The notes under the pieces: model-generated
Databases searched by the model: none
Told to the model about the DNA's origin: nothing
What the model saw: only the letters and a program-made list of their open reading frames with translations
IMG/VR virus record: IMGVR_UViG_3300023116_000031
Location: 1-64,000 of that record
Length of the DNA: 64,000 nucleotides
Source of the DNA: a virus
Reading direction: 5' to 3' (one strand)
Made by a program: the position numbers and the translations under genes
Shown: in pieces, positions 1 through 64,000 of the stretch
How positions within the stretch are numbered: the first letter of the stretch is position 1
How the letters are laid out: every line of letters begins with the position of its first letter

Positions 1-1
1 T

Positions 2-310
2 AGTGCCACTTACTTATTTACATTCGATTGGACAAATGGTTGTCATGCTGATGGCGTCGGTGATTTGGGCTGGAAGTGTGGTCATCTACTCAAGCTCGAT
101 GACGGCAATTTTAGCATTCAGCCTAATAATAGAATACTCTGGTACGATCCTGCGTTCGTGGCAAACCCGTATGAAGGAACGGATAAACCAGATTATCTAA
201 TCAACACACACGAATGGATTTGTGAATCTACTAAATCTAAGTATGTGACAACAGAGAACTCTGATAGAATGTTCTATGACGTGAAGGATAATGATGATGG
301 GTCTGTTTGA
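2..310 (+). CDS. Conserved phage protein, 5'-truncated
   Basis: The frame is open from base 2 (SATYLFTFDW...KCGH...QPNNRILWYD). This motif recurs in phage hypothetical proteins. Confidence 0.6.
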   Translation, partial: SATYLFTFDWTNGCHADGVGDLGWKCGHLLKLDDGNFSIQPNNRILWYDPAFVANPYEGTDKPDYLINTHEWICESTKSKYVTTENSDRMFYDVKDNDDGSV

Positions 311-1100
311 TATGACAGCAGAGGACTATCTGAAAGAAGTTGAGGGGTGGGTAGATCCTAATCCTGCGCCCGAGGTCGTGGAACACGATGGGCTGCTCGT
401 GGTGCGTGATGATATGCTTGGGTATGGATCAAAGATCCGTGGGCTCGACTACATGATCGGACATGCGCCAGAGTATGCTAATGTTGACAAGTGGTGCTTC
501 GGTGCTTGTCCTGCTGTTGGATACGCACAAATTAGTCTACCGTATCTTTGTAATCGCTATGGTAAGGAAGCGCACCTCTTTATGGCGAAGCGCAACATGG
601 ACAAGCTACACCCAAATCAAAAGATGGGAATTGAGCTTGGTGCTAACTATCATTGGATACCTAATGGTATGCTGAATGTGACTAAAGCAAGATGTCGTGA
701 ATATGTCGCAGAAGATCCTGAACATCGCATGGAGTTCCCTTTGGGATTGGAACATCCTACTGTCATTGGATCTCTGATAAAGGTTGCGAGAAACCTAAAT
801 ATTCAACCAGATCATGTCTGGTCAGTTGGAAGCAGCGGTACATTGAATCGAAGCCTTCAGCTCGCATGGCCTGATGCTGACTGTTTTGTGGTTGGTGTTG
901 GTCATGGTATGGATGATCGAGAGATAGGTAGAGCGACACACTTTAGATCGCCATACAAGTTCAATCAGAAGGTGAAGGATATGGATGCCCCTCCATATCC
1001 ATCGGTACCAGAATACGACGCAAAACTGTGGAGTGTGGTCCGAGAATACTACAAAGAGAACGAGAAACCTAATACGATCTTGTTATGGAATGTCGCATGA
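291..1100 (+). CDS. Fold-type II PLP-dependent enzyme (tryptophan synthase beta / ACC deaminase-like)
   Basis: VVRDD..GYGSKIR carries the putative Schiff-base Lys; VGSSGT is the phosphate-binding loop; YDAK is near the C-terminus. Confidence 0.75.
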   Translation: MMMGLFDMTAEDYLKEVEGWVDPNPAPEVVEHDGLLVVRDDMLGYGSKIRGLDYMIGHAPEYANVDKWCFGACPAVGYAQISLPYLCNRYGKEAHLFMAKRNMDKLHPNQKMGIELGANYHWIPNGMLNVTKARCREYVAEDPEHRMEFPLGLEHPTVIGSLIKVARNLNIQPDHVWSVGSSGTLNRSLQLAWPDADCFVVGVGHGMDDREIGRATHFRSPYKFNQKVKDMDAPPYPSVPEYDAKLWSVVREYYKENEKPNTILLWNVA

Positions 1101-1240
1101 GGACACACATATGCTACAGCGCCTACATAATCTGTGGAAGCGCATTTTAGGATTTCACGTTTGTTTCTACGTTACCCAAGTGAAACGGGTAAACGGCATC
1201 ACCCAGATGTTTACTGAATGTAAAACATGCGGAAAAAGAC

Positions 1241-1268
1241 TTGACAGATGATTGGATGGGATTATAAT
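1241..1268 (+). promoter_or_regulatory. Sigma70-type promoter, probably giving a leaderless mRNA
   Basis: TTGACA-N16-TATAAT, with an in-frame ATG at 1275. Confidence 0.7.
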
Positions 1269-1274
1269 ATACAC

Positions 1275-2858
1275 ATGATGACACCCGCATTCTATTCTCG
1301 TAACGCTGCCTTGATCGACGACCCATCGGTCAATCTTCTATTTGAAGATGCTATGGCAATGTCAGACAAGGAGTTTTCCGACTGGGCATGGAATCTCCGT
1401 AAATTGATAGTCAAGTTATGGGATCAGGGTATTCCTCCTCGCAACGGGCTCGACGAGCAGGGTATCATTGATCAGTTTGATCGCATGACAATCCACCCTG
1501 TCCACGAGTTTCTGCTTGAGGATCTACTGACTGGTGAAAAGAACGTCATTCGCAACGAAACTAATCTTGGTAATGCTGCCAATCAATGGTTCCCGTCCAT
1601 GCTGGCTACGCGCATCGCATACACATCCAAGCTGAACGATGCCAAGTCGGTATATGACTGGTTCGCTGATGATAGTCTCCATGAGCGATTTATGAAGTAT
1701 GTTCGCCGACACTATCAGCGAGATGGTTTCTATCACTACTCTATGCCTGTGCGTCGGAATAATGCAAAAGATTTCCTTTTTCATACAGAGAGCGGTGAGG
1801 AGTGGGTGAAATGGTTTGAAGCGAATAGAAGACATTATTTGGAAGATGACTATTGGCTTGCGCCCAAGTGCTTGAATAAAGCATATACGGGCGCTGCTGA
1901 GGACGAGGAAATCCATCATCAGCTTTTTATTCCCAAGGAGCATATCGCAGACCTCCCGATCCCCGAAACATCCAAATATAACATGGGGAACCCTGATGAT
2001 TGCGATGGATACCAAATCCGATACTACAAGCTGGGGCAGCGTATCTTCCCGCTGGGGCTGAAGACGTTTCGTGTTTCCTTCTGCCAGTATGCGGTCAACT
2101 ATCCTCCGCTGACAGCTCGGTATCTTTACGAACGATACACCGAACACATCAAGGATCAGGATGTAATCAATATCTACGATCCGTCGATGGGTTGGGGTGG
2201 TCGTATTCTTGGAGCGATGGCAGTCAAGGACGATCGTAACATTCACTACATTGGCACCGATCCTAACACAGATCATAATCTGCCTGATGGTACAACAAAG
2301 TATGCCAATCTCGCTGACTTCTATAATACACGCACAAATAGAGCAAACTCCCTATTTCCACATACGCACACATATGATATATTTCAACGTGGGTCGGAAG
2401 TGATAGGAGACGATGAGCGTTTTCAGAAGTATCGTGGAAAGTTGGATATGGTATTCACCAGCCCTCCATACTTTGCCAAAGAGATTTACTCTGAAGATCC
2501 TGAACAGTCCGCTCACAAATTTACTACATACAAGACCTGGCGAGATGGATTTCTTCGCCCAACACTAACAACTGCTGTTGAGTATCTGAAATCGGATCGC
2601 TATTTGTTATGGAACATAGCCAACTGTGTTTTTGATAATATCAACCTACCACTTGAGGATGACAGTCGAGCAATACTTGAAGAACTGGGAATGGAGTATG
2701 TAGAGACATTGAAGATGACTCTATCCACCATGCCAGGTGGTAATAGAGTGGATGAAGAAGGTAAGCCTCGCACCGAGAGTTTCGTTCGTATACGGAAGGT
2801 TGGTGGAGGAGAGATGTATCGCAAGTATGAACCCATATTTGTGTATCGCAAGCCATAA
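1275..2858 (+). CDS. Amino-DNA methyltransferase (N4-C/N6-A type)
   Basis: SAM-binding motif IYDPSMGWGGR and catalytic motif FTSPPYF. Start moved from 1248 to 1275 because of the promoter. Confidence 0.8.
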   Translation: MMTPAFYSRNAALIDDPSVNLLFEDAMAMSDKEFSDWAWNLRKLIVKLWDQGIPPRNGLDEQGIIDQFDRMTIHPVHEFLLEDLLTGEKNVIRNETNLGNAANQWFPSMLATRIAYTSKLNDAKSVYDWFADDSLHERFMKYVRRHYQRDGFYHYSMPVRRNNAKDFLFHTESGEEWVKWFEANRRHYLEDDYWLAPKCLNKAYTGAAEDEEIHHQLFIPKEHIADLPIPETSKYNMGNPDDCDGYQIRYYKLGQRIFPLGLKTFRVSFCQYAVNYPPLTARYLYERYTEHIKDQDVINIYDPSMGWGGRILGAMAVKDDRNIHYIGTDPNTDHNLPDGTTKYANLADFYNTRTNRANSLFPHTHTYDIFQRGSEVIGDDERFQKYRGKLDMVFTSPPYFAKEIYSEDPEQSAHKFTTYKTWRDGFLRPTLTTAVEYLKSDRYLLWNIANCVFDNINLPLEDDSRAILEELGMEYVETLKMTLSTMPGGNRVDEEGKPRTESFVRIRKVGGGEMYRKYEPIFVYRKP

Positions 2859-2869
2859 GGAGCAATAAG

Positions 2870-4471
2870 TTGACTGAGGAAATCCAAGACACTATCACGG
2901 TGAACGCTGAAGAACTCAGAGAGTTGCATCAAGAACACGCGCAAAGTGTTGCCATGAATCAGAGACTTGAGTATCTGCTTCAGCAAGCAAAAGTCAAGCT
3001 GGCGGAGATGAAGGATGAACTTGAGCGATTGAGTAATCCTCCGAATGTGTATGCTTCATTCCTTCACATGAACGATGATGGGTCGGCTGAAGTAATCGCA
3101 AATGGTAGACGAATGAGGTGTACCATTTCAAATCACATACCGATCGACGAGTTGCATCGTGGGCGTTATTTGATTATGAACGAGCAAATGGTTGCTATTG
3201 CCATTGGCCCCTACGCTGATGCGGGTGAAATCTGTAAGGTGCTTGAGGTACTTGACGATCGACGACTTGTTATTGAAGGGCGTCTCGACGAGAGGAAGAT
3301 CATTTACTTGAGGGATGGGCTCAAGGTAGAGGAGCGTCCACTCAAGCCGGGTGATGAAGTTCTCGTTGATCCCACAAGCGCAGTTGCTATGGAATATGTG
3401 TATAAGGTTGACGAGAAAGACACTCTACTCGAAAGCGTTCCTGATGTGACATATGATAAGATTGGTGGAATTGACGATGCGATTGAAATCGTTCATCATA
3501 GCGTCGAACTACCATACAAGCATCCTGATGTGTTCAAGGAGTTTGAGCTTAATGCACCCAAAGGCATCCTTTTGTATGGTCCGCCTGGATGCGGAAAGAC
3601 GTTGATCGCAAAGGCTATCGCAAACAGTCTGGCGAAGAAGGGTGGTGTATCACAGTTCATCAACATCAGCGGGCCTCAACTTCTCACCAAGTGGGTGGGT
3701 GAGTCGGAGCGACGTATCAGAGAGGTGTTCAACAAAGCGCGAGAGGCTGCGACACCTGAAAGCCCTGTTGTGATCTTCTTTGATGAGGCAGAGAGCTTGT
3801 TTCGTATGCGCGGATCAGGCAAGTCATCTGACATGGAAAGCACGATCGTTCCTACACTATTGGCTCAGTTGGATGGTGTTGAAGGGCTTGAGAACGTGTT
3901 AGTCATCTTCGCATCCAACAGACAAGATTTGATTGATCCTGCTGTTCTTCGACCTGGGCGCATTGATGTCAAGATCAGATTGTCACGACCTGATCGAGAT
4001 GCTTCAAAGAAAATCCTTAGTGTGTATTTACATTCTGGGCTGCCTATTGAGGGTGATCTGGATTCTATTCTGGATAAAACTATCGACTATCTATTTGAAG
4101 AAGCACCTAATAAAGAGTTCCTTGAGCTGGTGTATAATAAGGGGACGAGAGAAACTTTATACTTCAAGGATTTCTTATCAGGAGCGATGTTGGAAAACAT
4201 TGTTGCTCGGGCTAAGAAACTCGCAGTTCTTCGTCGAATAGAAGGTGAAACAACAGGTATCACTACAGAAGACATGATTACTGCTGTGGATCAAGAGTTC
4301 CATGCAACACGAGATTTGCCAAATACGAGTGATGTGTCTGATTGGCAAGCAATCACTGGGCGTAACAACGGTGAAGAGATTGTTAAGATCCGATCGCTTA
4401 TTCAAAAGAAGGAAGCAGAGGAAAAGAAACCGAAAAAGGTTGAAGATGCTGCCACCGGGCAATATCTATAA
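2870..4471 (+). CDS. arc: Proteasome-associated AAA+ ATPase (ARC/Mpa)
   Basis: N-terminal coiled coil ending in NPP, OB-like interdomain, VPDVTYDKIGG, Walker A GPPGCGKT, pore loop KWVGESE, Walker B FFDEAE, DPAVLRPGRID, LPNT..DW, and a C-terminal GQYL. Confidence 0.92.
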   Translation: MTEEIQDTITVNAEELRELHQEHAQSVAMNQRLEYLLQQAKVKLAEMKDELERLSNPPNVYASFLHMNDDGSAEVIANGRRMRCTISNHIPIDELHRGRYLIMNEQMVAIAIGPYADAGEICKVLEVLDDRRLVIEGRLDERKIIYLRDGLKVEERPLKPGDEVLVDPTSAVAMEYVYKVDEKDTLLESVPDVTYDKIGGIDDAIEIVHHSVELPYKHPDVFKEFELNAPKGILLYGPPGCGKTLIAKAIANSLAKKGGVSQFINISGPQLLTKWVGESERRIREVFNKAREAATPESPVVIFFDEAESLFRMRGSGKSSDMESTIVPTLLAQLDGVEGLENVLVIFASNRQDLIDPAVLRPGRIDVKIRLSRPDRDASKKILSVYLHSGLPIEGDLDSILDKTIDYLFEEAPNKEFLELVYNKGTRETLYFKDFLSGAMLENIVARAKKLAVLRRIEGETTGITTEDMITAVDQEFHATRDLPNTSDVSDWQAITGRNNGEEIVKIRSLIQKKEAEEKKPKKVEDAATGQYL

Positions 4472-4473
4472 CG

Positions 4474-4506
4474 AAAACGCCCCGGGCTGGTCCGGGGCGT
4501 TTCTTT
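4474..4506. terminator. Bidirectional intrinsic terminator
   Basis: AAACGCCCCGG/CCGGGGCGTTT stem lying between convergent genes. Confidence 0.8.
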
Positions 4507-4523
4507 GTCATCGGTTCAGTTGT

Positions 4524-7043
4524 TTACATCGGTCTTCGTATTACCCTTCTTTTACTTCGGGCCCGAGCAATAGCTCTGCGTCTTAAAACATCAGCATGTT
4601 GCTGGGAGGCTGCGGCTTTGCGTTTTTGTCTGTTTGCATCGTATCTATGTTTTGTGGAAGATACAGAGGCTTGATAATTTTTACTTGAGACGTTTCTTAC
4701 TAATTGATTTCCGGTCATCCCTTCACTTCGCATTCCACGAACTTTGTTACCATAATCACGAGCCTTAGTTCGTGCTAGTCGCTGCTTGGCAACCATGACA
4801 CGCTGCTTTGCTTGAGCGACACGCTCCTTGGCTGCATCAACATTCTCATCCACGGCAGGGTTGATCTTCACATCAGCCTTCCCCTTCTTACGTTCAGCCT
4901 TGTGAGCAGCACGCTTCGCGTCCTTGAGGGATTTCGTGCCAAGATACTTCTTCTCGAACTTCTGAACATTCAGCTCACGCGATGGCTTCGTGCGACCGAT
5001 CATTCCAGCTTCCGCTACCTCGACCTCTTCGTTTGGGAACAATCTCTTGTAGTTGCGACTGTTCTTGATCTTCGCTGATCGCTCTTTGCTAATCTGACGA
5101 AACAGTTTAGCAGCACCGCTTTTGTCACTCTTGCTGAAATAAAGACCAGCCTTGTCAGCACCAGCAGACTTGAGAGCATAGTTATCAGGATCATCAATCG
5201 GACCCGTTCCCTTCAGAGATGGTCTACGATCTGCCATTCTCTGAGCGCGCCCCACCTTTGACTTACGCATCTTATCGGGATGAAGAAGCATTGTGTCCAA
5301 TCCTACTCCACGTTGATCCAACTTGTCGCGAAGACCACCGGGCTTTCCACCCTTTCGGATCTTATGAAGAAGACCACCATACTTGGCTTCATCAACCTGC
5401 TCGACCTCTTCGCGAACAGGCTTGCCATCCTTGGAGATGATACCCTTCATTCCCTTCTTTTCAACTGCGGCTAGGAATCCCTTCGCTGCGTTTAGTGTGC
5501 CAAACTTTGACACCTGAATGGGTCCGCGCTTTGACTTGGCGTACTTGACTTCAAACTCATCGTCAGACCGAGAACTCTTTTCCCGCGACACCTTATCAAG
5601 AGCGCGATTAGTCATTGATTGCGCTCGGTTCTCATCAACCTGCTCGACCTCTTCACCCATTCGACGACGCTTCATGCTCTTGACGAGATCACCTGCTGTT
5701 GGTCCACCCTTGTCTCCACGGACACTGCGACCAAGCTCTCGGATACGCAGTCGTGCCTTCATGGGAACCTTGGACATCGGCATGTCACCATACTTGTCCA
5801 TCAGCTTGTTGTATTCAGACTTGGATTCATTGACCGGATAGAGCTTCTGAAGCTGTGCCACTGCCTTCTCTGCTCCAGAGAAGTTAGCGGTGTTGCGTAA
5901 TGAATAACGTAGCTTCTCGGGTGAATCAAACACATTCTTCAAACCACTCTTGGCTTTCCAGTAGTATTGAATCCTTCCTCCGCGCTTCACCATTCCAATC
6001 TCAACGGCATCTCCACCACTAACTTTAATAGTCGCAGATGTGGAATCTCCCTTGGCTTCCTGCATACTACGGTGAGTGCTTGAGTAAGTATTCAACTCAT
6101 ATGGATGTGAACCACCTTTGTTGTATACTTGAATGTGTATCTGGTGCTTCTTACCGGATTTATGAGTAGCAGGAACACTTACTGAAGTAGTCTTACCTTC
6201 GCCAGGCTTTTTGGAGTTTAGACCAATGTGGTGCATTTTGTCATCATCAGATGAACGTAGTCCACTCTTTGCGTGGTGAGCAAATGCGTGCTTTACGGCA
6301 TCAGTGTATGACTTGTGATATAGTTTATAGTCTGAGCCACGAGCCTCTTCGATTTCTTCTTCCTCTCCCTTTGCCTTCATCATAAAGTGCTTGCGCTTCT
6401 TTGATGGGGTGACACGCTCTATGTCACCGATCATGTCGGGCTTCTTAACTAACTTGCGGAGTTTCATTTTTACTTCAGCTTCTCCTGATCCATCAACAAT
6501 GATGGTTCCGATTCCTTCGACGCTTACTTTGTAACTTGACTCATCAACCTGTTCGACATCAGGATCATAAGAAGCATTGATCTCCTGATTTCTGAACGCA
6601 CGCTTTGAATAGAAAGCATTTTGACTAACAGGTCGTCTTCGATTTTGTGTCAGCCCGGGATTGTTACGAAGATGCTGCTCACGATCGCGCTTCTTCTTCG
6701 CGAGATACTGTTGGTATCGTTCAACCTTCTTCTCGTGTGCTGTCTTTCCAACATAAGGCTTGTCGGGATTCTTCGGACCAGACGGAGGAGTTGCCTCGTT
6801 GATTCTCTTTTTCAATACGACCTTCTTTGTTCTCACCTTAGCGTCCTCCTGTCCGGGGGTATCGTTTTTGTATTTATCTGTTAGTTTGTTTGTGCCCCAC
6901 TCACCAGCACCATGTTCTTCTTTGAACTGCTTATTTGCTGTTGCGTATAGCACACGCTCCCAATCAGCACCATATCGCTTCTTGAAAGCTGCCTTGTTCT
7001 TCATAATGAATCGTTCTGCCTTTTCCGATCTTGCTTCATTCAT
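4524..7043 (-). CDS. Lys/Arg-rich modular internal head (poly)protein
   Basis: Basic modules separated by repeated (E)EVEQVDE and x-x-E linkers that resemble T4 gp21 cleavage sites. The ATG at 7043 directly follows the upstream stop. Confidence 0.65.
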   Translation of the reverse strand: MNEARSEKAERFIMKNKAAFKKRYGADWERVLYATANKQFKEEHGAGEWGTNKLTDKYKNDTPGQEDAKVRTKKVVLKKRINEATPPSGPKNPDKPYVGKTAHEKKVERYQQYLAKKKRDREQHLRNNPGLTQNRRRPVSQNAFYSKRAFRNQEINASYDPDVEQVDESSYKVSVEGIGTIIVDGSGEAEVKMKLRKLVKKPDMIGDIERVTPSKKRKHFMMKAKGEEEEIEEARGSDYKLYHKSYTDAVKHAFAHHAKSGLRSSDDDKMHHIGLNSKKPGEGKTTSVSVPATHKSGKKHQIHIQVYNKGGSHPYELNTYSSTHRSMQEAKGDSTSATIKVSGGDAVEIGMVKRGGRIQYYWKAKSGLKNVFDSPEKLRYSLRNTANFSGAEKAVAQLQKLYPVNESKSEYNKLMDKYGDMPMSKVPMKARLRIRELGRSVRGDKGGPTAGDLVKSMKRRRMGEEVEQVDENRAQSMTNRALDKVSREKSSRSDDEFEVKYAKSKRGPIQVSKFGTLNAAKGFLAAVEKKGMKGIISKDGKPVREEVEQVDEAKYGGLLHKIRKGGKPGGLRDKLDQRGVGLDTMLLHPDKMRKSKVGRAQRMADRRPSLKGTGPIDDPDNYALKSAGADKAGLYFSKSDKSGAAKLFRQISKERSAKIKNSRNYKRLFPNEEVEVAEAGMIGRTKPSRELNVQKFEKKYLGTKSLKDAKRAAHKAERKKGKADVKINPAVDENVDAAKERVAQAKQRVMVAKQRLARTKARDYGNKVRGMRSEGMTGNQLVRNVSSKNYQASVSSTKHRYDANRQKRKAAASQQHADVLRRRAIARARSKRRVIRRPM

Positions 7044-7044
7044 G

Positions 7045-10000
7045 CTATGATCCGTTCGCTCCGATATATGTGCCGTCGCGCCCAAGCACATACCATGTAG
7101 GTTGCAATGATGTTGGATTTATCAACATCATACAAATGAAACTGGAGAGTCCAGCCTGACCTGAAATTGTAGGTGAAACCGTCCCTCCACCCGGCGTTTC
7201 AAATAGTGTTCCGTTAAAGAATATCGGAGCATGGCTGGCTCCGGTCTGAATAGTAAAGTCCGTAGCATATAAACCATGAATACAAAGATTAGCACCGTCA
7301 CTTAAAGTTGAAGAATCAGGAAGCACAAACGGGCCGGAGCCGCGAGTATCAATAAAATACCACTGCCCGTTCGCAAATGGAATGGGAATGTCTTCACTCC
7401 CGTCGCCGTAGTCCAAATAACGAACATCAACATTACCCCTGATTGTTCCCGAACCAAGATCCAGATTTGCTCCGTTGCTTCCTGCTCGCAATGTGACAGG
7501 GCCAGCAGTTCCACCGTTGAACTCAATATAATGTGTTGATGTGCTTCCGTCCGTACTAACACCATCATAGATTTTAATCTCTGGAAATGTGGAAACATCT
7601 CGCCCAACACCAATAGTCAACTGACAGTAATCTGGATCACTCACTCCCGTGCAGAGTGTAGAGAAACTAGCATCTAGTGTTGTAGATCCAGATCCAGGGT
7701 CACCAGCATAATCAGTGGCACCATCGAACGTATCAATGTCATAGTTAAGTGATCCAGCAGCAGTTAACTTACTTGTTACGTCGATATTGTTGAATAGAGC
7801 ATTTCCATTGACATCAACGCTCCAGTTTGAACTAGCAGTGTCTTCATCTTTAATCGCTTCAACGAAAAGTTGACCACTTTGATCCAATCGTAAGAGGTCT
7901 AACGATCCTCCATCGCGTTGAACATGAACAACGGGAGCCATATCTACACCGACCGGAGGCGCTTCAACGAGCAATGATGCTATGGTTCTATCATCTCCCT
8001 TTATCTTTACTTTACCATCCGTTGATGTTCCTGCACCAACGATAAGTCTATTTGTGGCGGCTGTAGCAAGAGACGCATTTCCTCCGCTATGTGTGATGGT
8101 TTGTGTGCTTGTTAGTGATGGTGTATTTACCGACGTTCCTGTGATGGCCCCAGCACTTGTGATACCCCAGTTGGTGCCTGGTCCGTCAAGGTCTTGAATA
8201 GCTTGAGTTCGAACTTCACCATCAGCCCAGGCTTTGAACACAGAAGCACCTGCAAATGTAATCAAATCGAGCAGAGGATTACCAGCAACTCCAGGTTGTC
8301 CATCGGCACCACGGACGATAAGTTGTGTGACTGTGGATTGTCCTCCAATCTCAACCTTTCCGGTACGACCTGCGATGTCATCCCCTACGGAAAGTGTCCC
8401 ATCAAAAGCAGCAGAACCATTATCGCTGATCGACCACTCCACTGGTGAATCAATATCTGTGAGGGATTTTAATGAGCCGACACCACCACTACTGATACTC
8501 CAGTTAGTGCTAGGAACATCGATGTCACCGATGGACTGAGCGTATACCGCACCATCAGCATCCACATTGAACAGCTCTGTTCCTGCGTTGTCCTCAACAA
8601 CAAAGACGGAATCTGTCTGTGTGCTATGTCCCTGAACGACGAGCTGTGGTTGATCTTGTGTGCCACCAATCTCTGCCTTACCAGCAAGCGCCGTGCCATC
8701 ACCAATAGTGAACAGCTCCGTTGCTCCAGATGTCAGCGTTGCGTTTCCACCGTTCTGCGTCAGCGCACCAGTATTTGTCAGCGCACCAGTATTTGTAATG
8801 TCTTTGAACTTACCTTCTCCGCCGGCTGTTATTTCCCAATTACCACCACTTGCATAAGCGTTACTGCGATCTCTCAGAGCTTCTGCGTAAATAAGACCAG
8901 TATCGAACATTTGAATTGGATTGCCGGTGGAGGCCGGGTCTGTGCGATCTTCTGATATTACAAATACTGGATTGGCATCAGTACCTTCGCGTGATGCCAC
9001 AACCAAGCCAACTTCATTGGCCACTCCTGAATATATCTCTACCGTTGGTGTAAAGAATCTATCTGTAAAATCTGCTCCTCCGACGACAGCAGAGTCAATA
9101 TCGGATACTCCTAAAACAGTTAACGATGATACCGTGGTTCCTTGAAAGATTGCTGTTCCGCCCGGAGCGATGCTCCAGTTATCACCTGGTCCGTCCGTAT
9201 CTGAAAGAGATTGAAACTGAGCTGCGCCGCTGGGAGGAATGACCCAGTTTGATGTACCTACACCTTTGGTTGGGTCTGGAAACCCAGTAAGATTGTTTGT
9301 GACTCGCACGCTACCATTATGAAATACATCAAACACTGTGTTGGTGGTATCAACCGTCGCGCCACCACCACCACTTACGGGATTAAATCCATATATTCTG
9401 AAGGCAGGCTGTCCAGCAGCACCGCTGCCGCCACTGTCAAGCGATGGGATCAGGTCCAACAGAGAAGTAGCACTTGTTGTTGTTCCTGTTATGTTCACTG
9501 CTGCTGAGATGTTATTCACATCAGGTGCGAGATCGCTGAGAACATTGTCTTCACACTTCTTGAACTTCCCTTCGCTGTCATTATAGAAAATGCCGCCATT
9601 CGCGTTGTCGAATGTGTTACAGTTCGTTAGTTCTCCTGCGACAAACTCTGCTCCCAAGTTAGAAACGACAAGCTCTGTTGTCAGTGAACCGAGACTTGTA
9701 ATACCTGTGCCGATCACATCAAATGTTACAACACCAGAAGTGTCCGTGACATTGACTGTGGATGTATCTTGAAGATCAGCGGATTGGATGATTGTTCCGC
9801 TTGAGTCCACTTGAATAGAGGATGATCCTACAGTTCGCGCTCCACACTGCCACAACGAACTGGTCTCATTCCACGCGATAGTGTCTCCGTTAGAACAACC
9901 TTGAAGTATTGCTAATTCGCCTGACTGTGTGAACTCAAGCCCAGATAGATTGGAGTTTGATCCGACCCCGTCTACTGCTCCATTAAGATCAACAGCAAAG

Positions 10001-10962
10001 GTTGCTGTGTCTGGGTCGGCCGTCGTATTGAGGCTGATAGTAACACCATCTCCGCCTCTCAGATCCAGTCGGTTGTTTCCATCTCCTGTTGCAACACCTT
10101 CAACATAAATTTCATCAGCGTTGACATTGCCTGCTTCCATATTCGTCGCGACCCCGGCTTCGCACTTCTTCATGTTCGTGCCGTCATACCAAATGCCAGC
10201 CACTATTTCGCCCGCCCCTGTGTTAGTGCCGCAGGTGAAGCCTGGGACCCCTGCCGAAATCGCAATACCAGCCCCGCTCAGTGTAAGCAATCCGCTCGAT
10301 GTTATGGATGTTAGTGTTCCCACTTCAACAATGCTATTTGAGTCGAAAAATGCTGTGACAGCACTACCACTGGAATCGAAGCCGATGTTGATATTAGGTG
10401 ATGTAAGCACACCAGTCTGGAAAATCGGATCTGCGACTTCCGCCGCGGCCCCGCCGTCCGAGCCGGCGGCACCCGGGTCAACGCTAACCGTCGATCCACC
10501 AGCCGCTACAGGTTGACACTCCCACCCATTCGTTGTGTCCCATTGGAGGACATCATTATCGAAGCAGGTTCGCAGTAGAGACAGATTAGTAGCATCGAAC
10601 TCCAGACCAGGGCCTGTGCTATGGAGTGTGATGTTGAGCGTAACGGTGTCCGGGTTTGGAACCGTATCAAGATCAAGCTCAATACCATTACCATCCAAGA
10701 AGTTCACGGTGGAATCGGGTGTGACAGTACCATTAATTTGAACAGCATCACCACCACCAGAAGTTAGCGAATTAACATCAGTTTTTATGGAATTAAGAAC
10801 AGTATCAATCTGATTCATGTGTGTGGATGTGATGCGGTCACCTCGATTAAATCCGTTCGGTCTCCCATCAAACCCATCCCAAATAACAGTTGCAAAAGCC
10901 AGTCCGGGGAGTAGACTAAATACTGTCAGAAGCGCAAGTGCCAGAGGCATCGTTCGTCTCAT
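7045..10962 (-). CDS. Signal-peptide-bearing fibre/adhesin-like protein (1305 aa)
   Basis: Signal peptide MRRTMPLALALLTVFSLLPGLAFA; G/S/T-rich beta repeats (D.D....NWSI..GG); C-x6-W-x5/6-W-x-C units. Confidence 0.7.
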   Translation of the reverse strand: MRRTMPLALALLTVFSLLPGLAFATVIWDGFDGRPNGFNRGDRITSTHMNQIDTVLNSIKTDVNSLTSGGGDAVQINGTVTPDSTVNFLDGNGIELDLDTVPNPDTVTLNITLHSTGPGLEFDATNLSLLRTCFDNDVLQWDTTNGWECQPVAAGGSTVSVDPGAAGSDGGAAAEVADPIFQTGVLTSPNINIGFDSSGSAVTAFFDSNSIVEVGTLTSITSSGLLTLSGAGIAISAGVPGFTCGTNTGAGEIVAGIWYDGTNMKKCEAGVATNMEAGNVNADEIYVEGVATGDGNNRLDLRGGDGVTISLNTTADPDTATFAVDLNGAVDGVGSNSNLSGLEFTQSGELAILQGCSNGDTIAWNETSSLWQCGARTVGSSSIQVDSSGTIIQSADLQDTSTVNVTDTSGVVTFDVIGTGITSLGSLTTELVVSNLGAEFVAGELTNCNTFDNANGGIFYNDSEGKFKKCEDNVLSDLAPDVNNISAAVNITGTTTSATSLLDLIPSLDSGGSGAAGQPAFRIYGFNPVSGGGGATVDTTNTVFDVFHNGSVRVTNNLTGFPDPTKGVGTSNWVIPPSGAAQFQSLSDTDGPGDNWSIAPGGTAIFQGTTVSSLTVLGVSDIDSAVVGGADFTDRFFTPTVEIYSGVANEVGLVVASREGTDANPVFVISEDRTDPASTGNPIQMFDTGLIYAEALRDRSNAYASGGNWEITAGGEGKFKDITNTGALTNTGALTQNGGNATLTSGATELFTIGDGTALAGKAEIGGTQDQPQLVVQGHSTQTDSVFVVEDNAGTELFNVDADGAVYAQSIGDIDVPSTNWSISSGGVGSLKSLTDIDSPVEWSISDNGSAAFDGTLSVGDDIAGRTGKVEIGGQSTVTQLIVRGADGQPGVAGNPLLDLITFAGASVFKAWADGEVRTQAIQDLDGPGTNWGITSAGAITGTSVNTPSLTSTQTITHSGGNASLATAATNRLIVGAGTSTDGKVKIKGDDRTIASLLVEAPPVGVDMAPVVHVQRDGGSLDLLRLDQSGQLFVEAIKDEDTASSNWSVDVNGNALFNNIDVTSKLTAAGSLNYDIDTFDGATDYAGDPGSGSTTLDASFSTLCTGVSDPDYCQLTIGVGRDVSTFPEIKIYDGVSTDGSTSTHYIEFNGGTAGPVTLRAGSNGANLDLGSGTIRGNVDVRYLDYGDGSEDIPIPFANGQWYFIDTRGSGPFVLPDSSTLSDGANLCIHGLYATDFTIQTGASHAPIFFNGTLFETPGGGTVSPTISGQAGLSSFICMMLINPTSLQPTWYVLGRDGTYIGANGS

Positions 10963-10995
10963 GTTTGAAATCTCCTTGCGTAAAAGTGCTGTCCC

Positions 10996-11002
10996 TATTT
11001 AT
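10996..11002 (-). promoter_or_regulatory. T4-type late promoter
   Basis: ATAAATA on the minus strand, about 35 bp upstream of the fibre-gene start. Confidence 0.6.
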
Positions 11003-11020
11003 GCGAACAGAGAGCCGAGT

Positions 11021-11161
11021 ATGCCTAAGACAAATCGTATACGAGAGTCCATTCTTACCGAGAAAGAGATTGAGATCGTTCCTGTTCGAGATAAGATCAT
11101 GGATCAACTTGACATAGCAGAAGATAATATACTGGAGATCACCGATGAAGAACAAGATTGA
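11021..11161 (+). CDS. Small hypothetical protein
   Basis: ATG-initiated part of ORF 10817..11161; overlaps the start of the next gene. Confidence 0.4.
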   Translation: MPKTNRIRESILTEKEIEIVPVRDKIMDQLDIAEDNILEITDEEQD

Positions 11162-11522
11162 TGACATTCTGGCTGGCTATGACGACGGCGACTTTTCGTT
11201 TGAGGCTATCGACCTGCCTGATCCTCCAGAAATCGAAGATCGTGAGCCATTTATTGCTGCTCCCCCCATGTCTACCGAACACCTTGAGGACATGATCGGT
11301 CAACTGAACGATCGACTGGATTCCATGCAATCTCACCTTGAGGGTGCAACACCAGAATATCAGAGAGACATGAAGTCTCTCGAACAGCTCATTATGCCTT
11401 TGTTAGTCAAGCTATCCAAAGGGGATCAAGAATACATTAAGTGGCCCAATCGACAAGATCAGGTCAAGAATCAAATGCAACGCATTCTAGCCATTACACG
11501 GAAGTATATAGTAGAGGAGTAG
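11145..11522 (+). CDS. Conserved T4-like phage hypothetical protein
   Basis: LIMPLL..L.K...EYIKWPNR motif. Confidence 0.65.
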   Translation: MKNKIDDILAGYDDGDFSFEAIDLPDPPEIEDREPFIAAPPMSTEHLEDMIGQLNDRLDSMQSHLEGATPEYQRDMKSLEQLIMPLLVKLSKGDQEYIKWPNRQDQVKNQMQRILAITRKYIVEE

Positions 11523-11524
11523 GT

Positions 11525-12370
11525 ATGAAGTCTTTCAAAACTTTCATTACCGAGGCCGGCGCAAACTATGAGCGTCAAGAGAATGAACTAATCCGATCCA
11601 TCAAGGCAGCTTACAAGAAGAATGGTAGACGACCATTTACGCTGGTGGACAAGGAAGGTAAGCGCCTAAAGAACATCGTTGACGCAAAGAAGTTCGATGA
11701 TAAGGTTACCACAGGACATGAGCCATATACTGATGTCCAGCTCATCACAAGCACGGGTCGCAAGATCAACCTGTCGAACAAGGGAGACAGCGCACCATCT
11801 GTGGCTGGTGGTGGAATCGAAGGCCTTGAAGAGATTGTACCTGGGATCACCAAGAATCTCTGTGCAGCAGCGCGGAAGTGGTATAAAGCCAACGGATATA
11901 AGACGGGAGACTATGGCGTTGATCTGTTCGCGAAAGTCAATGAGGACGACAAGGAGAAGATCATCATCGGCACCAAGAAGATGGGCGGGCCCATTCACTA
12001 TATGTACGTTGGACCAATGGACGTAAAGTCTGACTGGGATGGTGAAGCAGGCGAGCTGACCGTCAATGGTAGAATGACCCCATCCAAGACATACGCTGCG
12101 AAGTACGAGATCCATTACCGCATTCGCCGCCGACGCAAGCATATGCGACTCGACCTTGAATCCAAGGATCGACGTGGTTATTACTCGCTACTCGCAACAC
12201 CACAGGACATCGAAGTCAAAGATCCAAAGACGGGTAAAATGAAGTTCAACGAGAAGAAGTATGGAACAGAGGGCAAGAAAGAGTGGAATGCGAAGCCGAA
12301 GCGAGAAGTGAATCGCCGCATCGTCATTTCTAAAGCACCACCCAAGAACGCCAACATCGTAGTATTCTAA
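11525..12370 (+). CDS. Putative PD-(D/E)xK nuclease with a capsid-targeting-like N-terminus
   Basis: Starts MKSFKTFITE after a GAGGAG/AGG RBS; ERQE...EPYTDV...NLSNKG; paralog of 43500..44555. Confidence 0.55.
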   Translation: MKSFKTFITEAGANYERQENELIRSIKAAYKKNGRRPFTLVDKEGKRLKNIVDAKKFDDKVTTGHEPYTDVQLITSTGRKINLSNKGDSAPSVAGGGIEGLEEIVPGITKNLCAAARKWYKANGYKTGDYGVDLFAKVNEDDKEKIIIGTKKMGGPIHYMYVGPMDVKSDWDGEAGELTVNGRMTPSKTYAAKYEIHYRIRRRRKHMRLDLESKDRRGYYSLLATPQDIEVKDPKTGKMKFNEKKYGTEGKKEWNAKPKREVNRRIVISKAPPKNANIVVF

Positions 12371-12543
12371 TGGAGAGATGACATGACTTGGAGCAAGTTC
12401 AAAAGCGATTTGAGCGAGAGTTTCATTCTCGGTATGTTTGGATTTGCTATCGGGCTTGCGCTTCTGATCATATATATTCCGTATTTCATATTCTATGATG
12501 TACCACGCACAATAGACAAACTAATAACTCGACTGGTGAGAGG

Positions 12544-12876
12544 ATGATAATGAAGAGACTTGAGAGCTTTGCTCATGTGATGATGGGATTTGGTGCTGGG
12601 CTGGTGAACCTTCGGCTGCTACTTAACATGCGTGAACTAAAACAACTGCCACCCGAGAACGACAAGAACCCTGTGTTATGGATACCATACATCGGAGAGA
12701 AGAACTGGGACTGGTGTAAAGCGTTTCGTGGCTCCGCATATGGTGGCAAGGAATACTGGTCAAAAGAAAGAGTGATGGACACACTCAACGACTCGTGGGA
12801 GTATCGTGTAGGGGAAACCATCTCTTGGTTCTTCGTGTTAGGTGGTGGCATGGCCATCGGAAAGTATCTGCTCTGA
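12544..12876 (+). CDS. Hypothetical membrane protein
   Basis: Hydrophobic segments at both termini. Confidence 0.5.
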   Translation: MIMKRLESFAHVMMGFGAGLVNLRLLLNMRELKQLPPENDKNPVLWIPYIGEKNWDWCKAFRGSAYGGKEYWSKERVMDTLNDSWEYRVGETISWFFVLGGGMAIGKYLL

Positions 12877-12886
12877 GGAGACAACA

Positions 12887-13759
12887 ATGTATCGTATCAT
12901 CATTACAATCGTGGCTGTATTGCTTTTCGTGTCACCATCACAGGCTGTTAAGGTAGATCAGGGTGGTAAGGTTCTGAACGAACATGCAGTTCAGATCGGT
13001 GGCAAGCGATCACCATTAGGGTCAAATGCTCCTGTTCAATCATCTGCTGGCACTTTCTATGGTGTTAGTTTTGCTCCAGCTTACACACCTGCATGTGCAT
13101 CACCATATAGCGGATTTCCGATTGATTTTGAGGGATCTGGAACTTGTGCTGCTCAAGAGGCCCAAATCACATTCGCCACGAGCGGCACCGATTGTGACTA
13201 CACAACAACTGTGCTGGAGGGATCGGAGTCTGCTTATCTAAATGGACAAGAACTTAGAATGCTACTTGGAGGAGTGGCAACTGACTATAAATCGGCTAAG
13301 ACTCGAATGGCATGGAGATATAGATATGTCACTGAACCCAATAATAATCGTCTTTTCGTTCAGCCCATGAATGGAGCTACCGTGACTCCAGTTTCATGTA
13401 CCTCAAGTCATTGTATGAAACTATACAGTCTTGTTAGTAGCCCGAACATACAATATAGATTTTATGATACTGAAGGCGCCCCTCCTTACTTCAGCTCGAC
13501 TAGCACAGGTAGTTCACTCGTAACTGGAACAACGTATCTAATGTGCTATGAATATGATCCATCGGTTGATACATCTTGGTTCTTCGTTGATGAGGTAGAC
13601 GGAGAATGGTGCGCTGGAGCCTATGCTTCTTTGAACTGGGCAGGGAATGGCGCAAATGTCGCTGTCACCGACTTTAACGCATTTGGTATCACAGCAGATT
13701 TTGGTGCCAATCTATATGAAGCTATTGTTGATGAGATCACAGCTTGTGATGCTCCATAA
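12887..13759 (+). CDS. Secreted Cys-containing beta-sandwich/lectin-like protein, paralog A
   Basis: GAGGAG RBS; signal peptide MYRIIITIVAVLLFVSPSQA; N-terminus nearly identical to the next gene. Confidence 0.65.
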   Translation: MYRIIITIVAVLLFVSPSQAVKVDQGGKVLNEHAVQIGGKRSPLGSNAPVQSSAGTFYGVSFAPAYTPACASPYSGFPIDFEGSGTCAAQEAQITFATSGTDCDYTTTVLEGSESAYLNGQELRMLLGGVATDYKSAKTRMAWRYRYVTEPNNNRLFVQPMNGATVTPVSCTSSHCMKLYSLVSSPNIQYRFYDTEGAPPYFSSTSTGSSLVTGTTYLMCYEYDPSVDTSWFFVDEVDGEWCAGAYASLNWAGNGANVAVTDFNAFGITADFGANLYEAIVDEITACDAP

Positions 13760-13779
13760 CACATTTTAAGGAGATACTA

Positions 13780-14628
13780 ATGTATCGTATCATTTTTACA
13801 ATCGTGGCTGTATTGCTTTTCGTGGGCCCTTCGCAAGCTGTTAAGGTAGAGCAAGGCGGTAAGGTTCTGACTGAGCATGTAGTCCAAATGGGAGGCAAAC
13901 GATCACCATTAGGGCCAAATGCTCCTGTTCAATCATCTGCTGGCACTTTCTATGGTGTTAGTTTTGTCACAGAAACCCCAGCATGTGCATCACCATTCAC
14001 CAACTTCCCTATGACGTTTGAAGGAACCGGAACTTGTGTTTCCCAAGAAGCTGCAATATCCACTGTCACCGGTACTGGAACAAACTGTGATTACACTGGG
14101 GTCGTGTTGCAAGGATCTGAATCAGCACAAATTAACAGTGATGGAACTAACTTATGGTCCTCTATAAACGCAACTCAATCGTTTTCTGCACAGAATGGCA
14201 ATATAAGAGCAGCGTTCTATTATCATGTAGAGAACTGGCCTCTCTCAGCCAGACAATTTTTCAACTTCACAAAGGGAACGATAGGTCAATGGCCTTATAT
14301 CTATCAGTATCCAGGCGTTGGCGCAGGCACAGGCACGATGCGAATTTTTGATCTTGGTGGAGATTCACAAATTGTGGTAGTCGCAAACATAAGCCTTAAC
14401 ACAACTTACAAAGTGTGTATAGATTTTAACAATCCAACCGACCTGTTCACAGTTTATGTTGATGCTGTTGATGGTGAATGGTGTACCGGAGCTGTAGGAA
14501 CGAACTCTACACAAGGAGTGAATTTATCACCCGATATTGACGGCTTCTTGCTATCAGCATTCAGTAACAATGATGGAAATCAAGGAAAAACATGGGTGAC
14601 TGACGAGATTTCCGTTTGTAATTTCTAA
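13780..14628 (+). CDS. Secreted Cys-containing beta-sandwich/lectin-like protein, paralog B
   Basis: Signal peptide MYRIIFTIVAVLLFVGPSQA; shares the Cys pattern, VD.VDGEWC and DEI..C with paralog A. Confidence 0.65.
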   Translation: MYRIIFTIVAVLLFVGPSQAVKVEQGGKVLTEHVVQMGGKRSPLGPNAPVQSSAGTFYGVSFVTETPACASPFTNFPMTFEGTGTCVSQEAAISTVTGTGTNCDYTGVVLQGSESAQINSDGTNLWSSINATQSFSAQNGNIRAAFYYHVENWPLSARQFFNFTKGTIGQWPYIYQYPGVGAGTGTMRIFDLGGDSQIVVVANISLNTTYKVCIDFNNPTDLFTVYVDAVDGEWCTGAVGTNSTQGVNLSPDIDGFLLSAFSNNDGNQGKTWVTDEISVCNF

Positions 14629-14651
14629 TGATACCCCAACGTGAGAATCGA

Positions 14652-14692
14652 CTAAATAGAAGCAGCATTTAGGGAAAACTCCTAATGCTGCT
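14652..14692 (+). promoter_or_regulatory. Late promoter followed by a leader hairpin
   Basis: CTAAATA, then an AGCAGCATTTAGG/CCTAATGCTGCT stem. Confidence 0.5.
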
Positions 14693-14721
14693 GCTCGAAA
14701 CTCTCACGCAAGGATCAAAAA

Positions 14722-15057
14722 ATGGATGCCGAACCCGTCAACTATGTAACTGCACAAATAGCAATGGCTCCATACTACTTGGAGGGAGTGGCCGCAGTTG
14801 GAACGGTGTTCGCAGGAGCAATCTATCGTCTATGGCAGCGTGTTGACCATGACCACAAAGTCACAAAGGTCGAACTTCAGAAGTGTCTTGATGAGCATAG
14901 TCTGACAAAGCAAGAGATGTCTGACATTCGCGAAGAGCTTGGCTTTGTACGCGGGCGCCAAGACGGCATCGAAGATATGTCACGCAATGTGCTGGATACC
15001 ATCGCACGCGGAAATTGTGCGAGAATGGATAGCGGCACATCACCAAAAAACGACTAA
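14722..15057 (+). CDS. Single-TM, coiled-coil membrane protein (possible lysis accessory)
   Basis: One hydrophobic helix followed by a heptad-rich region. Confidence 0.5.
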   Translation: MDAEPVNYVTAQIAMAPYYLEGVAAVGTVFAGAIYRLWQRVDHDHKVTKVELQKCLDEHSLTKQEMSDIREELGFVRGRQDGIEDMSRNVLDTIARGNCARMDSGTSPKND

Positions 15058-16049
15058 CGCACCGATCCTCGAATCTCACCACGGCGTCGAGCATCACCTA
15101 CTGCTCGTGTGAACTCGGATGCTGTGTCGTGATAACTGAATGTAAACTTATATTTCTTGGCCAATGCGAACATCATGCGATTGATGCTAAGTAGCACGTC
15201 AGGGTTCGTTTCAATCTCACTCACCCATGTCTTCTCACGGGGAAAGAACGCAGTGATAAAGTCACTGTAGAAACTATGGTTTCGATAGATGTAGAGGTGC
15301 TTGATGTCGAAGTTGTTGACCACAAGCTCATCCCAACTCTCATCGTATTCGTCTGGATTTCTATCATACGCAGCTTGCATAAGCTCTCTCGCGACGATCT
15401 TTTTGTGCTTCTTCATGAGTGCTTCGAGCCCATCAATGTATTCTCTAACGATCCGCCCCTTGATAGTCTTGACGTTTGTTGATTGGTTTCCAACCTTCAT
15501 GTTCCAGCCATAAACAGCGCCTTCAATGTCCTTCCACCGATTGTTGATTTCTCGACGATCCCGAGTGTCAGCCACATTCCACGCACTTGCGTCCATGCCT
15601 GCATACTTCGCAAGTAGTTCGAGTCGCAGACTCAAAATCTTGTCAATCACGTCACGCCCCGGACCATCCCAACTAAACACGTTCTGTGCAGCTACCCATC
15701 GTCTGCCATTACCATCCGGCTGCGACATAATGTCCTCTGGGTAGTCGATCAAAATGTCCGCATCAATGTCCGCAACGACACCACCTCTCGTCTGAACACC
15801 ACTCACCAGAGATGTCGCACCCATATGAGTGAACGCGCTGATGCTCTTTCTCTTGCCTTGGAGCTTGAAAAACTCCTTCATTTTTGAAGCATCCATCAAG
15901 TGTCGCACGCGATCACGAGGAACATTGCCCATGACACGTTTCATAATCGTCGAACTAACAGGCACAAACAAAGAGGAAGTAAAGATAAACTCGGTGACTT
16001 TCTTTGTCCACGCTGGCGCTTCTTCCAGATACTCATTAAATCCCTTCAT
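15054..16049 (-). CDS. Hypothetical protein with a capsid-targeting-like N-terminus
   Basis: Starts MKGFNEYLEE after an AGGAG RBS. Confidence 0.6.
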   Translation of the reverse strand: MKGFNEYLEEAPAWTKKVTEFIFTSSLFVPVSSTIMKRVMGNVPRDRVRHLMDASKMKEFFKLQGKRKSISAFTHMGATSLVSGVQTRGGVVADIDADILIDYPEDIMSQPDGNGRRWVAAQNVFSWDGPGRDVIDKILSLRLELLAKYAGMDASAWNVADTRDRREINNRWKDIEGAVYGWNMKVGNQSTNVKTIKGRIVREYIDGLEALMKKHKKIVARELMQAAYDRNPDEYDESWDELVVNNFDIKHLYIYRNHSFYSDFITAFFPREKTWVSEIETNPDVLLSINRMMFALAKKYKFTFSYHDTASEFTRAVGDARRRGEIRGSVR

Positions 16050-16060
16050 GGGTAGTTCTC

Positions 16061-16498
16061 CTAGTAGAAAATCTTGACCTGATCGTCTTTGGCTAAAGCC
16101 TTCAGCGTGCGAGACTTGTTCAACCATTTCTTGTTGTTGCCCTTTGTCATCACGTCATTGGTGAAGAATACACTTACGGGCGTATTCGCACCATAAGAAA
16201 CCGTCCCTTGCCCAAAGTCATCACCATCTGCGATTGCCATTCCACCACGATCCAACTTCAATCCAAGTTCGCCAGCAGCGACTTGTGCGTGTAGAGCAGA
16301 ACTCGCATTCCAAGCATAGAAATCACCAGCCGGGCTAATAATGAACCGCAGCTCGTCATATTTTTTGATAGCCGCTTCAAGCTCTCGTCGTGTCGGATTG
16401 ATTAGCCCATCCACAGTTCGAGCAGGTGCACCCGGCATACGAATATACATCAGGTCGCGCCGTTTTTCAGTCAACACATAACATCCAAACCGTTTCAT
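16061..16498 (-). CDS. Hypothetical protein
   Basis: Starts MKRFGCYVLTE; overlaps the upstream stop by 4 bp. Confidence 0.55.
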   Translation of the reverse strand: MKRFGCYVLTEKRRDLMYIRMPGAPARTVDGLINPTRRELEAAIKKYDELRFIISPAGDFYAWNASSALHAQVAAGELGLKLDRGGMAIADGDDFGQGTVSYGANTPVSVFFTNDVMTKGNNKKWLNKSRTLKALAKDDQVKIFY

Positions 16499-17091
16499 CG
16501 CCCCACCCTCCGAATGGCTCCATTCACCACCAAATGCTTGCGAAACTCAATGCTCGTGAACTCCTTGGCCAGCTCATCCAGTATATTCACGTTGGGAGCA
16601 TGATCATCATAGATGCTCACCACCGAGGGAGAAAATCGCCCAATGAACTTGCGTATGATATAAGCCTTTCGCTCCTCGACTGTTCCACGCTTCAAATTGC
16701 CCGAAAGCTCAAGCCTCAAGTTCGGTGCATTGACACGAAGGCTATGATCCAACAGAGCATCCTTGAACAACCGATTGCTGTCAAACGAGGCCCGCGCTGT
16801 CAACAACACAACCATCGTATTCGAAGCCCTTAGCTGTTTTTTCACTCGCTCCAACGATCCCGAAATAGCCTCCGATGTCGCACGAAAGAAAGCAGCATTA
16901 CGAAACTGGCCATAGTCAAAAGTCTCACCCGGACCCAATCGGTAACTATTGTATTCTGCATTACTCAAAGCCCGAACCACACGCGAGCCCCGCATAACAT
17001 TCACCCGCGCACGAGTCCTAAAAATCGTGTCGTCAATATCCCAGAAGGAAAGGTGATCATAGCTGCGTCGCCCCTCGACTAACAACATCAC
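16495..17091 (-). CDS. HAD-superfamily phosphatase
   Basis: Motif I WDIDDT, motif II LLTAR, a conserved Lys, and motif IV IYDD. Confidence 0.75.
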   Translation of the reverse strand: MMLLVEGRRSYDHLSFWDIDDTIFRTRARVNVMRGSRVVRALSNAEYNSYRLGPGETFDYGQFRNAAFFRATSEAISGSLERVKKQLRASNTMVVLLTARASFDSNRLFKDALLDHSLRVNAPNLRLELSGNLKRGTVEERKAYIIRKFIGRFSPSVVSIYDDHAPNVNILDELAKEFTSIEFRKHLVVNGAIRRVGR

Positions 17092-17249
17092 TATCTTCGC
17101 AACCTCCGAACCACAATACGATACCCAATCACCGCAAAGACAACCACAACCACCGCATACTCGTGACTAATAAGAAAGTCAAGGCCTGTGTCGATTACTC
17201 TCTCTACAGTCTTCAAAAGGTCTTTGGTAAACTTTGCTATTGCATCCAT
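17091..17249 (-). CDS. 52-aa single-TM protein (not in the ORF track)
   Basis: Hand translation: MDAIAKF...YAVVVVVFAVIGYRIVVRRLRR. Confidence 0.55.
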   Translation of the reverse strand: MDAIAKFTKDLLKTVERVIDTGLDFLISHEYAVVVVVFAVIGYRIVVRRLRR

Positions 17250-17255
17250 TCCAGT

Positions 17256-17384
17256 CTACCTCTGATTCATCTTCCGTATTGTGGAAATCAGCCCAACCAA
17301 CAATGCTGTTGCTGTAGCCAATACAATAGCGATGTCATATTCAACTAACACATCATGGATGGTGTGAACGATCTCTTCTGACAT
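17256..17384 (-). CDS. 42-aa single-TM protein (not in the ORF track)
   Basis: Hand translation: MSEEIVH...IAIVLATATALLVGLISTIRKMNQR; AGGAG RBS. Confidence 0.55.
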   Translation of the reverse strand: MSEEIVHTIHDVLVEYDIAIVLATATALLVGLISTIRKMNQR

Positions 17385-17409
17385 TACCTTCTCCTTGTTA
17401 GGTTCCCCC

Positions 17410-17416
17410 TATTTAT
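17410..17416 (-). promoter_or_regulatory. T4-type late promoter for the leftward operon
   Basis: ATAAATA on the minus strand, upstream of 17384. Confidence 0.6.
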
Positions 17417-17530
17417 GCATGTTAGTTTAGCCGAAACCATGACACGTTGCGTCAAAAGGTCAAAAAAGCTATTCAAAAGAGATAGAAAAGAAGCCAAATC
17501 GTGTAGGAAGAGGTCAGGAACAGCAGCCAG

Positions 17531-17583
17531 GAACAGCCGATGTAGCGCGCGGAAGGACAGAAGAACAGCCGATGTAGCGCGCG
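17531..17583 (+). repeat. Two copies of a 21-bp direct repeat
   Basis: GAACAGCCGATGTAGCGCGCG at 17531 and 17563. Confidence 0.85.
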
Positions 17584-17599
17584 AAGCGCGCGTAAAGGT
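17572..17599 (+). repeat. Left arm of a 28-bp inverted repeat
   Basis: 27/28 match to the reverse complement of 19877-19904. Confidence 0.85.
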
Positions 17600-17715
17600 G
17601 TGCTAATCAGTCATCTCAGCCCGCGTGTCAAGGGCGGCTGCACGCCCTTCCCCTGCGGGGAAAATCCGCAGAATCAGCCGCAACCCCTTGATTTTGCTCC
17701 GCTTTTCAGCCGAAC

Positions 17716-17768
17716 GTGACCCCGAGTCATCTTTTACCCCTTGACACGGGCTCGCAGGGAGCTACCTT
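17716..17768 (+). promoter_or_regulatory. Operator-like palindrome plus promoter
   Basis: GTGACCCCGAGTCAT, then TTGACA-N16-TACCTT. Confidence 0.6.
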
Positions 17769-18129
17769 TTGGATGCTGGGGGGAGTTCCCGGCGGAAAGG
17801 TGATCCCATGACTCTGACTGGTTTCTGTTTCGCGGCTGGAATGGCTGCCCTCGCGGGATGCGTCGCGTCCTATAAACGAGTCCACTGGATCGACTGCATC
17901 GGCATCTCGATCCTGGCTTTCGCCACTGGAGGCCTTCTCGTCATCACATTGGAGCCTGCACACTAATGCACTTAGAAACAGCACACTATACACCCACCAC
18001 TGAAGAGGCTCTCGAAACCGTTCGAGCTGAACGAGCCTTTTTGATTGAACTCTGCGCCGAGCTGCGGCGAGAGAATGAACGACTCCGAGCCGCTTTGATC
18101 GGTGTCCCTGAAGAGGAGCTTCCTTTCTA

Positions 18130-18462
18130 ATGAACGTCCATGCTTTCCCCATCTCTATTACTCGTCTCGAACTCTACTTTCCCGTTTCGGGCGAGGCTGA
18201 GGAAGTCTTTGCGCGGGAGGCTGCTATCGCGCCAGCCTTGGCTGCGCGTAAAGACGTAGGAGCCTCAGCCATCACTCGTCTGATCTTTACCGAGAACGAG
18301 GCTGTCTCAGCCGCTACGAATGCCATGCACCTGCGGAACCTGAAGGCCGCAGCCAAAGCCTACAACATGGCCTTCTTCTCGAAGTGGGTTTCGGCTGAGG
18401 CTGTGTTCGAGTGCGTGTCGAACTGGGCGCGAGGGGCTGCCTACGAGCTGACGGAGGTTTGA
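18130..18462 (+). CDS. Hypothetical early protein
   Basis: GAGGAG RBS; Ala-rich ORF. Confidence 0.55.
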   Translation: MNVHAFPISITRLELYFPVSGEAEEVFAREAAIAPALAARKDVGASAITRLIFTENEAVSAATNAMHLRNLKAAAKAYNMAFFSKWVSAEAVFECVSNWARGAAYELTEV

Positions 18463-18657
18463 AATGTCATTGATCGCCTGTGAAGTATGCACCACTGTTC
18501 TAGAGGCCGCGGCTGGCGACACGGTTGTCTGGGATGACCTGAGCCCCCTCTGTGTCGATTGCGCCGATGAGATTCCCCCGTGGGGACGACGCCCAGCTCG
18601 ACTACAGCGGCGTATGGCTCTGAATTATTTTCAGCCCTAGCCGGTCCTATCGCACCT

Positions 18658-18750
18658 ACAAAAAATAGTCTAAAACCCCTTTAAAATCAAGGGGTTGCGG
18701 CGGCGCAAATATTTGATTTCTGACCCATCTGGGCTATAATATGGGTGTAG
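18658..18750 (+). promoter_or_regulatory. Early promoter with an upstream 39-bp stem-loop repeat (copy 1)
   Basis: ACAAAAAATAGTCTAAAACCCCTTTAAAATCAAGGGGTT, then TTGATT-N16-TATAAT. Confidence 0.75.
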
Positions 18751-18898
18751 TGAGTGAGGAGAAAAGAGAGATGATCGAAACCCAAGCCCGAGTCCCCTTC
18801 CTTGAGGGTCACGTCGAAACCTTCCAATTTGAGATGATCGCCGTCGCTGTCGCGATCTTCCTCGCTCCCGTTTTCACCCTTCTCTAAAGGAAACCCAA

Positions 18899-19171
18899 AT
18901 GCCCAAAGCAATCACCGTATCTACCTTCAATCGCGAAGCTGGCGAGCTGAAATGGGAGTGTTCGTCGGTCGTCAGACCCAGCGATCTCTTTCGCCCGTGG
19001 GAACCCGAGAACATGGTCTCGGCGGCTACGAACTCGTTCGGAACCAGCGTCCTCATCAATGTCGATTCGGTCGAAACCTCGATGATGGCGAAACTGTCGC
19101 TCGAAGAAGCCATCGCGCTTCGCAAGGAACTCAACAAGGCGATCAACGCCGTCCGAAAGGAACTCAACTAA
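18899..19171 (+). CDS. Hypothetical early protein
   Basis: AAGGA RBS; GC3-biased codons. Confidence 0.6.
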   Translation: MPKAITVSTFNREAGELKWECSSVVRPSDLFRPWEPENMVSAATNSFGTSVLINVDSVETSMMAKLSLEEAIALRKELNKAINAVRKELN

Positions 19172-19172
19172 C

Positions 19173-19514
19173 ATGATGAAAGAAGAAATCCTCGGTCGCC
19201 TCGCGGTCCTGATCGGTCGTATTGACGAGAAGCTCGTCGCCTATTACGCGAAAACCTATGACTTCGTTGAGCCGCCCGAGCTGCGGGTCCGTCTGGGGCG
19301 CCGCTACGCCAAGATCGTGCGGACCGGTGCTGGGCGTGGCGAATCGGTCTACTTCTTCGTAGACCTCGACAACGGCGACCTGCTGAAGGCTGCGTCCTAC
19401 AAGGCCCCTGCGAAGGGCGCTCGGGCCTCGCTGTTCGACGACGATCTGGGCATCTCTGCTGTGGGCCCGCACGGTGCGGGCTACGCTGGTGTCAACTACG
19501 ATGGAGCATGGTGA
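19173..19514 (+). CDS. Conserved phage early protein
   Basis: GRRYAKIV...SVYFFVD...GDLLKAASYKAPAKGAR motif, common in T4-like early genes. Confidence 0.7.
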   Translation: MMKEEILGRLAVLIGRIDEKLVAYYAKTYDFVEPPELRVRLGRRYAKIVRTGAGRGESVYFFVDLDNGDLLKAASYKAPAKGARASLFDDDLGISAVGPHGAGYAGVNYDGAW

Positions 19515-19696
19515 TGGGTGAGTATGATGAAATGACGGCTGAAGAGCTGCTGGCTGAGATTCGGCTCGTTCAAGGCATTCTGGAGTTCGAGACGGGTTTC
19601 GCGGCTGAGACGATGGAAGCCTTCTCGGAGGTTCTGGGCGAGCTGATCGAAGCACATCGGCTGAGGGCTGCTGGCGAGACGGCAGAGGGGTTCTGA
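19508..19696 (+). CDS. Small acidic hypothetical protein
   Basis: Coupled to the upstream ORF. Confidence 0.5.
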   Translation: MVMGEYDEMTAEELLAEIRLVQGILEFETGFAAETMEAFSEVLGELIEAHRLRAAGETAEGF

Positions 19697-19876
19697 CGGC
19701 TTTCGGTATACTTGTTAGTCGTAGCGCGCTCTGCGCGCGTAGAACGGCTTTCGGCAGTATATTGTTATAATACCGCCTGGGACTCCTAGCCGCTAGACCC
19801 CCCCAATACAATGGGGGAGAGGGTTAGCGTGAATGCCGGAATCAAAATTTTTTCCGGCACCCCAGCACACCCCCAG

Positions 19877-19904
19877 ACCTTTACGCGCGCTGCGCGCGCT
19901 ACAT
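19877..19904 (-). repeat. Right arm of the 28-bp inverted repeat
   Basis: ACCTTTACGCGCGCTGCGCGCGCTACAT. Confidence 0.85.
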
Positions 19905-19965
19905 TAACGAAGTTCCTTACCTTACCCTTCACCTTCCCACCTTCCCACAAAGGAAACACATCGTT

Positions 19966-20145
19966 ATGAACGAACTGAAAGCATACAAGCAAGCTCTCCA
20001 CCTCGCGCTCAAGACGCTCGCTGAGACTGAACTGGCTCCCACCGAGGCTCTGCTCGACCTTGAACAGGCTGTCGCGTTTCTCGAATACAAATATAATTTT
20101 ACCTCGGAAAATTTCTGCGGTAGTCTTTCGTCGGAAGACTTCTGA
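19966..20145 (+). CDS. 59-aa hypothetical protein (not in the ORF track)
   Basis: AAGGA RBS; hand translation MNELKAYKQALHL...SSEDF. Confidence 0.5.
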   Translation: MNELKAYKQALHLALKTLAETELAPTEALLDLEQAVAFLEYKYNFTSENFCGSLSSEDF

Positions 20146-20148
20146 AAA

Positions 20149-20481
20149 ATGGCAAAACGAAAGATGTGGAAAGAGGGCTCGAAGGAATACTCCCTTCACG
20201 AGTCGGGATCGCTCGCGATTACGGTAAAGCTGAAGAGCATCAACTCTGCTCTGATGGTTATCGTAAATACGGCTACGAACCCTCCGCAATATGATAGTGG
20301 AGCATGGTGGCCACTTCGGCTCGATGGCGGATTTTCAGCGGAGCCTGTCGAGTTTGGCTACACCCCCGGAGAGCCTGGCTCTGCATGGCCGTGGAATTGT
20401 CTGTCAGAGGAAGACGAGGCTTTGGTTGACGATCTGGTGACAGAGGTTGGTTGCATGTTGTTTGATCATCAAAGGAGTTGA
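20149..20481 (+). CDS. Hypothetical protein
   Basis: ORF in the tightly packed plus-strand run. Confidence 0.55.
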   Translation: MAKRKMWKEGSKEYSLHESGSLAITVKLKSINSALMVIVNTATNPPQYDSGAWWPLRLDGGFSAEPVEFGYTPGEPGSAWPWNCLSEEDEALVDDLVTEVGCMLFDHQRS

Positions 20482-20609
20482 TTGAGAATGGACCTTTACA
20501 TTTTTCTTGGTGTTGTTTCGTGGTTTGTTCTTTCACTTGTCTTCGGTGTTTTCATCGGTGGGCTTTTGAAAAGAAATTCTGATTACTATGATGTAGTAGG
20601 AGAGGAGGA

Positions 20610-20852
20610 GTGATGGCTATGGGCGAGAAACGAAGGTTTTCTGTGGTGTGGAGAGAATATCGAGATTGCGAAGCGGTGATCGAAGCAGACTCGATCGAGG
20701 AAGCGGAGGCAATGATTGTCGATGATGATGGCGACTTGGTGTCCGCAGCCGAGATGGAATCTGTGGTGGAGGAGCTGTGGCGCAGCGATCTGTTCGTTGA
20801 GTCTGGTTCAGAGTTTCTCGATGAGATTGTGGAGGAGGATGACGATGAGTGA
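20610..20852 (+). CDS. Acidic hypothetical protein
   Basis: GAGGAGGAG RBS; IEADSIEEAE motif. Confidence 0.6.
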   Translation: MMAMGEKRRFSVVWREYRDCEAVIEADSIEEAEAMIVDDDGDLVSAAEMESVVEELWRSDLFVESGSEFLDEIVEEDDDE

Positions 20853-21039
20853 CAGCAGGCTCGAAATCTTTGAAGAACTGGCTGATCATGCAGAATCTCT
20901 GGAGGAGGTTCTGGTTCGCATGTGCGAGCTGGTCTCGGACCTGGAGATGAGCATCAACGAGGATGAGAGGCTTCGCTCGGAAAGTCGATTGTTTGAGTTT
21001 GCGAGTGAGGCTGCAAGGATGGTTCAGGAGGGTCGATAG
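20845..21039 (+). CDS. Acidic helical hypothetical protein
   Basis: MSDSRLE start overlaps the upstream stop. Confidence 0.55.
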   Translation: MSDSRLEIFEELADHAESLEEVLVRMCELVSDLEMSINEDERLRSESRLFEFASEAARMVQEGR

Positions 21040-21154
21040 CGATGGAAAATGAAGTGGTCAAAGAAATCTTGGCTCCGTTGGAGGAGGCTCTCGATCAGGT
21101 GCGTTCGGACCTTTTGAGGTTGTTTGCAAAGATGTTTGAGGAGGACTGAGAAAA

Positions 21155-21703
21155 ATGGCGGCAGGGCGTCGATACCATAGGGCGGTTGGATACTGCGAAA
21201 ATAGTGACTGTGTGCAGAAGCATCGCGGAGTGTTTCTTCTGAACAATCCGGGGGAGTTCTATTGCCCGAGTTGTCGAGAGGAGGGGTTCGTCGAATCGGA
21301 GGAAGGAAGTTTCTCTGGCAATCCAGAGATGTTCAACGAGGTTCGTGTTGAGTTTGATTTTGCTCCTGCGGATCGAACCTATTCAGCCACAGCCATTGTT
21401 CGTGATGAGAGCTTGGGTGATGTGAACCAGCATGGCATTCCGCATGGCGTCTATGTTATTCGATCGCCTTTGGTCAAGACGCATGTTCGCGCATTGAAGG
21501 TGGCTGAGTCGGTGCTTTCTACTCTGAGCGTCTATGGCGGGCTGGACGAGAAGAGCGAGCTGCCGAGGTCGAGCGAGGTTCTGCTGAGCTTCGATAAGCC
21601 GAGGGCTGAGTTTGCCAAGGATCTCGTTCGGCTAGCCGAGAGCTGGGAGGCTGGGCCGAAGGCCAACATCGAAGCGGAGCCGTTCCTTCCCCGAGGGAAG
21701 TGA
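21155..21703 (+). CDS. Putative zinc-binding protein
   Basis: C-x4-C (CENSDC) and CPSC pairs; good RBS. Confidence 0.6.
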   Translation: MAAGRRYHRAVGYCENSDCVQKHRGVFLLNNPGEFYCPSCREEGFVESEEGSFSGNPEMFNEVRVEFDFAPADRTYSATAIVRDESLGDVNQHGIPHGVYVIRSPLVKTHVRALKVAESVLSTLSVYGGLDEKSELPRSSEVLLSFDKPRAEFAKDLVRLAESWEAGPKANIEAEPFLPRGK

Positions 21704-21779
21704 AACCGAAAAAACGTAGCGAAAACAGGGAGTTAGCCGGTTCAAACTATTTTTCGCCCTCGCCGGTTCTACGGGGTCC

Positions 21780-21877
21780 ACAAAAAATAGTCTAAAACCC
21801 CTTTAAAATCAAGGGGTTCCCGAGGGGACAAGGCTTTACTTTTTGGCTGAACTGTCCGATAATATAAGTGTAGTGAG
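21780..21877 (+). promoter_or_regulatory. Early promoter with the 39-bp stem-loop repeat (copy 2)
   Basis: Identical 39-mer to 18658-18696; TTTACT-N17-GATAAT; shares the GTGTAGTGAG leader. Confidence 0.75.
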
Positions 21878-21896
21878 AAAAAAGGAGTTCCCGAGA

Positions 21897-22079
21897 ATGG
21901 TTGACGGTTGGATTGCGTTCTACAAAGGAAAGAGCGTCGAGATTCCGCGCGACGATAGCTTGCCCGATCTTTGGGCAGTCAAGCTCCGCGCGATCGAGTT
22001 GCTGAACGTGCCCAAGTCTGGGCGAGGGCTGCTGGCCATTGCTCCGGCCTACAACGAGGAGAACACTGAGAATGAGTGA
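21897..22079 (+). CDS. Small early protein (GWIA.YKGK family), copy 1
   Basis: Paralog of 22212..22397. Confidence 0.65.
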   Translation: MVDGWIAFYKGKSVEIPRDDSLPDLWAVKLRAIELLNVPKSGRGLLAIAPAYNEENTENE

Positions 22080-22209
22080 AGAGCTGGAAGAGTTGAAACG
22101 AACCGTCGAGGCTCTTCGTGAAGAGCGCGAGTGGCTTCTGAATGAGCTTGCTCGTTTCGTAAACTGGTGTGCCAAGAATCATGGTGCCTGCAACAGTGAG
22201 GAAAACTGA
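22072..22209 (+). CDS. 45-aa coiled-coil protein (not in the ORF track)
   Basis: MSEELEELKRTVEALREERE...; similar to the N-terminus of the 22400 ORF. Confidence 0.55.
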   Translation: MSEELEELKRTVEALREEREWLLNELARFVNWCAKNHGACNSEEN

Positions 22210-22211
22210 GA

Positions 22212-22397
22212 ATGAGTGATGGATGGAAAATGGAAGGATGGATCGCAATTTATAAGGGAAAGCGGATCGAGATTCGCTTGGACGAAACCGATAGTCTCTG
22301 GGGCGCGGAGCAGATTGCCATCGAGCGGCTTAGGGTTCCGAAGAGTAAACGAGGTCTGCTGGCAATCGCTCCCGGCTACAGTGAGGAGAACGGCTGA
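22212..22397 (+). CDS. Small early protein (GWIA.YKGK family), copy 2
   Basis: GWIAIYKGK...VPKSKRGLLAIAPGY. Confidence 0.65.
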   Translation: MSDGWKMEGWIAIYKGKRIEIRLDETDSLWGAEQIAIERLRVPKSKRGLLAIAPGYSEENG

Positions 22398-22399
22398 GA

Positions 22400-22801
22400 A
22401 TGATTGAAGAACTGAAAGGAATCGTCAAGGATCTTCGCGAAGAACGCGAGCGGATTCTGGGTGTGCTTGATCGTTTTGCGATGCCTGCGGGCAGGGGAAA
22501 GAGGAAAACTGAAATGAGTGATGATGTGATTTTTCTGAATAGTGTCGGATCTGCTTTGGTTCGTTCGACGCTTCACGTTTACCCCGTCGAACCCAATGGG
22601 CATGTGATCTTCGATCCTTGTCTCGGCACTCCTTTGGAGAACTGCGAGGCTGAGTGGGTCAATGCGCTCGACGAGACTGACTGGAGCCTGATCGCTGACG
22701 CTGCGTATCTCACTGAAGGTGAGGTTGCGTTTGCCAAAAAGCTCGCGCGCGAGTGGAATGACGAGCCGCTGTTTGCGGCTGATCCTCGCGGAAATGACTG
22801 A
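22400..22801 (+). CDS. Hypothetical protein, probably a fusion of two small ORFs
   Basis: Internal RBS plus ATG junction motif at about 22501-22520. Confidence 0.5.
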   Translation: MIEELKGIVKDLREERERILGVLDRFAMPAGRGKRKTEMSDDVIFLNSVGSALVRSTLHVYPVEPNGHVIFDPCLGTPLENCEAEWVNALDETDWSLIADAAYLTEGEVAFAKKLAREWNDEPLFAADPRGND

Positions 22802-22808
22802 GGGAGAA

Positions 22809-23027
22809 ATGAAAGTTCGATTGATCGGCAAATCGAGACACGGCAAAAACCGTGTTCGTGAACATGGCGAGTTGTGGAATGTCGAAGCAGAGTGCGCGAC
22901 ATTGATTGCTCGACCGGGAGCAAATGGTCCATTTCTGTTTCTGCGACCAGCAAACGGTTCCGATGATATGCGGTGGGTTGCAGAAAACAACGATCCCAAC
23001 TTCAACCTTGAGTTTGTGGAGGATTGA
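22809..23027 (+). CDS. Conserved small phage protein
   Basis: LIGKSRHGKNRVREHG..W...RWV....DPNF motif. Confidence 0.65.
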   Translation: MKVRLIGKSRHGKNRVREHGELWNVEAECATLIARPGANGPFLFLRPANGSDDMRWVAENNDPNFNLEFVED

Positions 23028-23030
23028 GAG

Positions 23031-23276
23031 ATGGACATTCCCAACTGGACTGCGACGTGTCCCGAGAACGAGACGGTTCACGCGAAGATCGAGCGAGAAC
23101 TGCGCGCGAACGTCTACGACGACCTGACTCTGGGTCGAGCGATCGGGTTCGCGTTCTACAAGCTGGGTTATCAGAAGTGGCGCGCTGCTCCGTTCGCTGA
23201 GTGGGTGATACGGAATCTGGAAACGAAGGAACAGTGGGCTGCTCGAATGGGCAGAATTATGGAAGGTAAGGGATGA
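23031..23276 (+). CDS. Hypothetical protein
   Basis: GGAGG RBS; packed ORF. Confidence 0.55.
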   Translation: MDIPNWTATCPENETVHAKIERELRANVYDDLTLGRAIGFAFYKLGYQKWRAAPFAEWVIRNLETKEQWAARMGRIMEGKG

Positions 23277-23740
23277 GGACGATCGACGTTTACAATCGAG
23301 AGCAGTTTCGGATGCTCGTGCCCGATCCCGATATGTGCGTGATTTCCTGCCAGACTCCTCCGACGACGTGGGGAGAGGGGACTCTTTCCGAGATCCCGAA
23401 TGGCTGGGGTGATACTCTGGTTCTGGAGTTTCACGACGTGCTTCAACAGTCTTCCCCGGAGATGGTGGTCTTCGATGCGAAGATGGCAGATCGGGTTGTC
23501 GATTTCGTTGAGAAGGGAGGTCGCCGGTTCGTGGTTCACTGCGATGCTGGTCAATCTCGATCGGTGGCAATCGGTCTGTGGTTGAGTCAGTATCACGATT
23601 ACGACGAGGAGACTCCGATGCGTCTCCACGCTGCTCCGCATATGGGTGGCTACAACTCGACGGTTCTGCGTGAGCTTCGGCAAGCAGAGAATCGTTACTG
23701 GTATGGTGAAGACTATACCGTTCCAACAGAAGAGGATTGA
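23273..23740 (+). CDS. Cys-based protein tyrosine/dual-specificity phosphatase-like protein
   Basis: P-loop VHCDAGQSRS (CX5R) with an upstream FHD acid loop. Confidence 0.8.
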   Translation: MRTIDVYNREQFRMLVPDPDMCVISCQTPPTTWGEGTLSEIPNGWGDTLVLEFHDVLQQSSPEMVVFDAKMADRVVDFVEKGGRRFVVHCDAGQSRSVAIGLWLSQYHDYDEETPMRLHAAPHMGGYNSTVLRELRQAENRYWYGEDYTVPTEED

Positions 23741-23743
23741 GAA

Positions 23744-24049
23744 ATGATTTCAGTACGTTCAAATGAATTTCCGAATCGAGGCGAGGTGAGTAATGTTCGG
23801 TTCACGTTCGACAACGGGCACTCTGTTTCACTCGGCGTGTCTGCTTTTCACTACTGCTCTCCGCGCACGCAGCAGGGATTGAACCCTGAGCGTGAAGGCG
23901 TGGAGCTTGCGGTCATTCTGGAAAGCGGAGGATGGGGTACGCGCGAAGCGGTCTACGAGGTTCTGGGATATGATCCCGGTGACGATGTAGCCGCGAATCT
24001 CACGGCTGACGAGGTTGCGCGAATGATCGCGCACGTTCAGAGTTGGTGA
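23744..24049 (+). CDS. Conserved phage hypothetical protein
   Basis: FTFDNGHSVS...ELAVI...DDV..NLT.DEV pattern. Confidence 0.6.
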   Translation: MISVRSNEFPNRGEVSNVRFTFDNGHSVSLGVSAFHYCSPRTQQGLNPEREGVELAVILESGGWGTREAVYEVLGYDPGDDVAANLTADEVARMIAHVQSW

Positions 24050-24053
24050 TCAG

Positions 24054-24218
24054 ATGAAGCTCACGAGCAACACGACCAATGACACAATCAAGGCGATCAA
24101 GCGTGCTGCTCGTGAGCTTCACAAGGATATGCCGGCTGGTGGTCGGCACGGAACGAAAAAGGGCAAGCGTGGCTATACTCGCAAGCCCAAACACAAGAAG
24201 GTAAATGATGAGCGATAA
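24054..24218 (+). CDS. 54-aa basic protein with an ArfA-like motif (not in the ORF track)
   Basis: KKGKRGYTRKPKHK resembles the ArfA motif KKGKGSY.RK.KH. Confidence 0.45.
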   Translation: MKLTSNTTNDTIKAIKRAARELHKDMPAGGRHGTKKGKRGYTRKPKHKKVNDER

Positions 24219-24420
24219 TGATTTTTTCGATTGCGTGATCTGCGAAGAAGATGTTGACCCGCGCCGGGTTGCTCTCGGATACAAGACCTGCCTCGAATGT
24301 GGCGGCAGGGTTGCTGAGCAAGAGCGCGCTCGCAAGGCTCGATCGTCTGCTCCTGCGTTCAACAAGGGTGCGTATATGTATGTTACGAGCCGACGAATGG
24401 CTCTCGATGTGGGGAGGTGA
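24205..24420 (+). CDS. C4 zinc-finger protein, TraR/DksA-like
   Basis: CVICEEDVDPRRVALGYKTCLEC. Confidence 0.6.
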   Translation: MMSDNDFFDCVICEEDVDPRRVALGYKTCLECGGRVAEQERARKARSSAPAFNKGAYMYVTSRRMALDVGR

Positions 24421-24655
24421 TTATGCTAAATAGGCACGAGAGCAAAAGGAGCTTCAATGTGAGAGAGGTCTTTTTGACCATTTGCCCTGAATGCGTGCGC
24501 TGGATCATCAACGATGGTCCCAAAACACGCTCCGGCTCTGACCCCATTGATGCTACCAATACTCCATACAATGACTTGATTGCGTTCGGATTGAAAAACG
24601 CAGTAGGAGCCCACCGAGGATTGACCTCGGTGGTTTTGCATATTGAAGATGAGAG

Positions 24656-24919
24656 GTGGGTTTGTCGGTTGTAGTAAATGAAGATGTTGCAGTTAGAAGA
24701 GGGCAGACAAAACTCGAATCGTTTTTTGAGCAAGCGGGAGCAACCGTATTTCTATTATGTCTAACTTTCTTTACCGCTCAATTCATCGTCTATCCTCTAT
24801 TCGATGTTCCAATATCATCAGCACAAAACGTGGGCGTGACGCTTTGGTTCGCGTGCCAGAATACGACCATTCGATATATAATACGAAGACGTGTCGAAAG
24901 GCAGCTCAAGCTACAATGA
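24656..24919 (+). CDS. Small two-TM membrane protein
   Basis: QTKLESFFE followed by two hydrophobic helices and RYIIRR. Confidence 0.55.
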   Translation: MGLSVVVNEDVAVRRGQTKLESFFEQAGATVFLLCLTFFTAQFIVYPLFDVPISSAQNVGVTLWFACQNTTIRYIIRRRVERQLKLQ

Positions 24920-25080
24920 TGCTTGGTTGTCTTTTTCTCTTTGGTTGTGCTGAGTTGAATGGAAGAACCGCAAAATGGGTTCGCGATGACTGCATCAATT
25001 ATGAGATATACGAAGATGTCCGCGTTTGTACGGACGGCAACAATGCGATGGTTCAGATGCAGTTTTAGCGGAGGCGGTTT

Positions 25081-25407
25081 ATGGCAGTAATGAAGGACAT
25101 CAGGATTGACATGGAAGGGTTGACTGAAGAGAAGTGGCGGAAAATACTCAAGCGTGTCGAACGGCGTGTGACAGAAGCAAAAACAGAGAGAGAGCGTCGT
25201 AGCAGACCTTACGTCAGCAGTGTGGATGCTGAGGCAATCGCATCCCATAACGAGTTCCTTGAGAGATACAGAGCAATACTGGCAAATCGTGCTGCCATGG
25301 TCGAGTCCGAAGCATCAGCGTGGGGTGTGTATTCTATGTTCGGAATACCTCCGGCTGAATACGAAGACGATGACGACGATGACGATTTGGAAACAGAGGA
25401 TAGGTAA
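25081..25407 (+). CDS. Hypothetical protein with an acidic tail
   Basis: GGAGG RBS. Confidence 0.55.
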   Translation: MAVMKDIRIDMEGLTEEKWRKILKRVERRVTEAKTERERRSRPYVSSVDAEAIASHNEFLERYRAILANRAAMVESEASAWGVYSMFGIPPAEYEDDDDDDDLETEDR

Positions 25408-25538
25408 ATGAGCGAAGAAGCACTTTTGATCCATGCCATTTGGATCTTCATTGTTGTTTACGCTGCTGTTGTTTTTCGGAATGCGTGAGTGAGGAGAAAA
25501 TCTAAATACCAATATACACCACTATGGGAGGTTGGATA

Positions 25539-26285
25539 GTGACCAAACGTGAGCGCCGGCGAATGCGAAAAGCTGAACGTCAACTGCAACTCGTAGGATC
25601 AGTAGAACCATTAGAAAAGGAAAAGCCACAAAGAAGATCAAAGAAAGTGGAAATCAAACCACGGAACTTCAGGCAGCGGCGACTGCTCGCTGCGCTGAAC
25701 AACGAGGACAATTCAATCGTCCTCGCGACCGGTCCTGCTGGAACCGGCAAAACCCTCCTGGCGACATTGCACGCCATTAAGGCGCTTCAAGAGAAGACGA
25801 TCCGAAAGATCGTGATCACGCGCCCCGCCGTATCGGTTGAGGAACAACATGGCTTCCTCCCCGGCGACATCAATGACAAAATGATGCCATGGCTCATGCC
25901 AATCATCGACGTGTTCGAGGAGTATTATCATCCAGAACAGGTCAAACAGATGATCAAGGATAAGGTCATCGAGGTTGCTCCGCTCGCGTACATGCGTGGA
26001 CGAACCTTCAAGGATGCCATCGTCATTCTCGACGAAGCCCAGAACACAACCCCATCCCAAATGAAAATGATTACCACTCGCCTCGGCGATAACTGTCGCT
26101 TGTTTATTACGGGCGATGGCGATCAATACGATCGAGGTTATGCGAGGAATGGGCTTGGAGACTTTGCCGATCGGTTGCGAGCATACGGCTCGGATCATAT
26201 TGCCGTTGTGGCATTTGATTCCGGTGATGTCGAGCGCGCGCCAATCGTGGCTGAGGTGCTGGCGCTCTACGCCGAAGAAGGTTGA
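25539..26285 (+). CDS. phoH: PhoH-family ATPase
   Basis: GPAGTGKT, ITRPAV, GFLPGD, PLAYMRGRTF, LDEAQN, TRLG. GTG start after GGAGG; CTAAATA at 25502. Confidence 0.93.
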   Translation: MTKRERRRMRKAERQLQLVGSVEPLEKEKPQRRSKKVEIKPRNFRQRRLLAALNNEDNSIVLATGPAGTGKTLLATLHAIKALQEKTIRKIVITRPAVSVEEQHGFLPGDINDKMMPWLMPIIDVFEEYYHPEQVKQMIKDKVIEVAPLAYMRGRTFKDAIVILDEAQNTTPSQMKMITTRLGDNCRLFITGDGDQYDRGYARNGLGDFADRLRAYGSDHIAVVAFDSGDVERAPIVAEVLALYAEEG

Positions 26286-26443
26286 TCCCCGGCGTACCCC
26301 GGAGAGCCCTACCGATCGACGAGCCGCGCAAGACGGCTCGCGGTCGGCTCGCGTCGGGGGCCGCCGCAACCCCTTGATTTTATTACGCTTTTCGGCATCT
26401 GCCGTAAGTGCTTGATTTTGTTTATGTTTTCGGTTTATGAAAA

Positions 26444-26517
26444 ATGACTCCCGGTCACGAAAAATCGACATTCCCCGAGGGGAAACCCATTGACTTCCGA
26501 CCTCAGGTTGCTACCTT
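26444..26517 (+). promoter_or_regulatory. Operator-like palindromes plus promoter
   Basis: ATGACTCCCGGTCAC, TTCCCCGAGGGGAA, then TTGACT-N16-TACCTT. Confidence 0.6.
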
Positions 26518-26546
26518 TACGCAGTAACAAAAAAGAGGTGTGTCGC

Positions 26547-26735
26547 ATGACCGATTCCAGAGAGACCGTTGCCGAGTTCCTTTCCCGTGGGGGAAAGATC
26601 ACCCGAGGGAAAACCCGCAAGGCGAACGGCTTTGCTTCCCTGACCACCGGCGTCCGCGTCGGCTCGACCAAGTGTCGCGGTCGGGAGATGGCGATCCGGG
26701 CTGCGGTCAAGGTCGAGCGCGCCGTCAGAAAGTGA
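26547..26735 (+). CDS. Small basic protein with a SutA-like RNAP-binding motif
   Basis: VAEFLSRGGKIT resembles SutA EEFL.RGGKV; GAGG RBS. Confidence 0.5.
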   Translation: MTDSRETVAEFLSRGGKITRGKTRKANGFASLTTGVRVGSTKCRGREMAIRAAVKVERAVRK

Positions 26736-26795
26736 CCGCGAGTCATCTTCTTCCCCCGCAGGGATAGTTGACACTCACTCCTCTGCGCTTATATT
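26732..26795 (+). promoter_or_regulatory. Operator-like palindrome plus promoter
   Basis: GTGACCGCGAGTCAT, then TTGACA-N16-TATATT. Confidence 0.6.
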
Positions 26796-26853
26796 TTCCA
26801 AAGCTCGCGAGAGTTGCGAGCGAACCCAAAACCCAAAGTGAGGTATTTTCATC

Positions 26854-28080
26854 ATGGCACAGGCACCCTACTCCGGCAAGCCCAAGCAGGATGCGTTCCT
26901 GCGCGCGGCTGACGCGGCTGGCTTTCCCGCTGGCTCCATCGTCGGCTACGCCGAGATTGACTCCATCATCGGCGACGCTACTCGCCCGTGGTGGCTGATC
27001 AACGCGATCGAGCATCGCGCTGGTCGCGGCAAGTTTCTTCTGCCCGCGATCGGCGGTGCGGTTGCGGCTGCTCCGAAGCCCGCGCCCAAGCGCGCTCCTG
27101 CTCCGAAGCGCGCTGCGGCTCCTGCTCCGGTCGCGGCTCCTGCTGCGGTCGAGCCTGTTGTTGCTCCGATTATGAAGGTCAGCTCGGTTTCCTACTCGGC
27201 TGTTCCTTCCAAGTCGGACAACTTCGTTCCGTTCGGACACTTCTCCGATCTGAAGCAGGTCTTCGACTCTGGCTTCTTCTATCCCGCCTTCATCACCGGA
27301 ATGTCCGGCAACGGCAAGACGTTCGCTGTCGAGCAGGCTGCGGCTCGCTCGGGTCGCGAGTTGTTTCGCGTCAACGTGACCGTCGAGACGGACGAGGATG
27401 ACCTCCTCGGTGGCTTCCGCCTCGTCGATGGCGAGACGCGATGGTTCGATGGTCCCGTCGTCGAGGCCATGCGACGCGGAGCGATCCTGCTCCTCGACGA
27501 GATTGACCTTGCGTCTAATCGGATCATGTGCCTCCAGCCTGTCCTCGAAGGCAAGCCTGTGCTGCTGAAGAAGATCAATGAGATCATCACTCCTGCTGAT
27601 GGCTTCACGATCGTCGCGACGGCGAACACGAAGGGCAAGGGGTCCGACGATGGTCGCTACGTTGGGACCAACGTGCTGAACGATGCGTTCCTTGAGCGAT
27701 TCGCGATCACGTTCGAGTGGGACTATCCGTCCGCTCCGGTCGAGACCAAGATCATCTCTGGGACTCTCGCCAAGCTCGGTGTGGACGATAAGGAGTGGGC
27801 GAAGCAGCTCGTGACTTGGGCTGGCATCACTCGCGCGTCCTTCGCTGAAGGTGCGGTTGACGAGTTGATCGCCACTCGACGGCTTGAGAAGATCGCCCAG
27901 GCTTTCGCCATCTTCGGTGACAAGCGCAAGGCTGTCGAGCTTTCGCTCAATCGCTTCGATGCCGAGACCAAGGAGGCCTTCATTGACCTCTACGACAAGG
28001 TCGTCGGTGACGAGCCGATCGAGGCTGCGGAGCGACACGCGGCCCCCGACGGCAGCGAGTCCTCGGAGGTTCCCTTCTAA
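26854..28080 (+). CDS. cobS: CobS/MoxR-like AAA+ ATPase of T4-like phages
   Basis: GMSGNGKT, RVNVTVETDEDDLLGGFRL, LLDEID, ATANTKGKGSDDGR; Pro/Ala linker. Confidence 0.85.
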   Translation: MAQAPYSGKPKQDAFLRAADAAGFPAGSIVGYAEIDSIIGDATRPWWLINAIEHRAGRGKFLLPAIGGAVAAAPKPAPKRAPAPKRAAAPAPVAAPAAVEPVVAPIMKVSSVSYSAVPSKSDNFVPFGHFSDLKQVFDSGFFYPAFITGMSGNGKTFAVEQAAARSGRELFRVNVTVETDEDDLLGGFRLVDGETRWFDGPVVEAMRRGAILLLDEIDLASNRIMCLQPVLEGKPVLLKKINEIITPADGFTIVATANTKGKGSDDGRYVGTNVLNDAFLERFAITFEWDYPSAPVETKIISGTLAKLGVDDKEWAKQLVTWAGITRASFAEGAVDELIATRRLEKIAQAFAIFGDKRKAVELSLNRFDAETKEAFIDLYDKVVGDEPIEAAERHAAPDGSESSEVPF

Positions 28081-28113
28081 TCATCGAGCCGCGCGCTCGA
28101 CGCGCGCAGGCTC

Positions 28114-28160
28114 CCCCGCCCCGTAAGGTTTTGGGTTCCCTTACGAGGCGGGGTTTCTTT
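28114..28160 (+). terminator. Intrinsic terminator
   Basis: CCCCGCCCCGTAAGG/CCTTACGAGGCGGGG stem followed by TTTCTTT. Confidence 0.75.
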
Positions 28161-28167
28161 CATGAGC

Positions 28168-28243
28168 CCTTCGACGTTTAGTCGAAGGCCTTCGACGTTT
28201 AGTCGAATGCGACGTTTAGTCGAAGGCCTTCGACGTTTAGTCG
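28168..28243 (+). repeat. Tandem array of four palindromic units
   Basis: CGACGTTTAGTCG at 28172, 28193, 28210 and 28231. Confidence 0.9.
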
Positions 28244-28394
28244 GGTTTCTTTTGATGAACGAGGTAAATGGTATGGATGATCTGGAGTTTCATCTGGAGC
28301 GGCTTGCTGATGCGAGCGCGGAGCGTGTCAATGAGTTCGTGGCACATTGGCTTGAGGTCGAGAGCATCGTCGAGATGTTCGAGGAGGCATAGTA

Positions 28395-28937
28395 ATGTCG
28401 GATCTGTTCGGCGGCGATTGGAAAAAGGTACAAACCTTTGAGATAGACTTTCGTGACCGGGCGTTCGCAAAGGGCTTTAGTTCGCCGCCGATCGACGCGG
28501 AGTCGCAGCGATTGGAATATTATGATGAGTTCACTGAACTTGGCGTTCGTCTAATATCAAACGACTATGATCAATCGCCATATGCGGTAATGTTCGTGAA
28601 CCGTGACGTTGACTGGTCGAAGATTAGGGACAGGGCGGGGTGGGAAGAGTTCTACCGCGTTGACCCGGACAAGTTCTGGTTAGTATCGGTTCGCCAGCGC
28701 AAGGAATCGCTGCCTAATGTCTTTACCTTGCTATGGTTCCGTTGGAGCAGGGATCTGTCCCATGATCATCCTGATTTTTCGAGGGCGTCGAACGCTTTGG
28801 GTGTTCCGTTTGAATCCGAACCAGTCGAAGAGTGGATCTGGAACTACGAAACGAACACATTCATCACGCCCAAAAAGGATAAGGAAGGGCGAAAAGCACC
28901 TTCTCGATCTTGGGCCCCAACCTCTATGTCTAAATAA
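28395..28937 (+). CDS. Hypothetical protein
   Basis: GAGGAGG RBS; 180 aa. Confidence 0.6.
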   Translation: MSDLFGGDWKKVQTFEIDFRDRAFAKGFSSPPIDAESQRLEYYDEFTELGVRLISNDYDQSPYAVMFVNRDVDWSKIRDRAGWEEFYRVDPDKFWLVSVRQRKESLPNVFTLLWFRWSRDLSHDHPDFSRASNALGVPFESEPVEEWIWNYETNTFITPKKDKEGRKAPSRSWAPTSMSK

Positions 28938-28960
28938 CTCTTCATTCATAGGAGGAATAT

Positions 28961-29197
28961 ATGGCTGCCAATAATTCAATCGCCTGTACGGTGACTGATG
29001 GTGATCCCGACCATATAGAGGATTTGAGTGACAATCTGGAACAGCTTCTTATTGAAGCTGCGAAAGACATTGCGGACAGGATACCTGAACTATCAAGCGA
29101 CTACGGCACAGCCCCCGACGGCATCGACCTCATTCGTTTTCATGTGCGAGAGATTCTGATGGAGAACGTCTATCTAAAAATTATGATGCCAACTTGA
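28961..29197 (+). CDS. Hypothetical protein
   Basis: AGGAGG RBS; CTAAATA at 28930. Confidence 0.55.
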   Translation: MAANNSIACTVTDGDPDHIEDLSDNLEQLLIEAAKDIADRIPELSSDYGTAPDGIDLIRFHVREILMENVYLKIMMPT

Positions 29198-29264
29198 AAT
29201 GGCATGTGACTTGCGGCTTCTAGTGTGCTATATACTAGGAGCCCTTTTTATTATGGAGGATTGA

Positions 29265-30251
29265 ATGAAGAAGGAAATTTCGATTGAAGAGTTGCGAACG
29301 AGAAAGATTTTTGTTGCGACTCCGATGTATGGTGGTCAATGTCATGGCATGTATGCAAAGTCTTCGACTGACCTAGCCACTCAAGCTGCCAAGTATGGCA
29401 TGGATGTTCGGTTCTTTTACCTGTTCAATGAGAGCTTGATTACTCGTGCGCGTAACTATTTGGTCGATGAGTTTCTTCGATCAGACTGTACGCACTTGAT
29501 GTTTCTTGATTCAGACATTGGATTTGCTGCTCAGGATGTTCTGGCTCTGGCTGCTATTGCGGAACCCGGATCTGACTATGACATTGTGTGTGGTCCGTAC
29601 CCGAAGAAGTGCATTGCATGGGAGCGCGTAGTTGCTGCTGTCAAGTCTGGGCTGACCGACCAACATGGCGCACAATGGCTTGAGAATATCGTCGGCGACT
29701 TCGTGTTCAATCCCGTCGAGGGTGGAGACAAGATCGACCTTGGCACTCCAGTTGAAGTGCTTGAAGGTGGAACTGGCTTTATGATGATTCAGAGGCATGT
29801 GTTTGAGAAGTGGAATGAAGCATATCCTGAGCTTCAGTATACTCCTGACCACAACCGATCCGCGCACTTCGATGGCACGCGAAAGATCATGTGCTACTTC
29901 GATACCGTTATCGAGGATGAACACAACCGCTACCTCTCCGAAGACTATATGTTCTGTCAGTGGTCGCGAAAGATCGGGTTGAAGATTTGGATGTGCCCGT
30001 GGATGGTGATGTCGCATCAGGGTGCTTACGGGTTCAATGGAAACCTTCCTGCGATTAGTGCGGTTCCAAATGCGACGCACGGAGGAATGGTTGGGCAACC
30101 TTTGCCGAACAAGGTGAACCCTTTGACTCCGCCTCCTGCTGTATCGCCTGAACGGGCTGAAGGGCTTGCGTCACGAGCAGCACGGAGACGAGAAGCTGCT
30201 CGGAAGCGTCGTGAAGAGCGTAAGGCAAAGAAGTCGAATGATTCTGCATAA
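29265..30251 (+). CDS. GT-A fold glycosyltransferase-like protein
   Basis: FVATPMYGG, NESLITRARN, DSD, GTGFMMI, YLSEDYMFC. Confidence 0.8.
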   Translation: MKKEISIEELRTRKIFVATPMYGGQCHGMYAKSSTDLATQAAKYGMDVRFFYLFNESLITRARNYLVDEFLRSDCTHLMFLDSDIGFAAQDVLALAAIAEPGSDYDIVCGPYPKKCIAWERVVAAVKSGLTDQHGAQWLENIVGDFVFNPVEGGDKIDLGTPVEVLEGGTGFMMIQRHVFEKWNEAYPELQYTPDHNRSAHFDGTRKIMCYFDTVIEDEHNRYLSEDYMFCQWSRKIGLKIWMCPWMVMSHQGAYGFNGNLPAISAVPNATHGGMVGQPLPNKVNPLTPPPAVSPERAEGLASRAARRREAARKRREERKAKKSNDSA

Positions 30252-30663
30252 GACGATAGCGACAGCAGGAAAGTTTGACTGGCTCACGGATCTTGATGTC
30301 AAGTTTCTAAACTATGTCAGTGAGCTTGGGGATGACCTCGTTGTTATTCTATACAACGATCGTCGAGTTGATATGGGAGTTACCAATCGAGGCAATCGTG
30401 TCAATGCTCGAATCAAACAGCTTGAAGCACTCGATTGTGTGGATTCGGTTCTTGTTACTAATCACGGAGCAGATTTTCGATACGCTCCATTTACGGACAT
30501 TGAGCCGGATGACCTGAGTGTTGGTTATGAGATTGAGCAGTTGCGGCCGCACTTGTTTGTTACGCACCAACAGAAGGTGTGGGTTCATAATGAAAAGGCG
30601 TGTGAGGAATTGAAAGTTCCTATGCGTTTTGTGACAATGGAGGAATATTTTCCAGATGAGTGA
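30238..30663 (+). CDS. Cytidylyltransferase-fold protein with a degenerate HxGH motif
   Basis: TAGKFD, LGDDLVV..YND, R...LEALDCVD.V. Confidence 0.6.
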   Translation: MILHKTIATAGKFDWLTDLDVKFLNYVSELGDDLVVILYNDRRVDMGVTNRGNRVNARIKQLEALDCVDSVLVTNHGADFRYAPFTDIEPDDLSVGYEIEQLRPHLFVTHQQKVWVHNEKACEELKVPMRFVTMEEYFPDE

Positions 30664-30970
30664 TTTCAAGTTTCGTGAAGACGAGTTGATGCAGGAGCTT
30701 CGCGAGTATATCGAATCTACCTATGGGCAACATTACGTTGGCGGTGCAGGTGGCAAGGAAGCACTTCAGATTCAGGAGTTGTTTCATTCGATCGGCATCG
30801 CTGTTCCGTTCTGTCAGGCTAACGCGATCAAGTATCTTTCGCGCTGGGGTAAGAAGGGAGGCAAGAATCGCAAGGATCTGCTCAAGGCTCTCCACTATAC
30901 CATTCTGCTGATGTATTTCGATGATGATAATGTGCCATCTTCGGACGATCAGTTGACATTTGTGCTTTAG
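30656..30970 (+). CDS. DUF3310 / T7 gp1.7-like putative nucleotide kinase
   Basis: TYGQHY...FCQANAIKYLSRWGKK...DLLKALHY. Confidence 0.75.
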   Translation: MSDFKFREDELMQELREYIESTYGQHYVGGAGGKEALQIQELFHSIGIAVPFCQANAIKYLSRWGKKGGKNRKDLLKALHYTILLMYFDDDNVPSSDDQLTFVL

Positions 30971-30980
30971 TAACTATACT
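30953..30980 (+). promoter_or_regulatory. Sigma70-type promoter of the clamp/loader operon
   Basis: TTGACA-N16-TATACT. Confidence 0.7.
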
Positions 30981-31023
30981 ATACAAGAACGACTCGTAGA
31001 GTCTCTGATAAGGAAAATACATA

Positions 31024-31698
31024 ATGAAGATTTCAAGTGAAACCATTTCCATTCTCCAGAATTTTGCCTCGATCAACAACGGGCTTCAGGTCAAGGCTGG
31101 AAATATTCTGCGAACCATTTCTCCCGGTAAGGCTTTGCTCGCGAGCGCAGTTGTCTCTGAGACATTCGATGACTTTTGCGTTTATGATCTGAGCCAGTTC
31201 CTTGGCACTCTTTCTCTGTTCAATGATCCTGACGTTGTGTTTGAGGATGGATATGCTGTCATTACCGATGGTAACAGCAAGGTCAGGTATGTCTATGCTG
31301 ATCCGAATACAATCGTAACCGTTCCTGATCGTGAGTTGACGATTGATCCTGCCATCAAGGTTGTCATCAAGAAGGAAAATCTCCAGAAGGCTCTCAAGGC
31401 AGCGAATGTGCTTGGGCTTCCCAACATCGTCATTGCGGGAGATGAACAAGGAGACGTGGAGCTTCGCGCAACCGATGTAAAGAACAGCACATCAAACCAG
31501 ATCGCTGTTGCACTTCAGGACGACGAGGTTGTTACTTCTCCCGGCAACTCGTTTTCGATGGTCTTCAAGCTCGACAATCTGAAGATCATTCAGGATGATT
31601 ACGTTGTGAGCATTGCAACCAACGGAATCTCTGAGTTTGTTGGAAATACTGCGCGTTATTTTGTTGCAGTAGAGCAGGCTGACTCAAAGTTCAACTAA
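31024..31698 (+). CDS. gp45: Sliding clamp
   Basis: MKISSETISILQNFASIN, YDLSQFL; lies just before the clamp loader. Confidence 0.93.
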   Translation: MKISSETISILQNFASINNGLQVKAGNILRTISPGKALLASAVVSETFDDFCVYDLSQFLGTLSLFNDPDVVFEDGYAVITDGNSKVRYVYADPNTIVTVPDRELTIDPAIKVVIKKENLQKALKAANVLGLPNIVIAGDEQGDVELRATDVKNSTSNQIAVALQDDEVVTSPGNSFSMVFKLDNLKIIQDDYVVSIATNGISEFVGNTARYFVAVEQADSKFN

Positions 31699-31719
31699 AT
31701 AAACAGGATCAACTACTAA

Positions 31720-32667
31720 ATGAGTTTGAACAATGAAGAGTTCCTTTGGGTCGAAAAGTATAGACCCAAAACGATTGATGAATGTATCCTACCGTCAAGT
31801 ATCAAAGCCACTTTCGATGAATTCCTCAAGGCTGGGGATATTCCTAATCTTCTGCTGGCTGGTTCTGCTGGAACTGGCAAGACGACAGTAGCTCGTGCTT
31901 TGTGCGAGCAGATTGGTGCGGACTACATCATCATCAATGGGTCAGAGGAAAGCGGGATTGATGTTCTACGAACGAAGATCAAGCAGTTTGCCTCTACGGT
32001 AAGTTTCAGTGGCGCGAGAAAGATGGTCATCCTCGATGAGGCCGACTATCTTAATCCTTCCTCGACGCAGCCTGCACTTCGTGGGTTCATCGAGGAGTTC
32101 TCTGGAAACTGCGGATTCGTTTTCACTTGTAACTACAAGAATCGAATTATTGATCCCATTCACTCTCGCTGTAGCGTGATCGACTTTCGTATCAACAATG
32201 CAGACAAGCCTCAGATTGCAAGCCAGTTTATGGCTCGCATGGAGCATGTTCTGACCAGCGAGGGGATCGACTTCGACCGCAGAGTTATCGCGGAGCTTAT
32301 CAAGAAGCACTTCCCTGATTTCAGGCGAGTAATCAATGAGCTTCAACGATATTCAGTCAGTGGGAAAATTGATACTGGTATTCTGGTACAAGTTGCTGAT
32401 GTTTCTATCAAGACGCTGATGGGAGCCCTGCGTGAGAAGGACTTCAAGTCCATGCGAAAGTGGGTTGTTGAAAACATCGACAATGACCCGACGCGAATCT
32501 TCCGTAAGATTTATGATTCATTGTATGAATATATCGAACCGGAAAGCATTCCGCAGACTGTGGTTACGTTAGCGGACTACAGTTACAAGCACGCCTTCTG
32601 TGCAGATGGTGAGTTGAATCTTGTAGCCTGTTTAACCGAACTAATGGTGGACGCTAAGTTCAAGTGA
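31720..32667 (+). CDS. gp44: Clamp loader large subunit
   Basis: LWVEKYRP, GTGKTT, LDEADYL, SRC. Confidence 0.95.
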   Translation: MSLNNEEFLWVEKYRPKTIDECILPSSIKATFDEFLKAGDIPNLLLAGSAGTGKTTVARALCEQIGADYIIINGSEESGIDVLRTKIKQFASTVSFSGARKMVILDEADYLNPSSTQPALRGFIEEFSGNCGFVFTCNYKNRIIDPIHSRCSVIDFRINNADKPQIASQFMARMEHVLTSEGIDFDRRVIAELIKKHFPDFRRVINELQRYSVSGKIDTGILVQVADVSIKTLMGALREKDFKSMRKWVVENIDNDPTRIFRKIYDSLYEYIEPESIPQTVVTLADYSYKHAFCADGELNLVACLTELMVDAKFK

Positions 32668-32671
32668 GGGG

Positions 32672-32956
32672 ATGATGGGTGCATTGAAATATGTAAAGTG
32701 GCCAGTCAAATCTCAGTTCGACGATCCAATGACGAAAACTGAATGGGAATGGCTCGATAATAAGATGCGAGACTATATCACAGAAAGAGTGGCTGGATGT
32801 GATACCCAACAGGCAGTCTTTGCACTTGGTGAGTTGATGGCGGAACTGCACTCACAAAAAACAAAAACAGGTAACGTAAAAAATCAACGTAAGCTAGGCT
32901 TACAGCATGACTACACACTTTTTGTGTATGACCATTTGTTTGAAAGGATTCTTTAA
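32672..32956 (+). CDS. Hypothetical protein
   Basis: ORF inserted after gp44. Confidence 0.5.
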   Translation: MMGALKYVKWPVKSQFDDPMTKTEWEWLDNKMRDYITERVAGCDTQQAVFALGELMAELHSQKTKTGNVKNQRKLGLQHDYTLFVYDHLFERIL

Positions 32957-32957
32957 T

Positions 32958-34418
32958 ATGGGTTTGGGACGAGGAGATTGGAAGCTGATTACAATTACGG
33001 TTGGTGAATTCATGGGCGATCCACTTACTGCATGGAATGTTGAGCCTTCTCTAAATCAGCGTGCATATTGTGATACGGCTGCAAAGTTAAAACTGCGTGA
33101 GCCTATTCTTAGATCAGTTCTAATAGGAGAACCCATTGGACCGTTCCATCTTGTAGATAAGTATCGCGAACAAACGGGAAAGACCGGGAAATATCGAGGA
33201 CAAAGGGGAAAGTATTGGATTGAGGATGCGAACCATCGCAGAACTCATCTCATCGAGTTTGTTCAAAATAGAGTTTCTATTGAATGGGAGGGTAAGACTG
33301 TATATTTTCGTGATCTGTCTCTATCCGATAGAAAGAATTTGTTGGAATATGAATTGCACATATATGTCTATTTCAATGCTACAGCAGAAGAGCGCGCCAG
33401 ACTATTCCGTCAATTAAATTCGGGAATCCCCCTTAGTGTATATGAAGTGATGAATGCTTATATGAACGATGCTATGAACATCATTCGTATAACCACTGGG
33501 CTCGGAGAACGGTGGGAGGGTGAGGATGAGTATAAGATTCCTGAAATCTTTGATGAGCTTCCATTGAAGCGAAAACAGAGACACCCGTTGTGGGCTGATT
33601 TTGAAAGAGGAGAATGGTACCACACAGCCAGTCTCAAAAATCGGATTGACTTTGCATCAAAGATGTTTATGGTTTTTTGTAAGAAGAATGATCCGAATAA
33701 TGATTCTAGTATCTATTCAGCGTATAGCATGTCCATGAATGATCAAGGAGTGCTTCGACTTCTTCGCAGTAAGAATGATGGGCCTGGATATTGGCAGATG
33801 ATTCAGAATCGTGAAGATGGGTTGTCTAAGAAAATTTTGACAGAGTATTATGATTTTTTGGATGAATTGAATAAGGTATTGCGAGCCGCACCAAAGGGTC
33901 GTAAGGATTTCACCACTCCTATTATGATCGAAGGCATTGCGATGTTCATGTTGGGGATTGAGAATTGGCAGGAAAAGAAGATCGGAAAGCTGATTAAAGA
34001 TTATGGATTGTTCGCTTCGAGCTTCATTGAAGCGCACGAATATATGCGCGAAAATCCTGAAGAGGATACGAAATATTTTGCATATACAAAGGCCTGCGGA
34101 AGAAAGAATGAAGAAGAGTGGAAGCTCAAGAATGACATTCTAAGGGAGTATTTTTCGGAAAACTACAACAATTTCGATCATAAGGTATGCGGAATTAATC
34201 TGGTAAATAAGGGGCAGAAGCGATTCTTTACCCGAGCAGTGAAAATGCGAGTATTGCGTAATCAGGGAAATGTATGCTCTGGGTGCGAGAAGCCGCTAAC
34301 CTTGGACGAATCGCACGCACATCACATCATTCCGGTTGTTGTGGGTGGAGATACTGTGGAATCTAATTGTGAAATGCTTCATCAAACATGCCACATGGTC
34401 AAACACTTGGGGCTGTAA
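32958..34418 (+). CDS. DUF262/ParB-like domain fused to an HNH endonuclease (GmrSD-like)
   Basis: NQR, IEDANHRR (DGQQR-like), LFRQLNSGIPLS; C-terminal CSGC..HAHHIIP..GG....NC..LH..CH. Confidence 0.7.
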   Translation: MGLGRGDWKLITITVGEFMGDPLTAWNVEPSLNQRAYCDTAAKLKLREPILRSVLIGEPIGPFHLVDKYREQTGKTGKYRGQRGKYWIEDANHRRTHLIEFVQNRVSIEWEGKTVYFRDLSLSDRKNLLEYELHIYVYFNATAEERARLFRQLNSGIPLSVYEVMNAYMNDAMNIIRITTGLGERWEGEDEYKIPEIFDELPLKRKQRHPLWADFERGEWYHTASLKNRIDFASKMFMVFCKKNDPNNDSSIYSAYSMSMNDQGVLRLLRSKNDGPGYWQMIQNREDGLSKKILTEYYDFLDELNKVLRAAPKGRKDFTTPIMIEGIAMFMLGIENWQEKKIGKLIKDYGLFASSFIEAHEYMRENPEEDTKYFAYTKACGRKNEEEWKLKNDILREYFSENYNNFDHKVCGINLVNKGQKRFFTRAVKMRVLRNQGNVCSGCEKPLTLDESHAHHIIPVVVGGDTVESNCEMLHQTCHMVKHLGL

Positions 34419-34843
34419 TGAGTGACATTTACAACAAATCGTTCTACGATGAACGCATCAAGCAAATGCCGCTAATCTATGTTGGTGGAAGATTTAGTGA
34501 TGGTGGTAAGTTACCGGAGGAGGATCAAAAAAAGAATCGCGACCTCCTCCGGTATCACTCTGCTGTGTTTACCAATCTCGGGTGGGCAGTTATATGCCCG
34601 CTGGAGATGGATATGTGGGCGTATGATCGTGGGTTAATGAAGTATGAGGACTGTATTGGCAAGGATCTGGTGTTGATTTCTCGTTCAGATATGCTATTCT
34701 TAGCACCGGGCTGGGAGAAGGGAACAGGCACTCAAATTGAGTTTGAGTTTGCCCAAGACCACAACATTCCGATCATTCACGATCATATGTCTGCCCACGA
34801 GTTTCTACATGGCACATGGAGACGAATAGATGAAGTTGGGTGA
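34418..34843 (+). CDS. Nucleoside 2-deoxyribosyltransferase-like (DUF4406-type) protein
   Basis: IYVGG.F, VICP, DL.LI..SD, GWEKGTGTQIE. Confidence 0.7.
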   Translation: MSDIYNKSFYDERIKQMPLIYVGGRFSDGGKLPEEDQKKNRDLLRYHSAVFTNLGWAVICPLEMDMWAYDRGLMKYEDCIGKDLVLISRSDMLFLAPGWEKGTGTQIEFEFAQDHNIPIIHDHMSAHEFLHGTWRRIDEVG

Positions 34844-35219
34844 TTTTCTCACCTCCATCAATAAGAGCAAGCAGCCGTTGATGGACGAAGACGAGTTTGC
34901 GGAAAAAGAGTATCCTCCGTTTCCGATCAATCGGACTCTGAGTTACTTCTCGGATACCGTATTGTTCGCAAATGAGATGAACCGAAGACATTGGATCGAC
35001 CATAAGCTCCAGTTCGATTATCTACGAACAGCCGTTCGTCAGAAGAGCCGATTTAGTCGATGGCACAAAGCGAACATTGAGGACGATGTGAAGGTCATTC
35101 AGCAGGTGTATGGGTATTCCTCGCAGCGTGCAATGGAAGTTGCCGATTTGCTCACACCAGAGCAAATGTCAGAGTTGCGTCAGAAACTCAACACTGGCGG
35201 TAAGGGTAAGATTCGCTAA
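34830..35219 (+). CDS. gp62: Clamp loader small subunit
   Basis: FLTSIN, YPPFPINRTLS, ANEMN, LQFDYL, YGYS; lies upstream of regA. Confidence 0.9.
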   Translation: MKLGDFLTSINKSKQPLMDEDEFAEKEYPPFPINRTLSYFSDTVLFANEMNRRHWIDHKLQFDYLRTAVRQKSRFSRWHKANIEDDVKVIQQVYGYSSQRAMEVADLLTPEQMSELRQKLNTGGKGKIR

Positions 35220-35247
35220 ATAGTCACTCCGAGGAAGGAGTGACAAA

Positions 35248-35667
35248 ATGGCAGATGATGATATTTTCAATGGACTGGGTGTTGAAGTTACGTTACCGAA
35301 TGATGAAAACTTCCTGAAGGTCAAAGAAACCCTTACAAGAATTGGTATAGCATCCAAGCAAAATATGACACTGAGTCAATCCTGTCATATATTACATAAG
35401 CGTGGAAGATATGCTATACTACATTTCAAGGAATTGTTTATTCTCGATGGCAAAAGTGGTCGAACGAACTTCACGGATGAGGATGCACAAAGGCGAAATA
35501 CAATCGCTGCGTTGCTCGCAGAGTGGGGATTGGTCGATTTAGTCGATGATGTTGATGAAAAGCTCTCAATGAGAAGCATCAAGATTGTGCCACATCGAGA
35601 AAAAGCACAATGGAATCTCGTGTCTAAGTATACGATAGGAAATGATAGAAATGAAAACTCTACTTGA
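35248..35667 (+). CDS. regA: Translational repressor RegA
   Basis: FLKVKETLTRIGIAS, QSCHILHKRGRY.I.HFKELF.LDG. Confidence 0.95.
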   Translation: MADDDIFNGLGVEVTLPNDENFLKVKETLTRIGIASKQNMTLSQSCHILHKRGRYAILHFKELFILDGKSGRTNFTDEDAQRRNTIAALLAEWGLVDLVDDVDEKLSMRSIKIVPHREKAQWNLVSKYTIGNDRNENST

Positions 35668-36241
35668 AGCAAGTCTTACCCGAATTTATCAGAAAACGCA
35701 AAAGTATGCTGTTGGCGCAGTAACGGCTGAGCGTGGTGGTAGATCCAGGGCCGAGAACAAGGCCAATAACAAGAAAGTTTTAGCCTATCTTCTCGACAAA
35801 GGTTACTCGGTCATCAAGGTGAAGGGTAGCTACATGGAGAATTTCGGAAGTGAAGACGAGCGCGAAGTCGGAGAAGAGTCATTCTTTGTAGCCAATCACA
35901 AGGTTGATGGTGATGATGGCGGAGAGCTTGAGCGCGATCTTATCAAGCTCGGTCGTCTATACGATCAGGATAGTATCCTGAGCGTTCCCTTCGGTAAGAA
36001 GGGATACCTATACGGAACGTCGAAGCGCAGCAACGCCTTTCCTGACTACAATCAGAAGCACGTTGTCGGAAAGCCTGTGTTTGGAGATGCGAAAGGACAG
36101 TTCTTCTCTCGTGTTCGCGGCCGGAAGTTTGCAGTCGAGGCAGCAGAGGAGTTGGAAGTTCCGAATACTCGTAACGGTAAATGGGCAATGAGTCTAATGG
36201 CCGTTGAAGTGAGAAATGCAATGAATAACCTTGAGGAGTGA
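35651..36241 (+). CDS. Conserved phage protein with a cleavage-like N-terminus
   Basis: MKTLLEASL; TA.R...EN...GY...G.Y.E...EESF..LG..YDQDSIL. Confidence 0.6.
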   Translation: MKTLLEASLTRIYQKTQKYAVGAVTAERGGRSRAENKANNKKVLAYLLDKGYSVIKVKGSYMENFGSEDEREVGEESFFVANHKVDGDDGGELERDLIKLGRLYDQDSILSVPFGKKGYLYGTSKRSNAFPDYNQKHVVGKPVFGDAKGQFFSRVRGRKFAVEAAEELEVPNTRNGKWAMSLMAVEVRNAMNNLEE

Positions 36242-36681
36242 TAGTGCGTTATTATAGAATGTTTGATGAAGTCGAGCATCCCTCGCTCGCAACCGCTGGT
36301 TCAGCCTGTGTTGATATTAGAGCATATTGTCCGAATGGTTCTTACATCATTGATCCAGGGCAGAGACTTTTAATTCGCACCGGGCTCATTTTTGACATTC
36401 CCGACGGGTATAGCATTCGGCTTCATCCTCGGTCGGGATTGTCTATTAAGAACGGCATCACACTTATCAACGCAGAGGGTGTGATTGACTCTGATTATGT
36501 GGAAGAAGTGAAGATTCCTATCATCAATCTTGGGCATCATCAGTTTACCGTTAATCATGGAGAGCGTGTATGTCAGGCTGAGCTTGTCGAAAATTACATT
36601 GCGTATCCTCAAGAGATCATGGAACCTCCTGCGCGGAAGACAACTCGGGCGGGAGGATTTGGTTCTACAGGAGTAAACTGA
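36238..36681 (+). CDS. dut: Trimeric dUTPase
   Basis: PRSGL, GVIDSDY, GERVCQ, RAGGFGSTG. Confidence 0.93.
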   Translation: MIVRYYRMFDEVEHPSLATAGSACVDIRAYCPNGSYIIDPGQRLLIRTGLIFDIPDGYSIRLHPRSGLSIKNGITLINAEGVIDSDYVEEVKIPIINLGHHQFTVNHGERVCQAELVENYIAYPQEIMEPPARKTTRAGGFGSTGVN

Positions 36682-36682
36682 T

Positions 36683-37408
36683 ATGATTATGGATGGGCGG
36701 CCGCCGACGACAACACCGCTTTATCGAAAACCAGAGACGCGAATCATCAACAAGGTATTTCTTCATTGCTCTGCTTCGGGTCTTCCTGAACATGCTCGTG
36801 TTGATGTGATTGATATGTGGCATCGTAAGCGAGGGTTTGATGAGATCGGCTATCACTACTTCATTGATTTTGAAGGAAAGATATGGCATGGTCGAGACAT
36901 TGAAAAGAAGCCAGCAGCACAGAAGGGGCACAACACAGGATCAGTTGCGATTTGTTTGGCAGGATTACGACAGACAGACTTTCGTTTAGTTCAGCTCGAT
37001 TCATTGATTCACTTGTGTTACGAGATCAATCACGCACACAACGGCAATGTTACCTTTCATGGGCATTGTGAAGTATCAAACAAATCGTGCCCAGTCTTTG
37101 ATTACAAACATTATCTAAAGCTCGATGCTGATGGTGTGCTTGGAGGAAATAGAACAGACATTACGGCTGCACTTGAACTGTTCGATACCGGAGTTGCGAT
37201 TGTTCAACTTCAGCGGCAACTAAATCATTGGTTAGGTTCCAATGGAAAACGAATGGTTCATGTTGATGGCGTGTTTGGTAATGAAACTGCTCAAGCAGTT
37301 ATTGATTTTCAAATTGCAAACGACTTGCCACCAACAGGCAGGGTCGATAGTTTAACGAAGCTACAGCTTCCGATACTTGTATATCATGGAGGACAAGAAA
37401 ATGAGTGA
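36683..37408 (+). CDS. Endolysin: N-acetylmuramoyl-L-alanine amidase with a peptidoglycan-binding domain
   Basis: LHCSA, IGYHYFI, GHN, HGH, KSCP; C-terminal LQ..L...VDGVFG.ET..AV..FQ. Confidence 0.88.
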   Translation: MIMDGRPPTTTPLYRKPETRIINKVFLHCSASGLPEHARVDVIDMWHRKRGFDEIGYHYFIDFEGKIWHGRDIEKKPAAQKGHNTGSVAICLAGLRQTDFRLVQLDSLIHLCYEINHAHNGNVTFHGHCEVSNKSCPVFDYKHYLKLDADGVLGGNRTDITAALELFDTGVAIVQLQRQLNHWLGSNGKRMVHVDGVFGNETAQAVIDFQIANDLPPTGRVDSLTKLQLPILVYHGGQENE

Positions 37409-37679
37409 AGTGAAAGTGATTCATCCTATCAGCGGGTCCGCTCCGATCATTGCCAAAGTATCAAAACTTCATCGAGATGAGTATTATACACTTGAAAATC
37501 CTCTTTCGTTGGTGTATTATAAAGACGAAGAGAACAAAGAAAGAGTTAGTGTTATCAATATCCTTGTATATGCCAAAGATAAAAAGGTAGATATAAGAGC
37601 CGATCATATTCTGTTCATCTATGAACCTTCGGATGAAACTCTCGAATTTTACAACAAGAAAGTGATTGATGTCGGTTGA
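37401..37679 (+). CDS. Small Sm-like-fold protein upstream of gp43
   Basis: IIAKV...LENP...I....ILF...P....EFY pattern and its position. Confidence 0.5.
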   Translation: MSEVKVIHPISGSAPIIAKVSKLHRDEYYTLENPLSLVYYKDEENKERVSVINILVYAKDKKVDIRADHILFIYEPSDETLEFYNKKVIDVG

Positions 37680-40176
37680 CAGACTTTACACTAGCGTAGA
37701 AAACTTCAAAGGGAAGCTACTCTATCGCGGTTACGAGGATGGGCGACGGGTTCAGCAGCGTGCTAACTTCAAGCCCACTCTATATGTCCCGTCTAACGAA
37801 CCTACCGGATGGCAGGCGTTGGATGGGACTTTCGTGCTTCCGCGTCCTCAAGAGAGCATCAAAGCGTCTCGTGATTTCATCGACCGCTATAAGGGAATGT
37901 CTAACTTCAATGTGTATGGCAACATTCCCCCGCAATACGAGTTCATCAACAAAGCATTTCCCAAGACGATTGATTACAATGCTGATTTGATTCGTGTAGC
38001 GTATCTGGACATCGAGGTTGAAACCCGAAACGGATTTGCTGAACCCGCTGATGCGGATCAGCCGATTACTGCTATCTCTCTAAAGAGTGCTGGAAAGTAT
38101 TACGTCTTCGGTCTGAAGGACTATGACGTTCGACAGGGTAATGTTGAGTATTACCTTGCGGAAGACGAAGAGGATCTTCTTCAGCAGTTCATTGCGACAT
38201 GGCGTGCTTTGGATGTGGATGTTGTGACTGGATGGAATGTTCAGTTCTTTGATATTCCATATCTGGTCAATCGTATTACGAATGTGTTTGATCTGGATAC
38301 CGCGCGAAAGCTGTCTCCATGGGGGCACTTCACAACGCGCAACGCGATCATTCATGGACGTGAACAAATGGCTATGACACTTGTTGGAATTGCCATTCTT
38401 GATTATCTTGAGCTTTATAAGAAGTTCACCTTCACGCAGCAATCGAGCTACAAGCTGAACCATATCGCATATATCGAGTTGGGGCAGGAGAAGGTTGACT
38501 ACTCCGAGTATGGCACTCTACATGATTTGTATGACAACGACTATCAGAAGTTCATCGACTACAACATTCAAGACGTTGAGCTTATCGAGCGGCTTGAAGC
38601 AAAGATGAAGTTCATTGAGCAAGCCTATGCTCTGGCTTACTCTGCGAAAGTCAATCTCAACGATGTGTTCTCGCAAGTGCGTATGTGGGATGTGATGATC
38701 CACAACTATTTGATGGAGCGCCACATTGTCATTCCGCAAAAGAAGGAGTCCAAGAAGGATGAAAAGTATGCGGGTGCTTATGTCGCTGAACCCATTACTG
38801 GTATGCACGACTGGGTTGTGAGTTTCGACCTTGCGTCTCTGTATCCGCATTTGATTATGATGTATAACATTTCGCCGGAGACATTGACTTCACATACCGA
38901 GAAAATTAGCATTCAGGATGTGATTGATCGCAAGGTATCGTTCAAAAACTCGGATGTTTGTGTTGCTGCGAATGGTCACACATTCCGGCGCGATGTTCGT
39001 GGATTTCTCCCTGAGATGATGCAGATGTTGTATAATCAGCGCAAGGAATACAAGCGGTCGATGATTGAAGCAGAGCAGGAGCTTGTTGATTGTACCGGTG
39101 GGCTGGCTGAACGTGATGCGATCAAGAACAAGATCGCGAAGTTCAAAAACTTTCAGCTTGCTAGAAAAGTTCAGCTCAACTCAGCTTATGGCGCTTTGGG
39201 GAATCAATACTTTCGCCACTATGATCTGCGACAAGCAGAAGCGATCACAATGTCCGGGCAGCTTTCTATTCGTTGGATCGCGACTCGATTGAATGAGTTT
39301 CTGAACAAAGCATGTGGAACAGAGGACAACCAGTTCGTCATCGCGGGTGACACAGATTCGGTTTATCTGAATCTCAAGCCTGTAGTGGATAAGTTCTACG
39401 GCGACAATCTCCCTGAAACAAGCAAGGTCATTGATTTCCTTGACAGTCTGTGCCAGAAAAAGATCCAACCTTTCATTGACAAGTCGTATCAGGAGTTGTC
39501 CGATACGATGAATGCCTATGAACAGAAGATGGATATGGAACGAGAGGTCATCGCGGATCGTGGAGTGTGGGTCGCCAAGAAGCGTTACATGCTCAACGTC
39601 CATGATAGCGAAGGTGTGCGCTACGATGAGCCGAAGCTGAAGATCATGGGTCTGGAAGCAGTCAAGTCTTCGACTCCGGCAGCTTGCCGGGACAATCTCA
39701 AGAAAGTGATGCGACTGATTCTGACCCATACCGAAAGCGATGTGATTGATTTCATTGAAGCGTTTCGTAAGGAGTTCAAGACGTTGCCTTTGGATGATAT
39801 TGCGTTTCCTCGTGGCGTTAATGGTCTGCGAAAGTATCGGTCAGCAGATACCATTTGGAAGAAAAGCACTCCGATTCATGTCAAGGGAGCATTGATATAT
39901 AATCACATGCGCGAGGAGCGTGGTGTTGCGAAGAAGTATGAAGAGATTCGTGACGGCGACAAGCTCAAGTTTGTTCATCTTCGTGAACCGAACGAAGCCA
40001 TGGCTCCGGTCATCTCGTTCCCTGATGAGCGCATTCCGGCTGAGTTTAATCTAAGCAATGTGATCGACCATGACACTCAGTTCGATAAGGCGTTCGTCGA
40101 ACCGTTGAAAATCATTCTCGATACGATTGGATGGCAAACAGAACGCAAATCCACTTTGGAGGCATTCTTCTCGTGA
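37669..40176 (+). CDS. gp43: Family B DNA polymerase
   Basis: DIE, GWN..FFD, YNIQD, SFDLASLYP, K..LNSAYG, GDTDS, KKRY. Confidence 0.97.
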   Translation: MSVDRLYTSVENFKGKLLYRGYEDGRRVQQRANFKPTLYVPSNEPTGWQALDGTFVLPRPQESIKASRDFIDRYKGMSNFNVYGNIPPQYEFINKAFPKTIDYNADLIRVAYLDIEVETRNGFAEPADADQPITAISLKSAGKYYVFGLKDYDVRQGNVEYYLAEDEEDLLQQFIATWRALDVDVVTGWNVQFFDIPYLVNRITNVFDLDTARKLSPWGHFTTRNAIIHGREQMAMTLVGIAILDYLELYKKFTFTQQSSYKLNHIAYIELGQEKVDYSEYGTLHDLYDNDYQKFIDYNIQDVELIERLEAKMKFIEQAYALAYSAKVNLNDVFSQVRMWDVMIHNYLMERHIVIPQKKESKKDEKYAGAYVAEPITGMHDWVVSFDLASLYPHLIMMYNISPETLTSHTEKISIQDVIDRKVSFKNSDVCVAANGHTFRRDVRGFLPEMMQMLYNQRKEYKRSMIEAEQELVDCTGGLAERDAIKNKIAKFKNFQLARKVQLNSAYGALGNQYFRHYDLRQAEAITMSGQLSIRWIATRLNEFLNKACGTEDNQFVIAGDTDSVYLNLKPVVDKFYGDNLPETSKVIDFLDSLCQKKIQPFIDKSYQELSDTMNAYEQKMDMEREVIADRGVWVAKKRYMLNVHDSEGVRYDEPKLKIMGLEAVKSSTPAACRDNLKKVMRLILTHTESDVIDFIEAFRKEFKTLPLDDIAFPRGVNGLRKYRSADTIWKKSTPIHVKGALIYNHMREERGVAKKYEEIRDGDKLKFVHLREPNEAMAPVISFPDERIPAEFNLSNVIDHDTQFDKAFVEPLKIILDTIGWQTERKSTLEAFFS

Positions 40177-40421
40177 GTTACTATATGATGATCAGCAAAG
40201 ACAACTGCCCATATTGCGTAAAAGCAAAGGCGTTGTTCAAGACGTATGATGTTCCCGTTGATGTGCTGAATGTTCCTGATGATCTTAGTCGGGATGAGTT
40301 CATCCATATATTTGAAGGTATGGAACAACCTCTGACTGTTCCGAAGGTATATGCTGGAAATGAAGTGATCGGCGGATACCGAGAATTGGTTGAATATTTT
40401 AGGGAGCTTGGTGAAAGATGA
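40173..40421 (+). CDS. nrdC: Glutaredoxin
   Basis: CPYC, TVP, IGGY. Confidence 0.85.
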
Positions 40422-41452
40422 GTTTTTTCAAAGACATTACACGGTCGATCAGTAAGATCAATCCTGATGTAAATGAGTTCGGTGATGTTGAAGCGTGGGT
40501 GGATACTGGTTCGTATGTGCTGAATGCTCTTTTGAGCGGAAGCATTTATGGTGGCATTCCAAATAACAAGATCGTCGCGCTGGCTGGTGAGAGTTCTACT
40601 GGTAAGACGTTTTTCACTCTGGGTATTGTCAAACAATTTCTTAAAGACAATCCTGAAGGTGCGTGCTTCTACTTTGAGAGTGAGGATGCCATTACGAAGC
40701 AGATGTTGATCGAGCGTGACATTGATCCTGATCGTGTTATCTCTGTTCCGGTCGCGACCGTTCAGGAGTTTCGGCATCAAGCTGTTACGATTCTCGACAA
40801 GTATCTGGAGGTAGCCGAGAAGGATCGCCCTCCGATGATGTTCTGTTTGGATAGTCTCGGAATGCTCTCGACGACCAAGGAGATTGAGGATACCGCTGAA
40901 GGTAAAGAGACACGAGACATGACGCGAGCGCAGCTCGTTCGTGCAACCTTTCGTGTGTTGACGTTGAAGCTCGGTAAGGCTGGTGTTCCGATGATCGTCA
41001 CCAATCACACCTACGAGACAATGGGTATGTTCTCGACGAAGGAGATGAGTGGTGGCGCTGGTCTGAAGTATGCCTCTGACTACATCGTGTTTCTTTCAAA
41101 GAAGAAGGAGAAGGATGGAACTGAGGTTGTTGGAAACATCATTCATTGTCTGAACAAGAAGAGCCGATTGACCAAAGAAAATATGATGATTGATGTGTTG
41201 CTTCGCTACGATAGTGGTTTGTCGCGACACTATGGGCTTCTTGAGTTGGCTGTTGAAGCTGGTGTGTTCAAGAAGATGTCAACCAAGTTCGAGCTGCCTG
41301 ATGGAACAACCCAGTTCGGCAAGACGATCCTAAAGAACCCGGAGAAGTATTTCACAAAGGAAGTGTTGGATGCGATCGACGGCGTTTGTAAAGCGAAGTT
41401 CTGTTATGGGTCTGCGATTGTAGAGGAGGAAACCGATGAGCAAGGTGAGTGA
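40418..41452 (+). CDS. uvsX: RecA-like recombinase UvsX
   Basis: [31 protein letters not shown]. Confidence 0.93.
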
Positions 41453-41795
41453 ACGATACGAGATGGTCCCTGATCTCGATGGCACAGAAGATGCTTGGTG
41501 TATTCGTCTGAAAGAAGAGCCATTTGAGGGTGTCATTTATCGGTACGGTAAAGTGAAGCTACAGGTAAATGAAGAGAGTGATGATCATTTGACAGCCAAC
41601 TTCGTCTATGATATTCTTGTTGTTCCTGAACAGTTACAGGAGCAGACTTTTGAGGATGAAGTCAAGTGGGACTTTGAGAGATTGATCGGAGATATTCTGA
41701 TGGACATTGTTCAGACCGCGATCGACAACTCGGAAGTAACCGAAACAGAAGATGAAGATGGAAACCTTACCATCAAGAGAAAGGTAACTTTTTAG
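41436..41795 (+). CDS. Conserved T4-like protein between uvsX and gp41
   Basis: I.L.E.PF.GVIY.YG.V...IGDIL; syntenic position. Confidence 0.65.
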
Positions 41796-43177
41796 TGGAT
41801 AGAGTGGAATACACAATCATTCGCAACCTGGTCCGTAACGAGGACTTTGCGCGAAAGGTCGTTCCGTTTATTGATCCTGAGTATTTCAGCATCAAGGCGG
41901 AGCGAACCATCATTGAACAAATCGTTGAGTTCTTTTCGGAATATAATGCGTCCCCAACTCCAGAGACGCTTGCGATTGACTTGAATGAAAAACGTGGAAT
42001 CACCGAGACTGAGTTCAAAGATATTCAAGAGACATTGAATCAAATCTCTTCCAATGCTCCGGCCCCCGACGCTGACTGGCTCGTCGATACTACAGAGAAG
42101 TTCTGTAAGGATCGCGCGGTGTTCAATGCTGTGCGTGAGAGTATTGCTATTCTGGACGGGCAAGGGCAGGTGACGAAGGAGGCTATTCCCGACATTCTAT
42201 CGAAAGCTCTGGGTGTTTCTTTTGATACCAACGTCGGGCATGATTATCTTGAAGACGCAGACGAACGATTTAACTTCTATCACAACACCGAAACGCACAT
42301 TCCGTTTGACCTTGATTATTTCAACAAGATCACAAACGGTGGATTGGTTCCGAAAACATTCAATGTTCTGATGGGTGGACCCGGAACTGGTAAGACACTT
42401 GTTATGTGTCATATGGCAGCAGCGTATCTTGCTCAAGGCAAAGACGTTCTTTATATCACGATGGAAATGGCGGAGGAGCGCATCTCTGAGCGTATTGATG
42501 CAAACCTGCTGAACGTGCCTATCAAGGATATTCAGCACTTGAGCAAAGAAAAGTATGACGAGAAGATCGGGAAGCTGAGAAAGAAAACGGACGGCAAACT
42601 AATTGTAAAAGAGTATCCCACTTCACAAGCTGGATCTGCTCACTTCCGTCATCTGCTCAACGAGCTGAAGCTGAAGAAGGATTGGCAGCCCGAGATTATC
42701 TTTGTCGATTATCTCAACATCTGTATGTCATCTCGTTTCAAGTTCGGAGCAAACGTGAACTCATACACTTATATTAAAAGCATCGCAGAGGAGCTTCGCG
42801 GTCTTGCCGTGGAGCGAGAGGTTATTCTCATCTCCGCAACCCAAGTCAATCGAGAAGGATATGGATCGAGTGACATTGCGATGGAAAATGTATCCGAGAG
42901 CTTTGGGCTCCCGGCTACTGCGGACTTGTTTCTTGGAATCATCACTAACGACGAGCTTCAGCAGTTGAACCAGTTGATGATCAAACAGTTGAAAAATCGC
43001 TACAACGACCCTACCGAGAACGCGAAGTTCGTGGTAGGCGTGGATCGGAGCAAAATGAGACTGTATGATTGTGAGCAATCGGCTCAAAAGGATGTGGACG
43101 ATGGCCCTGCATTCGATAAGACCGAGTTCGGCAGTCGAGAGTCTGGGAGAGATTTTTCTGGGATCAAGGTACTCTAA
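41795..43177 (+). CDS. gp41: Replicative DNA helicase
   Basis: VGHDY, GTGKT, EMAEE, VDYLNI, AEELRGLA, SESFGLPATAD, KNRY. Confidence 0.96.
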   Translation: MDRVEYTIIRNLVRNEDFARKVVPFIDPEYFSIKAERTIIEQIVEFFSEYNASPTPETLAIDLNEKRGITETEFKDIQETLNQISSNAPAPDADWLVDTTEKFCKDRAVFNAVRESIAILDGQGQVTKEAIPDILSKALGVSFDTNVGHDYLEDADERFNFYHNTETHIPFDLDYFNKITNGGLVPKTFNVLMGGPGTGKTLVMCHMAAAYLAQGKDVLYITMEMAEERISERIDANLLNVPIKDIQHLSKEKYDEKIGKLRKKTDGKLIVKEYPTSQAGSAHFRHLLNELKLKKDWQPEIIFVDYLNICMSSRFKFGANVNSYTYIKSIAEELRGLAVEREVILISATQVNREGYGSSDIAMENVSESFGLPATADLFLGIITNDELQQLNQLMIKQLKNRYNDPTENAKFVVGVDRSKMRLYDCEQSAQKDVDDGPAFDKTEFGSRESGRDFSGIKVL

Positions 43178-43224
43178 ATACGGGTGGAGGATTGATCCTT
43201 CACCTTTTGCAAAAGGAGAACATC

Positions 43225-43401
43225 ATGGAATGGCTAACAGCTAACATTGGCAACATCTTTCAGATTATTACAGGTGTTGTTGGTATTGCTGCTATCGTTG
43301 CGACCATGACACCGAACGACAGCGATAATGAGCTTATTCAGAAGATTCTGGATTTCGTTAATCTGCTTGGCGCAAACGTCGGTAACGCACGCAACGCATA
43401 G
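43225..43401 (+). CDS. Small holin-like membrane protein
   Basis: Late promoter CTAAATA at 43174; AGGAG RBS; hydrophobic helix then TPNDSD; own terminator. Confidence 0.5.
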   Translation: MEWLTANIGNIFQIITGVVGIAAIVATMTPNDSDNELIQKILDFVNLLGANVGNARNA

Positions 43402-43421
43402 CACGAATCTGATTGATTCAC

Positions 43422-43452
43422 AGCCCGCTATCTTCGGATGGCGGGCTTTTTC
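43422..43452 (+). terminator. Intrinsic terminator with a cUUCGg tetraloop
   Basis: AGCCCGCTATC-TTCG-GATGGCGGGCT-TTTT. Confidence 0.85.
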
Positions 43453-43467
43453 AGGTCCTGCTGTGGC

Positions 43468-43474
43468 ATAAATA
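43468..43474 (+). promoter_or_regulatory. T4-type late promoter
   Basis: ATAAATA upstream of 43500. Confidence 0.6.
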
Positions 43475-43499
43475 GGGGAGGTTATCGGGAGGATTTGTC

Positions 43500-44555
43500 A
43501 TGGCAAATTATGGAGCAATAAAGACTGGAACAGAAATGACCAGTTGGGATTACTATATTCTTGGTAACAAAGATATGCTCAAAAAGACATTCAAAACCGA
43601 CAAGGCTGGGGACATCCTAGATGACCGCGACAGGAAGATCGCCAAATTTGCCAAAGGGGTGAGTCTGAAACTTCTCGACACCGGAACCTATCCAGGGCCA
43701 GGAAGGGTTCCTTACGCTAGAGTCAATCTAGCCGGGACGATTGGATACATCAAGATTTCATGTATCCAAAAACTAACATCAGGAACAACTAAAGTATCGG
43801 GTAAAGCTGGAATCCGACCTCAAGAGAGACAAGAATTTGGTGTGATCGAGGCGATCACCAATTTCTACAATTCATATGGAAAGCCAATCACAATTCTGAA
43901 CGCGAACAATAAGTATCCCAAGATCACAGGGGTAACTGGTGCTAGTAAAAATGATGGAACGAATCAGTATGGAAAAGAACCATATGCTGATGTTTGGGTA
44001 CACAGGAGAGGGACAAAGTTAGGGGTTTCAAATAAGGGTGAATCTGCTCCGTCTGTGGCTGGTGGTGGATTGGAGGGAATGTATAGGATGGACGCAGCCT
44101 ATATGCACAAGATATTCAACAAAGCACTCAGCGAATCAATGAAATCAGAAGGATTTGAGATCGGATCGCACACAAAATTGTCTGACATTTTCGTTAAGGT
44201 TGATTCTACCGATTTCATCAAGAAGATGTTCGTCGGAACGACGGAGATGGGTGGTCCCGTTGACTATATGTATATCGGTGACATGGATGTTGCATTTGAG
44301 GTAGACAGCAAAAAGGGAACTCTAAAATTCACGAACGGAAACTTCATTTCCGTTGCCACATACGTTCGCGAACACCCTAACATTTACTTTAGAATCAGAA
44401 GAAGAGATGTAGGCTTCTACTACACAAGTGAGCTTGATGAAAGATTCATGCTGAATGGCAAGGGTCTTCCGTACATTTTCAAAAAAGGCAATACTGCAAG
44501 ATCACGATTGGTCGTGGTTACCAAACCGACCGCCGGGTCTTTGGTTATCACATGA
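43500..44555 (+). CDS. Putative PD-(D/E)xK nuclease with an extra N-terminal domain
   Basis: ERQE...EPYADV...GVSNKGESAPSVAGGG, shared with 11525..12370. Confidence 0.55.
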   Translation: MANYGAIKTGTEMTSWDYYILGNKDMLKKTFKTDKAGDILDDRDRKIAKFAKGVSLKLLDTGTYPGPGRVPYARVNLAGTIGYIKISCIQKLTSGTTKVSGKAGIRPQERQEFGVIEAITNFYNSYGKPITILNANNKYPKITGVTGASKNDGTNQYGKEPYADVWVHRRGTKLGVSNKGESAPSVAGGGLEGMYRMDAAYMHKIFNKALSESMKSEGFEIGSHTKLSDIFVKVDSTDFIKKMFVGTTEMGGPVDYMYIGDMDVAFEVDSKKGTLKFTNGNFISVATYVREHPNIYFRIRRRDVGFYYTSELDERFMLNGKGLPYIFKKGNTARSRLVVVTKPTAGSLVIT

Positions 44556-45460
44556 CATTCAACGACTTCTTGACAGAGAATAATACCTTTCGCGGAGATG
44601 CGAATGAGATCGTTCTGGGAGTTCAGCTCGCAGGATCATGGGATAGTATTATCAACTCATCAGAAGTCAAGAAAGCTCTCAAGGTTCGTCGCGATGCACT
44701 CGATCCAGAAGAATACGCAGAGGAGGAACGCAGAGCGAAGACCATGGCACCCGAGCTGAGAACTTGGTTCGATGAACAAGGTTTCGGTAAGATCAAGACA
44801 GTCGAGTGGGTGGGCAGAACGACATCTGATTCGCCCAACGCTGTGGATTTGATCGTGACATTTACTGACGGAAAGACATTTGGTGTCTCTGCGAAGAGTA
44901 CCGGGCAGGGAAGAGAGATTGTCTATCAGTCAGCAGGGCTTGGTACGATTGACTCTGCGCTCAAGACCAATCTCGTGGACACCCGAAACAGAGCAGAGCA
45001 GCGATTTATTGACAAATACAACCTATCGGATCAGCCTATTCGCCGGAAGGAAGAGATTCGAGGAAATCCTATTATGACAAAGAAGGCGAACGAAGAGCGC
45101 AGCGTAATACTTCGGAACATTAGAAATACGCTATATCGTAAACTAGACATGCTACCACAACCCAAACTGAAGCAGTTCATTTCCACCCAACTGTTAGGTG
45201 ATAACACCCATTCTTTGGGTTATGTTCAAGTGACGGGGCATGGATCTGGTAAAGTCACGATCACAAATCCGAAGAAGAACGAAAAGCGAACAGCCCTGAA
45301 GACACAGAAGGTCGTCATGGACAAAAGCGGTAATGACTCAATTACATTCAAAGCAGGGGACATAAATATAGCAAGGGTAAGAATCAAGTATGGTACAGTT
45401 CCGCTTGCGACCCCGATTGAAGTTTCTATTGATCCTTGGTCTATTGTGAGGAGTGAGTAA
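44552..45460 (+). CDS. Restriction-endonuclease-like PD-(D/E)xK protein with a capsid-targeting-like N-terminus
   Basis: MTFNDFLTE; GDANE; NAVDLIV....FGVSAKS. Confidence 0.6.
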   Translation: MTFNDFLTENNTFRGDANEIVLGVQLAGSWDSIINSSEVKKALKVRRDALDPEEYAEEERRAKTMAPELRTWFDEQGFGKIKTVEWVGRTTSDSPNAVDLIVTFTDGKTFGVSAKSTGQGREIVYQSAGLGTIDSALKTNLVDTRNRAEQRFIDKYNLSDQPIRRKEEIRGNPIMTKKANEERSVILRNIRNTLYRKLDMLPQPKLKQFISTQLLGDNTHSLGYVQVTGHGSGKVTITNPKKNEKRTALKTQKVVMDKSGNDSITFKAGDINIARVRIKYGTVPLATPIEVSIDPWSIVRSE

Positions 45461-45781
45461 ATGAGTATTGAATTAGGAAAACATATGACAATCATTACTG
45501 GTGTGATTGCAATTATAGGCGCTCTTTTTGCTAGTGTCGAAGGTTATCGTGCTTTTTTGAATCGCATTGATGAGCTTCACGATCAGATCGCTCGGCTTGA
45601 AGAGGTTGAGGAACAACTTGAAGAGCAAGTCGAGAGGATGGATTATAGACTCACTATTCACAGTAATCGCTGGGCAGCGCATTACGGTCTTTGGGGTGAT
45701 AGTATTGAACGCAAGTCTATTGAGACTGGAATAGATGTTCGTGCTTTAAGACCTGTGGGGTCGTCAGAAACATTGGAGTAG
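45461..45781 (+). CDS. TM plus coiled-coil protein
   Basis: N-terminal hydrophobic helix followed by heptads. Confidence 0.55.
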   Translation: MSIELGKHMTIITGVIAIIGALFASVEGYRAFLNRIDELHDQIARLEEVEEQLEEQVERMDYRLTIHSNRWAAHYGLWGDSIERKSIETGIDVRALRPVGSSETLE

Positions 45782-45785
45782 TTCA

Positions 45786-47372
45786 ATGCGTAAGCTATTT
45801 TACATACTGGTCTGTATTGTTGCTGTTCTTCAACTCGGATCATTTATTAGCCTCAACCTTGGTGGCGGGACTAGTGCTGTGCCTAGAGAACAGGGTTTGC
45901 AAACTAATATAGAAGAACTTACTCGATTCCATGATCTCTGGGTTAATGAAGGCGGAACTGGACCTGTTACTACTGATCGTGGGTTACTGGCCACAGATGC
46001 GGGTGCCGCGAAAGATAGCTGGGCATATTCTATTGATGCTGGAGATTGGGAATGGGATTACATTCCAGAGCCAACATGCATTCCCGTTGGCGCGCTCGGG
46101 TTGGGCCCGGAATACGATCTTGATGGTGCTGCTTCAGACATTCTAGCCATGGCACTATACGGTGCTTTACTGGATATTAATTCACCCGGAACAGGAGATG
46201 CCTATTTTTCTGCTGTTAAGACACGCATATTAGAATTTACTAACATAACGGGATTTGGGGGAATTTTCGAAGTCCCTGAAGTAATGCTTCAAAATGGGTG
46301 TATTTTTGCAATTTCGTCTGCTATTCCGCAGATACTTGAAGCAGCATGGCTGATTGAGGAGGCTGGATATACTGAAACTAATGAATGGGAATCTTCCGAT
46401 CGACAGACTCTTGCTTTTTGGGCAGTAAATGTTGTGTTTCCACTTGCAAGTTTTGATGCTAGACAACGTAAAGAATATCAGGGAATTACTGGATTGGGTG
46501 CGACAATGGCTATCGCAGCATATTCTGTTGGTATACAAAATACAGGTATAGTTGAAACATGGGATGGCTATAGGACTACGCCGAATAACTGGCTGTTGCA
46601 ACCATCAACTGATCATTTACTAGAGTGGTTGGACAATTCTACAGGCCAGGCGAAAGGGATTCGAAATAGTGCGTGTTTTCAACAAAATCGTACTTTTGGG
46701 CTTCAGTCAAATGGTAGGTTCCCCGATGAAACTAGACAGGTGGAACAGAATACTTTTGGTATGCCTCCTTATGGTGGATTTATTGACGATAGTGGGAGAA
46801 CTCCTTTCCCATCCAACAACGTCGCTTCATGTGATTATGGGAGTCTTGGTGCGGTCGCGGGCGATCCGCTCGAAGATCCAAATGGAACCTGTAGCACACT
46901 TTCCGGGCAAATTACATCTGGATGCCTAAGTCATGTCCAATTTCAACAGTTGGCAACAAATTCTTTTGCTCGCACCTGTGAGATATTTCGACGGTTAGAC
47001 AAAGGCGGCGGCCGCTGTTTCGATTTAGACGTGCATAACCCAGGAGGCGGAACAACAGCACTAAATTCTGCTATTTTGTTTTCAACGACAGAACTTTTGG
47101 CAGCCGGAGATGTCCGGTACCGAACTTTTGGGCCATATCAAGATTTCTGGACACACGATGAACTTCAAGGATACATTCATGTTGCATCAACTTATTATGA
47201 CAACTATTGTTCATATATTGCTCTAACAGACGGAGATGTTCCTCTTCAGGGTGGGGATATGTATCCGTATACAAGAATCACACACAGAGACGGTGTAGCT
47301 CATGTCGGCCCTCTTTCTGCGGGATCGACTTGGGATTGCGCTACATGGGATAACACGTTATGGTCAAATTAG
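45786..47372 (+). CDS. Exported protein, possibly alginate-lyase-like (alpha/alpha) fold
   Basis: N-terminal signal or anchor; helical pattern AL...AY...EAAWL...W...D...L..W, and G.FPDE.R; many Cys. Confidence 0.45.
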   Translation: MRKLFYILVCIVAVLQLGSFISLNLGGGTSAVPREQGLQTNIEELTRFHDLWVNEGGTGPVTTDRGLLATDAGAAKDSWAYSIDAGDWEWDYIPEPTCIPVGALGLGPEYDLDGAASDILAMALYGALLDINSPGTGDAYFSAVKTRILEFTNITGFGGIFEVPEVMLQNGCIFAISSAIPQILEAAWLIEEAGYTETNEWESSDRQTLAFWAVNVVFPLASFDARQRKEYQGITGLGATMAIAAYSVGIQNTGIVETWDGYRTTPNNWLLQPSTDHLLEWLDNSTGQAKGIRNSACFQQNRTFGLQSNGRFPDETRQVEQNTFGMPPYGGFIDDSGRTPFPSNNVASCDYGSLGAVAGDPLEDPNGTCSTLSGQITSGCLSHVQFQQLATNSFARTCEIFRRLDKGGGRCFDLDVHNPGGGTTALNSAILFSTTELLAAGDVRYRTFGPYQDFWTHDELQGYIHVASTYYDNYCSYIALTDGDVPLQGGDMYPYTRITHRDGVAHVGPLSAGSTWDCATWDNTLWSN

Positions 47373-48409
47373 ACGAAGTATATAAGAACTCAGGGCTTGG
47401 TAAATGGTTCCACAAGCAATCTGCTGGTGGAGAGCCTGGATGGGATCGATACAACAGCAAAGGCGAGAAAGCTGGAAAGTGCGGTGACAGCAAGCCAGGT
47501 GAGCCTTATGCTGCGTGTCTATCCAAGCAGAAAGCAGCCAAGCTAGGAAAGAAGGGTGTCAAGTCCTTTGTTTTACGCAAGCGAGCAAAGCAGCGCGAGC
47601 TAGGCAAAGGAAAGAAAGATATTAGTGGTAAAGGAAACAAGCCTATCAATGTAAAGACAGGCGTGACGGACAAAGATCCTAACAAGAGAGGAATACAAGA
47701 AATGAGTAAGTCATTCGACGATTTTCGCACGGAACTACAAGAGAAGAATGTTCCTACAAACCCTAAGTTGTGGTCTTCTGTTCTCGCAACGACCCGTTCA
47801 AAGTTTGATGTGTATCCTTCAGCATATGCTAACGCATGGGCAGCAAAGGAATATAAGAAGAAGGGTGGAGGCTGGCGCAAGTCCAAGGGTAAGGTGGACG
47901 AGGCGATTATGGTCGCTCTTGACGAGAAGTCTGCGGCAGATAAGCTCAAGGCGCACATGAAGGCTGGCGAGAAGTATCGAAGGAAAGATGGAGATCGCAG
48001 AAAGGGTCCAATTTTCCGACCAATGAGTGATAAAGAGAAGGATGAGCGTATTGCTCATACCAAGCGAGAAATCCAGCTTCGGAAGCAGGTTGAGCGAGAG
48101 CGAGCAAAGCGACGTAACGAAGAGGTCGAGCAGGTTGACGAGAAGTCTGCTGCGTGGCAACGCAAGGAAGGCAAGAATCAGGAAGGTGGTCTGAACGCAA
48201 AGGGTCGTGCTTCATACGAACGCGAGAATCCCGGCAGCGATCTGAAAGCTCCCGTTTCCGCAGCGCAAGCAAAGAAGAGCAAGGGTGGAAAGGCTGCGAA
48301 GCGTCGCAAGTCATTCTGCGCTCGAATGGGTGGAATGCCCGGACCAATGAAGGATGAGAAAGGTCGCCCAACACGCAAGGCACTTGCTTTGAGAAAGTGG
48401 GATTGTTAA
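47360..48409 (+). CDS. Basic modular head-associated protein
   Basis: Contains GL.KWF, FDVYPSAYAN.WA..EYKK.GG.W and GKN..GGLN.KGR...RKSFCARM...LRKWDC modules, linked by EEVEQVDE. Confidence 0.65.
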   Translation: MVKLDEVYKNSGLGKWFHKQSAGGEPGWDRYNSKGEKAGKCGDSKPGEPYAACLSKQKAAKLGKKGVKSFVLRKRAKQRELGKGKKDISGKGNKPINVKTGVTDKDPNKRGIQEMSKSFDDFRTELQEKNVPTNPKLWSSVLATTRSKFDVYPSAYANAWAAKEYKKKGGGWRKSKGKVDEAIMVALDEKSAADKLKAHMKAGEKYRRKDGDRRKGPIFRPMSDKEKDERIAHTKREIQLRKQVERERAKRRNEEVEQVDEKSAAWQRKEGKNQEGGLNAKGRASYERENPGSDLKAPVSAAQAKKSKGGKAAKRRKSFCARMGGMPGPMKDEKGRPTRKALALRKWDC

Positions 48410-49663
48410 GTGGAATCATTCCGCCAATATATTGTTGAAGAGAAGGGGCAAAAGAACCTTCATATGACTCATTTGGAAGAGCTTATTCTTCTGAATGGGG
48501 TGACTGGCGGTCGTGATTCGATCAACTTTCTGCGTTCGGTTCGAGACATGCTAGCCGGGCAGAGCAAGAAATCAGTCAACATAACAGTCAAATGGGATGG
48601 CGCACCTGCGATTTTTGCTGGCATTGATCCAGAAGACGGAAAGTTTTTTGTTGGAACCAAAGGAGTGTTCAACAAGACACCCAAGTATGTCAAATCGAAA
48701 GCTGATCTGTCACAATATGGTTCTGGATTACAGGACAAATTGAGTATCGCATTTGATGAACTCAAAAAGATGAATATACCAAAGGGAATTGTTCTTCAAG
48801 GTGACATGCTGTATGGGCCTGGTGATTTAGAAGAGAAAGACTTTGATGGTGTGAGTCATGTGACATTTACTCCGAATACGATCACATATGCTATTCCAAG
48901 CAATTCTGCTCTGGCCAAGCGAGTGAAGAAAAGTAAAATAGGAGTCATCTTTCATACCACATATACGGGTGACACGCTACAGGACATGACAGCCTCATTT
49001 GGTGCTGATGTGTCTAAGCTACGAAGAACGGGTAGTGTGTTTTTTGATAACGCAGACTATCGTGACGTATCAGGAACAGCTACACTGACAGCGAAGGAAA
49101 CAACTGAAGTCACTCGTTATCTGTCTCGTGCGGGAACAGTATTTCAAAAGATTCCCGGGCCAGCTCTACGAAAGTTTCTGACGTTTCAGCAATCGTTGTC
49201 TGGATCGGTTTCTGGAGCTTCTTTTGCCACATATACCAATAGTCTGATTCGTCAGGGCAAGACGATTACAGATCCGCGTAAGCATACCAGAGAATATAGA
49301 GAGTATTTCAAGAACTACTGGGAGACGAAGGTGATTGCGAAGGTGAAGAGCCCCGCGAAGATCGAAGAGAAGCGTCGGCTCCTGAAGGAGCATTTGCGGG
49401 CTATTGCGGAGATCGAAGTTACCCTACGAAGTGTCATTGAGTTTCAAATTAACATCATGGCAGCAAAGAATATGTTGGTAAGAAAACTCAACACTGCTGG
49501 AGGAATGGCGAGAACCTTTGTGAAGGTGAATGACGGCTATCGTGCGACTACACCAGAAGGATTTGTTGCGATTGACAGAATGAGCGGAAACGCAGTTAAA
49601 CTTGTGGATAGACTGGAGTTCTCTCATCTCAACTTCACAGTAGCCAAGAATTGGGACAAGTAG
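48410..49663 (+). CDS. Conserved T4-like protein (DUF6267-like, ligase-fold motif)
   Basis: KN.HMTHLE, TVKWDGAPA, FFVGTK, QGD, PEGFVA, KLVDRLEFS; begins ESFRQYIVE. Confidence 0.75.
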   Translation: MESFRQYIVEEKGQKNLHMTHLEELILLNGVTGGRDSINFLRSVRDMLAGQSKKSVNITVKWDGAPAIFAGIDPEDGKFFVGTKGVFNKTPKYVKSKADLSQYGSGLQDKLSIAFDELKKMNIPKGIVLQGDMLYGPGDLEEKDFDGVSHVTFTPNTITYAIPSNSALAKRVKKSKIGVIFHTTYTGDTLQDMTASFGADVSKLRRTGSVFFDNADYRDVSGTATLTAKETTEVTRYLSRAGTVFQKIPGPALRKFLTFQQSLSGSVSGASFATYTNSLIRQGKTITDPRKHTREYREYFKNYWETKVIAKVKSPAKIEEKRRLLKEHLRAIAEIEVTLRSVIEFQINIMAAKNMLVRKLNTAGGMARTFVKVNDGYRATTPEGFVAIDRMSGNAVKLVDRLEFSHLNFTVAKNWDK

Positions 49664-49692
49664 AGTTACCGTAACACATAAATAGAGACACT

Positions 49693-50067
49693 ATGGCAAA
49701 AGACCTGTCTGAAATGCGCGAGGAGCTACAAGAAGCCCTAACGACTGCTCAACGAATGAAGCGGCGAATGGTGTTCCGTCGGTCAAAAGCCAGAATCAAG
49801 ATAGCACGAGAACGCGCCCAGAAGAAACTCGCACCAAAAGAAAAGCTAGAAAAGCGAGCAATGAAGCAGGCTAGAAAGAAGATCGAGATGAAAATTCTTG
49901 GAGGTAAGAAAAAAGACGATCTTCCGTTTGCAGCACGAACCGCGATTGAAAAGAAAGTGGATCAGCGATCTGCTGCTATTAAGCGCCTAGCAAAACGAAT
50001 GTTTCCTGGCGTCCGAAAAGCTGAACTTGAGAGACTTCAAGCATATCGGAGAGGTGGACCAAAATGA
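49693..50067 (+). CDS. Basic conserved T4-like late protein
   Basis: ATAAATA at 49678; LQEALT..QR.K pattern. Confidence 0.65.
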   Translation: MAKDLSEMREELQEALTTAQRMKRRMVFRRSKARIKIARERAQKKLAPKEKLEKRAMKQARKKIEMKILGGKKKDDLPFAARTAIEKKVDQRSAAIKRLAKRMFPGVRKAELERLQAYRRGGPK

Positions 50068-50921
50068 GTACCGCAGTAGTCACATTCGGTCGATTTAATC
50101 CTCCTCACATTGGGCACAAGCTCGTGGTGGATACGGTCAAGAAGATCGCAAAGAAAGAGAAAGGAACGCCTTTGGTGTTTCTTTCCCACACTCAGAATCA
50201 GAAGAAAGATCCTCTGACATATGATCAGAAAATCAAGTTTGGAAAGTCTTTTTTCGGTAACGTAATACAAAAGACGAATGCGAAGAACATCGTTCAGATT
50301 GCTCAGGAACTCGATGACAGCTATGATAATCTCGTGATGGTTGTGGGCGCAGATCGTGTCAAAGAATTTGATAATATGCTTCAGAGATACAACGGAAAGG
50401 ACTTTGACTTCGACAGTGTAAAAGTCATTTCCGCAGGAGAGCGAGATCCAGACGCAGATGATGTAACCGGAATGAGTGCGTCAAAAATGCGAAAGCTCGC
50501 TGCTGATGACAACTTTGCCGAGTTCAAGAAGGGTGTTCCGAAGGCAACTATGGCTCGTGCGCTGTTTGATGCAACTCGACAGGGAATGAGAGTTAATGAG
50601 AGATTTGAAAAGGATGGTGTATTTGATCTAATTGAAGCTCTTGAGGAGCGAGAAGATTGGGACGATCTTACCGAAGATATTATAAATAACAGACGATTCA
50701 ACTCACTTTTGAGATTTGGTCTTGTTGCAGATCGAGATATTCCGATTACAAAAAGAGCTTTCTCTGACTTGAAACGAGCAAATGTTGACTGGACACTGAG
50801 GGACATGGTGTTTCAGGTAACACAAACTATGGCCGATTACATTTTAGAGGATGATCTACTCTACAACAGATTACTGTTACTCGTTCAGCGAGATCAGTTC
50901 TTCAATAATAAAAAAGACTAG
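50064..50921 (+). CDS. HxGH nucleotidyl/cytidylyltransferase
   Basis: FGRFNPPHIGH, VVGADR, SAGERDPD, GMSASKMR. Confidence 0.85.
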   Translation: MSTAVVTFGRFNPPHIGHKLVVDTVKKIAKKEKGTPLVFLSHTQNQKKDPLTYDQKIKFGKSFFGNVIQKTNAKNIVQIAQELDDSYDNLVMVVGADRVKEFDNMLQRYNGKDFDFDSVKVISAGERDPDADDVTGMSASKMRKLAADDNFAEFKKGVPKATMARALFDATRQGMRVNERFEKDGVFDLIEALEEREDWDDLTEDIINNRRFNSLLRFGLVADRDIPITKRAFSDLKRANVDWTLRDMVFQVTQTMADYILEDDLLYNRLLLLVQRDQFFNNKKD

Positions 50922-50930
50922 GAGATAACT

Positions 50931-51785
50931 ATGTTTGGGAAGAAACCTGTTTCAAATTCGCTGATTGACGCAGTGAAGAGTGTCGTATCGGCAACGCAAG
51001 AAGACGCTGCTGGTGTTCAGATCGAGGCTGGAGAAGCTGTATATGTTATTGAGGGTGCCTATGAAGGAAATTCTGGAAAGATTTTAGAGTTTCCTACGGC
51101 TGGTAAAGCACTCGTTCAGCTCGATCATGGTCGCGCAGTTCCAATTACCAATGATAGCTTTGTTTGTGAACATACGATTGAATTATTTGAGGCAAAGAAG
51201 CTCGATCCAGTTGGTCAGGAAGACGATGACGTTGACAACGACGGTGATTCTGATGAGTCGGATGAGTATCTAATGAAGCGCCGAAAGGCAATCAAGAAGG
51301 CCATGAAGGAAGGAAACTGCGGTTGCTGTGACGGTGAGTGCCAGTGTTCTGCTGATTGCTCTGATTGTGACTGTAACGAAGAAATCGAGCAGGTTGACGA
51401 GCTAAAGGTTTCCACAAAGATTCGAGCAGCAGCACAACGCGCGGCTGATGCCTCCGGCGATCGTATTGATGCTCGGTGGGCTACCACCGATTCGGGCGCG
51501 AGAGATGCGGAAAAGTCAGCCGTAAAGAACCAACGCTCGGCTGATAAGATGCGAAGTCAGATTGCAAAGAAGCACGGAGAGCGAGCAGCTAAGGGTGTCG
51601 ATAACCTCGCCAATATCCGATCTGGTAAGAAGATGTCACATTCGCGTGTGAGAAACTCTCAGAAGTCTGACAGTCTTGCGAATCGACCAAGCACAAGCAT
51701 CGCCAAGAGTGGAGAGCGCAAGGGTAAGATTACGCGAGCAAGCGCAGAACGGCTCAAGTCCGCTATTCGTAATCGACGAAAGTAA
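50931..51785 (+). CDS. Modular head-associated protein
   Basis: LDPVGQEDDDVDNDGD.D.SDEYL..RRKAI motif, a Cys cluster, EEIEQVDE and a basic tail. Confidence 0.6.
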   Translation: MFGKKPVSNSLIDAVKSVVSATQEDAAGVQIEAGEAVYVIEGAYEGNSGKILEFPTAGKALVQLDHGRAVPITNDSFVCEHTIELFEAKKLDPVGQEDDDVDNDGDSDESDEYLMKRRKAIKKAMKEGNCGCCDGECQCSADCSDCDCNEEIEQVDELKVSTKIRAAAQRAADASGDRIDARWATTDSGARDAEKSAVKNQRSADKMRSQIAKKHGERAAKGVDNLANIRSGKKMSHSRVRNSQKSDSLANRPSTSIAKSGERKGKITRASAERLKSAIRNRRK

Positions 51786-51797
51786 AGGAGAACTAAA

Positions 51798-52478
51798 ATG
51801 CCTAACTGGACAGGAAATTCAGCACCAAATTGGTTTAAGGATTTGTCTGATAGTCAATCCGCAGATCGGCCTAATCATCCAAATGGACCGATTGGTGATC
51901 TTTATTTGGATGCTCGTGGGTGGGTACGAGAAGTATCATACACCGATCAACACGGTCGCAGCCGAACAAAAGAAGAAGTTGTCATTGCAGACCGACAAGC
52001 ACAGTCAGAGAGCGGAACCGTGTTTGTTACAGACATTCGTGTTGCGAATGCTGCTGACTTTACAACCACACCTCCTACCGCTGCCGCGGCTGCTAGTGGC
52101 TCCGGTACTAAGTGGGTGATTACATTCAATCAGCCAGTTGCTACTGGAGGGAGTACCACATTTACATGGGGTGGATCAGCAGACGATGGGCCAGGAACCG
52201 TGACTGCATTTGAGGCTACTTATGTATCAGGAAATTTGACAAATCAAATTACAGTCGAATATGATACAAGCACATTTGCTGCTACTAGCCCCGTTGGTCT
52301 GACTGGTGTATGCACGCTTGGTGTTGATGCCTATGATACTTCTGCGGAAGCAGCCATATCATCCGCAACTGTAAAAAATATTCCTGCTGGATCTGATATT
52401 ACATCGTATGCTACTGGTGTTGTTGCATCTACCGTAACATTTGTTGATGGAGCAACAGCTAACGTCGTTGTTGGATAA
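51798..52478 (+). CDS. Virion structural/decoration protein
   Basis: GWV...YTD.HG..R.K.E motif of T4-like structural proteins, followed by an Ig-like T/A/G-rich domain. Confidence 0.65.
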   Translation: MPNWTGNSAPNWFKDLSDSQSADRPNHPNGPIGDLYLDARGWVREVSYTDQHGRSRTKEEVVIADRQAQSESGTVFVTDIRVANAADFTTTPPTAAAAASGSGTKWVITFNQPVATGGSTTFTWGGSADDGPGTVTAFEATYVSGNLTNQITVEYDTSTFAATSPVGLTGVCTLGVDAYDTSAEAAISSATVKNIPAGSDITSYATGVVASTVTFVDGATANVVVG

Positions 52479-52489
52479 GGAGCATAGCT

Positions 52490-52936
52490 ATGCGCGCGTT
52501 TATTACAATGTTGATCGTGCTGTTGATGACAGCTCCAGTGTTTGCAGCAGATTATACCAAAAAGGTTCCAACCAACAAGTGTTCGGCTCCTGTTAGTATC
52601 ACAGACGGAGACAACTGGTATTGGGATATTGGTTATTCATCAAACGCTGAAGCTGCTCCTGTTTCTGTTTTTCTTGATCACGACATCGGCGATACTTCGA
52701 TTTCAGCTCAGAGATTGACTCTTTACGCCTGTTTAACTGCTGAAGATGCCAATAGTTGTATTGCTCTTCAGTGGGACTCCGATGCTGATGGTGTCCCAGA
52801 TACCAATGTCATGGGTGCGACTGCTGCGTTGACGGATACTGGTGTGACAGGAATCAGTGGATTCCCATATCTTCGTATTGAAGAGACAGGCACAGTAGAT
52901 TCAAATGCAAGATATGTTGTTTGTAGGGGATTTTAG
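52490..52936 (+). CDS. Secreted Cys-containing protein
   Basis: Signal peptide MRAFITMLIVLLMTAPVFA; four Cys. Confidence 0.6.
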   Translation: MRAFITMLIVLLMTAPVFAADYTKKVPTNKCSAPVSITDGDNWYWDIGYSSNAEAAPVSVFLDHDIGDTSISAQRLTLYACLTAEDANSCIALQWDSDADGVPDTNVMGATAALTDTGVTGISGFPYLRIEETGTVDSNARYVVCRGF

Positions 52937-52957
52937 TATAGCATACATATCTACATT

Positions 52958-53347
52958 ATGGCAGATGACTTGAATGATAACACGATTGATATGTATATGC
53001 TTAGATCATACATGAACCCTCAATGTATTGGCATTGAGGAATATAATGATGATGTGAGTCGTATTAAGTATATCAAAAGGTTACTAAACAGGTATGCCAC
53101 AAATGGAGAGTTAAAAGAACAACTACTATTGAATCATGTGATTATCATATACAATGTGTTTGGTGTGATTCCAGCCACTAGAATATTGTTCTATAATATA
53201 CAGGAGGAACACTGGTCAGCACTTAAAACGATTATGGTGTTTCTTCAAACTATGCCTGATGTAGTAAGAGGCATCAAAGGTAGGGACATTTTAGACTCGG
53301 ACATTGCGGTTGATTTAGAGATCGCAAGGAGATTGCGAGAAATATGA
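52958..53347 (+). CDS. Conserved T4-like hypothetical protein
   Basis: Y.NPQC...E...D..RIKYIKRLL.RY...GELK..L.LNH.I..YNVFG. Confidence 0.75.
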   Translation: MADDLNDNTIDMYMLRSYMNPQCIGIEEYNDDVSRIKYIKRLLNRYATNGELKEQLLLNHVIIIYNVFGVIPATRILFYNIQEEHWSALKTIMVFLQTMPDVVRGIKGRDILDSDIAVDLEIARRLREI

Positions 53348-53697
53348 AATCATTTGAAGAACTACGAGAAATGATGGGTATGGGTGGAGGAGGCATTGCT
53401 GGGTCTGCTGAAGCTGGTGATGATCCACCAGTCCGAAAGAAGGATCAAGCAAAGCTGATTCGTCGCAACAGATTTATGAAGAATGAGGTATTTGAAGTTC
53501 CTGCTGATGTGTATAATCGTATTCTACGCCCCAAGTTCAATTCAGAGAGATTCAACTCTATTGTGGGAGCAGATGAGATTGGAGAAGCGATTCGTCAGTA
53601 TGCCAAAGACAACCCAGGTAAAGGCATTCTAGTTCAATGTGAAAATACTGGGTGTATGACATGGTTGAGACTACCTCGCGTAAGGAAGGCTAAATAG
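53344..53697 (+). CDS. Conserved T4-like protein with a cleavage-like N-terminus
   Basis: MKSFEELRE; IAG....GDDPPV; IR.YA..NP.K.I..Q...TG.M..LR. Confidence 0.65.
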   Translation: MKSFEELREMMGMGGGGIAGSAEAGDDPPVRKKDQAKLIRRNRFMKNEVFEVPADVYNRILRPKFNSERFNSIVGADEIGEAIRQYAKDNPGKGILVQCENTGCMTWLRLPRVRKAK

Positions 53698-53698
53698 C

Positions 53699-53944
53699 AT
53701 GTGGGAAACAATTATTGGTGGAGTAGTTACTTTAGTTGTCGGATTATTCGGTATCTGGTGGAAAAATAGAAGCGACAAGACAAAGCAAGAAGAACTCGGC
53801 GAACAGAGAATTTCTAATCTGCACCATCAGAAAAATGCAGCAGCCAAGAAAGCTGCCGACAAAAGACTCGGACAGGATTTACCCGAAGGGAAGGAGTTAA
53901 TAGATGCGCTGGAAGAAGACGCTCGCCGCTCTGGTCGCGATTAG
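53699..53944 (+). CDS. Putative i-spanin-like protein
   Basis: N-terminal TM followed by a helical charged domain; CTAAATA at 53690. Confidence 0.45.
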   Translation: MWETIIGGVVTLVVGLFGIWWKNRSDKTKQEELGEQRISNLHHQKNAAAKKAADKRLGQDLPEGKELIDALEEDARRSGRD

Positions 53945-56900
53945 TATATCTGGATTAGCATATGCTGGACAGTTAACTCCCGGTACCGACACTACAACAT
54001 TTACTTCAGGTACCAATATTAGTTCATCTGAAGTTAATACTAACTTTAACAATATCATTAATGATGGAGTGAATGACAACGCCACTGATATTAATAATCT
54101 GACTAACCGAGTTGTTGTTCTTGAACCTCAGGTTATAACTGTTGCATCATCAAATATAGTCCCCATAACAATAAACTCATTCCACACAATTACTGGTAAT
54201 ACAGAAATCAAAAATTTTGTTGTGGCAGCTAACGCCGCGCCTGAGGCGGGTTCAAAATTTACAGTTAAATTTCAAAACAATATTGTTTTGGCTCACGATG
54301 ATTCGAGTGTTCAGGCCGCCGGCCGGCTTTCTCTTCTTGGTTCAGCGGATACTGAATATCTCGCAGGCGACATTGTTGAATTTATATCGGACGGAACAAT
54401 TCTATATGAAATTCCCCAAGCGCCGAGAGATTTCATCTTCGGAAATATTGACCCCGACCCCAACTCAATCAAGTCGATGCACACTATGACAACTATTGCT
54501 TCTAGGGATGATGGATATATCGACAATTTTAGACTTGAATCTCCATATCACGCGAGAACGACCGCGATTACTTCACGATGGGCAATAGATGGTGAGAAGG
54601 TTTATTGTACCGCAGCCGGCTGGCCAACTACGAGAACAGAGACAGGCTGGAACTTAAACACAGCGAAGCCTTGGAAGGAGTGCCCAGCTACAAACGAAAG
54701 CGGTACAATTAGTTTCCCAGCAACGCTCAAAACAAAGACGACTGCACTCAACCTGGATCATACGAATGCAACAGCGAGTGAGGCTCATGCTCTGGCAATC
54801 CAGCTTTGGTCTGCTGGTGATACTGATCCCAATGGTGTTCACCTCAACCTCTGGCTTGGAGGTGGATCTCAAACTGGTGGGGACGAGGGACCAAACATTA
54901 TGCGTCTGACAGTGGACGACTCCACTCATACGCCATCAGGATATACTGTTGTTCCTGCCACTGTTTCAGGGTTGGACCCTGCTACGCTCGTAACGCTTAA
55001 TGTAGTAAATAGCGGCGGCGGCGACGCGGTGATGGGAGAAACAGCAACGAAGGGTGTCGGTGAAGGGAGACTTATTGTCTTCAAGCCAAGCGGGGGATAC
55101 ATCACCTCGACAGGAAATACCATTCAGCCTCCAGGTACAACCTCTGGTGGCGCGCCGTATGCTATAGATCAAACGGAACCTATTCCACAGGACAGGTTAC
55201 CCTATGCTCAAGGTTCGTTCCCTCCCCTCCGAGGCCAATCAGGAGGATATGGAGGGCATGATGGATGGTGGTACATCACTGGAGCAGATCCAACCGGATG
55301 GGCATCAGTTGAAGTGGGTTGGTGTGTAAAGGATGATCTTTCCGATTACACACCGGCGGTTGCATATGTTCCGCTCGACGGCAGCTTGGGCTATGAAGAC
55401 TCAGCTCAATGGCTTTACATCAGGGATGTGGGAACCTGGGACGACAACGGAACAACACGACCAAGGTTCAGAACAGAATGGTTCTCGCAGAGTCGAGACT
55501 ACCACTATCCATCAGGAACACTTTGGGGAGGTAACTATACATTCGCTCCGTGCGCGCATGTTGTGAATCCAATCTATAGTGACACGAACCCGAGTCAAGT
55601 TACGTCGATAGAAGTGTTCAAAGAGACAAGCTGGAGTAGTAGTAGTGGTGTTGTTGAGTTCTATGTACCTTCATATGGTGACATGCCATTCCAAGGTATT
55701 ACACTCACATTCAACTCCAAGCTGGGCTCGGGCAATAACGGAACAGGACTGGAGCTTATTCAGCTTCTCGGAAATTCAGGCCCTGGCACGGTGCAACCGA
55801 CCCGATCTGGTCGATATGCGATGGGAACAGGCCTCAGGATGACCACATCAGGTGGGGCCTATAATGGAGAAATTCAGGTCATAAACAACTCACTCAAGGA
55901 CGGAAAGTATCACCCGTGGGATAGAGGAGTTGAGTGTGATTTAGGAGCCTGTAGGATTGGGATCGACTACGACTACTACGATTATCATCAAACGTCGGGT
56001 TCTACGGTGATCTCAATTACTCCGCCGGACAATCCTGCGAAGGCCTTCGGAGGCGCACAAAACTGCGGAAACGGAGGGCTTGATGTGCCCGGCGGCGCGC
56101 CGGCCGGCGGCGGATCTTGGGGAACGGGTGATGGTCTGCTTGAAGCATGTTGGGGCAATGGATACGGAACCTCAAACTACATGAACGTGGTTGACGTAGA
56201 AGGACATACCGAGCTGGATCTTCGACTGACTCGTGTTGGATGGGGAACGGGACGAGGATACTTCCCCGTCATTGGAAAATCTGTATCGGCCGTGGCGCCT
56301 GGCGCAGCCAAGGATGGTCAGGCTGTGGTCTGGGATGATACAAATCAGTATCACGAATACGCTCCGATTCTTGATCTTACAGCTCTGGAAACAGGCATTC
56401 AAAGTGATTACGTTATCAAGTGGAATGGCGCAAATTGGACAGCAGCCCCGGATGCTGGTGGATTGGGATCAACGACGGTCGCGGGAATGTCGGATACTAC
56501 TATCGCATCTCCATCGGCGGGAGAGGTGTTGTTATACAATGATGATACCAACACCTGGAAAAACGAAAAGTCTTTGGTCCCAAGGCAAACATTCGCCGGG
56601 TCCTCGGGCGTGACGCAACCCTCTACATACGCAACCGCTGTTGTGTATGACGTATCGTTAGCACCGGCTGAAACGGGATTTGGACGAAAACATAAAGTGA
56701 CATTCAATAACTTGTATCACAATACAAATGGCAATTTTCAGAAGATCGGAATCGAACTCAGTAGTGATGGCGGAGCTAATTGGATCAACTCCGGTCTTTA
56801 CTACAACTTCATTACACAAAAGGCAAACGGGCTCTTCACCGGAAGTGCTGGGTTCGGTTCAAATGCGACCCAAGTATACATTCAAACCGAAGGCTCTGGG

Positions 56901-57179
56901 CAGTCAATCACAGGCGTCAAAGAACTTACATTTGAGATTGACCAAGCGTACTCAGGGGGGAGTCCGACAGGAATTAAGGTTGATGGGTTGCTTACCATGC
57001 TAATCGGCGGAAATCAACAGCTTGCAAGGGTGACTGGATTTATAAACACAACTGGTACCACGGTAATTACGAATGATGTCACAAATATTCGATTGTCATT
57101 TGGCACCCAGGCGCCAGGAAGTCCAGATCAAAGTGTAATCAGTTCGTTGTGGACATCGGAGACGTATCTTATTGACTAA
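53904..57179 (+). CDS. Signal-peptide-bearing tail-fibre/spike-like protein (1091 aa)
   Basis: Signal peptide MRWKKTLAALVAISISGLAYA, then TFTSGT.I.S.EVN.NF; fibre repeats G..L.W/Y.....W. Confidence 0.7.
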   Translation: MRWKKTLAALVAISISGLAYAGQLTPGTDTTTFTSGTNISSSEVNTNFNNIINDGVNDNATDINNLTNRVVVLEPQVITVASSNIVPITINSFHTITGNTEIKNFVVAANAAPEAGSKFTVKFQNNIVLAHDDSSVQAAGRLSLLGSADTEYLAGDIVEFISDGTILYEIPQAPRDFIFGNIDPDPNSIKSMHTMTTIASRDDGYIDNFRLESPYHARTTAITSRWAIDGEKVYCTAAGWPTTRTETGWNLNTAKPWKECPATNESGTISFPATLKTKTTALNLDHTNATASEAHALAIQLWSAGDTDPNGVHLNLWLGGGSQTGGDEGPNIMRLTVDDSTHTPSGYTVVPATVSGLDPATLVTLNVVNSGGGDAVMGETATKGVGEGRLIVFKPSGGYITSTGNTIQPPGTTSGGAPYAIDQTEPIPQDRLPYAQGSFPPLRGQSGGYGGHDGWWYITGADPTGWASVEVGWCVKDDLSDYTPAVAYVPLDGSLGYEDSAQWLYIRDVGTWDDNGTTRPRFRTEWFSQSRDYHYPSGTLWGGNYTFAPCAHVVNPIYSDTNPSQVTSIEVFKETSWSSSSGVVEFYVPSYGDMPFQGITLTFNSKLGSGNNGTGLELIQLLGNSGPGTVQPTRSGRYAMGTGLRMTTSGGAYNGEIQVINNSLKDGKYHPWDRGVECDLGACRIGIDYDYYDYHQTSGSTVISITPPDNPAKAFGGAQNCGNGGLDVPGGAPAGGGSWGTGDGLLEACWGNGYGTSNYMNVVDVEGHTELDLRLTRVGWGTGRGYFPVIGKSVSAVAPGAAKDGQAVVWDDTNQYHEYAPILDLTALETGIQSDYVIKWNGANWTAAPDAGGLGSTTVAGMSDTTIASPSAGEVLLYNDDTNTWKNEKSLVPRQTFAGSSGVTQPSTYATAVVYDVSLAPAETGFGRKHKVTFNNLYHNTNGNFQKIGIELSSDGGANWINSGLYYNFITQKANGLFTGSAGFGSNATQVYIQTEGSGQSITGVKELTFEIDQAYSGGSPTGIKVDGLLTMLIGGNQQLARVTGFINTTGTTVITNDVTNIRLSFGTQAPGSPDQSVISSLWTSETYLID

Positions 57180-57191
57180 ATGAGGGCAAGA

Positions 57192-57437
57192 ATGAAGTAT
57201 TCTCTATTTCTATTATTGATTATAACACTTACTACCGGATGCGCTTCTTGGTGGAAAACTGACGTTGTGGTATCCTACGAGCCTCCAAGGTGTGATATTA
57301 TCTGGGAGTCGGATGATCGCGCAGAATTAATTGCCTTTATGGACAGCGAGCTACCATCAGATAAGGTATTCGAGAAGATTGCCGAATATCGGCGGTATTG
57401 TAACGCTGTGAATGATTATATCAACGGAGCTGAGTAG
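57192..57437 (+). CDS. Lipoprotein, putative o-spanin
   Basis: MKYSLFLLLIITLTTG-C lipobox; PP.C; short. Confidence 0.5.
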   Translation: MKYSLFLLLIITLTTGCASWWKTDVVVSYEPPRCDIIWESDDRAELIAFMDSELPSDKVFEKIAEYRRYCNAVNDYINGAE

Positions 57438-57443
57438 AAACAC

Positions 57444-57472
57444 TTGACATATGTGCTTCGCGTGATTATACT
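57444..57472 (+). promoter_or_regulatory. Sigma70-type promoter giving a leaderless primase mRNA
   Basis: TTGACA-N17-TATACT; ATG after a 6-nt gap; no SD sequence. Confidence 0.75.
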
Positions 57473-57478
57473 TTCAGC

Positions 57479-58489
57479 ATGAAGTATATCGACGTAAAAT
57501 ATCTTCGGCTACTGTCCCCGCAGCTCAATCTATTTACCGATAAAGGCAATGATCTGTTCAACTTTCGTTGCCCTATCTGTGGTGACTCTGAACGGGATCG
57601 AACTCGTGCGCGGGGGTATGTTTTTCCTGCGGACAATCGCCTGATCTTCAAATGCCATAACTGCGGTGACAGTCGCGGTATTGGCAATCTTCTACGTTCG
57701 GTTGATCCTCGTCTTGCTGACGAATACCGAATGGAGATGTTCGAGGCGAAGTTCGGCAACAAGCCACAGAAGAAGTCTGTGGAGAAGCTGATCACTCCAG
57801 CCCCTCTCTTTCAATCAAACTCGCCATCAAAGGTGCTGCTTGCGCTCGATGGTGTAAAAAGACTTTCTGATCTTCCAAACGATCACGAAGCGTGTCAGTA
57901 TATGCGTTCGCGCAAGATTGACGATTTAAGTGGGCTTTTCTATTGTGACGATGATAACGTGCTGGAGAAGCTGTCTACTGCTTATATTGGAAGGATTAGA
58001 GGAGGGGTGTCAAGAATTTTGATTCCCTTCACAGATCGGACTGGAAACCTTGTCGGATTGACTGGGAGAGCCTTGTCCCCCGACGCATTGCGCTATCTAC
58101 ATATCAAGATTACCGAAGATCCCCTGATCTATGGGCTCGACAAGTGGGAGCCTACGGAGTATACATATGTTGTAGAAGGGCAGTTCGATTCGATGTTTCT
58201 TCCCAACGCCCTGGCTGTTGGTGGATCTGATCTCGCCAAGATGACCGAGATTGTTGATAAGCACAATACGGTATTTGTGTTTGACAACGAGCCTCGCAAT
58301 CGCGAGAATATAAAGAAACTAAGAAAGCTCGTAGCTGAGGGGTATTCTGTTTGTGTCTGGCCGAGCCAGATTGAGCAGAAAGATGTAAATGATATGGTGA
58401 TGGCTGGCATCGACGTGAAGAAGATCATTGATCTAAATACGGAACGTGGTCTGAGTGCGGAGCTGGCAATAAATGATTGGAGTAGATAA
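57479..58489 (+). CDS. gp61: DNA primase
   Basis: NFRCPICGDS...RGY...FKCHNCG; VEGQFDS; DNEPRN; KDVND. Confidence 0.95.
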   Translation: MKYIDVKYLRLLSPQLNLFTDKGNDLFNFRCPICGDSERDRTRARGYVFPADNRLIFKCHNCGDSRGIGNLLRSVDPRLADEYRMEMFEAKFGNKPQKKSVEKLITPAPLFQSNSPSKVLLALDGVKRLSDLPNDHEACQYMRSRKIDDLSGLFYCDDDNVLEKLSTAYIGRIRGGVSRILIPFTDRTGNLVGLTGRALSPDALRYLHIKITEDPLIYGLDKWEPTEYTYVVEGQFDSMFLPNALAVGGSDLAKMTEIVDKHNTVFVFDNEPRNRENIKKLRKLVAEGYSVCVWPSQIEQKDVNDMVMAGIDVKKIIDLNTERGLSAELAINDWSR

Positions 58490-59121
58490 TGAGAGCTGAG
58501 TATGTGGATCACATGGGATCTGATCTAACCGTTGTAAATGCTGCCCGGGTTTCGTTCGATAAACACGCTACGGAGTTCTCTGCCAGAGACGAAAAGCTCA
58601 TCAAATACTTAGCTTCGCATAATCACTTCACTCCCTTCACGCACCCGCAAATCACCGTGCGTGAGACTGTGCCGATCTTCGTTGCGCGTCAGCGTTTCAA
58701 GCACACGGTTGGATTCACCTACAACGAGGTGTCTCGGAGATACGTTTCCGATGATCCTGAGTTCTTCATTCCCGAGGAGTGGCGAGCTTCTGCTGAAAAT
58801 GTCAAGCAGGGATCATCAAGTGATGCCGTAGAGGAGCCGTGGTTGACTGAAGCTGTTGAAGCACATCACGAAATGTCATTATCCCTATATAAGAAACTCA
58901 TGGAATCGGGAGTCTGTAATGAGCAAGCTCGTATGGTTCTTCCACAGTCCATGTATACCTCATATTATGTGACAGGATCATTATCTGCGTGGGCTCGCGC
59001 ATATATACTCCGCGCTGAAAAAACAGCACAGAAAGAAATCCAAGAGCTTGCTCATATATGGGCGAGCATTCTTGTCCCCCTATTCCCAGCAAGCTGGGCT
59101 GCCCTTACGGAAGGAAAGTAA
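58489..59121 (+). CDS. thyX: Flavin-dependent thymidylate synthase
   Basis: VVNAARVSF, PIFVARQ..KH, NEVSRRY, EQARMVLPQ, AQKEI. Confidence 0.93.
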   Translation: MRAEYVDHMGSDLTVVNAARVSFDKHATEFSARDEKLIKYLASHNHFTPFTHPQITVRETVPIFVARQRFKHTVGFTYNEVSRRYVSDDPEFFIPEEWRASAENVKQGSSSDAVEEPWLTEAVEAHHEMSLSLYKKLMESGVCNEQARMVLPQSMYTSYYVTGSLSAWARAYILRAEKTAQKEIQELAHIWASILVPLFPASWAALTEGK

Positions 59122-61032
59122 ATGTCAGTCGATCTACCTACGCTCTACCAGTCTTACATTCACCTTTCACGATACTCTCGATGGCTCCCCGAAAAGAACC
59201 GTCGTGAAACTTGGGAGGAAACGGTAAAGCGTTATTTCGACTTCTTTGAATGGCATCTAGCTGAGAATACCACAGGAAAACTATCAGCGCAGACACGCAA
59301 TGAGCTAGAACAAGCTGTATTGAATCTTGAGGTGATGCCTTCTATGCGTTGTCTGATGACAGCAGGTGACGCATTGGCTCGTGAAAATATCGCAGGTTAT
59401 AACTGCTCGTATGTGGCTATCGACAATCTTCGTGCGTTCGACGAAGTGTTGTATATTCTGATGAACGGCACAGGTGTTGGCTTCTCGGTTGAGGAGCATT
59501 ATGTTCAACAGTTAGGTATTGTGAATGATGAGTTCAATCAAACCGATACCGTTATTGTTGTTCCCGATTCCAAGTTAGGATGGGCAAAGGCTCTTCGCGA
59601 GCTTCTTGCCATGCTCTATGCTGGGCAAGTTCCTCGATGGGATCTGTCTCGCCTGCGACCCGCTGGCGCGCCATTGAAGACATTTGGCGGCCGCGCATCT
59701 GGACCCGAGCCACTGGACACGCTTTTTAGGTTTTGCGTGAACACGCTAAAAGGTGCGGCTGGTCGCAGGTTAACTTCGCTCGAATGTCACGACATTGTTT
59801 GTAAGATCGCAGAGTCGATCGTTGTCGGTGGTGTTCGTCGGTCTGCCTTGATCTCTCTGTCTAATCTTTCTGATGAAAGAATGCGACATGCAAAGACTGG
59901 GCAGTGGTGGGATACAGAAGGGCAGCGAGCGTTGGCTAACAACTCTGCTGTATATAATGAGAAGCCTGAGATGGGTATCTTCATGCAGGAGTGGTTGTCT
60001 CTCTACGAATCAAAGTCGGGAGAACGTGGTATATTCTCGCGTGCTGCTTCTATCAAGCAATCATTGAAGAATGGTAGACGAGATGCTGAGTGGGAGTTTG
60101 GAACAAATCCTTGCTCCGAAATTATTCTTCGCCCTCGCGAGTTCTGTAATCTGAGTGAAGTTGTGGTTCGCGCAGATGATACTGAAGAGTCGCTGAAGCG
60201 AAAGGTTCGTCTTGCTACCATTCTCGGAACAATGCAATCAACGCTGACCAACTTCCGCTTCATTAGTGCAGCATGGAAGAAGAACTGCGAAGAGGAACGA
60301 TTGCTTGGTGTCTCGATGACAGGCATCATGGATTGCAATCTTACTAACGGTAAGAAGGTTGGATTGGCGAATCGCCTTGAAGAGCTTCGCAATGAAGCAA
60401 TCAAAACAAATGAAGAGTGGGCAAAGAACTTCGGTGTCAACCAGTCTGCTGCGATTACTTGCGTCAAGCCTTCGGGAACCGTATCGCAGCTCGTGGATGC
60501 AGCGAGTGGTATTCATGCACGTCACAGCGAATACTATATTCGTACCATTCGAGCAGATAAGAAAGATCCGCTTGCGCGTATGATGGTAGAGAAAGGATTT
60601 CCGGTTGAGGATGATGTGATGCAGCCGGACCATAACTATGTTTTCTCGTTTCCCATCAAGTGCCCGAAGAACGCAATCTTTCGAGAGGATCTGACTGCTA
60701 TCGAGCAGCTTGAGTTGTGGCTGACATATCAACGACATTGGTGCGAACACAAGCCTTCTGTTACGATCTCCGTCAAAGAACACGAATGGTTTGAAGTTGG
60801 AGCGTGGGTATACAAGCACTTTGATGAGATGAGTGGTGTATCATTCCTGCCATTCGTTGGGCACATTTATCAACAGGCTCCGTATCAAGATTGCGATAAG
60901 GAACAATATGAAAAAGTTTTGAAGCAGATGCCACAGAATGTAGACTGGGCCGATCTCGCCGAGTATGAAGTATCTGATCAAACCACAGGCAGCCAAGAGC
61001 TTGCGTGTGCAGCGGGAGGATGCGAAATATAA
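59122..61032 (+). CDS. nrdJ: Class II (B12-dependent) ribonucleotide reductase
   Basis: YNC, GTGVGFS, GGVRRSA, TNPCSEI, FCNL, TCVKPSGT, C-terminal ACAAGGCEI; no adjacent nrdB. Confidence 0.9.
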   Translation: MSVDLPTLYQSYIHLSRYSRWLPEKNRRETWEETVKRYFDFFEWHLAENTTGKLSAQTRNELEQAVLNLEVMPSMRCLMTAGDALARENIAGYNCSYVAIDNLRAFDEVLYILMNGTGVGFSVEEHYVQQLGIVNDEFNQTDTVIVVPDSKLGWAKALRELLAMLYAGQVPRWDLSRLRPAGAPLKTFGGRASGPEPLDTLFRFCVNTLKGAAGRRLTSLECHDIVCKIAESIVVGGVRRSALISLSNLSDERMRHAKTGQWWDTEGQRALANNSAVYNEKPEMGIFMQEWLSLYESKSGERGIFSRAASIKQSLKNGRRDAEWEFGTNPCSEIILRPREFCNLSEVVVRADDTEESLKRKVRLATILGTMQSTLTNFRFISAAWKKNCEEERLLGVSMTGIMDCNLTNGKKVGLANRLEELRNEAIKTNEEWAKNFGVNQSAAITCVKPSGTVSQLVDAASGIHARHSEYYIRTIRADKKDPLARMMVEKGFPVEDDVMQPDHNYVFSFPIKCPKNAIFREDLTAIEQLELWLTYQRHWCEHKPSVTISVKEHEWFEVGAWVYKHFDEMSGVSFLPFVGHIYQQAPYQDCDKEQYEKVLKQMPQNVDWADLAEYEVSDQTTGSQELACAAGGCEI

Positions 61033-61178
61033 TGGATGAATTGGATATTGACTGGGATGACATTGACCCAAGAATATGTCGAGCGTGCGAAGCGGAATTC
61101 ATCGTTATTTTAGCCGATGATCTTTTGGAAGCGGATCATGCGTTTTGCCCGTTCTGCTCAGAGCCAATGATGGATTAG
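61032..61178 (+). CDS. 48-aa zinc-ribbon protein (not in the ORF track)
   Basis: Hand translation shows CRAC...FCPFC. Confidence 0.6.
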   Translation: MDELDIDWDDIDPRICRACEAEFIVILADDLLEADHAFCPFCSEPMMD

Positions 61179-61181
61179 CCA

Positions 61182-61763
61182 ATGTTAGTTGTAGGCATTG
61201 ACTATTCTCTGACATCTCCTGCGATCTGTCTATATAATACAGACCATGAGTTCAAGTTTAGTAATACAAAGTGTCATTTTCTCGCAAGTAAGAAAATGCA
61301 CGAAGCCTACGACGATGGCGTAATCATATCTGAAAACTACCCGAAACTCTGGACAACGGATGAGGGGAGATATAGTTCGATCGCATATTGGGCAGAACAG
61401 GTGATATTCAATGCGTTGGGTCTATCTTCAAACAATGAAATTTCTATCTTCATTGAAGGTTATGCTTTCGGTGCTTCTGGTAAAGTATTCCACATTGCTG
61501 AGAACACTGCCATACTGAAACATAAGCTATATAATGCTGGAGTCAGTTATGAAACTGTTGCTCCAACTGCGGTGAAGAAATTTGCAACAGGTAAAGGCAA
61601 TGCCAATAAAGAGGCAATGTATGAAGCATTTGTTGAAGAGACAGGAGAGGACTTGATGATGAAGCTATCCCCAAAAGCAGATAAAGTAAACTCTCCGGTA
61701 TCTGACATTGTGGATGCTTACTATATCTGTAAGTATGGAGTAGCATCCCTTCGGGATGCGTAG
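61182..61763 (+). CDS. RuvC-like Holliday junction resolvase
   Basis: VGIDYS, FIEGY, VKKFATGKGNANK, DIVDAY. Confidence 0.8.
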   Translation: MLVVGIDYSLTSPAICLYNTDHEFKFSNTKCHFLASKKMHEAYDDGVIISENYPKLWTTDEGRYSSIAYWAEQVIFNALGLSSNNEISIFIEGYAFGASGKVFHIAENTAILKHKLYNAGVSYETVAPTAVKKFATGKGNANKEAMYEAFVEETGEDLMMKLSPKADKVNSPVSDIVDAYYICKYGVASLRDA

Positions 61764-61909
61764 CGTAGCTACTACCTTATTACTATATCTACTTTGGTTT
61801 CGGCCGACTACATCTCTATATATAAGACAAAGACACAAAAAACACTTGCCAATTTCATAGGCAATCAAAATGGCAAGCATACCATTTTTGACTTATTTCA
61901 AAATGATTG

Positions 61910-61937
61910 TTGACATGCTCCGATTGGGAGCTATAAT
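61910..61937 (+). promoter_or_regulatory. Sigma70-type promoter, leaderless
   Basis: TTGACA-N16-TATAAT; in-frame ATG at 61945. Confidence 0.7.
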
Positions 61938-61944
61938 ATGGAAC

Positions 61945-62220
61945 ATGATGAAGAACAGAAATTTCAAATGCGTTATTGAATGGCAGCTCAACTCAGCCGA
62001 AGGTGAGCTTGAACAGGCAAATCAAAGTCTTTTTTGGGCAGAAGAAAATGCTGAAAAGAGAAAGGTAGAAAAGGCTGATGACGTGAATGTCATCGCTGGT
62101 ATCAATCGTGTGAACTCAGCACAAGTTCGCCTTCAGCGAGCAAAAGAGTTAATGGCGGAGCATAAATGTGAAACGCACGCCATTTGCGCCATTTTGAATA
62201 AAAGTAAAAATGGTAGTTAG
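61945..62220 (+). CDS. Hypothetical helical protein
   Basis: Start reassigned downstream of the promoter. Confidence 0.5.
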   Translation: MMKNRNFKCVIEWQLNSAEGELEQANQSLFWAEENAEKRKVEKADDVNVIAGINRVNSAQVRLQRAKELMAEHKCETHAICAILNKSKNGS

Positions 62221-62325
62221 TTTTTCTGTGTAGTTTGACTACATAGTAATAAGAACAGAGCGGACGGTGCGACGGCGCCCCTTTGTTCTTTATGTAAATC
62301 TGTCGTATTTGAAAGGTAATATACT

Positions 62326-62547
62326 ATGGCATTTCGTTCTACTTCTACCAACCGCAAGGTCGTTGACTATCTCGCTTCGGGGAAGACCCTGACCGCTGCA
62401 CAGGCAAAGGCGCGCTTCGGCGTCGCCAACCTCCGCGCAACGATCTCCGACATTCGATCGGTTGTCGAGGCTTACGGCAATCACGAGATTTTCTCGGAGA
62501 CGACCGCTACGGGCAAGACTGCCTATGGAATGCGATCGTTCAACTAA
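62326..62547 (+). CDS. Small winged-HTH DNA-binding protein
   Basis: YL.SGKTLT.AQA..RFGV.NLRA.ISDIR; strongly biased codons. Confidence 0.7.
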   Translation: MAFRSTSTNRKVVDYLASGKTLTAAQAKARFGVANLRATISDIRSVVEAYGNHEIFSETTATGKTAYGMRSFN

Positions 62548-62658
62548 TCCTAGTTGATAATGCTATATTAGAAACTTCGGAGCGTCCATCCGAGTCGGGT
62601 CTAATATAGTTTCGAGTCAGGGGGCTGCGGTCTGATCAGCCGTGGTCCCCTGACTCAT

Positions 62659-63645
62659 ATGGAGGGCACGATGAGCTTTGAGCTTAGTATCAAGAATGAC
62701 CAAGAAGACAAGACACTTGTTCACCCCAACTCGAATGGCGGAACCGAGCAGCTTTATCGTGAGCTGAAAGCGCGCATCGACCCTGACCTCTTTGATAAGT
62801 TTAACATCATTCCTTCGCGCGTTCGCGAAGATATGTTTGATGATCGCCCTACTATTCTCTGGCTTCACGATCTCCCTGAAGATCCAGAGTCAGCCATGCT
62901 GGCTAATGCAGAATACCGAAAGAAGTTCGACAAGATCGTCTTCGTTTCTAACTGGCAGCGCGACGCATACAACCGAGTGCTTGGCGTTCCGCTTGATGAA
63001 GGTGTTGTCATCAAGAACGCGATTGAGCCTATCATGGATGAGCGCGATGCTCCTAATCCCGATGAGCCTATTCGTCTAACATACTTCTCCACTCCTCATC
63101 GTGGTCTTTCCTTGCTATATCCTGCGCTCCATGTGCTGCGGCAGCATCGTCAGGACTTTACCGTTGACATCTATTCTTCATTCGAGCTTTACGGATGGAA
63201 GGATAATGATGCTGCGTTTCAGGAGTTGTTTGATAAGCTGAGTGGCATTGACGGTGTGAAGCTCCACGGGACCGTGATGAACGCAAAGCTCCGTAATGAG
63301 CTTATCCATACCGACATTCTCGCATATCCCTCCATCTATCAAGAGACGAGCTGTCGCGTTCTGATCGAGTCGATGTGTGCTGGTTTGCTTCCGGTCATTC
63401 CTAACTACGCTGCACTTACTGAGACAGCTTGCGATTTCGCATTCATGTATGAGTGGAGTTCCGATCCGCAGAAGCATGTTGAGACGTTTACGAACACGTT
63501 GAACCACGCGATGGATTGTTTTCGTCTGCCATTTTATCAGAATGTCTTGAAAATGCAGAGAAGCTACTATCAGTATTTCTATGGTTGGGATCTTCGTGCT
63601 GCACAATGGACCGCAATGCTCACAAAGATGTTGGAGAATAAGTAG
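62659..63645 (+). CDS. GT-B (GT4-like) glycosyltransferase
   Basis: GGTE, LWLHD, FVSNWQ, NAI, STPHRGL, YPS...ETSC..LIE. Confidence 0.85.
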   Translation: MEGTMSFELSIKNDQEDKTLVHPNSNGGTEQLYRELKARIDPDLFDKFNIIPSRVREDMFDDRPTILWLHDLPEDPESAMLANAEYRKKFDKIVFVSNWQRDAYNRVLGVPLDEGVVIKNAIEPIMDERDAPNPDEPIRLTYFSTPHRGLSLLYPALHVLRQHRQDFTVDIYSSFELYGWKDNDAAFQELFDKLSGIDGVKLHGTVMNAKLRNELIHTDILAYPSIYQETSCRVLIESMCAGLLPVIPNYAALTETACDFAFMYEWSSDPQKHVETFTNTLNHAMDCFRLPFYQNVLKMQRSYYQYFYGWDLRAAQWTAMLTKMLENK

Positions 63646-64000
63646 TGGCTCATAAGAAAACTTCACTTGAGTTGTTATCAACTACCCCCATCATCTCTGG
63701 AATGGTAAATGCAGAACAAGTTGAATTGATTTTGGATCTTCTGGAAGAGGTTTTGGAATCTGGTATTGATGGTGATGTGGTCGAGTTGGGTTGTAATACC
63801 GGAACCACTTCTATCTTCATCAGAAAAATGCTAGATTTGTGGGAGTCTGATAAGGTGTATCACGTCTATGATTCATTTGAAGGATTGCCGGAGAAAAGTA
63901 AGCAAGATACTGGTGGTGGAAATGCTGGAGAATGTAGAACAACTCGTGAAACATTTGAAGGTGTGTTTTCTCATTTCAATTTACATCTTCCTGTTGTTAA
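63645..64000 (+). CDS. TylF/MycF/NovP-like O-methyltransferase, 3'-truncated
   Basis: Hand translation: GIDGDVVELGCNTG.TS...YHVYDSFEGLPE. Confidence 0.75.
   Translation, partial: MAHKKTSLELLSTTPIISGMVNAEQVELILDLLEEVLESGIDGDVVELGCNTGTTSIFIRKMLDLWESDKVYHVYDSFEGLPEKSKQDTGGGNAGECRTTRETFEGVFSHFNLHLPVV

Follow-up and report, generated by a model that had tools for sequence, protein, structure and literature searches.

The question raised by this locus is what a lytic marine T4-like myovirus, a genuine phage from salt-marsh and sea water, gains from a gene for a proteasomal ATPase, bacterial proteasomes being commonly regarded as an actinobacterial speciality. The window analyzed here, 64,000 nucleotides in length, comprises positions 1 to 64,000 of record IMGVR_UViG_3300023116_000031 (G000), which extends to 73.8 kb and represents approximately 40% of the phage genome as estimated by CheckV. 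The reading we favor, at a probability of roughly 0.6, is that the gene encodes a working ARC unfoldase that would dock on the host 20S proteasome, driving or redirecting proteasomal degradation for the phage. A literature search that covered sources other than subscription journals returned no report of a phage ARC/Mpa, and no paper tying bacterial proteasomes to phage infection was found.

An ARC/Mpa-family gene in a two-gene unit

Judged by its sequence, the product of the gene (Table 1) is a true member of the ARC/Mpa family. It scores 588.1 bits with the NCBIfam equivalog TIGR03689 (pup_AAA; cut-off 504.75; residues 15-510 on model positions 2-511), as compared to scores far under the respective cut-offs with the PAN, CDC48 and FtsH models (PAN 223 bits, cut-off 500), so that the protein falls with ARC and not with Cdc48 or FtsH, as the earlier note on this DNA had expected. 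M. tuberculosis Mpa (7px9) aligns to residues 15-533, tail included, at E 1e-134. The AlphaFold model contains a helix (residues 3-55), two beta-rich domains, an AAA core, a hairpin (416-431) and a disordered tail; a PDB comparison with it gave Mpa for every one of the top 30 matches, and Rpt structures were retrieved at E 1e-21 to 1e-23 as compared to 1e-43 for Mpa. Pfam recognizes Prot_ATP_ID_OB_N (PF17758, residues 61-120) and Prot_ATP_ID_OB_C (PF16450, 121-175), both above cut-off, and AAA (PF00004, 233-372, E 8e-38), and none of the PHROG families matches beyond the AAA part. With all motifs intact besides, the full ARC architecture that had been described from the letters alone is confirmed.

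Table 1. Predicted features of the ARC locus, with positions in the window
Feature	Position	Strand	Remarks
Sigma-70 promoter TTGACA-N16-TATAAT	1241..1268	+	12/12 consensus match
Upstream 536-aa gene, co-transcribed	1248..2858	+	N-terminal part without assigned function; weak DNA-methyltransferase-like C-terminus
Shine-Dalgarno AAGGAG	2857..2862	+	7 nt 5' of TTG start
ARC/Mpa-family proteasomal AAA+ ATPase gene	2870..4471	+	533 aa, TTG start, end ...DAATGQYL
N-terminal coiled-coil helix, aa 3-55	2876..3034	+	Model helix; aligned to Mpa 52-96
Double OB domain, aa 59-176	3044..3397	+	PF17758 E 5.5e-16, PF16450 E 1.8e-12
Walker A GPPGCGKT, aa 237-244	3578..3601	+	Unchanged throughout the aligned ARCs
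Pore loop 1 KWVG, aa 274-277	3689..3700	+	Equivalent to Mtb K340-G343 (PMC8755798)
Walker B VIFFDE, aa 301-306	3770..3787	+	
Pore loop 2 contact residue K318	3821..3823	+	Equivalent to Mtb V384 (PMC8755798)
Arginine-finger region PAVLRPGR, aa 357-364	3938..3961	+	
Beta-hairpin, aa 416-431, loop NKGTR	4115..4162	+	Model and alignment
C-terminal GQYL, 20S docking motif	4457..4468	+	Penultimate Tyr; protein ends TGQYL
Hairpin terminator	4475..4502	.	12-bp stem, 8 GC pairs; between convergent ARC gene and 855-aa gene

The protein belongs to a phage ARC clade of approximately 50 sequences (63-99% identical), which forms a long branch of its own and reaches no more than 49% identity with any ARC from bacteria; clade members include P0135 on a 153.7-kb contig (153,674 bp, JGI) and P0155 on a 61.5-kb contig (61,553 bp, NCBI/ENA). 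The gene is under purifying selection (dN/dS 0.057 against the copy at locus L002). The matches listed in a metagenome scan with very general patterns were all bacterial-type ARCs of no more than 49% identity, without a new member of the clade, and the cultured-phage records contained no full-length tailed ARC. The “proteasome-associated ATPase” genes of Brevundimonas phages were rejected as full ARCs, the match being confined to residues 186-494 at 32% identity.

Conservation within the clade is uneven. It is highest in the AAA core, where 128 of 175 columns are invariant, and lowest in the coiled coil, which in Mpa is the Pup-receptor region (11 of 44), with N30, L33, L37 and L54 nevertheless invariant across phage and bacterial ARCs and the helix ending at a Pro-Pro hinge (P57-P58) that is itself invariant. 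Pore loop 1 of the phage protein has Trp at a position taken by Tyr or Phe in 29 of 30 bacterial ARCs, and at the K318 position of pore loop 2 each of the 7 clade members aligned has Lys or Arg, as compared to Ile, Val or Leu in all other aligned ARCs. We infer that the phage ARC would form a hexameric ring with ATPase and unfoldase activity.

The gene does not form a transcription unit of its own: the promoter precedes the upstream gene and ARC is second in a two-gene unit. The ribosome-binding site and terminator attributed to it are both in place, and an N-terminus reading MTEE or MSEE is common to the clade members. Consensus promoter sites of this kind number two in the 64 kb, against 0.05 expected, and the hexamers are kept at L002 and L003, the spacer having diverged at the latter. 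The upstream gene probably begins at 1275 or 1278, just past the promoter. Its similarity to N6_N4_Mtase in Pfam (E 3.8e-4) is under the cut-off, it matches phrog_12517 and phrog_498, and it is well maintained, with a dN/dS of 0.036 and a syntenic, 84% identical counterpart at L003. As an obligatory partner of ARC it was discarded, being absent from beside ARC in L004, L005, L009, L010 and L012, and a gene for a Pup-like mini-protein directly 3' of ARC is precluded by the terminator and the convergent gene found there. Small contigs from the RNA run X24 lie at 2836-2993 and 4156-4306; contigs from an RNA library cannot show transcription, and we do not take them as a sign of expression.

The docking tail and the host proteasome

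The terminal GQYL is intact, as had been noticed at the outset, and none of its four positions varies among the 7 clade members aligned; the 19-residue linker before it has 3 invariant columns and contains indels. On this alignment the tail is under a constraint of its own, apart from the linker. Among the ARCs of 40 genomes of one actinobacterial order that have ARC and no 20S, none ends in GQYL and 34 different endings occur, as compared to a GQYL end in 10 of 20 sampled actinobacterial genomes with both, a comparison in which the 40 tail-less genomes are mutually related and not independent events and half of the 20S-bearing sample is also without GQYL. By these sequences GQYL predicts a proteasome, though not one-to-one, and can serve to predict from a genome that ARC and 20S work together. 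The 20S-contact hairpin loop likewise decays without a proteasome (PMC8755798). In M. tuberculosis the loop corresponding to NKGTR is 501-ANGDK-505, which contacts the H0 helices of the 20S (PMC9599533; PMC8755798). In the phage model it belongs to a beta-grasp insertion with strands at 416-422, 427-431 and 504-509, and it aligns without gaps to Mtb 501-505; its length, glycine and charged residues are conserved, with the qualification that the G000 copy has no acidic residue equivalent to Mtb D504, where most clade members have D.

Loss of the tail throughout the 20S-less genomes and its retention throughout the clade make docking on the host 20S the best reading, the particle presumably belonging to the host, given that the sequenced part of the phage genome encodes no 20S. 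The phage ARC would be made early in infection from the host-type sigma-70 promoter, assemble as the usual hexamer, dock on the host 20S through its GQYL tails and beta-hairpin, and thread proteins into it. Most likely, host proteins already tagged with Pup would be captured by the conserved coiled coil, and proteasomal degradation would be raised or redirected to the benefit of the phage. The earlier note had proposed that the phage hijacks the host proteasome; the use of the host 20S is borne out, if indirectly, by the invariant GQYL, the variable linker and the absence of the motif from the 20S-less genomes, whereas the degradation of defence proteins, the recycling of amino acids and competition with host ARC, which it also named, are only possible outcomes, and what is degraded and how the phage gains by it is what we infer.

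With regard to the tag, recognition of Pup through the coiled coil may be suggested by complex prediction. Two copies of ARC residues 1-125 with the Pup of a marine Myxococcota-type MAG, used as a stand-in, scored 0.54, and the best of three controls 0.29. Of 80 solved complexes 58 came up to that mark, as did 2 of 110 mismatched pairs, and passing scores of 0.60 or less comprise only 7 of the 80 solved complexes and both of the passing mismatches. The prediction runs agreed in at least 47% of contacts, with a partner pLDDT of at least 55; an Mpa-Pup complex has already been solved, so the pass may reflect that known structure.

Alternatively, the phage ARC might work alone as an unfoldase, remodeling or disassembling tagged or untagged host complexes without degradation. 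There is a precedent in C. glutamicum, which has Pup and ARC and no 20S and in which proteasome-free action of ARC on ferritin has been documented (PMC8223512), and the phage record has no 20S gene to offer. Such a role would, however, leave unaccounted for a GQYL that is invariant behind a variable linker and gone from all 40 bacterial ARCs of 20S-less genomes, as well as the preserved form of the 20S-contact hairpin, and we consider it unlikely. A second possibility is that the phage ARC obstructs, filling the 20S pockets or soaking up Pup-tagged proteins and halting host degradation, possibly in order to spare phage proteins. Tail and coiled coil are both retained, as this would require, and the basic residue in pore loop 2 and the Trp in pore loop 1 could alter translocation; yet neither Walker motif varies, nor do the arginine fingers or pore loop 1, and because a role in binding only would not predict an AAA core conserved to this degree, we think obstruction quite unlikely.

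Docking on the host particle also has to be weighed against the possibility that the phage brings its own. No match to Pup (PF05639) or UBact (NF033388) at E <= 1, and no convincing small ORF ending in GG[QE], was found in the 73.8-kb record, and neither Dop/PafA (PF03136) nor 20S alpha/beta (PF00227) was matched in G000 or 13 related viral records. The absence of pup, pafA, dop and prcAB reported for the window thus extends to the whole record, and Pup, UBact, ligase and 20S genes are missing from L002 and L003 as well. For the T4-like phage this survey amounts to 81 kb (G000 and the region upstream in L002). With the record some 40% complete and P0135 located on a far longer contig, it is conceivable that the missing 60% or so of the genome encodes 20S subunits, perhaps with Pup and a ligase. 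Against this stand the 81 kb surveyed without such genes, the lack of a ligase or 20S gene in 13 of 13 ARC-bearing viral records, one of them a complete 112-kb genome of another phage clade, and the bacterial arrangement, in which the pup-proteasome genes are usually within a few kb of arc and every genome with a close ARC has an adjacent 20S gene pair; a self-contained phage system is, in our opinion, improbable.

Phage origin, host and significance

T4-type core replication and late-transcription genes are present, and the sequenced fragment is without structural genes. G000 contains a gp43-type DNA polymerase (phrog_262, 1086 bits), closest to those of Synechococcus myoviruses at approximately 50%, along with a DnaB-type helicase, a primase and RNR; PhoH is also counted among the T4-like genes of the ARC-bearing phage. 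L002 reaches 7 kb further upstream than G000, into T4-type core genes, and has a gp55-type late sigma factor, a gp46/47-type nuclease and a UvsW-type helicase. The record contains no tRNA genes, and the T4-like ARC-bearing records no WhiB or psbA. One 4.3-kb contig (run X1) covers 603-4908, and the passage from the upstream gene into ARC is bridged by contigs of X12 and X14, which come from other studies. The ARC gene does lie near one end of the record, but a bacterial arc misjoined to phage DNA, or a stretch of host DNA bordering a prophage, was tested as an explanation and has no support: chimeric assembly, a danger the earlier note had raised, is ruled out because the junctions are crossed by independent contigs of three studies, phage genes flank ARC on both sides and continue into the T4-type genes of L002, its GC3 is phage-like (0.44, against 0.89-0.96 in bacterial ARCs), and no copy more than 48% identical occurs in approximately 185,000 bacterial species representatives, so that the probability of an artefact is negligible.

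As to the host, there are weak pointers to marine Myxococcota-type bacteria with ARC, Pup and 20S in the hairpin that contacts the 20S and in L012, another phage contig. In the tree the phage clade joins Myxococcota-type ARCs with 68% support, grouping with the other phage ARC clade is not rejected (p-AU 0.59), and the root is unsure, the outgroup L014, a tail-less ARC-like protein 33% identical to the phage ARC, lying on a very long branch. The narrowing of the host range proposed earlier would hold in limiting it to bacteria with a 20S; the list centered on Actinobacteria was too narrow, full sets of ARC, Pup and 20S being found also in Myxococcota-type, Poribacteria and Acidobacteria MAGs, and with the phage being T4-like, a diderm host of this kind is no less likely than an actinobacterium. 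We speculate, and only tentatively, that a T4-like marine lineage infects Myxococcota-type diderms, that its early, streamlined ARC with altered pore loops takes over the host 20S and the Pup-tagged pool, and that it shares with the actinophage copies an old ARC lineage that is carried by phages and has passed between widely differing ones. If true, this would be the first case of a virus encoding a proteasome activator in prokaryotes.

A selected docking tail on a phage activator would imply that proteasomal degradation matters in the infection of some marine bacteria, and ARC might serve as a sequence marker by which the host range of a phage lineage not yet cultured is confined to 20S-bearing bacteria. 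AMG pipelines may overlook phage ARC genes, because at least one of them drops proteasome hits by design (PMC12911398).

Comparison with known systems

The phage protein has the same order of parts as Mpa/ARC of M. tuberculosis (PDB 5KWA, 5KZF, 7PX9), namely coiled coil, double OB, one AAA, beta-grasp hairpin and GQYL, at 42-46% identity over the whole length. It differs in being carried by a lytic T4-like phage without pup, dop, pafA or prcAB nearby (in a partial genome), in being approximately 75 residues shorter, its N-terminus being short and two inserts absent, and in the Trp of pore loop 1, the Lys of pore loop 2 and the hairpin loop, NKGTR as compared to ANGDK. As a compact natural variant of 533 aa with changed pore loops it lends itself to comparison with Mpa. 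PAN and Rpt1-6 also have a coiled coil, OB and AAA and open the 20S gate with a C-terminal penultimate Tyr; unlike the phage ARC they have a single OB, no beta-grasp insertion and an HbYX tail instead of GQYL.

Among the best bacterial matches, at 46-48% identity, are the ARCs of Myxococcota-type marine MAGs (e.g., L029, “Deltaproteobacteria bacterium SP124”), whose hairpin loop, A-K-G-E-R, is of the same type as the phage [ANS]-K-G-[DNT]-R and in whose genomes Pup adjoins prcBA. In contrast to the phage protein these ARCs have 560-640 aa, long N-termini, both inserts and a GC3 near 0.9.

The complete 112-kb actinophage (IMGVR_UViG_3300028800_000005; G009/L010) also has a GQYL-tailed ARC and no ligase or 20S gene, and its ARC, as here, has Trp in pore loop 1 and is missing the insert after the LP motif. 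Unlike the T4-like phage, it comes from soil, has two WhiB genes and a GC content of 60%, and its ARC belongs to a separate clade, with a much shorter coiled coil (34 residues before the PP motif, as compared to 56), a hairpin of the actinobacterial type and a hydrophobic pore loop 2. The T4-like phage ARC is that of a second phage lineage with a tailed ARC, unrelated to the soil actinophage.

The ATPase gene and its phage setting

We note that the earlier note's reading of the gene as an intact ARC/Mpa, the proteasomal ATPase of the Pup system, was borne out: the product scores 588 bits against the NCBIfam equivalog for this ATPase (TIGR03689; cut-off 504.75), M. tuberculosis Mpa aligns to it from residue 15 to the final residue (E 1e-134), and its motif set is complete, comprising Walker A, Walker B, pore loop 1, the arginine-finger stretch and the tail. 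Pfam places both OB domains of the proteasomal-ATPase type ahead of a single AAA domain. In the AlphaFold model, built on a 9-row alignment (mean pLDDT 70.6), an N-terminal helix of 53 residues is followed by two domains rich in beta structure and by the AAA core; a beta-hairpin spans 416-431, and the tail is disordered. When this model was compared to the PDB with Foldseek, Mpa accounted for each of the top 30 matches (E about 1e-43 to 1e-36), with Rpt subunits next (E about 1e-21 to 1e-23); the TM-scores are low, about 0.3, because domain poses differ in the monomer model. Together with the far sub-cut-off scores of the PAN, CDC48 and FtsH models, these results answer the alternative of a Cdc48- or FtsH-type protein: it is an ARC.

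The gene is also phage-encoded, as had been proposed. The record is linear (73,822 bp, of which the window is the initial 64 kb; CheckV completeness about 40%) and carries a T4-type DNA polymerase (phrog_262, 1086 bits), to which those of Synechococcus myoviruses are about 50% identical, as well as a DnaB-type helicase, a primase, RNR, PhoH and a sugar-modification cluster. A 98%-identical contig, L002, extends 7 kb further upstream and there encodes a UvsW-type helicase, a gp55-type late sigma factor and a gp46/47-type nuclease. From the stretch 1248-7100, over half of the sampled words were found in 11 salt-marsh runs, and the stretch recurs in seawater runs from other studies. A chimeric assembly is not supported: one 4.3-kb contig of run X1 covers 603-4908, the junction of the upstream gene and ARC is crossed by contigs of X12 and X14, the former extending beyond the ARC stop codon, and the GC3 of the gene is phage-like (0.44, versus 0.89-0.96 in bacterial ARCs).

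Features of the window in and beyond the ARC unit
Feature	Position	Strand	Remarks
Perfect TTGACA-N16-TATAAT	1241-1268		promoter ahead of the ARC unit
-10 hexamer end to ATG	1241-1280		6-8 nt; likewise in L003 (about 8340-8390)
AAGGAG	7 nt 5' of ARC TTG start	+	sequence reading
ARC	2870-4471	+	533-aa product, C-terminal TGQYL
Hairpin, 12-bp stem	4475-4502		between ARC and convergent gene
855-aa protein	4524-7091	-	very basic; repeated VEQVDE-type linkers; no family match
Stretches of the 855-aa gene that other samples' contigs diverge from or skip	4518-4721, 5003-5382, 5823-6558
GC-rich island	18000-28100		GC 0.51-0.59, about 0.46 elsewhere; no family matches
Long overlapping ORFs in island	26743-28080	both
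Second perfect TTGACA-N16-TATAAT	61910-61937		no others in the window

The RBS and terminator described earlier are both present, and ARC comes second in a unit of two genes, putatively read by the host sigma-70 polymerase. The 64 kb hold two perfect promoter sites where 0.05 would be expected, and since in the related contig L003 both hexamers are retained while the spacer is entirely different, we take the site upstream of the unit as a working promoter. In T4-type phages a host sigma-70 promoter means early expression, as established for T4, and by analogy the ARC unit would be expressed early. The first gene encodes 536 aa with a weakly methyltransferase-like C-terminus; the start given for it, at 1248, falls within the promoter and is probably incorrect, and because the -10 hexamer ends so close to the ATG its mRNA may be leaderless or nearly leaderless, and translated as such. 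This gene adjoins ARC also in L003, and was set aside as an ARC partner because it is missing beside ARC in the other ARC-bearing phages. Only 322 residues of the 855-aa protein match in L002 (71%), and its gene appears hypervariable, directly beside the conserved ARC.

Relatives and other Pup-system genes

In a large protein database the T4-like ARC clade comprises P0001-P0006 (about 50 member sequences, 63-99% identity), below which identity falls to at most 49% among thousands of bacterial ARCs; no sequence above 48% identity was found among about 185,000 species-representative genomes. In the phylogeny against bacterial ARCs called for by the earlier note, the clade stands apart as a monophyletic group (SH-aLRT 93-100) with a long stem, nested in neither the actinobacterial nor the Myxococcota-type clade. 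A second viral clade (L004, L005, L009, L010, L013) contains G009, whose 112-kb genome is complete, with terminal repeats, and whose two WhiB genes mark it as an actinophage. Both phage clades have Trp in pore loop 1, at a position that is Tyr or Phe in 29 of 30 bacterial ARCs, and both have lost a roughly 13-residue insert and shortened the first insert. The data reject neither a common origin of the two (p-AU 0.59) nor kinship of the T4-like clade with the Myxococcota type (68% support).

In the bacterial comparison set P0007 (585 aa, JGI/ENA, 9.7-kb contig) alone has the Trp of the phage copies in its pore loop 1 (LTKWVGETE). An unannotated 159-kb 'Bacteriophage sp.' sequence from human faeces (MT835496.1) holds a 1021-aa high-GC ORF (L108:5986-9051) that resembles ARC over its initial ~500 residues (42% identity across residues 18-497); this part is fused to another ~500 residues, and the sequence lies on a very long tree branch.

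The absence of pup, pafA, dop and prcAB extends from the window to the whole record: in these 73.8 kb, about 40% of the phage genome, there was no match at E <= 1 to Pup or UBact, nor to the Dop/PafA ligase and 20S families. No small ORF with a Pup-like end in the record made a convincing case, and a ligase or 20S gene occurs in 0 of 13 ARC-bearing viral records.

The tail, Pup and the proposed host 20S target

Of the 151 genomes in the order around Populibacterium, 20S genes are present in 100 and ARC in 140; the tail was compared there by reading the ARC 3' ends of all 40 ARC-positive genomes without 20S and of 20 with it. GQYL ends ARC in 10 of the latter and in 0 of the 40, which show 34 different endings and are related genomes, not independent events. 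The tail is therefore not kept after proteasome loss, and neither is the hairpin loop that contacts the 20S (PMC8755798). Within the phage clade GQYL is invariant (7/7 members), the 19 residues before it hold 3 invariant columns and several indels, and dN/dS over the whole gene is 0.057. As the tail is kept in this clade and lost without a 20S, the simplest reading would be that it still meets a 20S, which must be that of the host. The proposed hijack of the host proteasome is thus supported in part, in that docking to the host 20S is indirectly backed by the 7/7 and 0/40 counts; the host 20S as target of the phage ARC is the best-supported reading, with a probability of roughly 0.6.

The other ten of the twenty sampled 20S-positive actinobacterial genomes have an ARC without GQYL (L160-L169; endings such as SDLV, HVEL and SSLI), and in these either docking may differ or the ARC-20S partnership may be decaying.

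The coiled coil of the phage ARC is full length, with 56 residues before the Pro-Pro hinge where L005 and L010, copies of the actinophage clade, have 33-34, and its core positions are common to bacterial ARCs. Because the Pup helix that binds ARC hardly varies between phyla, the Pup of a marine Myxococcota-type MAG was usable as a stand-in. The predicted complex scored 0.54 (best of three controls 0.29; runs agreeing in at least 47% of contacts, partner pLDDT at least 55). Of 80 solved complexes 58 attained this mark, as did 2 of 110 mismatched pairs; among those passing, only 7 of the 80 and both mismatches scored 0.60 or less, the range of the present score. The Mpa-Pup complex is already solved, and the pass may simply reproduce it. 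The prediction weakly suggests recognition of Pup by the phage coiled coil.

Host and comparison with known systems

The host markers sought, namely tRNAs, WhiB and psbA, are all absent from the T4-like records. T4-like phages are known from diderm hosts, and a proteasome-bearing diderm host is plausible given this range and two weak pointers, the 20S-contact hairpin loop and the contig L012. In the T4-like clade the loop reads [ANS]-K-G-[DNT]-R, which resembles that of the Myxococcota type (A-K-G-E-R) and that of Poribacteria (T-R-G-E-R); position 2 is N in Actinobacteria and the actinophage clade. L012:1-4979 (IMGVR_UViG_3300006750_004266), a phage contig of 5 kb, encodes phrog_11903 (42% identity to the T4-like phage's copy), a phage exonuclease, phrog_461 and an ARC 75-76% identical to marine Myxococcota-type ARCs, and it ends before the tail. 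With a phage-like GC3 of 0.50, versus 0.89 in Myxococcota-type ARCs, this ARC looks like a separate, younger capture from such bacteria.

One Poribacteria MAG (G017, of locus L099) has two separate 20S subunit pairs (C29:80196-81802 and C42:10863-12366), one beside canonical Pup and the other beside a UBact gene, and appears to run both tagging systems.

Our literature search found no report of a phage-encoded ARC/Mpa. Adjacent prcB/prcA and a canonical Pup are present in 5/5 bacterial genomes with close ARCs, among them the marine Myxococcota-type, a Poribacteria and an Acidobacteria MAG, whereas the phage record has ARC without them. The phage ARC belongs fully to a known family and occurs in a new setting, a lytic marine T4-like phage whose record has none of the rest of the system; within the family it is a streamlined variant whose pore loops are changed.

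Follow-up and report, generated by a model that had tools for sequence, protein, structure and literature searches.

Tailed phages build every part of the virion in the cytoplasm, and the tail fibres of T4 are made without a signal peptide; phage proteins found to be exported have so far been, to our knowledge, small lysis or exclusion factors. The mosaic adhesive trimer (MAT) fibres of Bdellovibrio bacteriovorus are phage-like and trimeric and are exported through Sec (Caulton et al., 2024, PMC10769870). Sec signals have been reported in genes of Porphyromonas phages (PMC10367356), and T4 RI is an exported phage protein (PMC8385771). In Cellulophaga phage phi18:3 (NC_021794.1), gp085, gp086 and gp087 carry signal-like leaders and are annotated 'based on experimental MS/MS proteomics analysis'.

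An earlier note on the stretch of 64,000 nucleotides analysed here (the window) had proposed that a T4-like phage encodes a set of Sec-exported fibre- or adhesin-like proteins, and had called the system undescribed. That last word was too strong, given the Sec-signal phage genes (PMC10367356), the virion annotations of phi18:3 and the Bdellovibrio fibres (PMC10769870). We put at about 85% the probability that the products of seven genes of this phage are true Sec substrates (a cleavable signal in five, a lipoprotein signal in one, and in P0004 either a cleavable signal or an anchor) that are oxidised in the envelope and form a sugar-directed kit. A lytic T4-like lineage is predicted to route large, trimeric, disulfide-bonded, sugar-directed proteins through host secretion.

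The phage and its exported-type genes

The window is part of a 73.8 kb contig of a phage from a salt marsh, representing ~40% of a genome. Its T4-like affiliation, as claimed earlier, was borne out by matches of UvsX, gp41, gp61, NrdA and ThyX to PHROGs families and by the 56% identity of gp41 to cyanomyoviruses. A frame at 37666-40176 was recognised as a gp43-type DNA polymerase by length and position only. All six ORFs named in the earlier note were present at the coordinates it gave (6/6), and a seventh exported-type gene with a lipoprotein-type signal (57180-57437), which it had missed, was added. The features discussed below are as follows (basis in brackets; SD, Shine-Dalgarno sequence; TM, transmembrane).

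7045..10962, minus strand: P0001, 1305-aa predicted exported fibre-like protein (translation, SD AAGGAG before ATG)
10996..11003, minus strand: T4-type late-promoter-like motif CATAAATA(GGG), 41 nt ahead of P0001
12887..13759, plus strand: P0002, 290-aa predicted exported protein, paralogue of P0003 (translation, SD)
13780..14628, plus strand: P0003, 282-aa predicted exported protein, signal ..SQA/V, 6 Cys (translation, SD)
45361..45368, plus strand: motif ACATAAATA resembling a late promoter, 100 nt ahead of the TM gene before P0004
45461..45781, plus strand: 106-aa protein, N-terminal TM helix and coiled coil (sequence, PHROGs)
45786..47372, plus strand: P0004, 528-aa protein, 10 Cys (translation, SD)
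52490..52936, plus strand: P0005, 148-aa predicted exported protein, signal ..VFA/A, 4 Cys (translation, SD)
53699..53944, plus strand: 81-aa protein, N-terminal TM helix and charged helix (sequence, PHROGs)
53904..57179, plus strand: P0006, 1091-aa predicted exported fibre-like protein, 8 Cys (translation, SD)
57180..57437, plus strand: 85-aa lipoprotein-type protein, 2 further Cys (lipobox LTTG/C)

The set resembles MAT fibres in its Sec signals, a conserved N-terminal region, a long predicted homotrimeric stalk, exchangeable C-terminal binding domains and tip disulfides. It stands in a similar relation to phage fibres and tailspikes, and genomes of Bdellovibrionales commonly carry the Cys-loop module seen in P0001. 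MAT fibres are cell-encoded, whereas the proteins here are encoded by a lytic T4-like phage. P0001 also failed to match the MAT fragments of known structure, which do not cover the N-terminal domain, the S74 chaperone-protease domain is not in P0001 or P0006, and the constant N-terminal part falls well short of the MAT domain of ~130 aa, which is conserved, beta-rich and placed directly after the signal.

The phi18:3 proteins are likewise large (547-785 aa) tailed-phage proteins with signal-peptide-like leaders, annotated as virion, structural or tail. They differ in belonging to a podovirus of Bacteroidota, with leaders that follow the host's Gln+1 habit, in their Cys counts of 0, 1 and 3, so that disulfide maturation is not implied, in having no sequence similarity to the proteins here, and in the position of their genes, together beside the endolysin region. 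T4-type fibres (gp34/gp36/gp37, gp12) and the giant fibres of Syn9 share with P0001 and P0006 the T4-like lineage, a length of 1100-1300 aa, a Gly/Thr/Ser/Asn-rich composition, mosaic exchange of distal parts and, in the case of P0001, a predicted intertwined homotrimer. Their genes belong to or adjoin the structural module, unlike those here; the Syn9 fibres show no signal by the heuristic that we used, and Pfam, PHROGs and tblastn gave no similarity. Sec/SAR endolysins, spanins, T4 RI and T5 Llp-type lipoproteins are also phage-encoded, use the host Sec or lipoprotein pathway and act in the envelope, but these are small regulators, lysis proteins and receptor blockers; they include no trimeric fibre of >1000 aa and do not make up a battery of sugar-directed proteins that are hypervariable.

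Against Pfam and PHROGs, no family was found at E <= 0.01 for any of P0001-P0006, T4-type tail fibre families included, and tblastn of the exported proteins against 50,697 phage records gave no match. The genes lie outside any recognisable virion or structural module of the contig, among replication and nucleotide-metabolism genes, with holin/spanin-like TM genes beside two of them. These small N-terminal-TM proteins (45461-45781, 53699-53944) stand directly upstream of P0004 and P0006, and their topology fits spanin or holin lysis proteins, with weak PHROGs matches. The first looks like a holin or i-spanin (phrog_1009, 4e-5; holin phrog_1296, 1e-3), and its homologue also adjoins the P0004 homologue in a related contig (L006). 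The second, which overlaps the P0006 start by 41 nt, looks like an i-spanin (Rz-like spanin, 3e-3). The lipoprotein-type protein at 57180-57437 had no match in family databases and may be a candidate o-spanin-like partner. Contigs from an RNA library span 45638-45854 and 57013-57205, which is weak evidence as DNA carry-over is possible.

Export signals and cysteines

Signals were judged by inspection and by a crude script that looked for a basic n-region, a 7-15-residue h-region and small residues at -3/-1. A basic region and hydrophobic core could be seen in the translations of all six ORFs, and the five small-residue cleavage sites that the earlier note had read were confirmed there (AFA/T, SQA/V, SQA/V, VFA/A and AYA/G). 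Signal peptidase I sites were accordingly assigned to the proteins at 7045-10962, 12887, 13780, 52490 and 53904. The protein at 45786 has the n- and h-regions without a clear cleavage site. The seventh reads ..LLLIITLTTG/C and contains a lipobox by the rule [LVI][ASTVI][GAS]C after a hydrophobic region, which we take to be that of PROSITE PS51257.

In front of each hydrophobic segment the ATG is preceded, at a distance of 6-9 nt, by AAGGAG, GAGGAG or GGAG, and no in-frame Met was found just downstream of the called starts. The true starts therefore do not lie behind the hydrophobic segments, which the earlier note had named as a way in which its reading could fail. For P0002, a longer frame from GTG 12842 was rejected; the correct start is 12887.

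The same crude heuristic gave 7 hits in the 73.8-kb contig against 5 in the 177-kb cyanomyovirus Syn9. All of the Syn9 hits are <=217 aa, one being probably a spurious antisense ORF and one plastocyanin (a positive control), and none of its giant fibre or structural proteins was picked up. The signals in this contig are more than chance would give. The question of whether homologs keep the signal was answered in the affirmative: every homologue found retains the hydrophobic N-terminus, despite 36-42% overall identity. This applies to four P0001 homologues (P0010, P0018, P0019, P0021), to the homologues of P0005 (L001) and P0003 (L003:1587-2399), and to the signal-bearing P0006-domain relatives (L003:2465-4663, L002:4442-6961).

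The predicted mature parts of the six proteins contain 12, 8, 6, 10, 4 and 8 Cys in order of position, in line with the claim that all hold several. With the lipoprotein included, the count is even in 7/7 predicted mature parts, compared with 12 even and 29 odd among the contig's other proteins (Fisher's exact test on Cys parity, p = 0.0007). None of the 12 Cys of P0001 varies across five homologues, and they fall into six pairs whose partners are neighbouring in sequence. Parity and invariance together point to disulfide bonding, and both export and the predicted bonds are well supported. Since the signals are conserved and the Cys show this parity and invariance, maturation outside the cytoplasm is most likely, as had been suggested for the periplasm.

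Predicted architecture and exchange of distal parts

P0001 begins with a 24-aa signal (..AFA/T), followed by a conserved N-terminal segment, four Cys-loop modules of ~55 aa, a set of NW(S/E)I repeats and, last, a C-terminal domain. Its homologues are near-identical over the first ~60 aa, against 36% identity overall. When residues 25-330 were modelled as a homotrimer, as the earlier note had advised for the set, an intertwined trimer was obtained with an ipSAE of 0.80 (best control 0.00), a pLDDT of 79 and >1000 contacts over residues 25-326, and three runs agreed in at least 90% of contacts. For this tool the mark was reached by 20/30 solved pairs of one chain and by 1/23 single chains. The contacts run along the whole modelled length, the architecture looked for in a fibre, and we model P0001 as an intertwined homotrimeric fibre. 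Its Cys-loop module is common to 126 representative proteins; 72/110 of the carriers that start with Met have signal-like N-termini, and in GTDB genomes the module occurs mostly in Bdellovibrionales, Patescibacteria and Omnitrophota. A profile built on the N-terminal half matched no PDB sequence, the solved MAT fragments included, and Pfam gave no Peptidase_S74 match in P0001 or P0006.

P0006 consists of a 21-aa signal (..AYA/G), a VNTNF..NATDINxL segment, a central domain and C-terminal GxxLxW-type motifs, and was an orphan in a set of 5.8 billion proteins. Its N-terminal segment shares 52% identity with that of a signal-bearing beta-helix protein (L002:4442-6961), which L002 holds at the P0006 position (Beta_helix PF13229, 32.3 bits, cut-off 25.9), and the P0006 central domain is also present in L003:2465-4663, another protein with a signal. 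Both giants had been said to continue after the signal into segments resembling virion-anchoring N-termini. The segments are present, but they match nothing in Pfam, PHROGs, PDB sequences or the 50,697 phage records.

In P0002 a 20-aa signal (..SQA/V) precedes a constant 42-aa mature N-terminus and a divergent lectin-like head, with 8 Cys in all. P0003 has the identical 42-aa segment and a different head; their DNA is 90-100% identical in the first ~180 nt and then ~50%. Residues 70-282 of P0003 form a ConA-like jelly roll in an Atlas model (pTM 0.69) with TM scores of 0.58-0.62 to CBM4_9, LamG-type and heparin lyase I clusters, values to be read as a lead only. As such a lead, P0002 and P0003 may be lectin-like ConA-type jelly rolls. 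P0005 has a 91%-identical homologue, signal included, in L001.

The N-terminus of P0004 is basic and hydrophobic with a conserved LQLGxFI..LGGG, kept in 7/7 homologues, and may be a cleavable signal or an uncleaved signal-anchor. With VIA-align, its AF2 model superposed on solved (alpha/alpha)-toroid lyases (AlgL 4ozw, PL17/PL38, 9o3q, heparinase II) with Z 22.2-15.3 over ~285-316 residues, against a helical background that the tool quotes as Z ~14. The best superposition was on the chondroitinase 9o3q (Z 22.2, rmsd 3.5 A over 297 residues), followed by 8khv (Z 22.0) and others at 19.7 and 19.6. The top 15 VIA rows were lyases and one related dermatan sulfate epimerase, with a GAG lyase, alginate lyases, periplasmic AlgL and heparinase II among the matches. 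Foldseek alone gave a weak match (E 0.014), and the model has a mean pLDDT of 59 with a poor C-terminal half. Like AlgL, P0004 carries an export signal; it differs from known lyases in lacking a Pfam match, in its 5-12% identity and in the N-terminal hydrophobic segment, which may hold the protein on the membrane. We assign the ectodomain at fold level to the (alpha/alpha)-toroid polysaccharide lyases, as a putative enzyme. The description of the set as fibre- or adhesin-like thus suits P0001, by its trimer model, but not P0004, with its lyase fold, nor, on the lead from the Atlas model, P0002 and P0003 as likely jelly rolls; P0005 is without an assigned fold.

Between near-identical relatives the flanks of these genes are 95-100% identical, while DNA identity falls to <= ~50% from just past the signal codons to the gene end. 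Identity is lost past the signal codons and regained where the gene ends, which makes the exported parts hypervariable cassettes, exchanged between otherwise near-identical phages; the P0004 ectodomain is one of them. The exported set comprises the fastest-diversifying genes in the phage's backbone. Such exchange is expected of proteins that must track variable host surface sugars. Export signal, even Cys count and cassette boundaries together would make a simple signature by which to search genomes for such gear.

The earlier note had placed most of these genes behind late promoters or among late genes. A motif CATAAATAG(G/A)G lies 41 nt upstream of P0001 and ~425 nt upstream of P0004, ahead of the TM gene, supporting the claim directly for the one and indirectly for the other. 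No such motif was found near the other four ORFs, which are among replication and nucleotide-metabolism genes. Besides the copy at P0001, the extended motif occurs at 43467(+), 49677(+), 17417(-) and 45361(+), the last being the copy ahead of the TM gene, and its promoter function is putative.

Where the exported proteins may act

The seven proteins would leave the cytoplasm unfolded through Sec, and their disulfides would form in an oxidising envelope compartment. The kit would comprise the homotrimeric fibre P0001, a second fibre-like giant (P0006), two lectin-like jelly rolls sharing one docking N-terminus, a polysaccharide-lyase-fold enzyme, the small protein P0005 and a small lipoprotein. 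Our tentative preference, held at somewhat below even odds, is that the kit does not join the particle and acts on the infected cell's own envelope and the surrounding polysaccharide. Late in infection, alongside the adjacent holin/spanin-like membrane proteins, polysaccharide of the capsule or matrix would be cut by the lyase and bound by the fibres and lectins. Cell and debris would then cease to trap progeny and to take up further phages, and virions would escape more easily. The phage would in this case dismantle or mask the host sugar coat from inside, with a bearing on superinfection, biofilm release and carbon flow in marshes. Against this destination, in a host with two membranes Sec alone would leave a trimeric fibre of ~1300 aa in the periplasm, which is awkward, and no outer-membrane export or anchoring signal was found in the exported proteins. 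A conserved docking N-terminus with exchangeable distal parts is also exactly the design of a virion receptor-binding fibre, and leader-bearing proteins have been annotated from virion MS/MS in a cultured phage.

These points lead to the strongest alternative, in which the proteins are virion appendages matured in the periplasm. The fibres would be exported, oxidised and trimerised there, and their N-terminal segments would dock on T4-like particles built in the cytoplasm only when holin, endolysin and spanin breach the envelope, with the lectin-like paralogues perhaps forming tips. The modelled trimer of P0001, the late-promoter-like motif directly upstream of it, the conserved N-terminal segment with exchangeable distal parts, as in receptor-binding proteins, and the identical 42-aa mature N-terminus of P0002 and P0003 below different heads all agree with such a role. 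T4 tail fibres join finished particles last and spontaneously, which is also in its favour, as are the signal-like leaders of phi18:3 gp085, gp086 and gp087, annotated as virion, structural or tail from MS/MS; that annotation is silent on leader removal and on whether the proteins are integral or co-purifying. The genes are, however, outside any recognisable structural module, and the proteins resemble neither T4-type fibres nor any other fibre among the 50,697 phage records. No docking partner was identified, P0004 is enzyme-like and possibly membrane-anchored, and cell contents are diluted at lysis. We hold this alternative at a probability distinctly lower than that of action on the cell. 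That the fibres and lectin-like tips are receptor-binding gear, oxidised in the periplasm and docking at the breach, is rather doubtful. No description of an extracytoplasmic branch of tailed-phage morphogenesis was found among the papers searched. Were the proteins to join the particle, tailed-phage assembly would have an unrecognised extracytoplasmic step, and the host-range gear of many uncultured phages would be mis-predicted where pipelines treat signal-bearing proteins as non-structural. Of the two destinations, action on the envelope sugars of the infected cell remains favoured over docking after lysis.

It is improbable that the genes are cargo, namely adhesion fibres of the Bdellovibrio MAT type, as predatory or epibiotic bacteria use them, borrowed and displayed on the infected cell, where they would alter what it sticks to or mask its receptors. 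MAT fibres do join a trimeric stalk and swapped tips to a constant N-terminal domain behind a signal (PMC10769870), the genomes with the P0001 Cys-loop module are mainly those of Bdellovibrionales, Patescibacteria and Omnitrophota, and most carriers of the module have signals. Module sharing does not give the direction of transfer, though, P0001 matches none of the solved MAT fragments in sequence, Pfam gave no Peptidase_S74 domain, and a lytic T4-like phage has little time to gain from altered host adhesion.

Slightly less probable still is that the proteins are not exported, the hydrophobic N-termini being cytoplasm-facing inner-membrane tethers or mis-called starts and the proteins folding in the cytoplasm like ordinary fibres: the unusually conserved hydrophobic segment of P0004, without a clear cleavage site, and the 41-nt overlap of the P0006 start with the upstream gene would fit, but correctly spaced SD sequences at each ATG with no alternative downstream Met, five textbook -3/-1 sites, even Cys counts in 7/7, signals conserved across divergent homologues and a heuristic that catches plastocyanin and leaves the Syn9 fibres negative all argue for export.

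Export signals and cysteines

The earlier note had proposed that six open reading frames of this T4-like phage encode Sec-exported, Cys-containing proteins. All six are present, the first on the minus strand:

7045-10962, minus strand, P0001, 1305 aa
12887-13759, plus strand, P0002, 290 aa
13780-14628, plus strand, P0003, 282 aa
45786-47372, plus strand, P0004, 528 aa
52490-52936, plus strand, P0005, 148 aa
53904-57179, plus strand, P0006, 1091 aa

Translation confirmed the basic region and hydrophobic core of each (1-3 basic residues, then 12-20 hydrophobic residues) and the five cleavage sites, which are AFA↓T in P0001, SQA↓V in both P0002 and P0003, VFA↓A in P0005 and AYA↓G in P0006. P0004 has the basic and hydrophobic elements but no clear cleavage site; because its hydrophobic segment (LQLGxFI..LGGG) is unusually well conserved, this may be an uncleaved anchor, and SAR-type release was considered for it as well. 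The true starts do not lie downstream of the hydrophobic segments, as each of the six ATGs is preceded by AAGGAG, GAGGAG or GGAG at 6-9 nt and no downstream Met offers a start that skips the segment. P0002 starts at ATG 12887, with its own Shine-Dalgarno sequence, and not at GTG 12842. A scan of all reading frames found a seventh exported protein, of lipoprotein type (57180-57437, 85 aa, LTTG↓C).

As a control, the same crude signal rule was run on the 177-kb cyanomyovirus Syn9. It picked plastocyanin, a true exported protein, and 3 or 4 other small proteins (all ≤217 aa), and none of the giant fibre or structural proteins of Syn9. Against so few and such small proteins in the control, seven signals in 74 kb, three of them on proteins of 1305, 1091 and 528 aa, make a density that is unusual for a phage of this type.

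The signal was kept in every homologue found. For P0001 these were P0010 (on two metagenome contigs), P0018, P0019 and P0021; for P0004, 7/7 homologues; for P0005, a 91%-identical copy on a related viral contig; and for P0002/P0003, a single-copy homologue on the related contig L003. For P0006, the signal-bearing L002:4442-6961 has the same N-terminal segment and the signal-bearing L003:2465-4663 the same central domain. Tat export of P0001 (MRRT..) was considered but rejected on two grounds: the shortness and strong hydrophobicity of its signal, and the absence of the RR from homologue P0019.

Relative to the rest of the proteome, the mature parts have more Gly, Thr, Ser and Asn and less Lys, Arg and Glu. 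Their predicted Cys counts in the seven exported proteins are 12, 8, 6, 10, 4, 8 and 2, all even, whereas the 41 other Cys-containing proteins of the contig divide into 12 even and 29 odd (Fisher's exact test p = 0.0007). Organisms that form disulfides are well known for an excess of even Cys counts among their exported proteins. In P0001 the Cys form six neighbouring pairs, and 12/12 are invariant in five homologues whose identity elsewhere is 36-47%. Four of the genes are partly covered by metatranscriptome-library contigs that match the window exactly: these reach the 5' end of 45786, sections of 52490 and 53904, and the 53904/57180 junction. This is consistent with expression, although it is no proof of transcription, and the uncovered sections carry no weight either way.

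Predicted folds and hypervariable bodies

No family in Pfam or PHROGs, T4-type fibre families included, matched any of the six proteins. Searches by tblastn with P0001, P0003, P0004, P0006 and a further protein, P0008, against 50,697 phage records, single-protein scans of IMG/VR with P0001, P0003, P0004 and P0006, and PDB sequence searches with a P0001 profile, P0006 and P0008 all returned nothing. As far as sequence comparison reaches, the six lie outside every named family tested.

Modelled as three copies, P0001 residues 25-330 scored 0.80 at the interface in each of three runs, whereas three controls scored 0.00; the model has >1000 contacts spanning residues 25 to 326 and a pLDDT of 79; in calibration, the tool's mark was reached by 20 of 30 solved pairs of one chain and by 1 of 23 single chains. 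The models thus predict a fibre for P0001, made of three intertwined, identical chains. Searched in full with HMMER, its N-terminal half retrieved 126 representative proteins, which have in common a module of ~55 aa (SGLEF..L.LLQGC....ILKW.....W.C) closed by one Cys pair:

9763-10110, minus strand, Cys-loop module in P0001 (also at loci L008-L087)

A signal-like N-terminus is seen in 72 of the 110 module proteins with an initial Met, and the module occurs up to 20 times within single proteins of 1600-3100 aa (P0023-P0025). Pfam, run on ten module-bearing bacterial proteins, has no model for it. A genome scan with a 6-row alignment confirmed 156 places in species-representative genomes, mostly of Bdellovibrionales, Patescibacteria (Moranbacteria, Saccharibacteria) and Omnitrophota. 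These groups are reportedly predators or epibionts, which must grip other cells.

The AF2 model of P0004, from eight sequences, had a mean pLDDT of 59, with values of 70-96 over residues 40-280. It superposed on chondroitinase 9o3q (Z 22.2, rmsd 3.5 Å, 297 residues), on a GAG lyase (Z 22.0), and on PL17, PL38 and PL5 alginate lyases, AlgL, ulvan lyase and heparinase II (Z 19-15), all above the helical background quoted by the superposition tool (Z ~14). P0004 can thus be assigned to the (alpha/alpha)-toroid polysaccharide lyases at the level of fold only.

P0002 and P0003 are near-identical over the signal and 42 mature residues and divergent beyond. The Atlas model of P0003 residues 70-282 resembles the ConA-like jelly rolls CBM4_9, LamG and heparin lyase I (TM ~0.6), a lead towards a possible jelly-roll fold in both proteins. 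P0006 is an orphan, with no relatives in a 5.8-billion protein set; its best scores in an Atlas search were ≤0.81, below the usable level, and its central domain reached a pLDDT of 27 in AF2 from a two-row alignment. At the same locus, the close relative L002 encodes an 839-aa signal-bearing protein that combines the N-terminal segment of P0006 with a right-handed beta-helix (PF13229, 32.3 bits). The earlier description of the set as fibre- or adhesin-like is hence borne out by the P0001 trimer model, but fits less well the lyase fold of P0004 and the jelly-roll-like P0002/P0003.

The next gene after the beta-helix gene (L002:6968-14440, IMGVR_UViG_3300025671_000143) encodes a signal-bearing, Cys-rich protein of >2491 aa without a Pfam match. 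The part seen holds 50 Cys, and its internal repeats each start near AWGHLHP(D/E)C. Its N-terminal jelly-roll-like domain is also found as an insertion in the 792-795-aa P0004 homologues P0011 and P0013.

In related contigs, flanking genes are 95-100% identical. DNA identity at P0004 is ~87-100% over the first ~28 codons, ≤~50% from there to the stop codon, then 85-98%; one relative's homologue carries an extra jelly-roll domain. At P0001 it is 95-97% upstream and 90% in the signal, drops to ~50% in the body and returns to 82-98% beyond the stop codon. The relative L002 has wholly different genes downstream of 53300. Since identity collapses inside them whilst the flanks are kept, the exported parts are the fastest-changing parts of a conserved backbone, and their cassette behaviour is that of proteins meeting variable host surfaces.

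Neighbouring genes and destination

An extended T4-late-like motif, (G/A)CATAAATAG(G/A)G, occurs at five sites, of which four lie shortly before a gene start:

11003, minus strand, 41 nt before P0001
17417, minus strand
43467, plus strand, before 43500
45361, plus strand, 100 nt before the TM gene that precedes P0004
49677, plus strand, before 49693

It is probably the late promoter of this lineage; the bare 8-mer CATAAATAG is not enriched (8 seen, ~13 expected). The late-gene context claimed for the set was only partly borne out: the motif stands before P0001 and ahead of P0004's TM gene, but the genes of P0002, P0003, P0005 and P0006 have no extended motif nearby and lie among replication and nucleotide-metabolism genes.

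Directly upstream of P0004 and P0006 lie genes for small proteins (45461-45781 and 53699-53944) that have a single membrane helix at the N-terminus. These TM and coiled-coil proteins have weak PHROGs matches to holin (1e-3) and Rz-like spanin (3e-3), and the lipoprotein gene 57180-57437 directly follows P0006. The three may represent a split spanin pair or a holin, with large exported genes inserted. The endolysin lies elsewhere:

36683-37408, amidase-type endolysin without a signal

We regard the core of this picture (Sec/lipoprotein export, disulfides, one trimeric giant fibre, sugar-directed folds and cassette exchange) as shown or strongly indicated, at a probability of about 0.85. Where the proteins go is a more tentative matter. 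At somewhat under even odds, we favour action on the envelope and matrix polysaccharide of the infected cell itself, because the set has an enzyme-type and two lectin-type members, because its genes lie outside any virion module (no virion-module genes were found in this contig fragment) and beside lysis-type membrane proteins, and because AlgL offers a cellular parallel for a lyase in the periplasm. Late in infection, capsule or matrix would be cut and coated, freeing progeny and blunting superinfection.

Docking of the exported proteins on virions after lysis is less likely, though a serious alternative. Our estimate for it was raised by the design of a docking segment plus swappable head, and by the record of Cellulophaga phage phi18:3, in which gp085, gp086 and gp087 (547, 785 and 559 aa) have classical leaders at the N-terminus and are labelled by the depositors as virion, structural or tail proteins 'based on experimental MS/MS proteomics analysis'. 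A literature search for tail fibres with Sec signals, in T4-like phages or in cyanophages, turned up no pertinent report. Display of borrowed host-type adhesion fibres is improbable: in the mosaic adhesive trimer (MAT) proteins of Bdellovibrio a signal and a constant N-terminus do go together with a trimeric build and swapped tips (PMC10769870), and none of the six proteins falls in the MAT S74 subgroup. That the proteins are not exported at all is marginally less probable still, as the signals, their conservation, and the parity and invariance of the Cys support the export and oxidative maturation originally proposed.

The set is similar in function to MAT fibres, phage tailspikes and depolymerases, periplasmic polysaccharide lyases, and exported phage lysis and exclusion factors such as T4 RI (PMC8385771); signal-bearing genes are also described in Porphyromonas phages (PMC10367356). 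To call the system undescribed was therefore an overstatement, as phage-encoded exported envelope and host-recognition proteins were already known. Notable here are a trimeric exported fibre of >1000 aa, the presence in a T4-like phage of a coherent set directed at sugars, and cassette boundaries at or just after the signal.

The phage and its other genes

The IMG/VR contig, of which the window takes up the first 64 kb, is 73.8 kb long and an estimated ~40% complete. Its gene content identifies it as a T4-like myovirus, with strong PHROGs matches to UvsX (40418), gp41 helicase (41795), gp61 primase (57479), ThyX and NrdA, and a gp43-type DNA polymerase frame (37666-40176) recognised by length and position. 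Its gp41 is 55-58% identical to those of marine and freshwater cyanomyoviruses; the DNA of the contig has next to no similarity to that of deposited phages, and near-identical DNA is present in many salt-marsh metagenome runs. In an attempt at host assignment, no tRNAs or Rfam matches were found in the contig, and the GC of module-bearing genomes did not discriminate among candidates.

A 533-aa protein (2870-4471, plus strand) has the full proteasomal-ATPase architecture of Prot_ATP_ID_OB_N, Prot_ATP_ID_OB_C and AAA (Pfam, 58.5, 47.4 and 130 bits) and a C-terminus of ..GQYL. It is kept in the relative L004 and reads from sequence as ARC/Mpa-like; it is unusual cargo for a T4-like phage and may be a hint at the host.

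An 11-kb stretch (17100-28100) has a GC of 0.52-0.54, compared to 0.44-0.48 elsewhere, and few recognisable genes:

25524-26285, plus strand, PhoH
26854-28080, plus strand, AAA_5 ATPase

Most of its other reading frames are without a Pfam match, and real genes are overlapped there by long antisense frames. Between the clamp-loader gene and downstream nucleotide-metabolism genes, a 503-aa reading frame (32907-34418, plus strand) carries an HNH endonuclease domain at its C-terminus, and its product may be a homing endonuclease.
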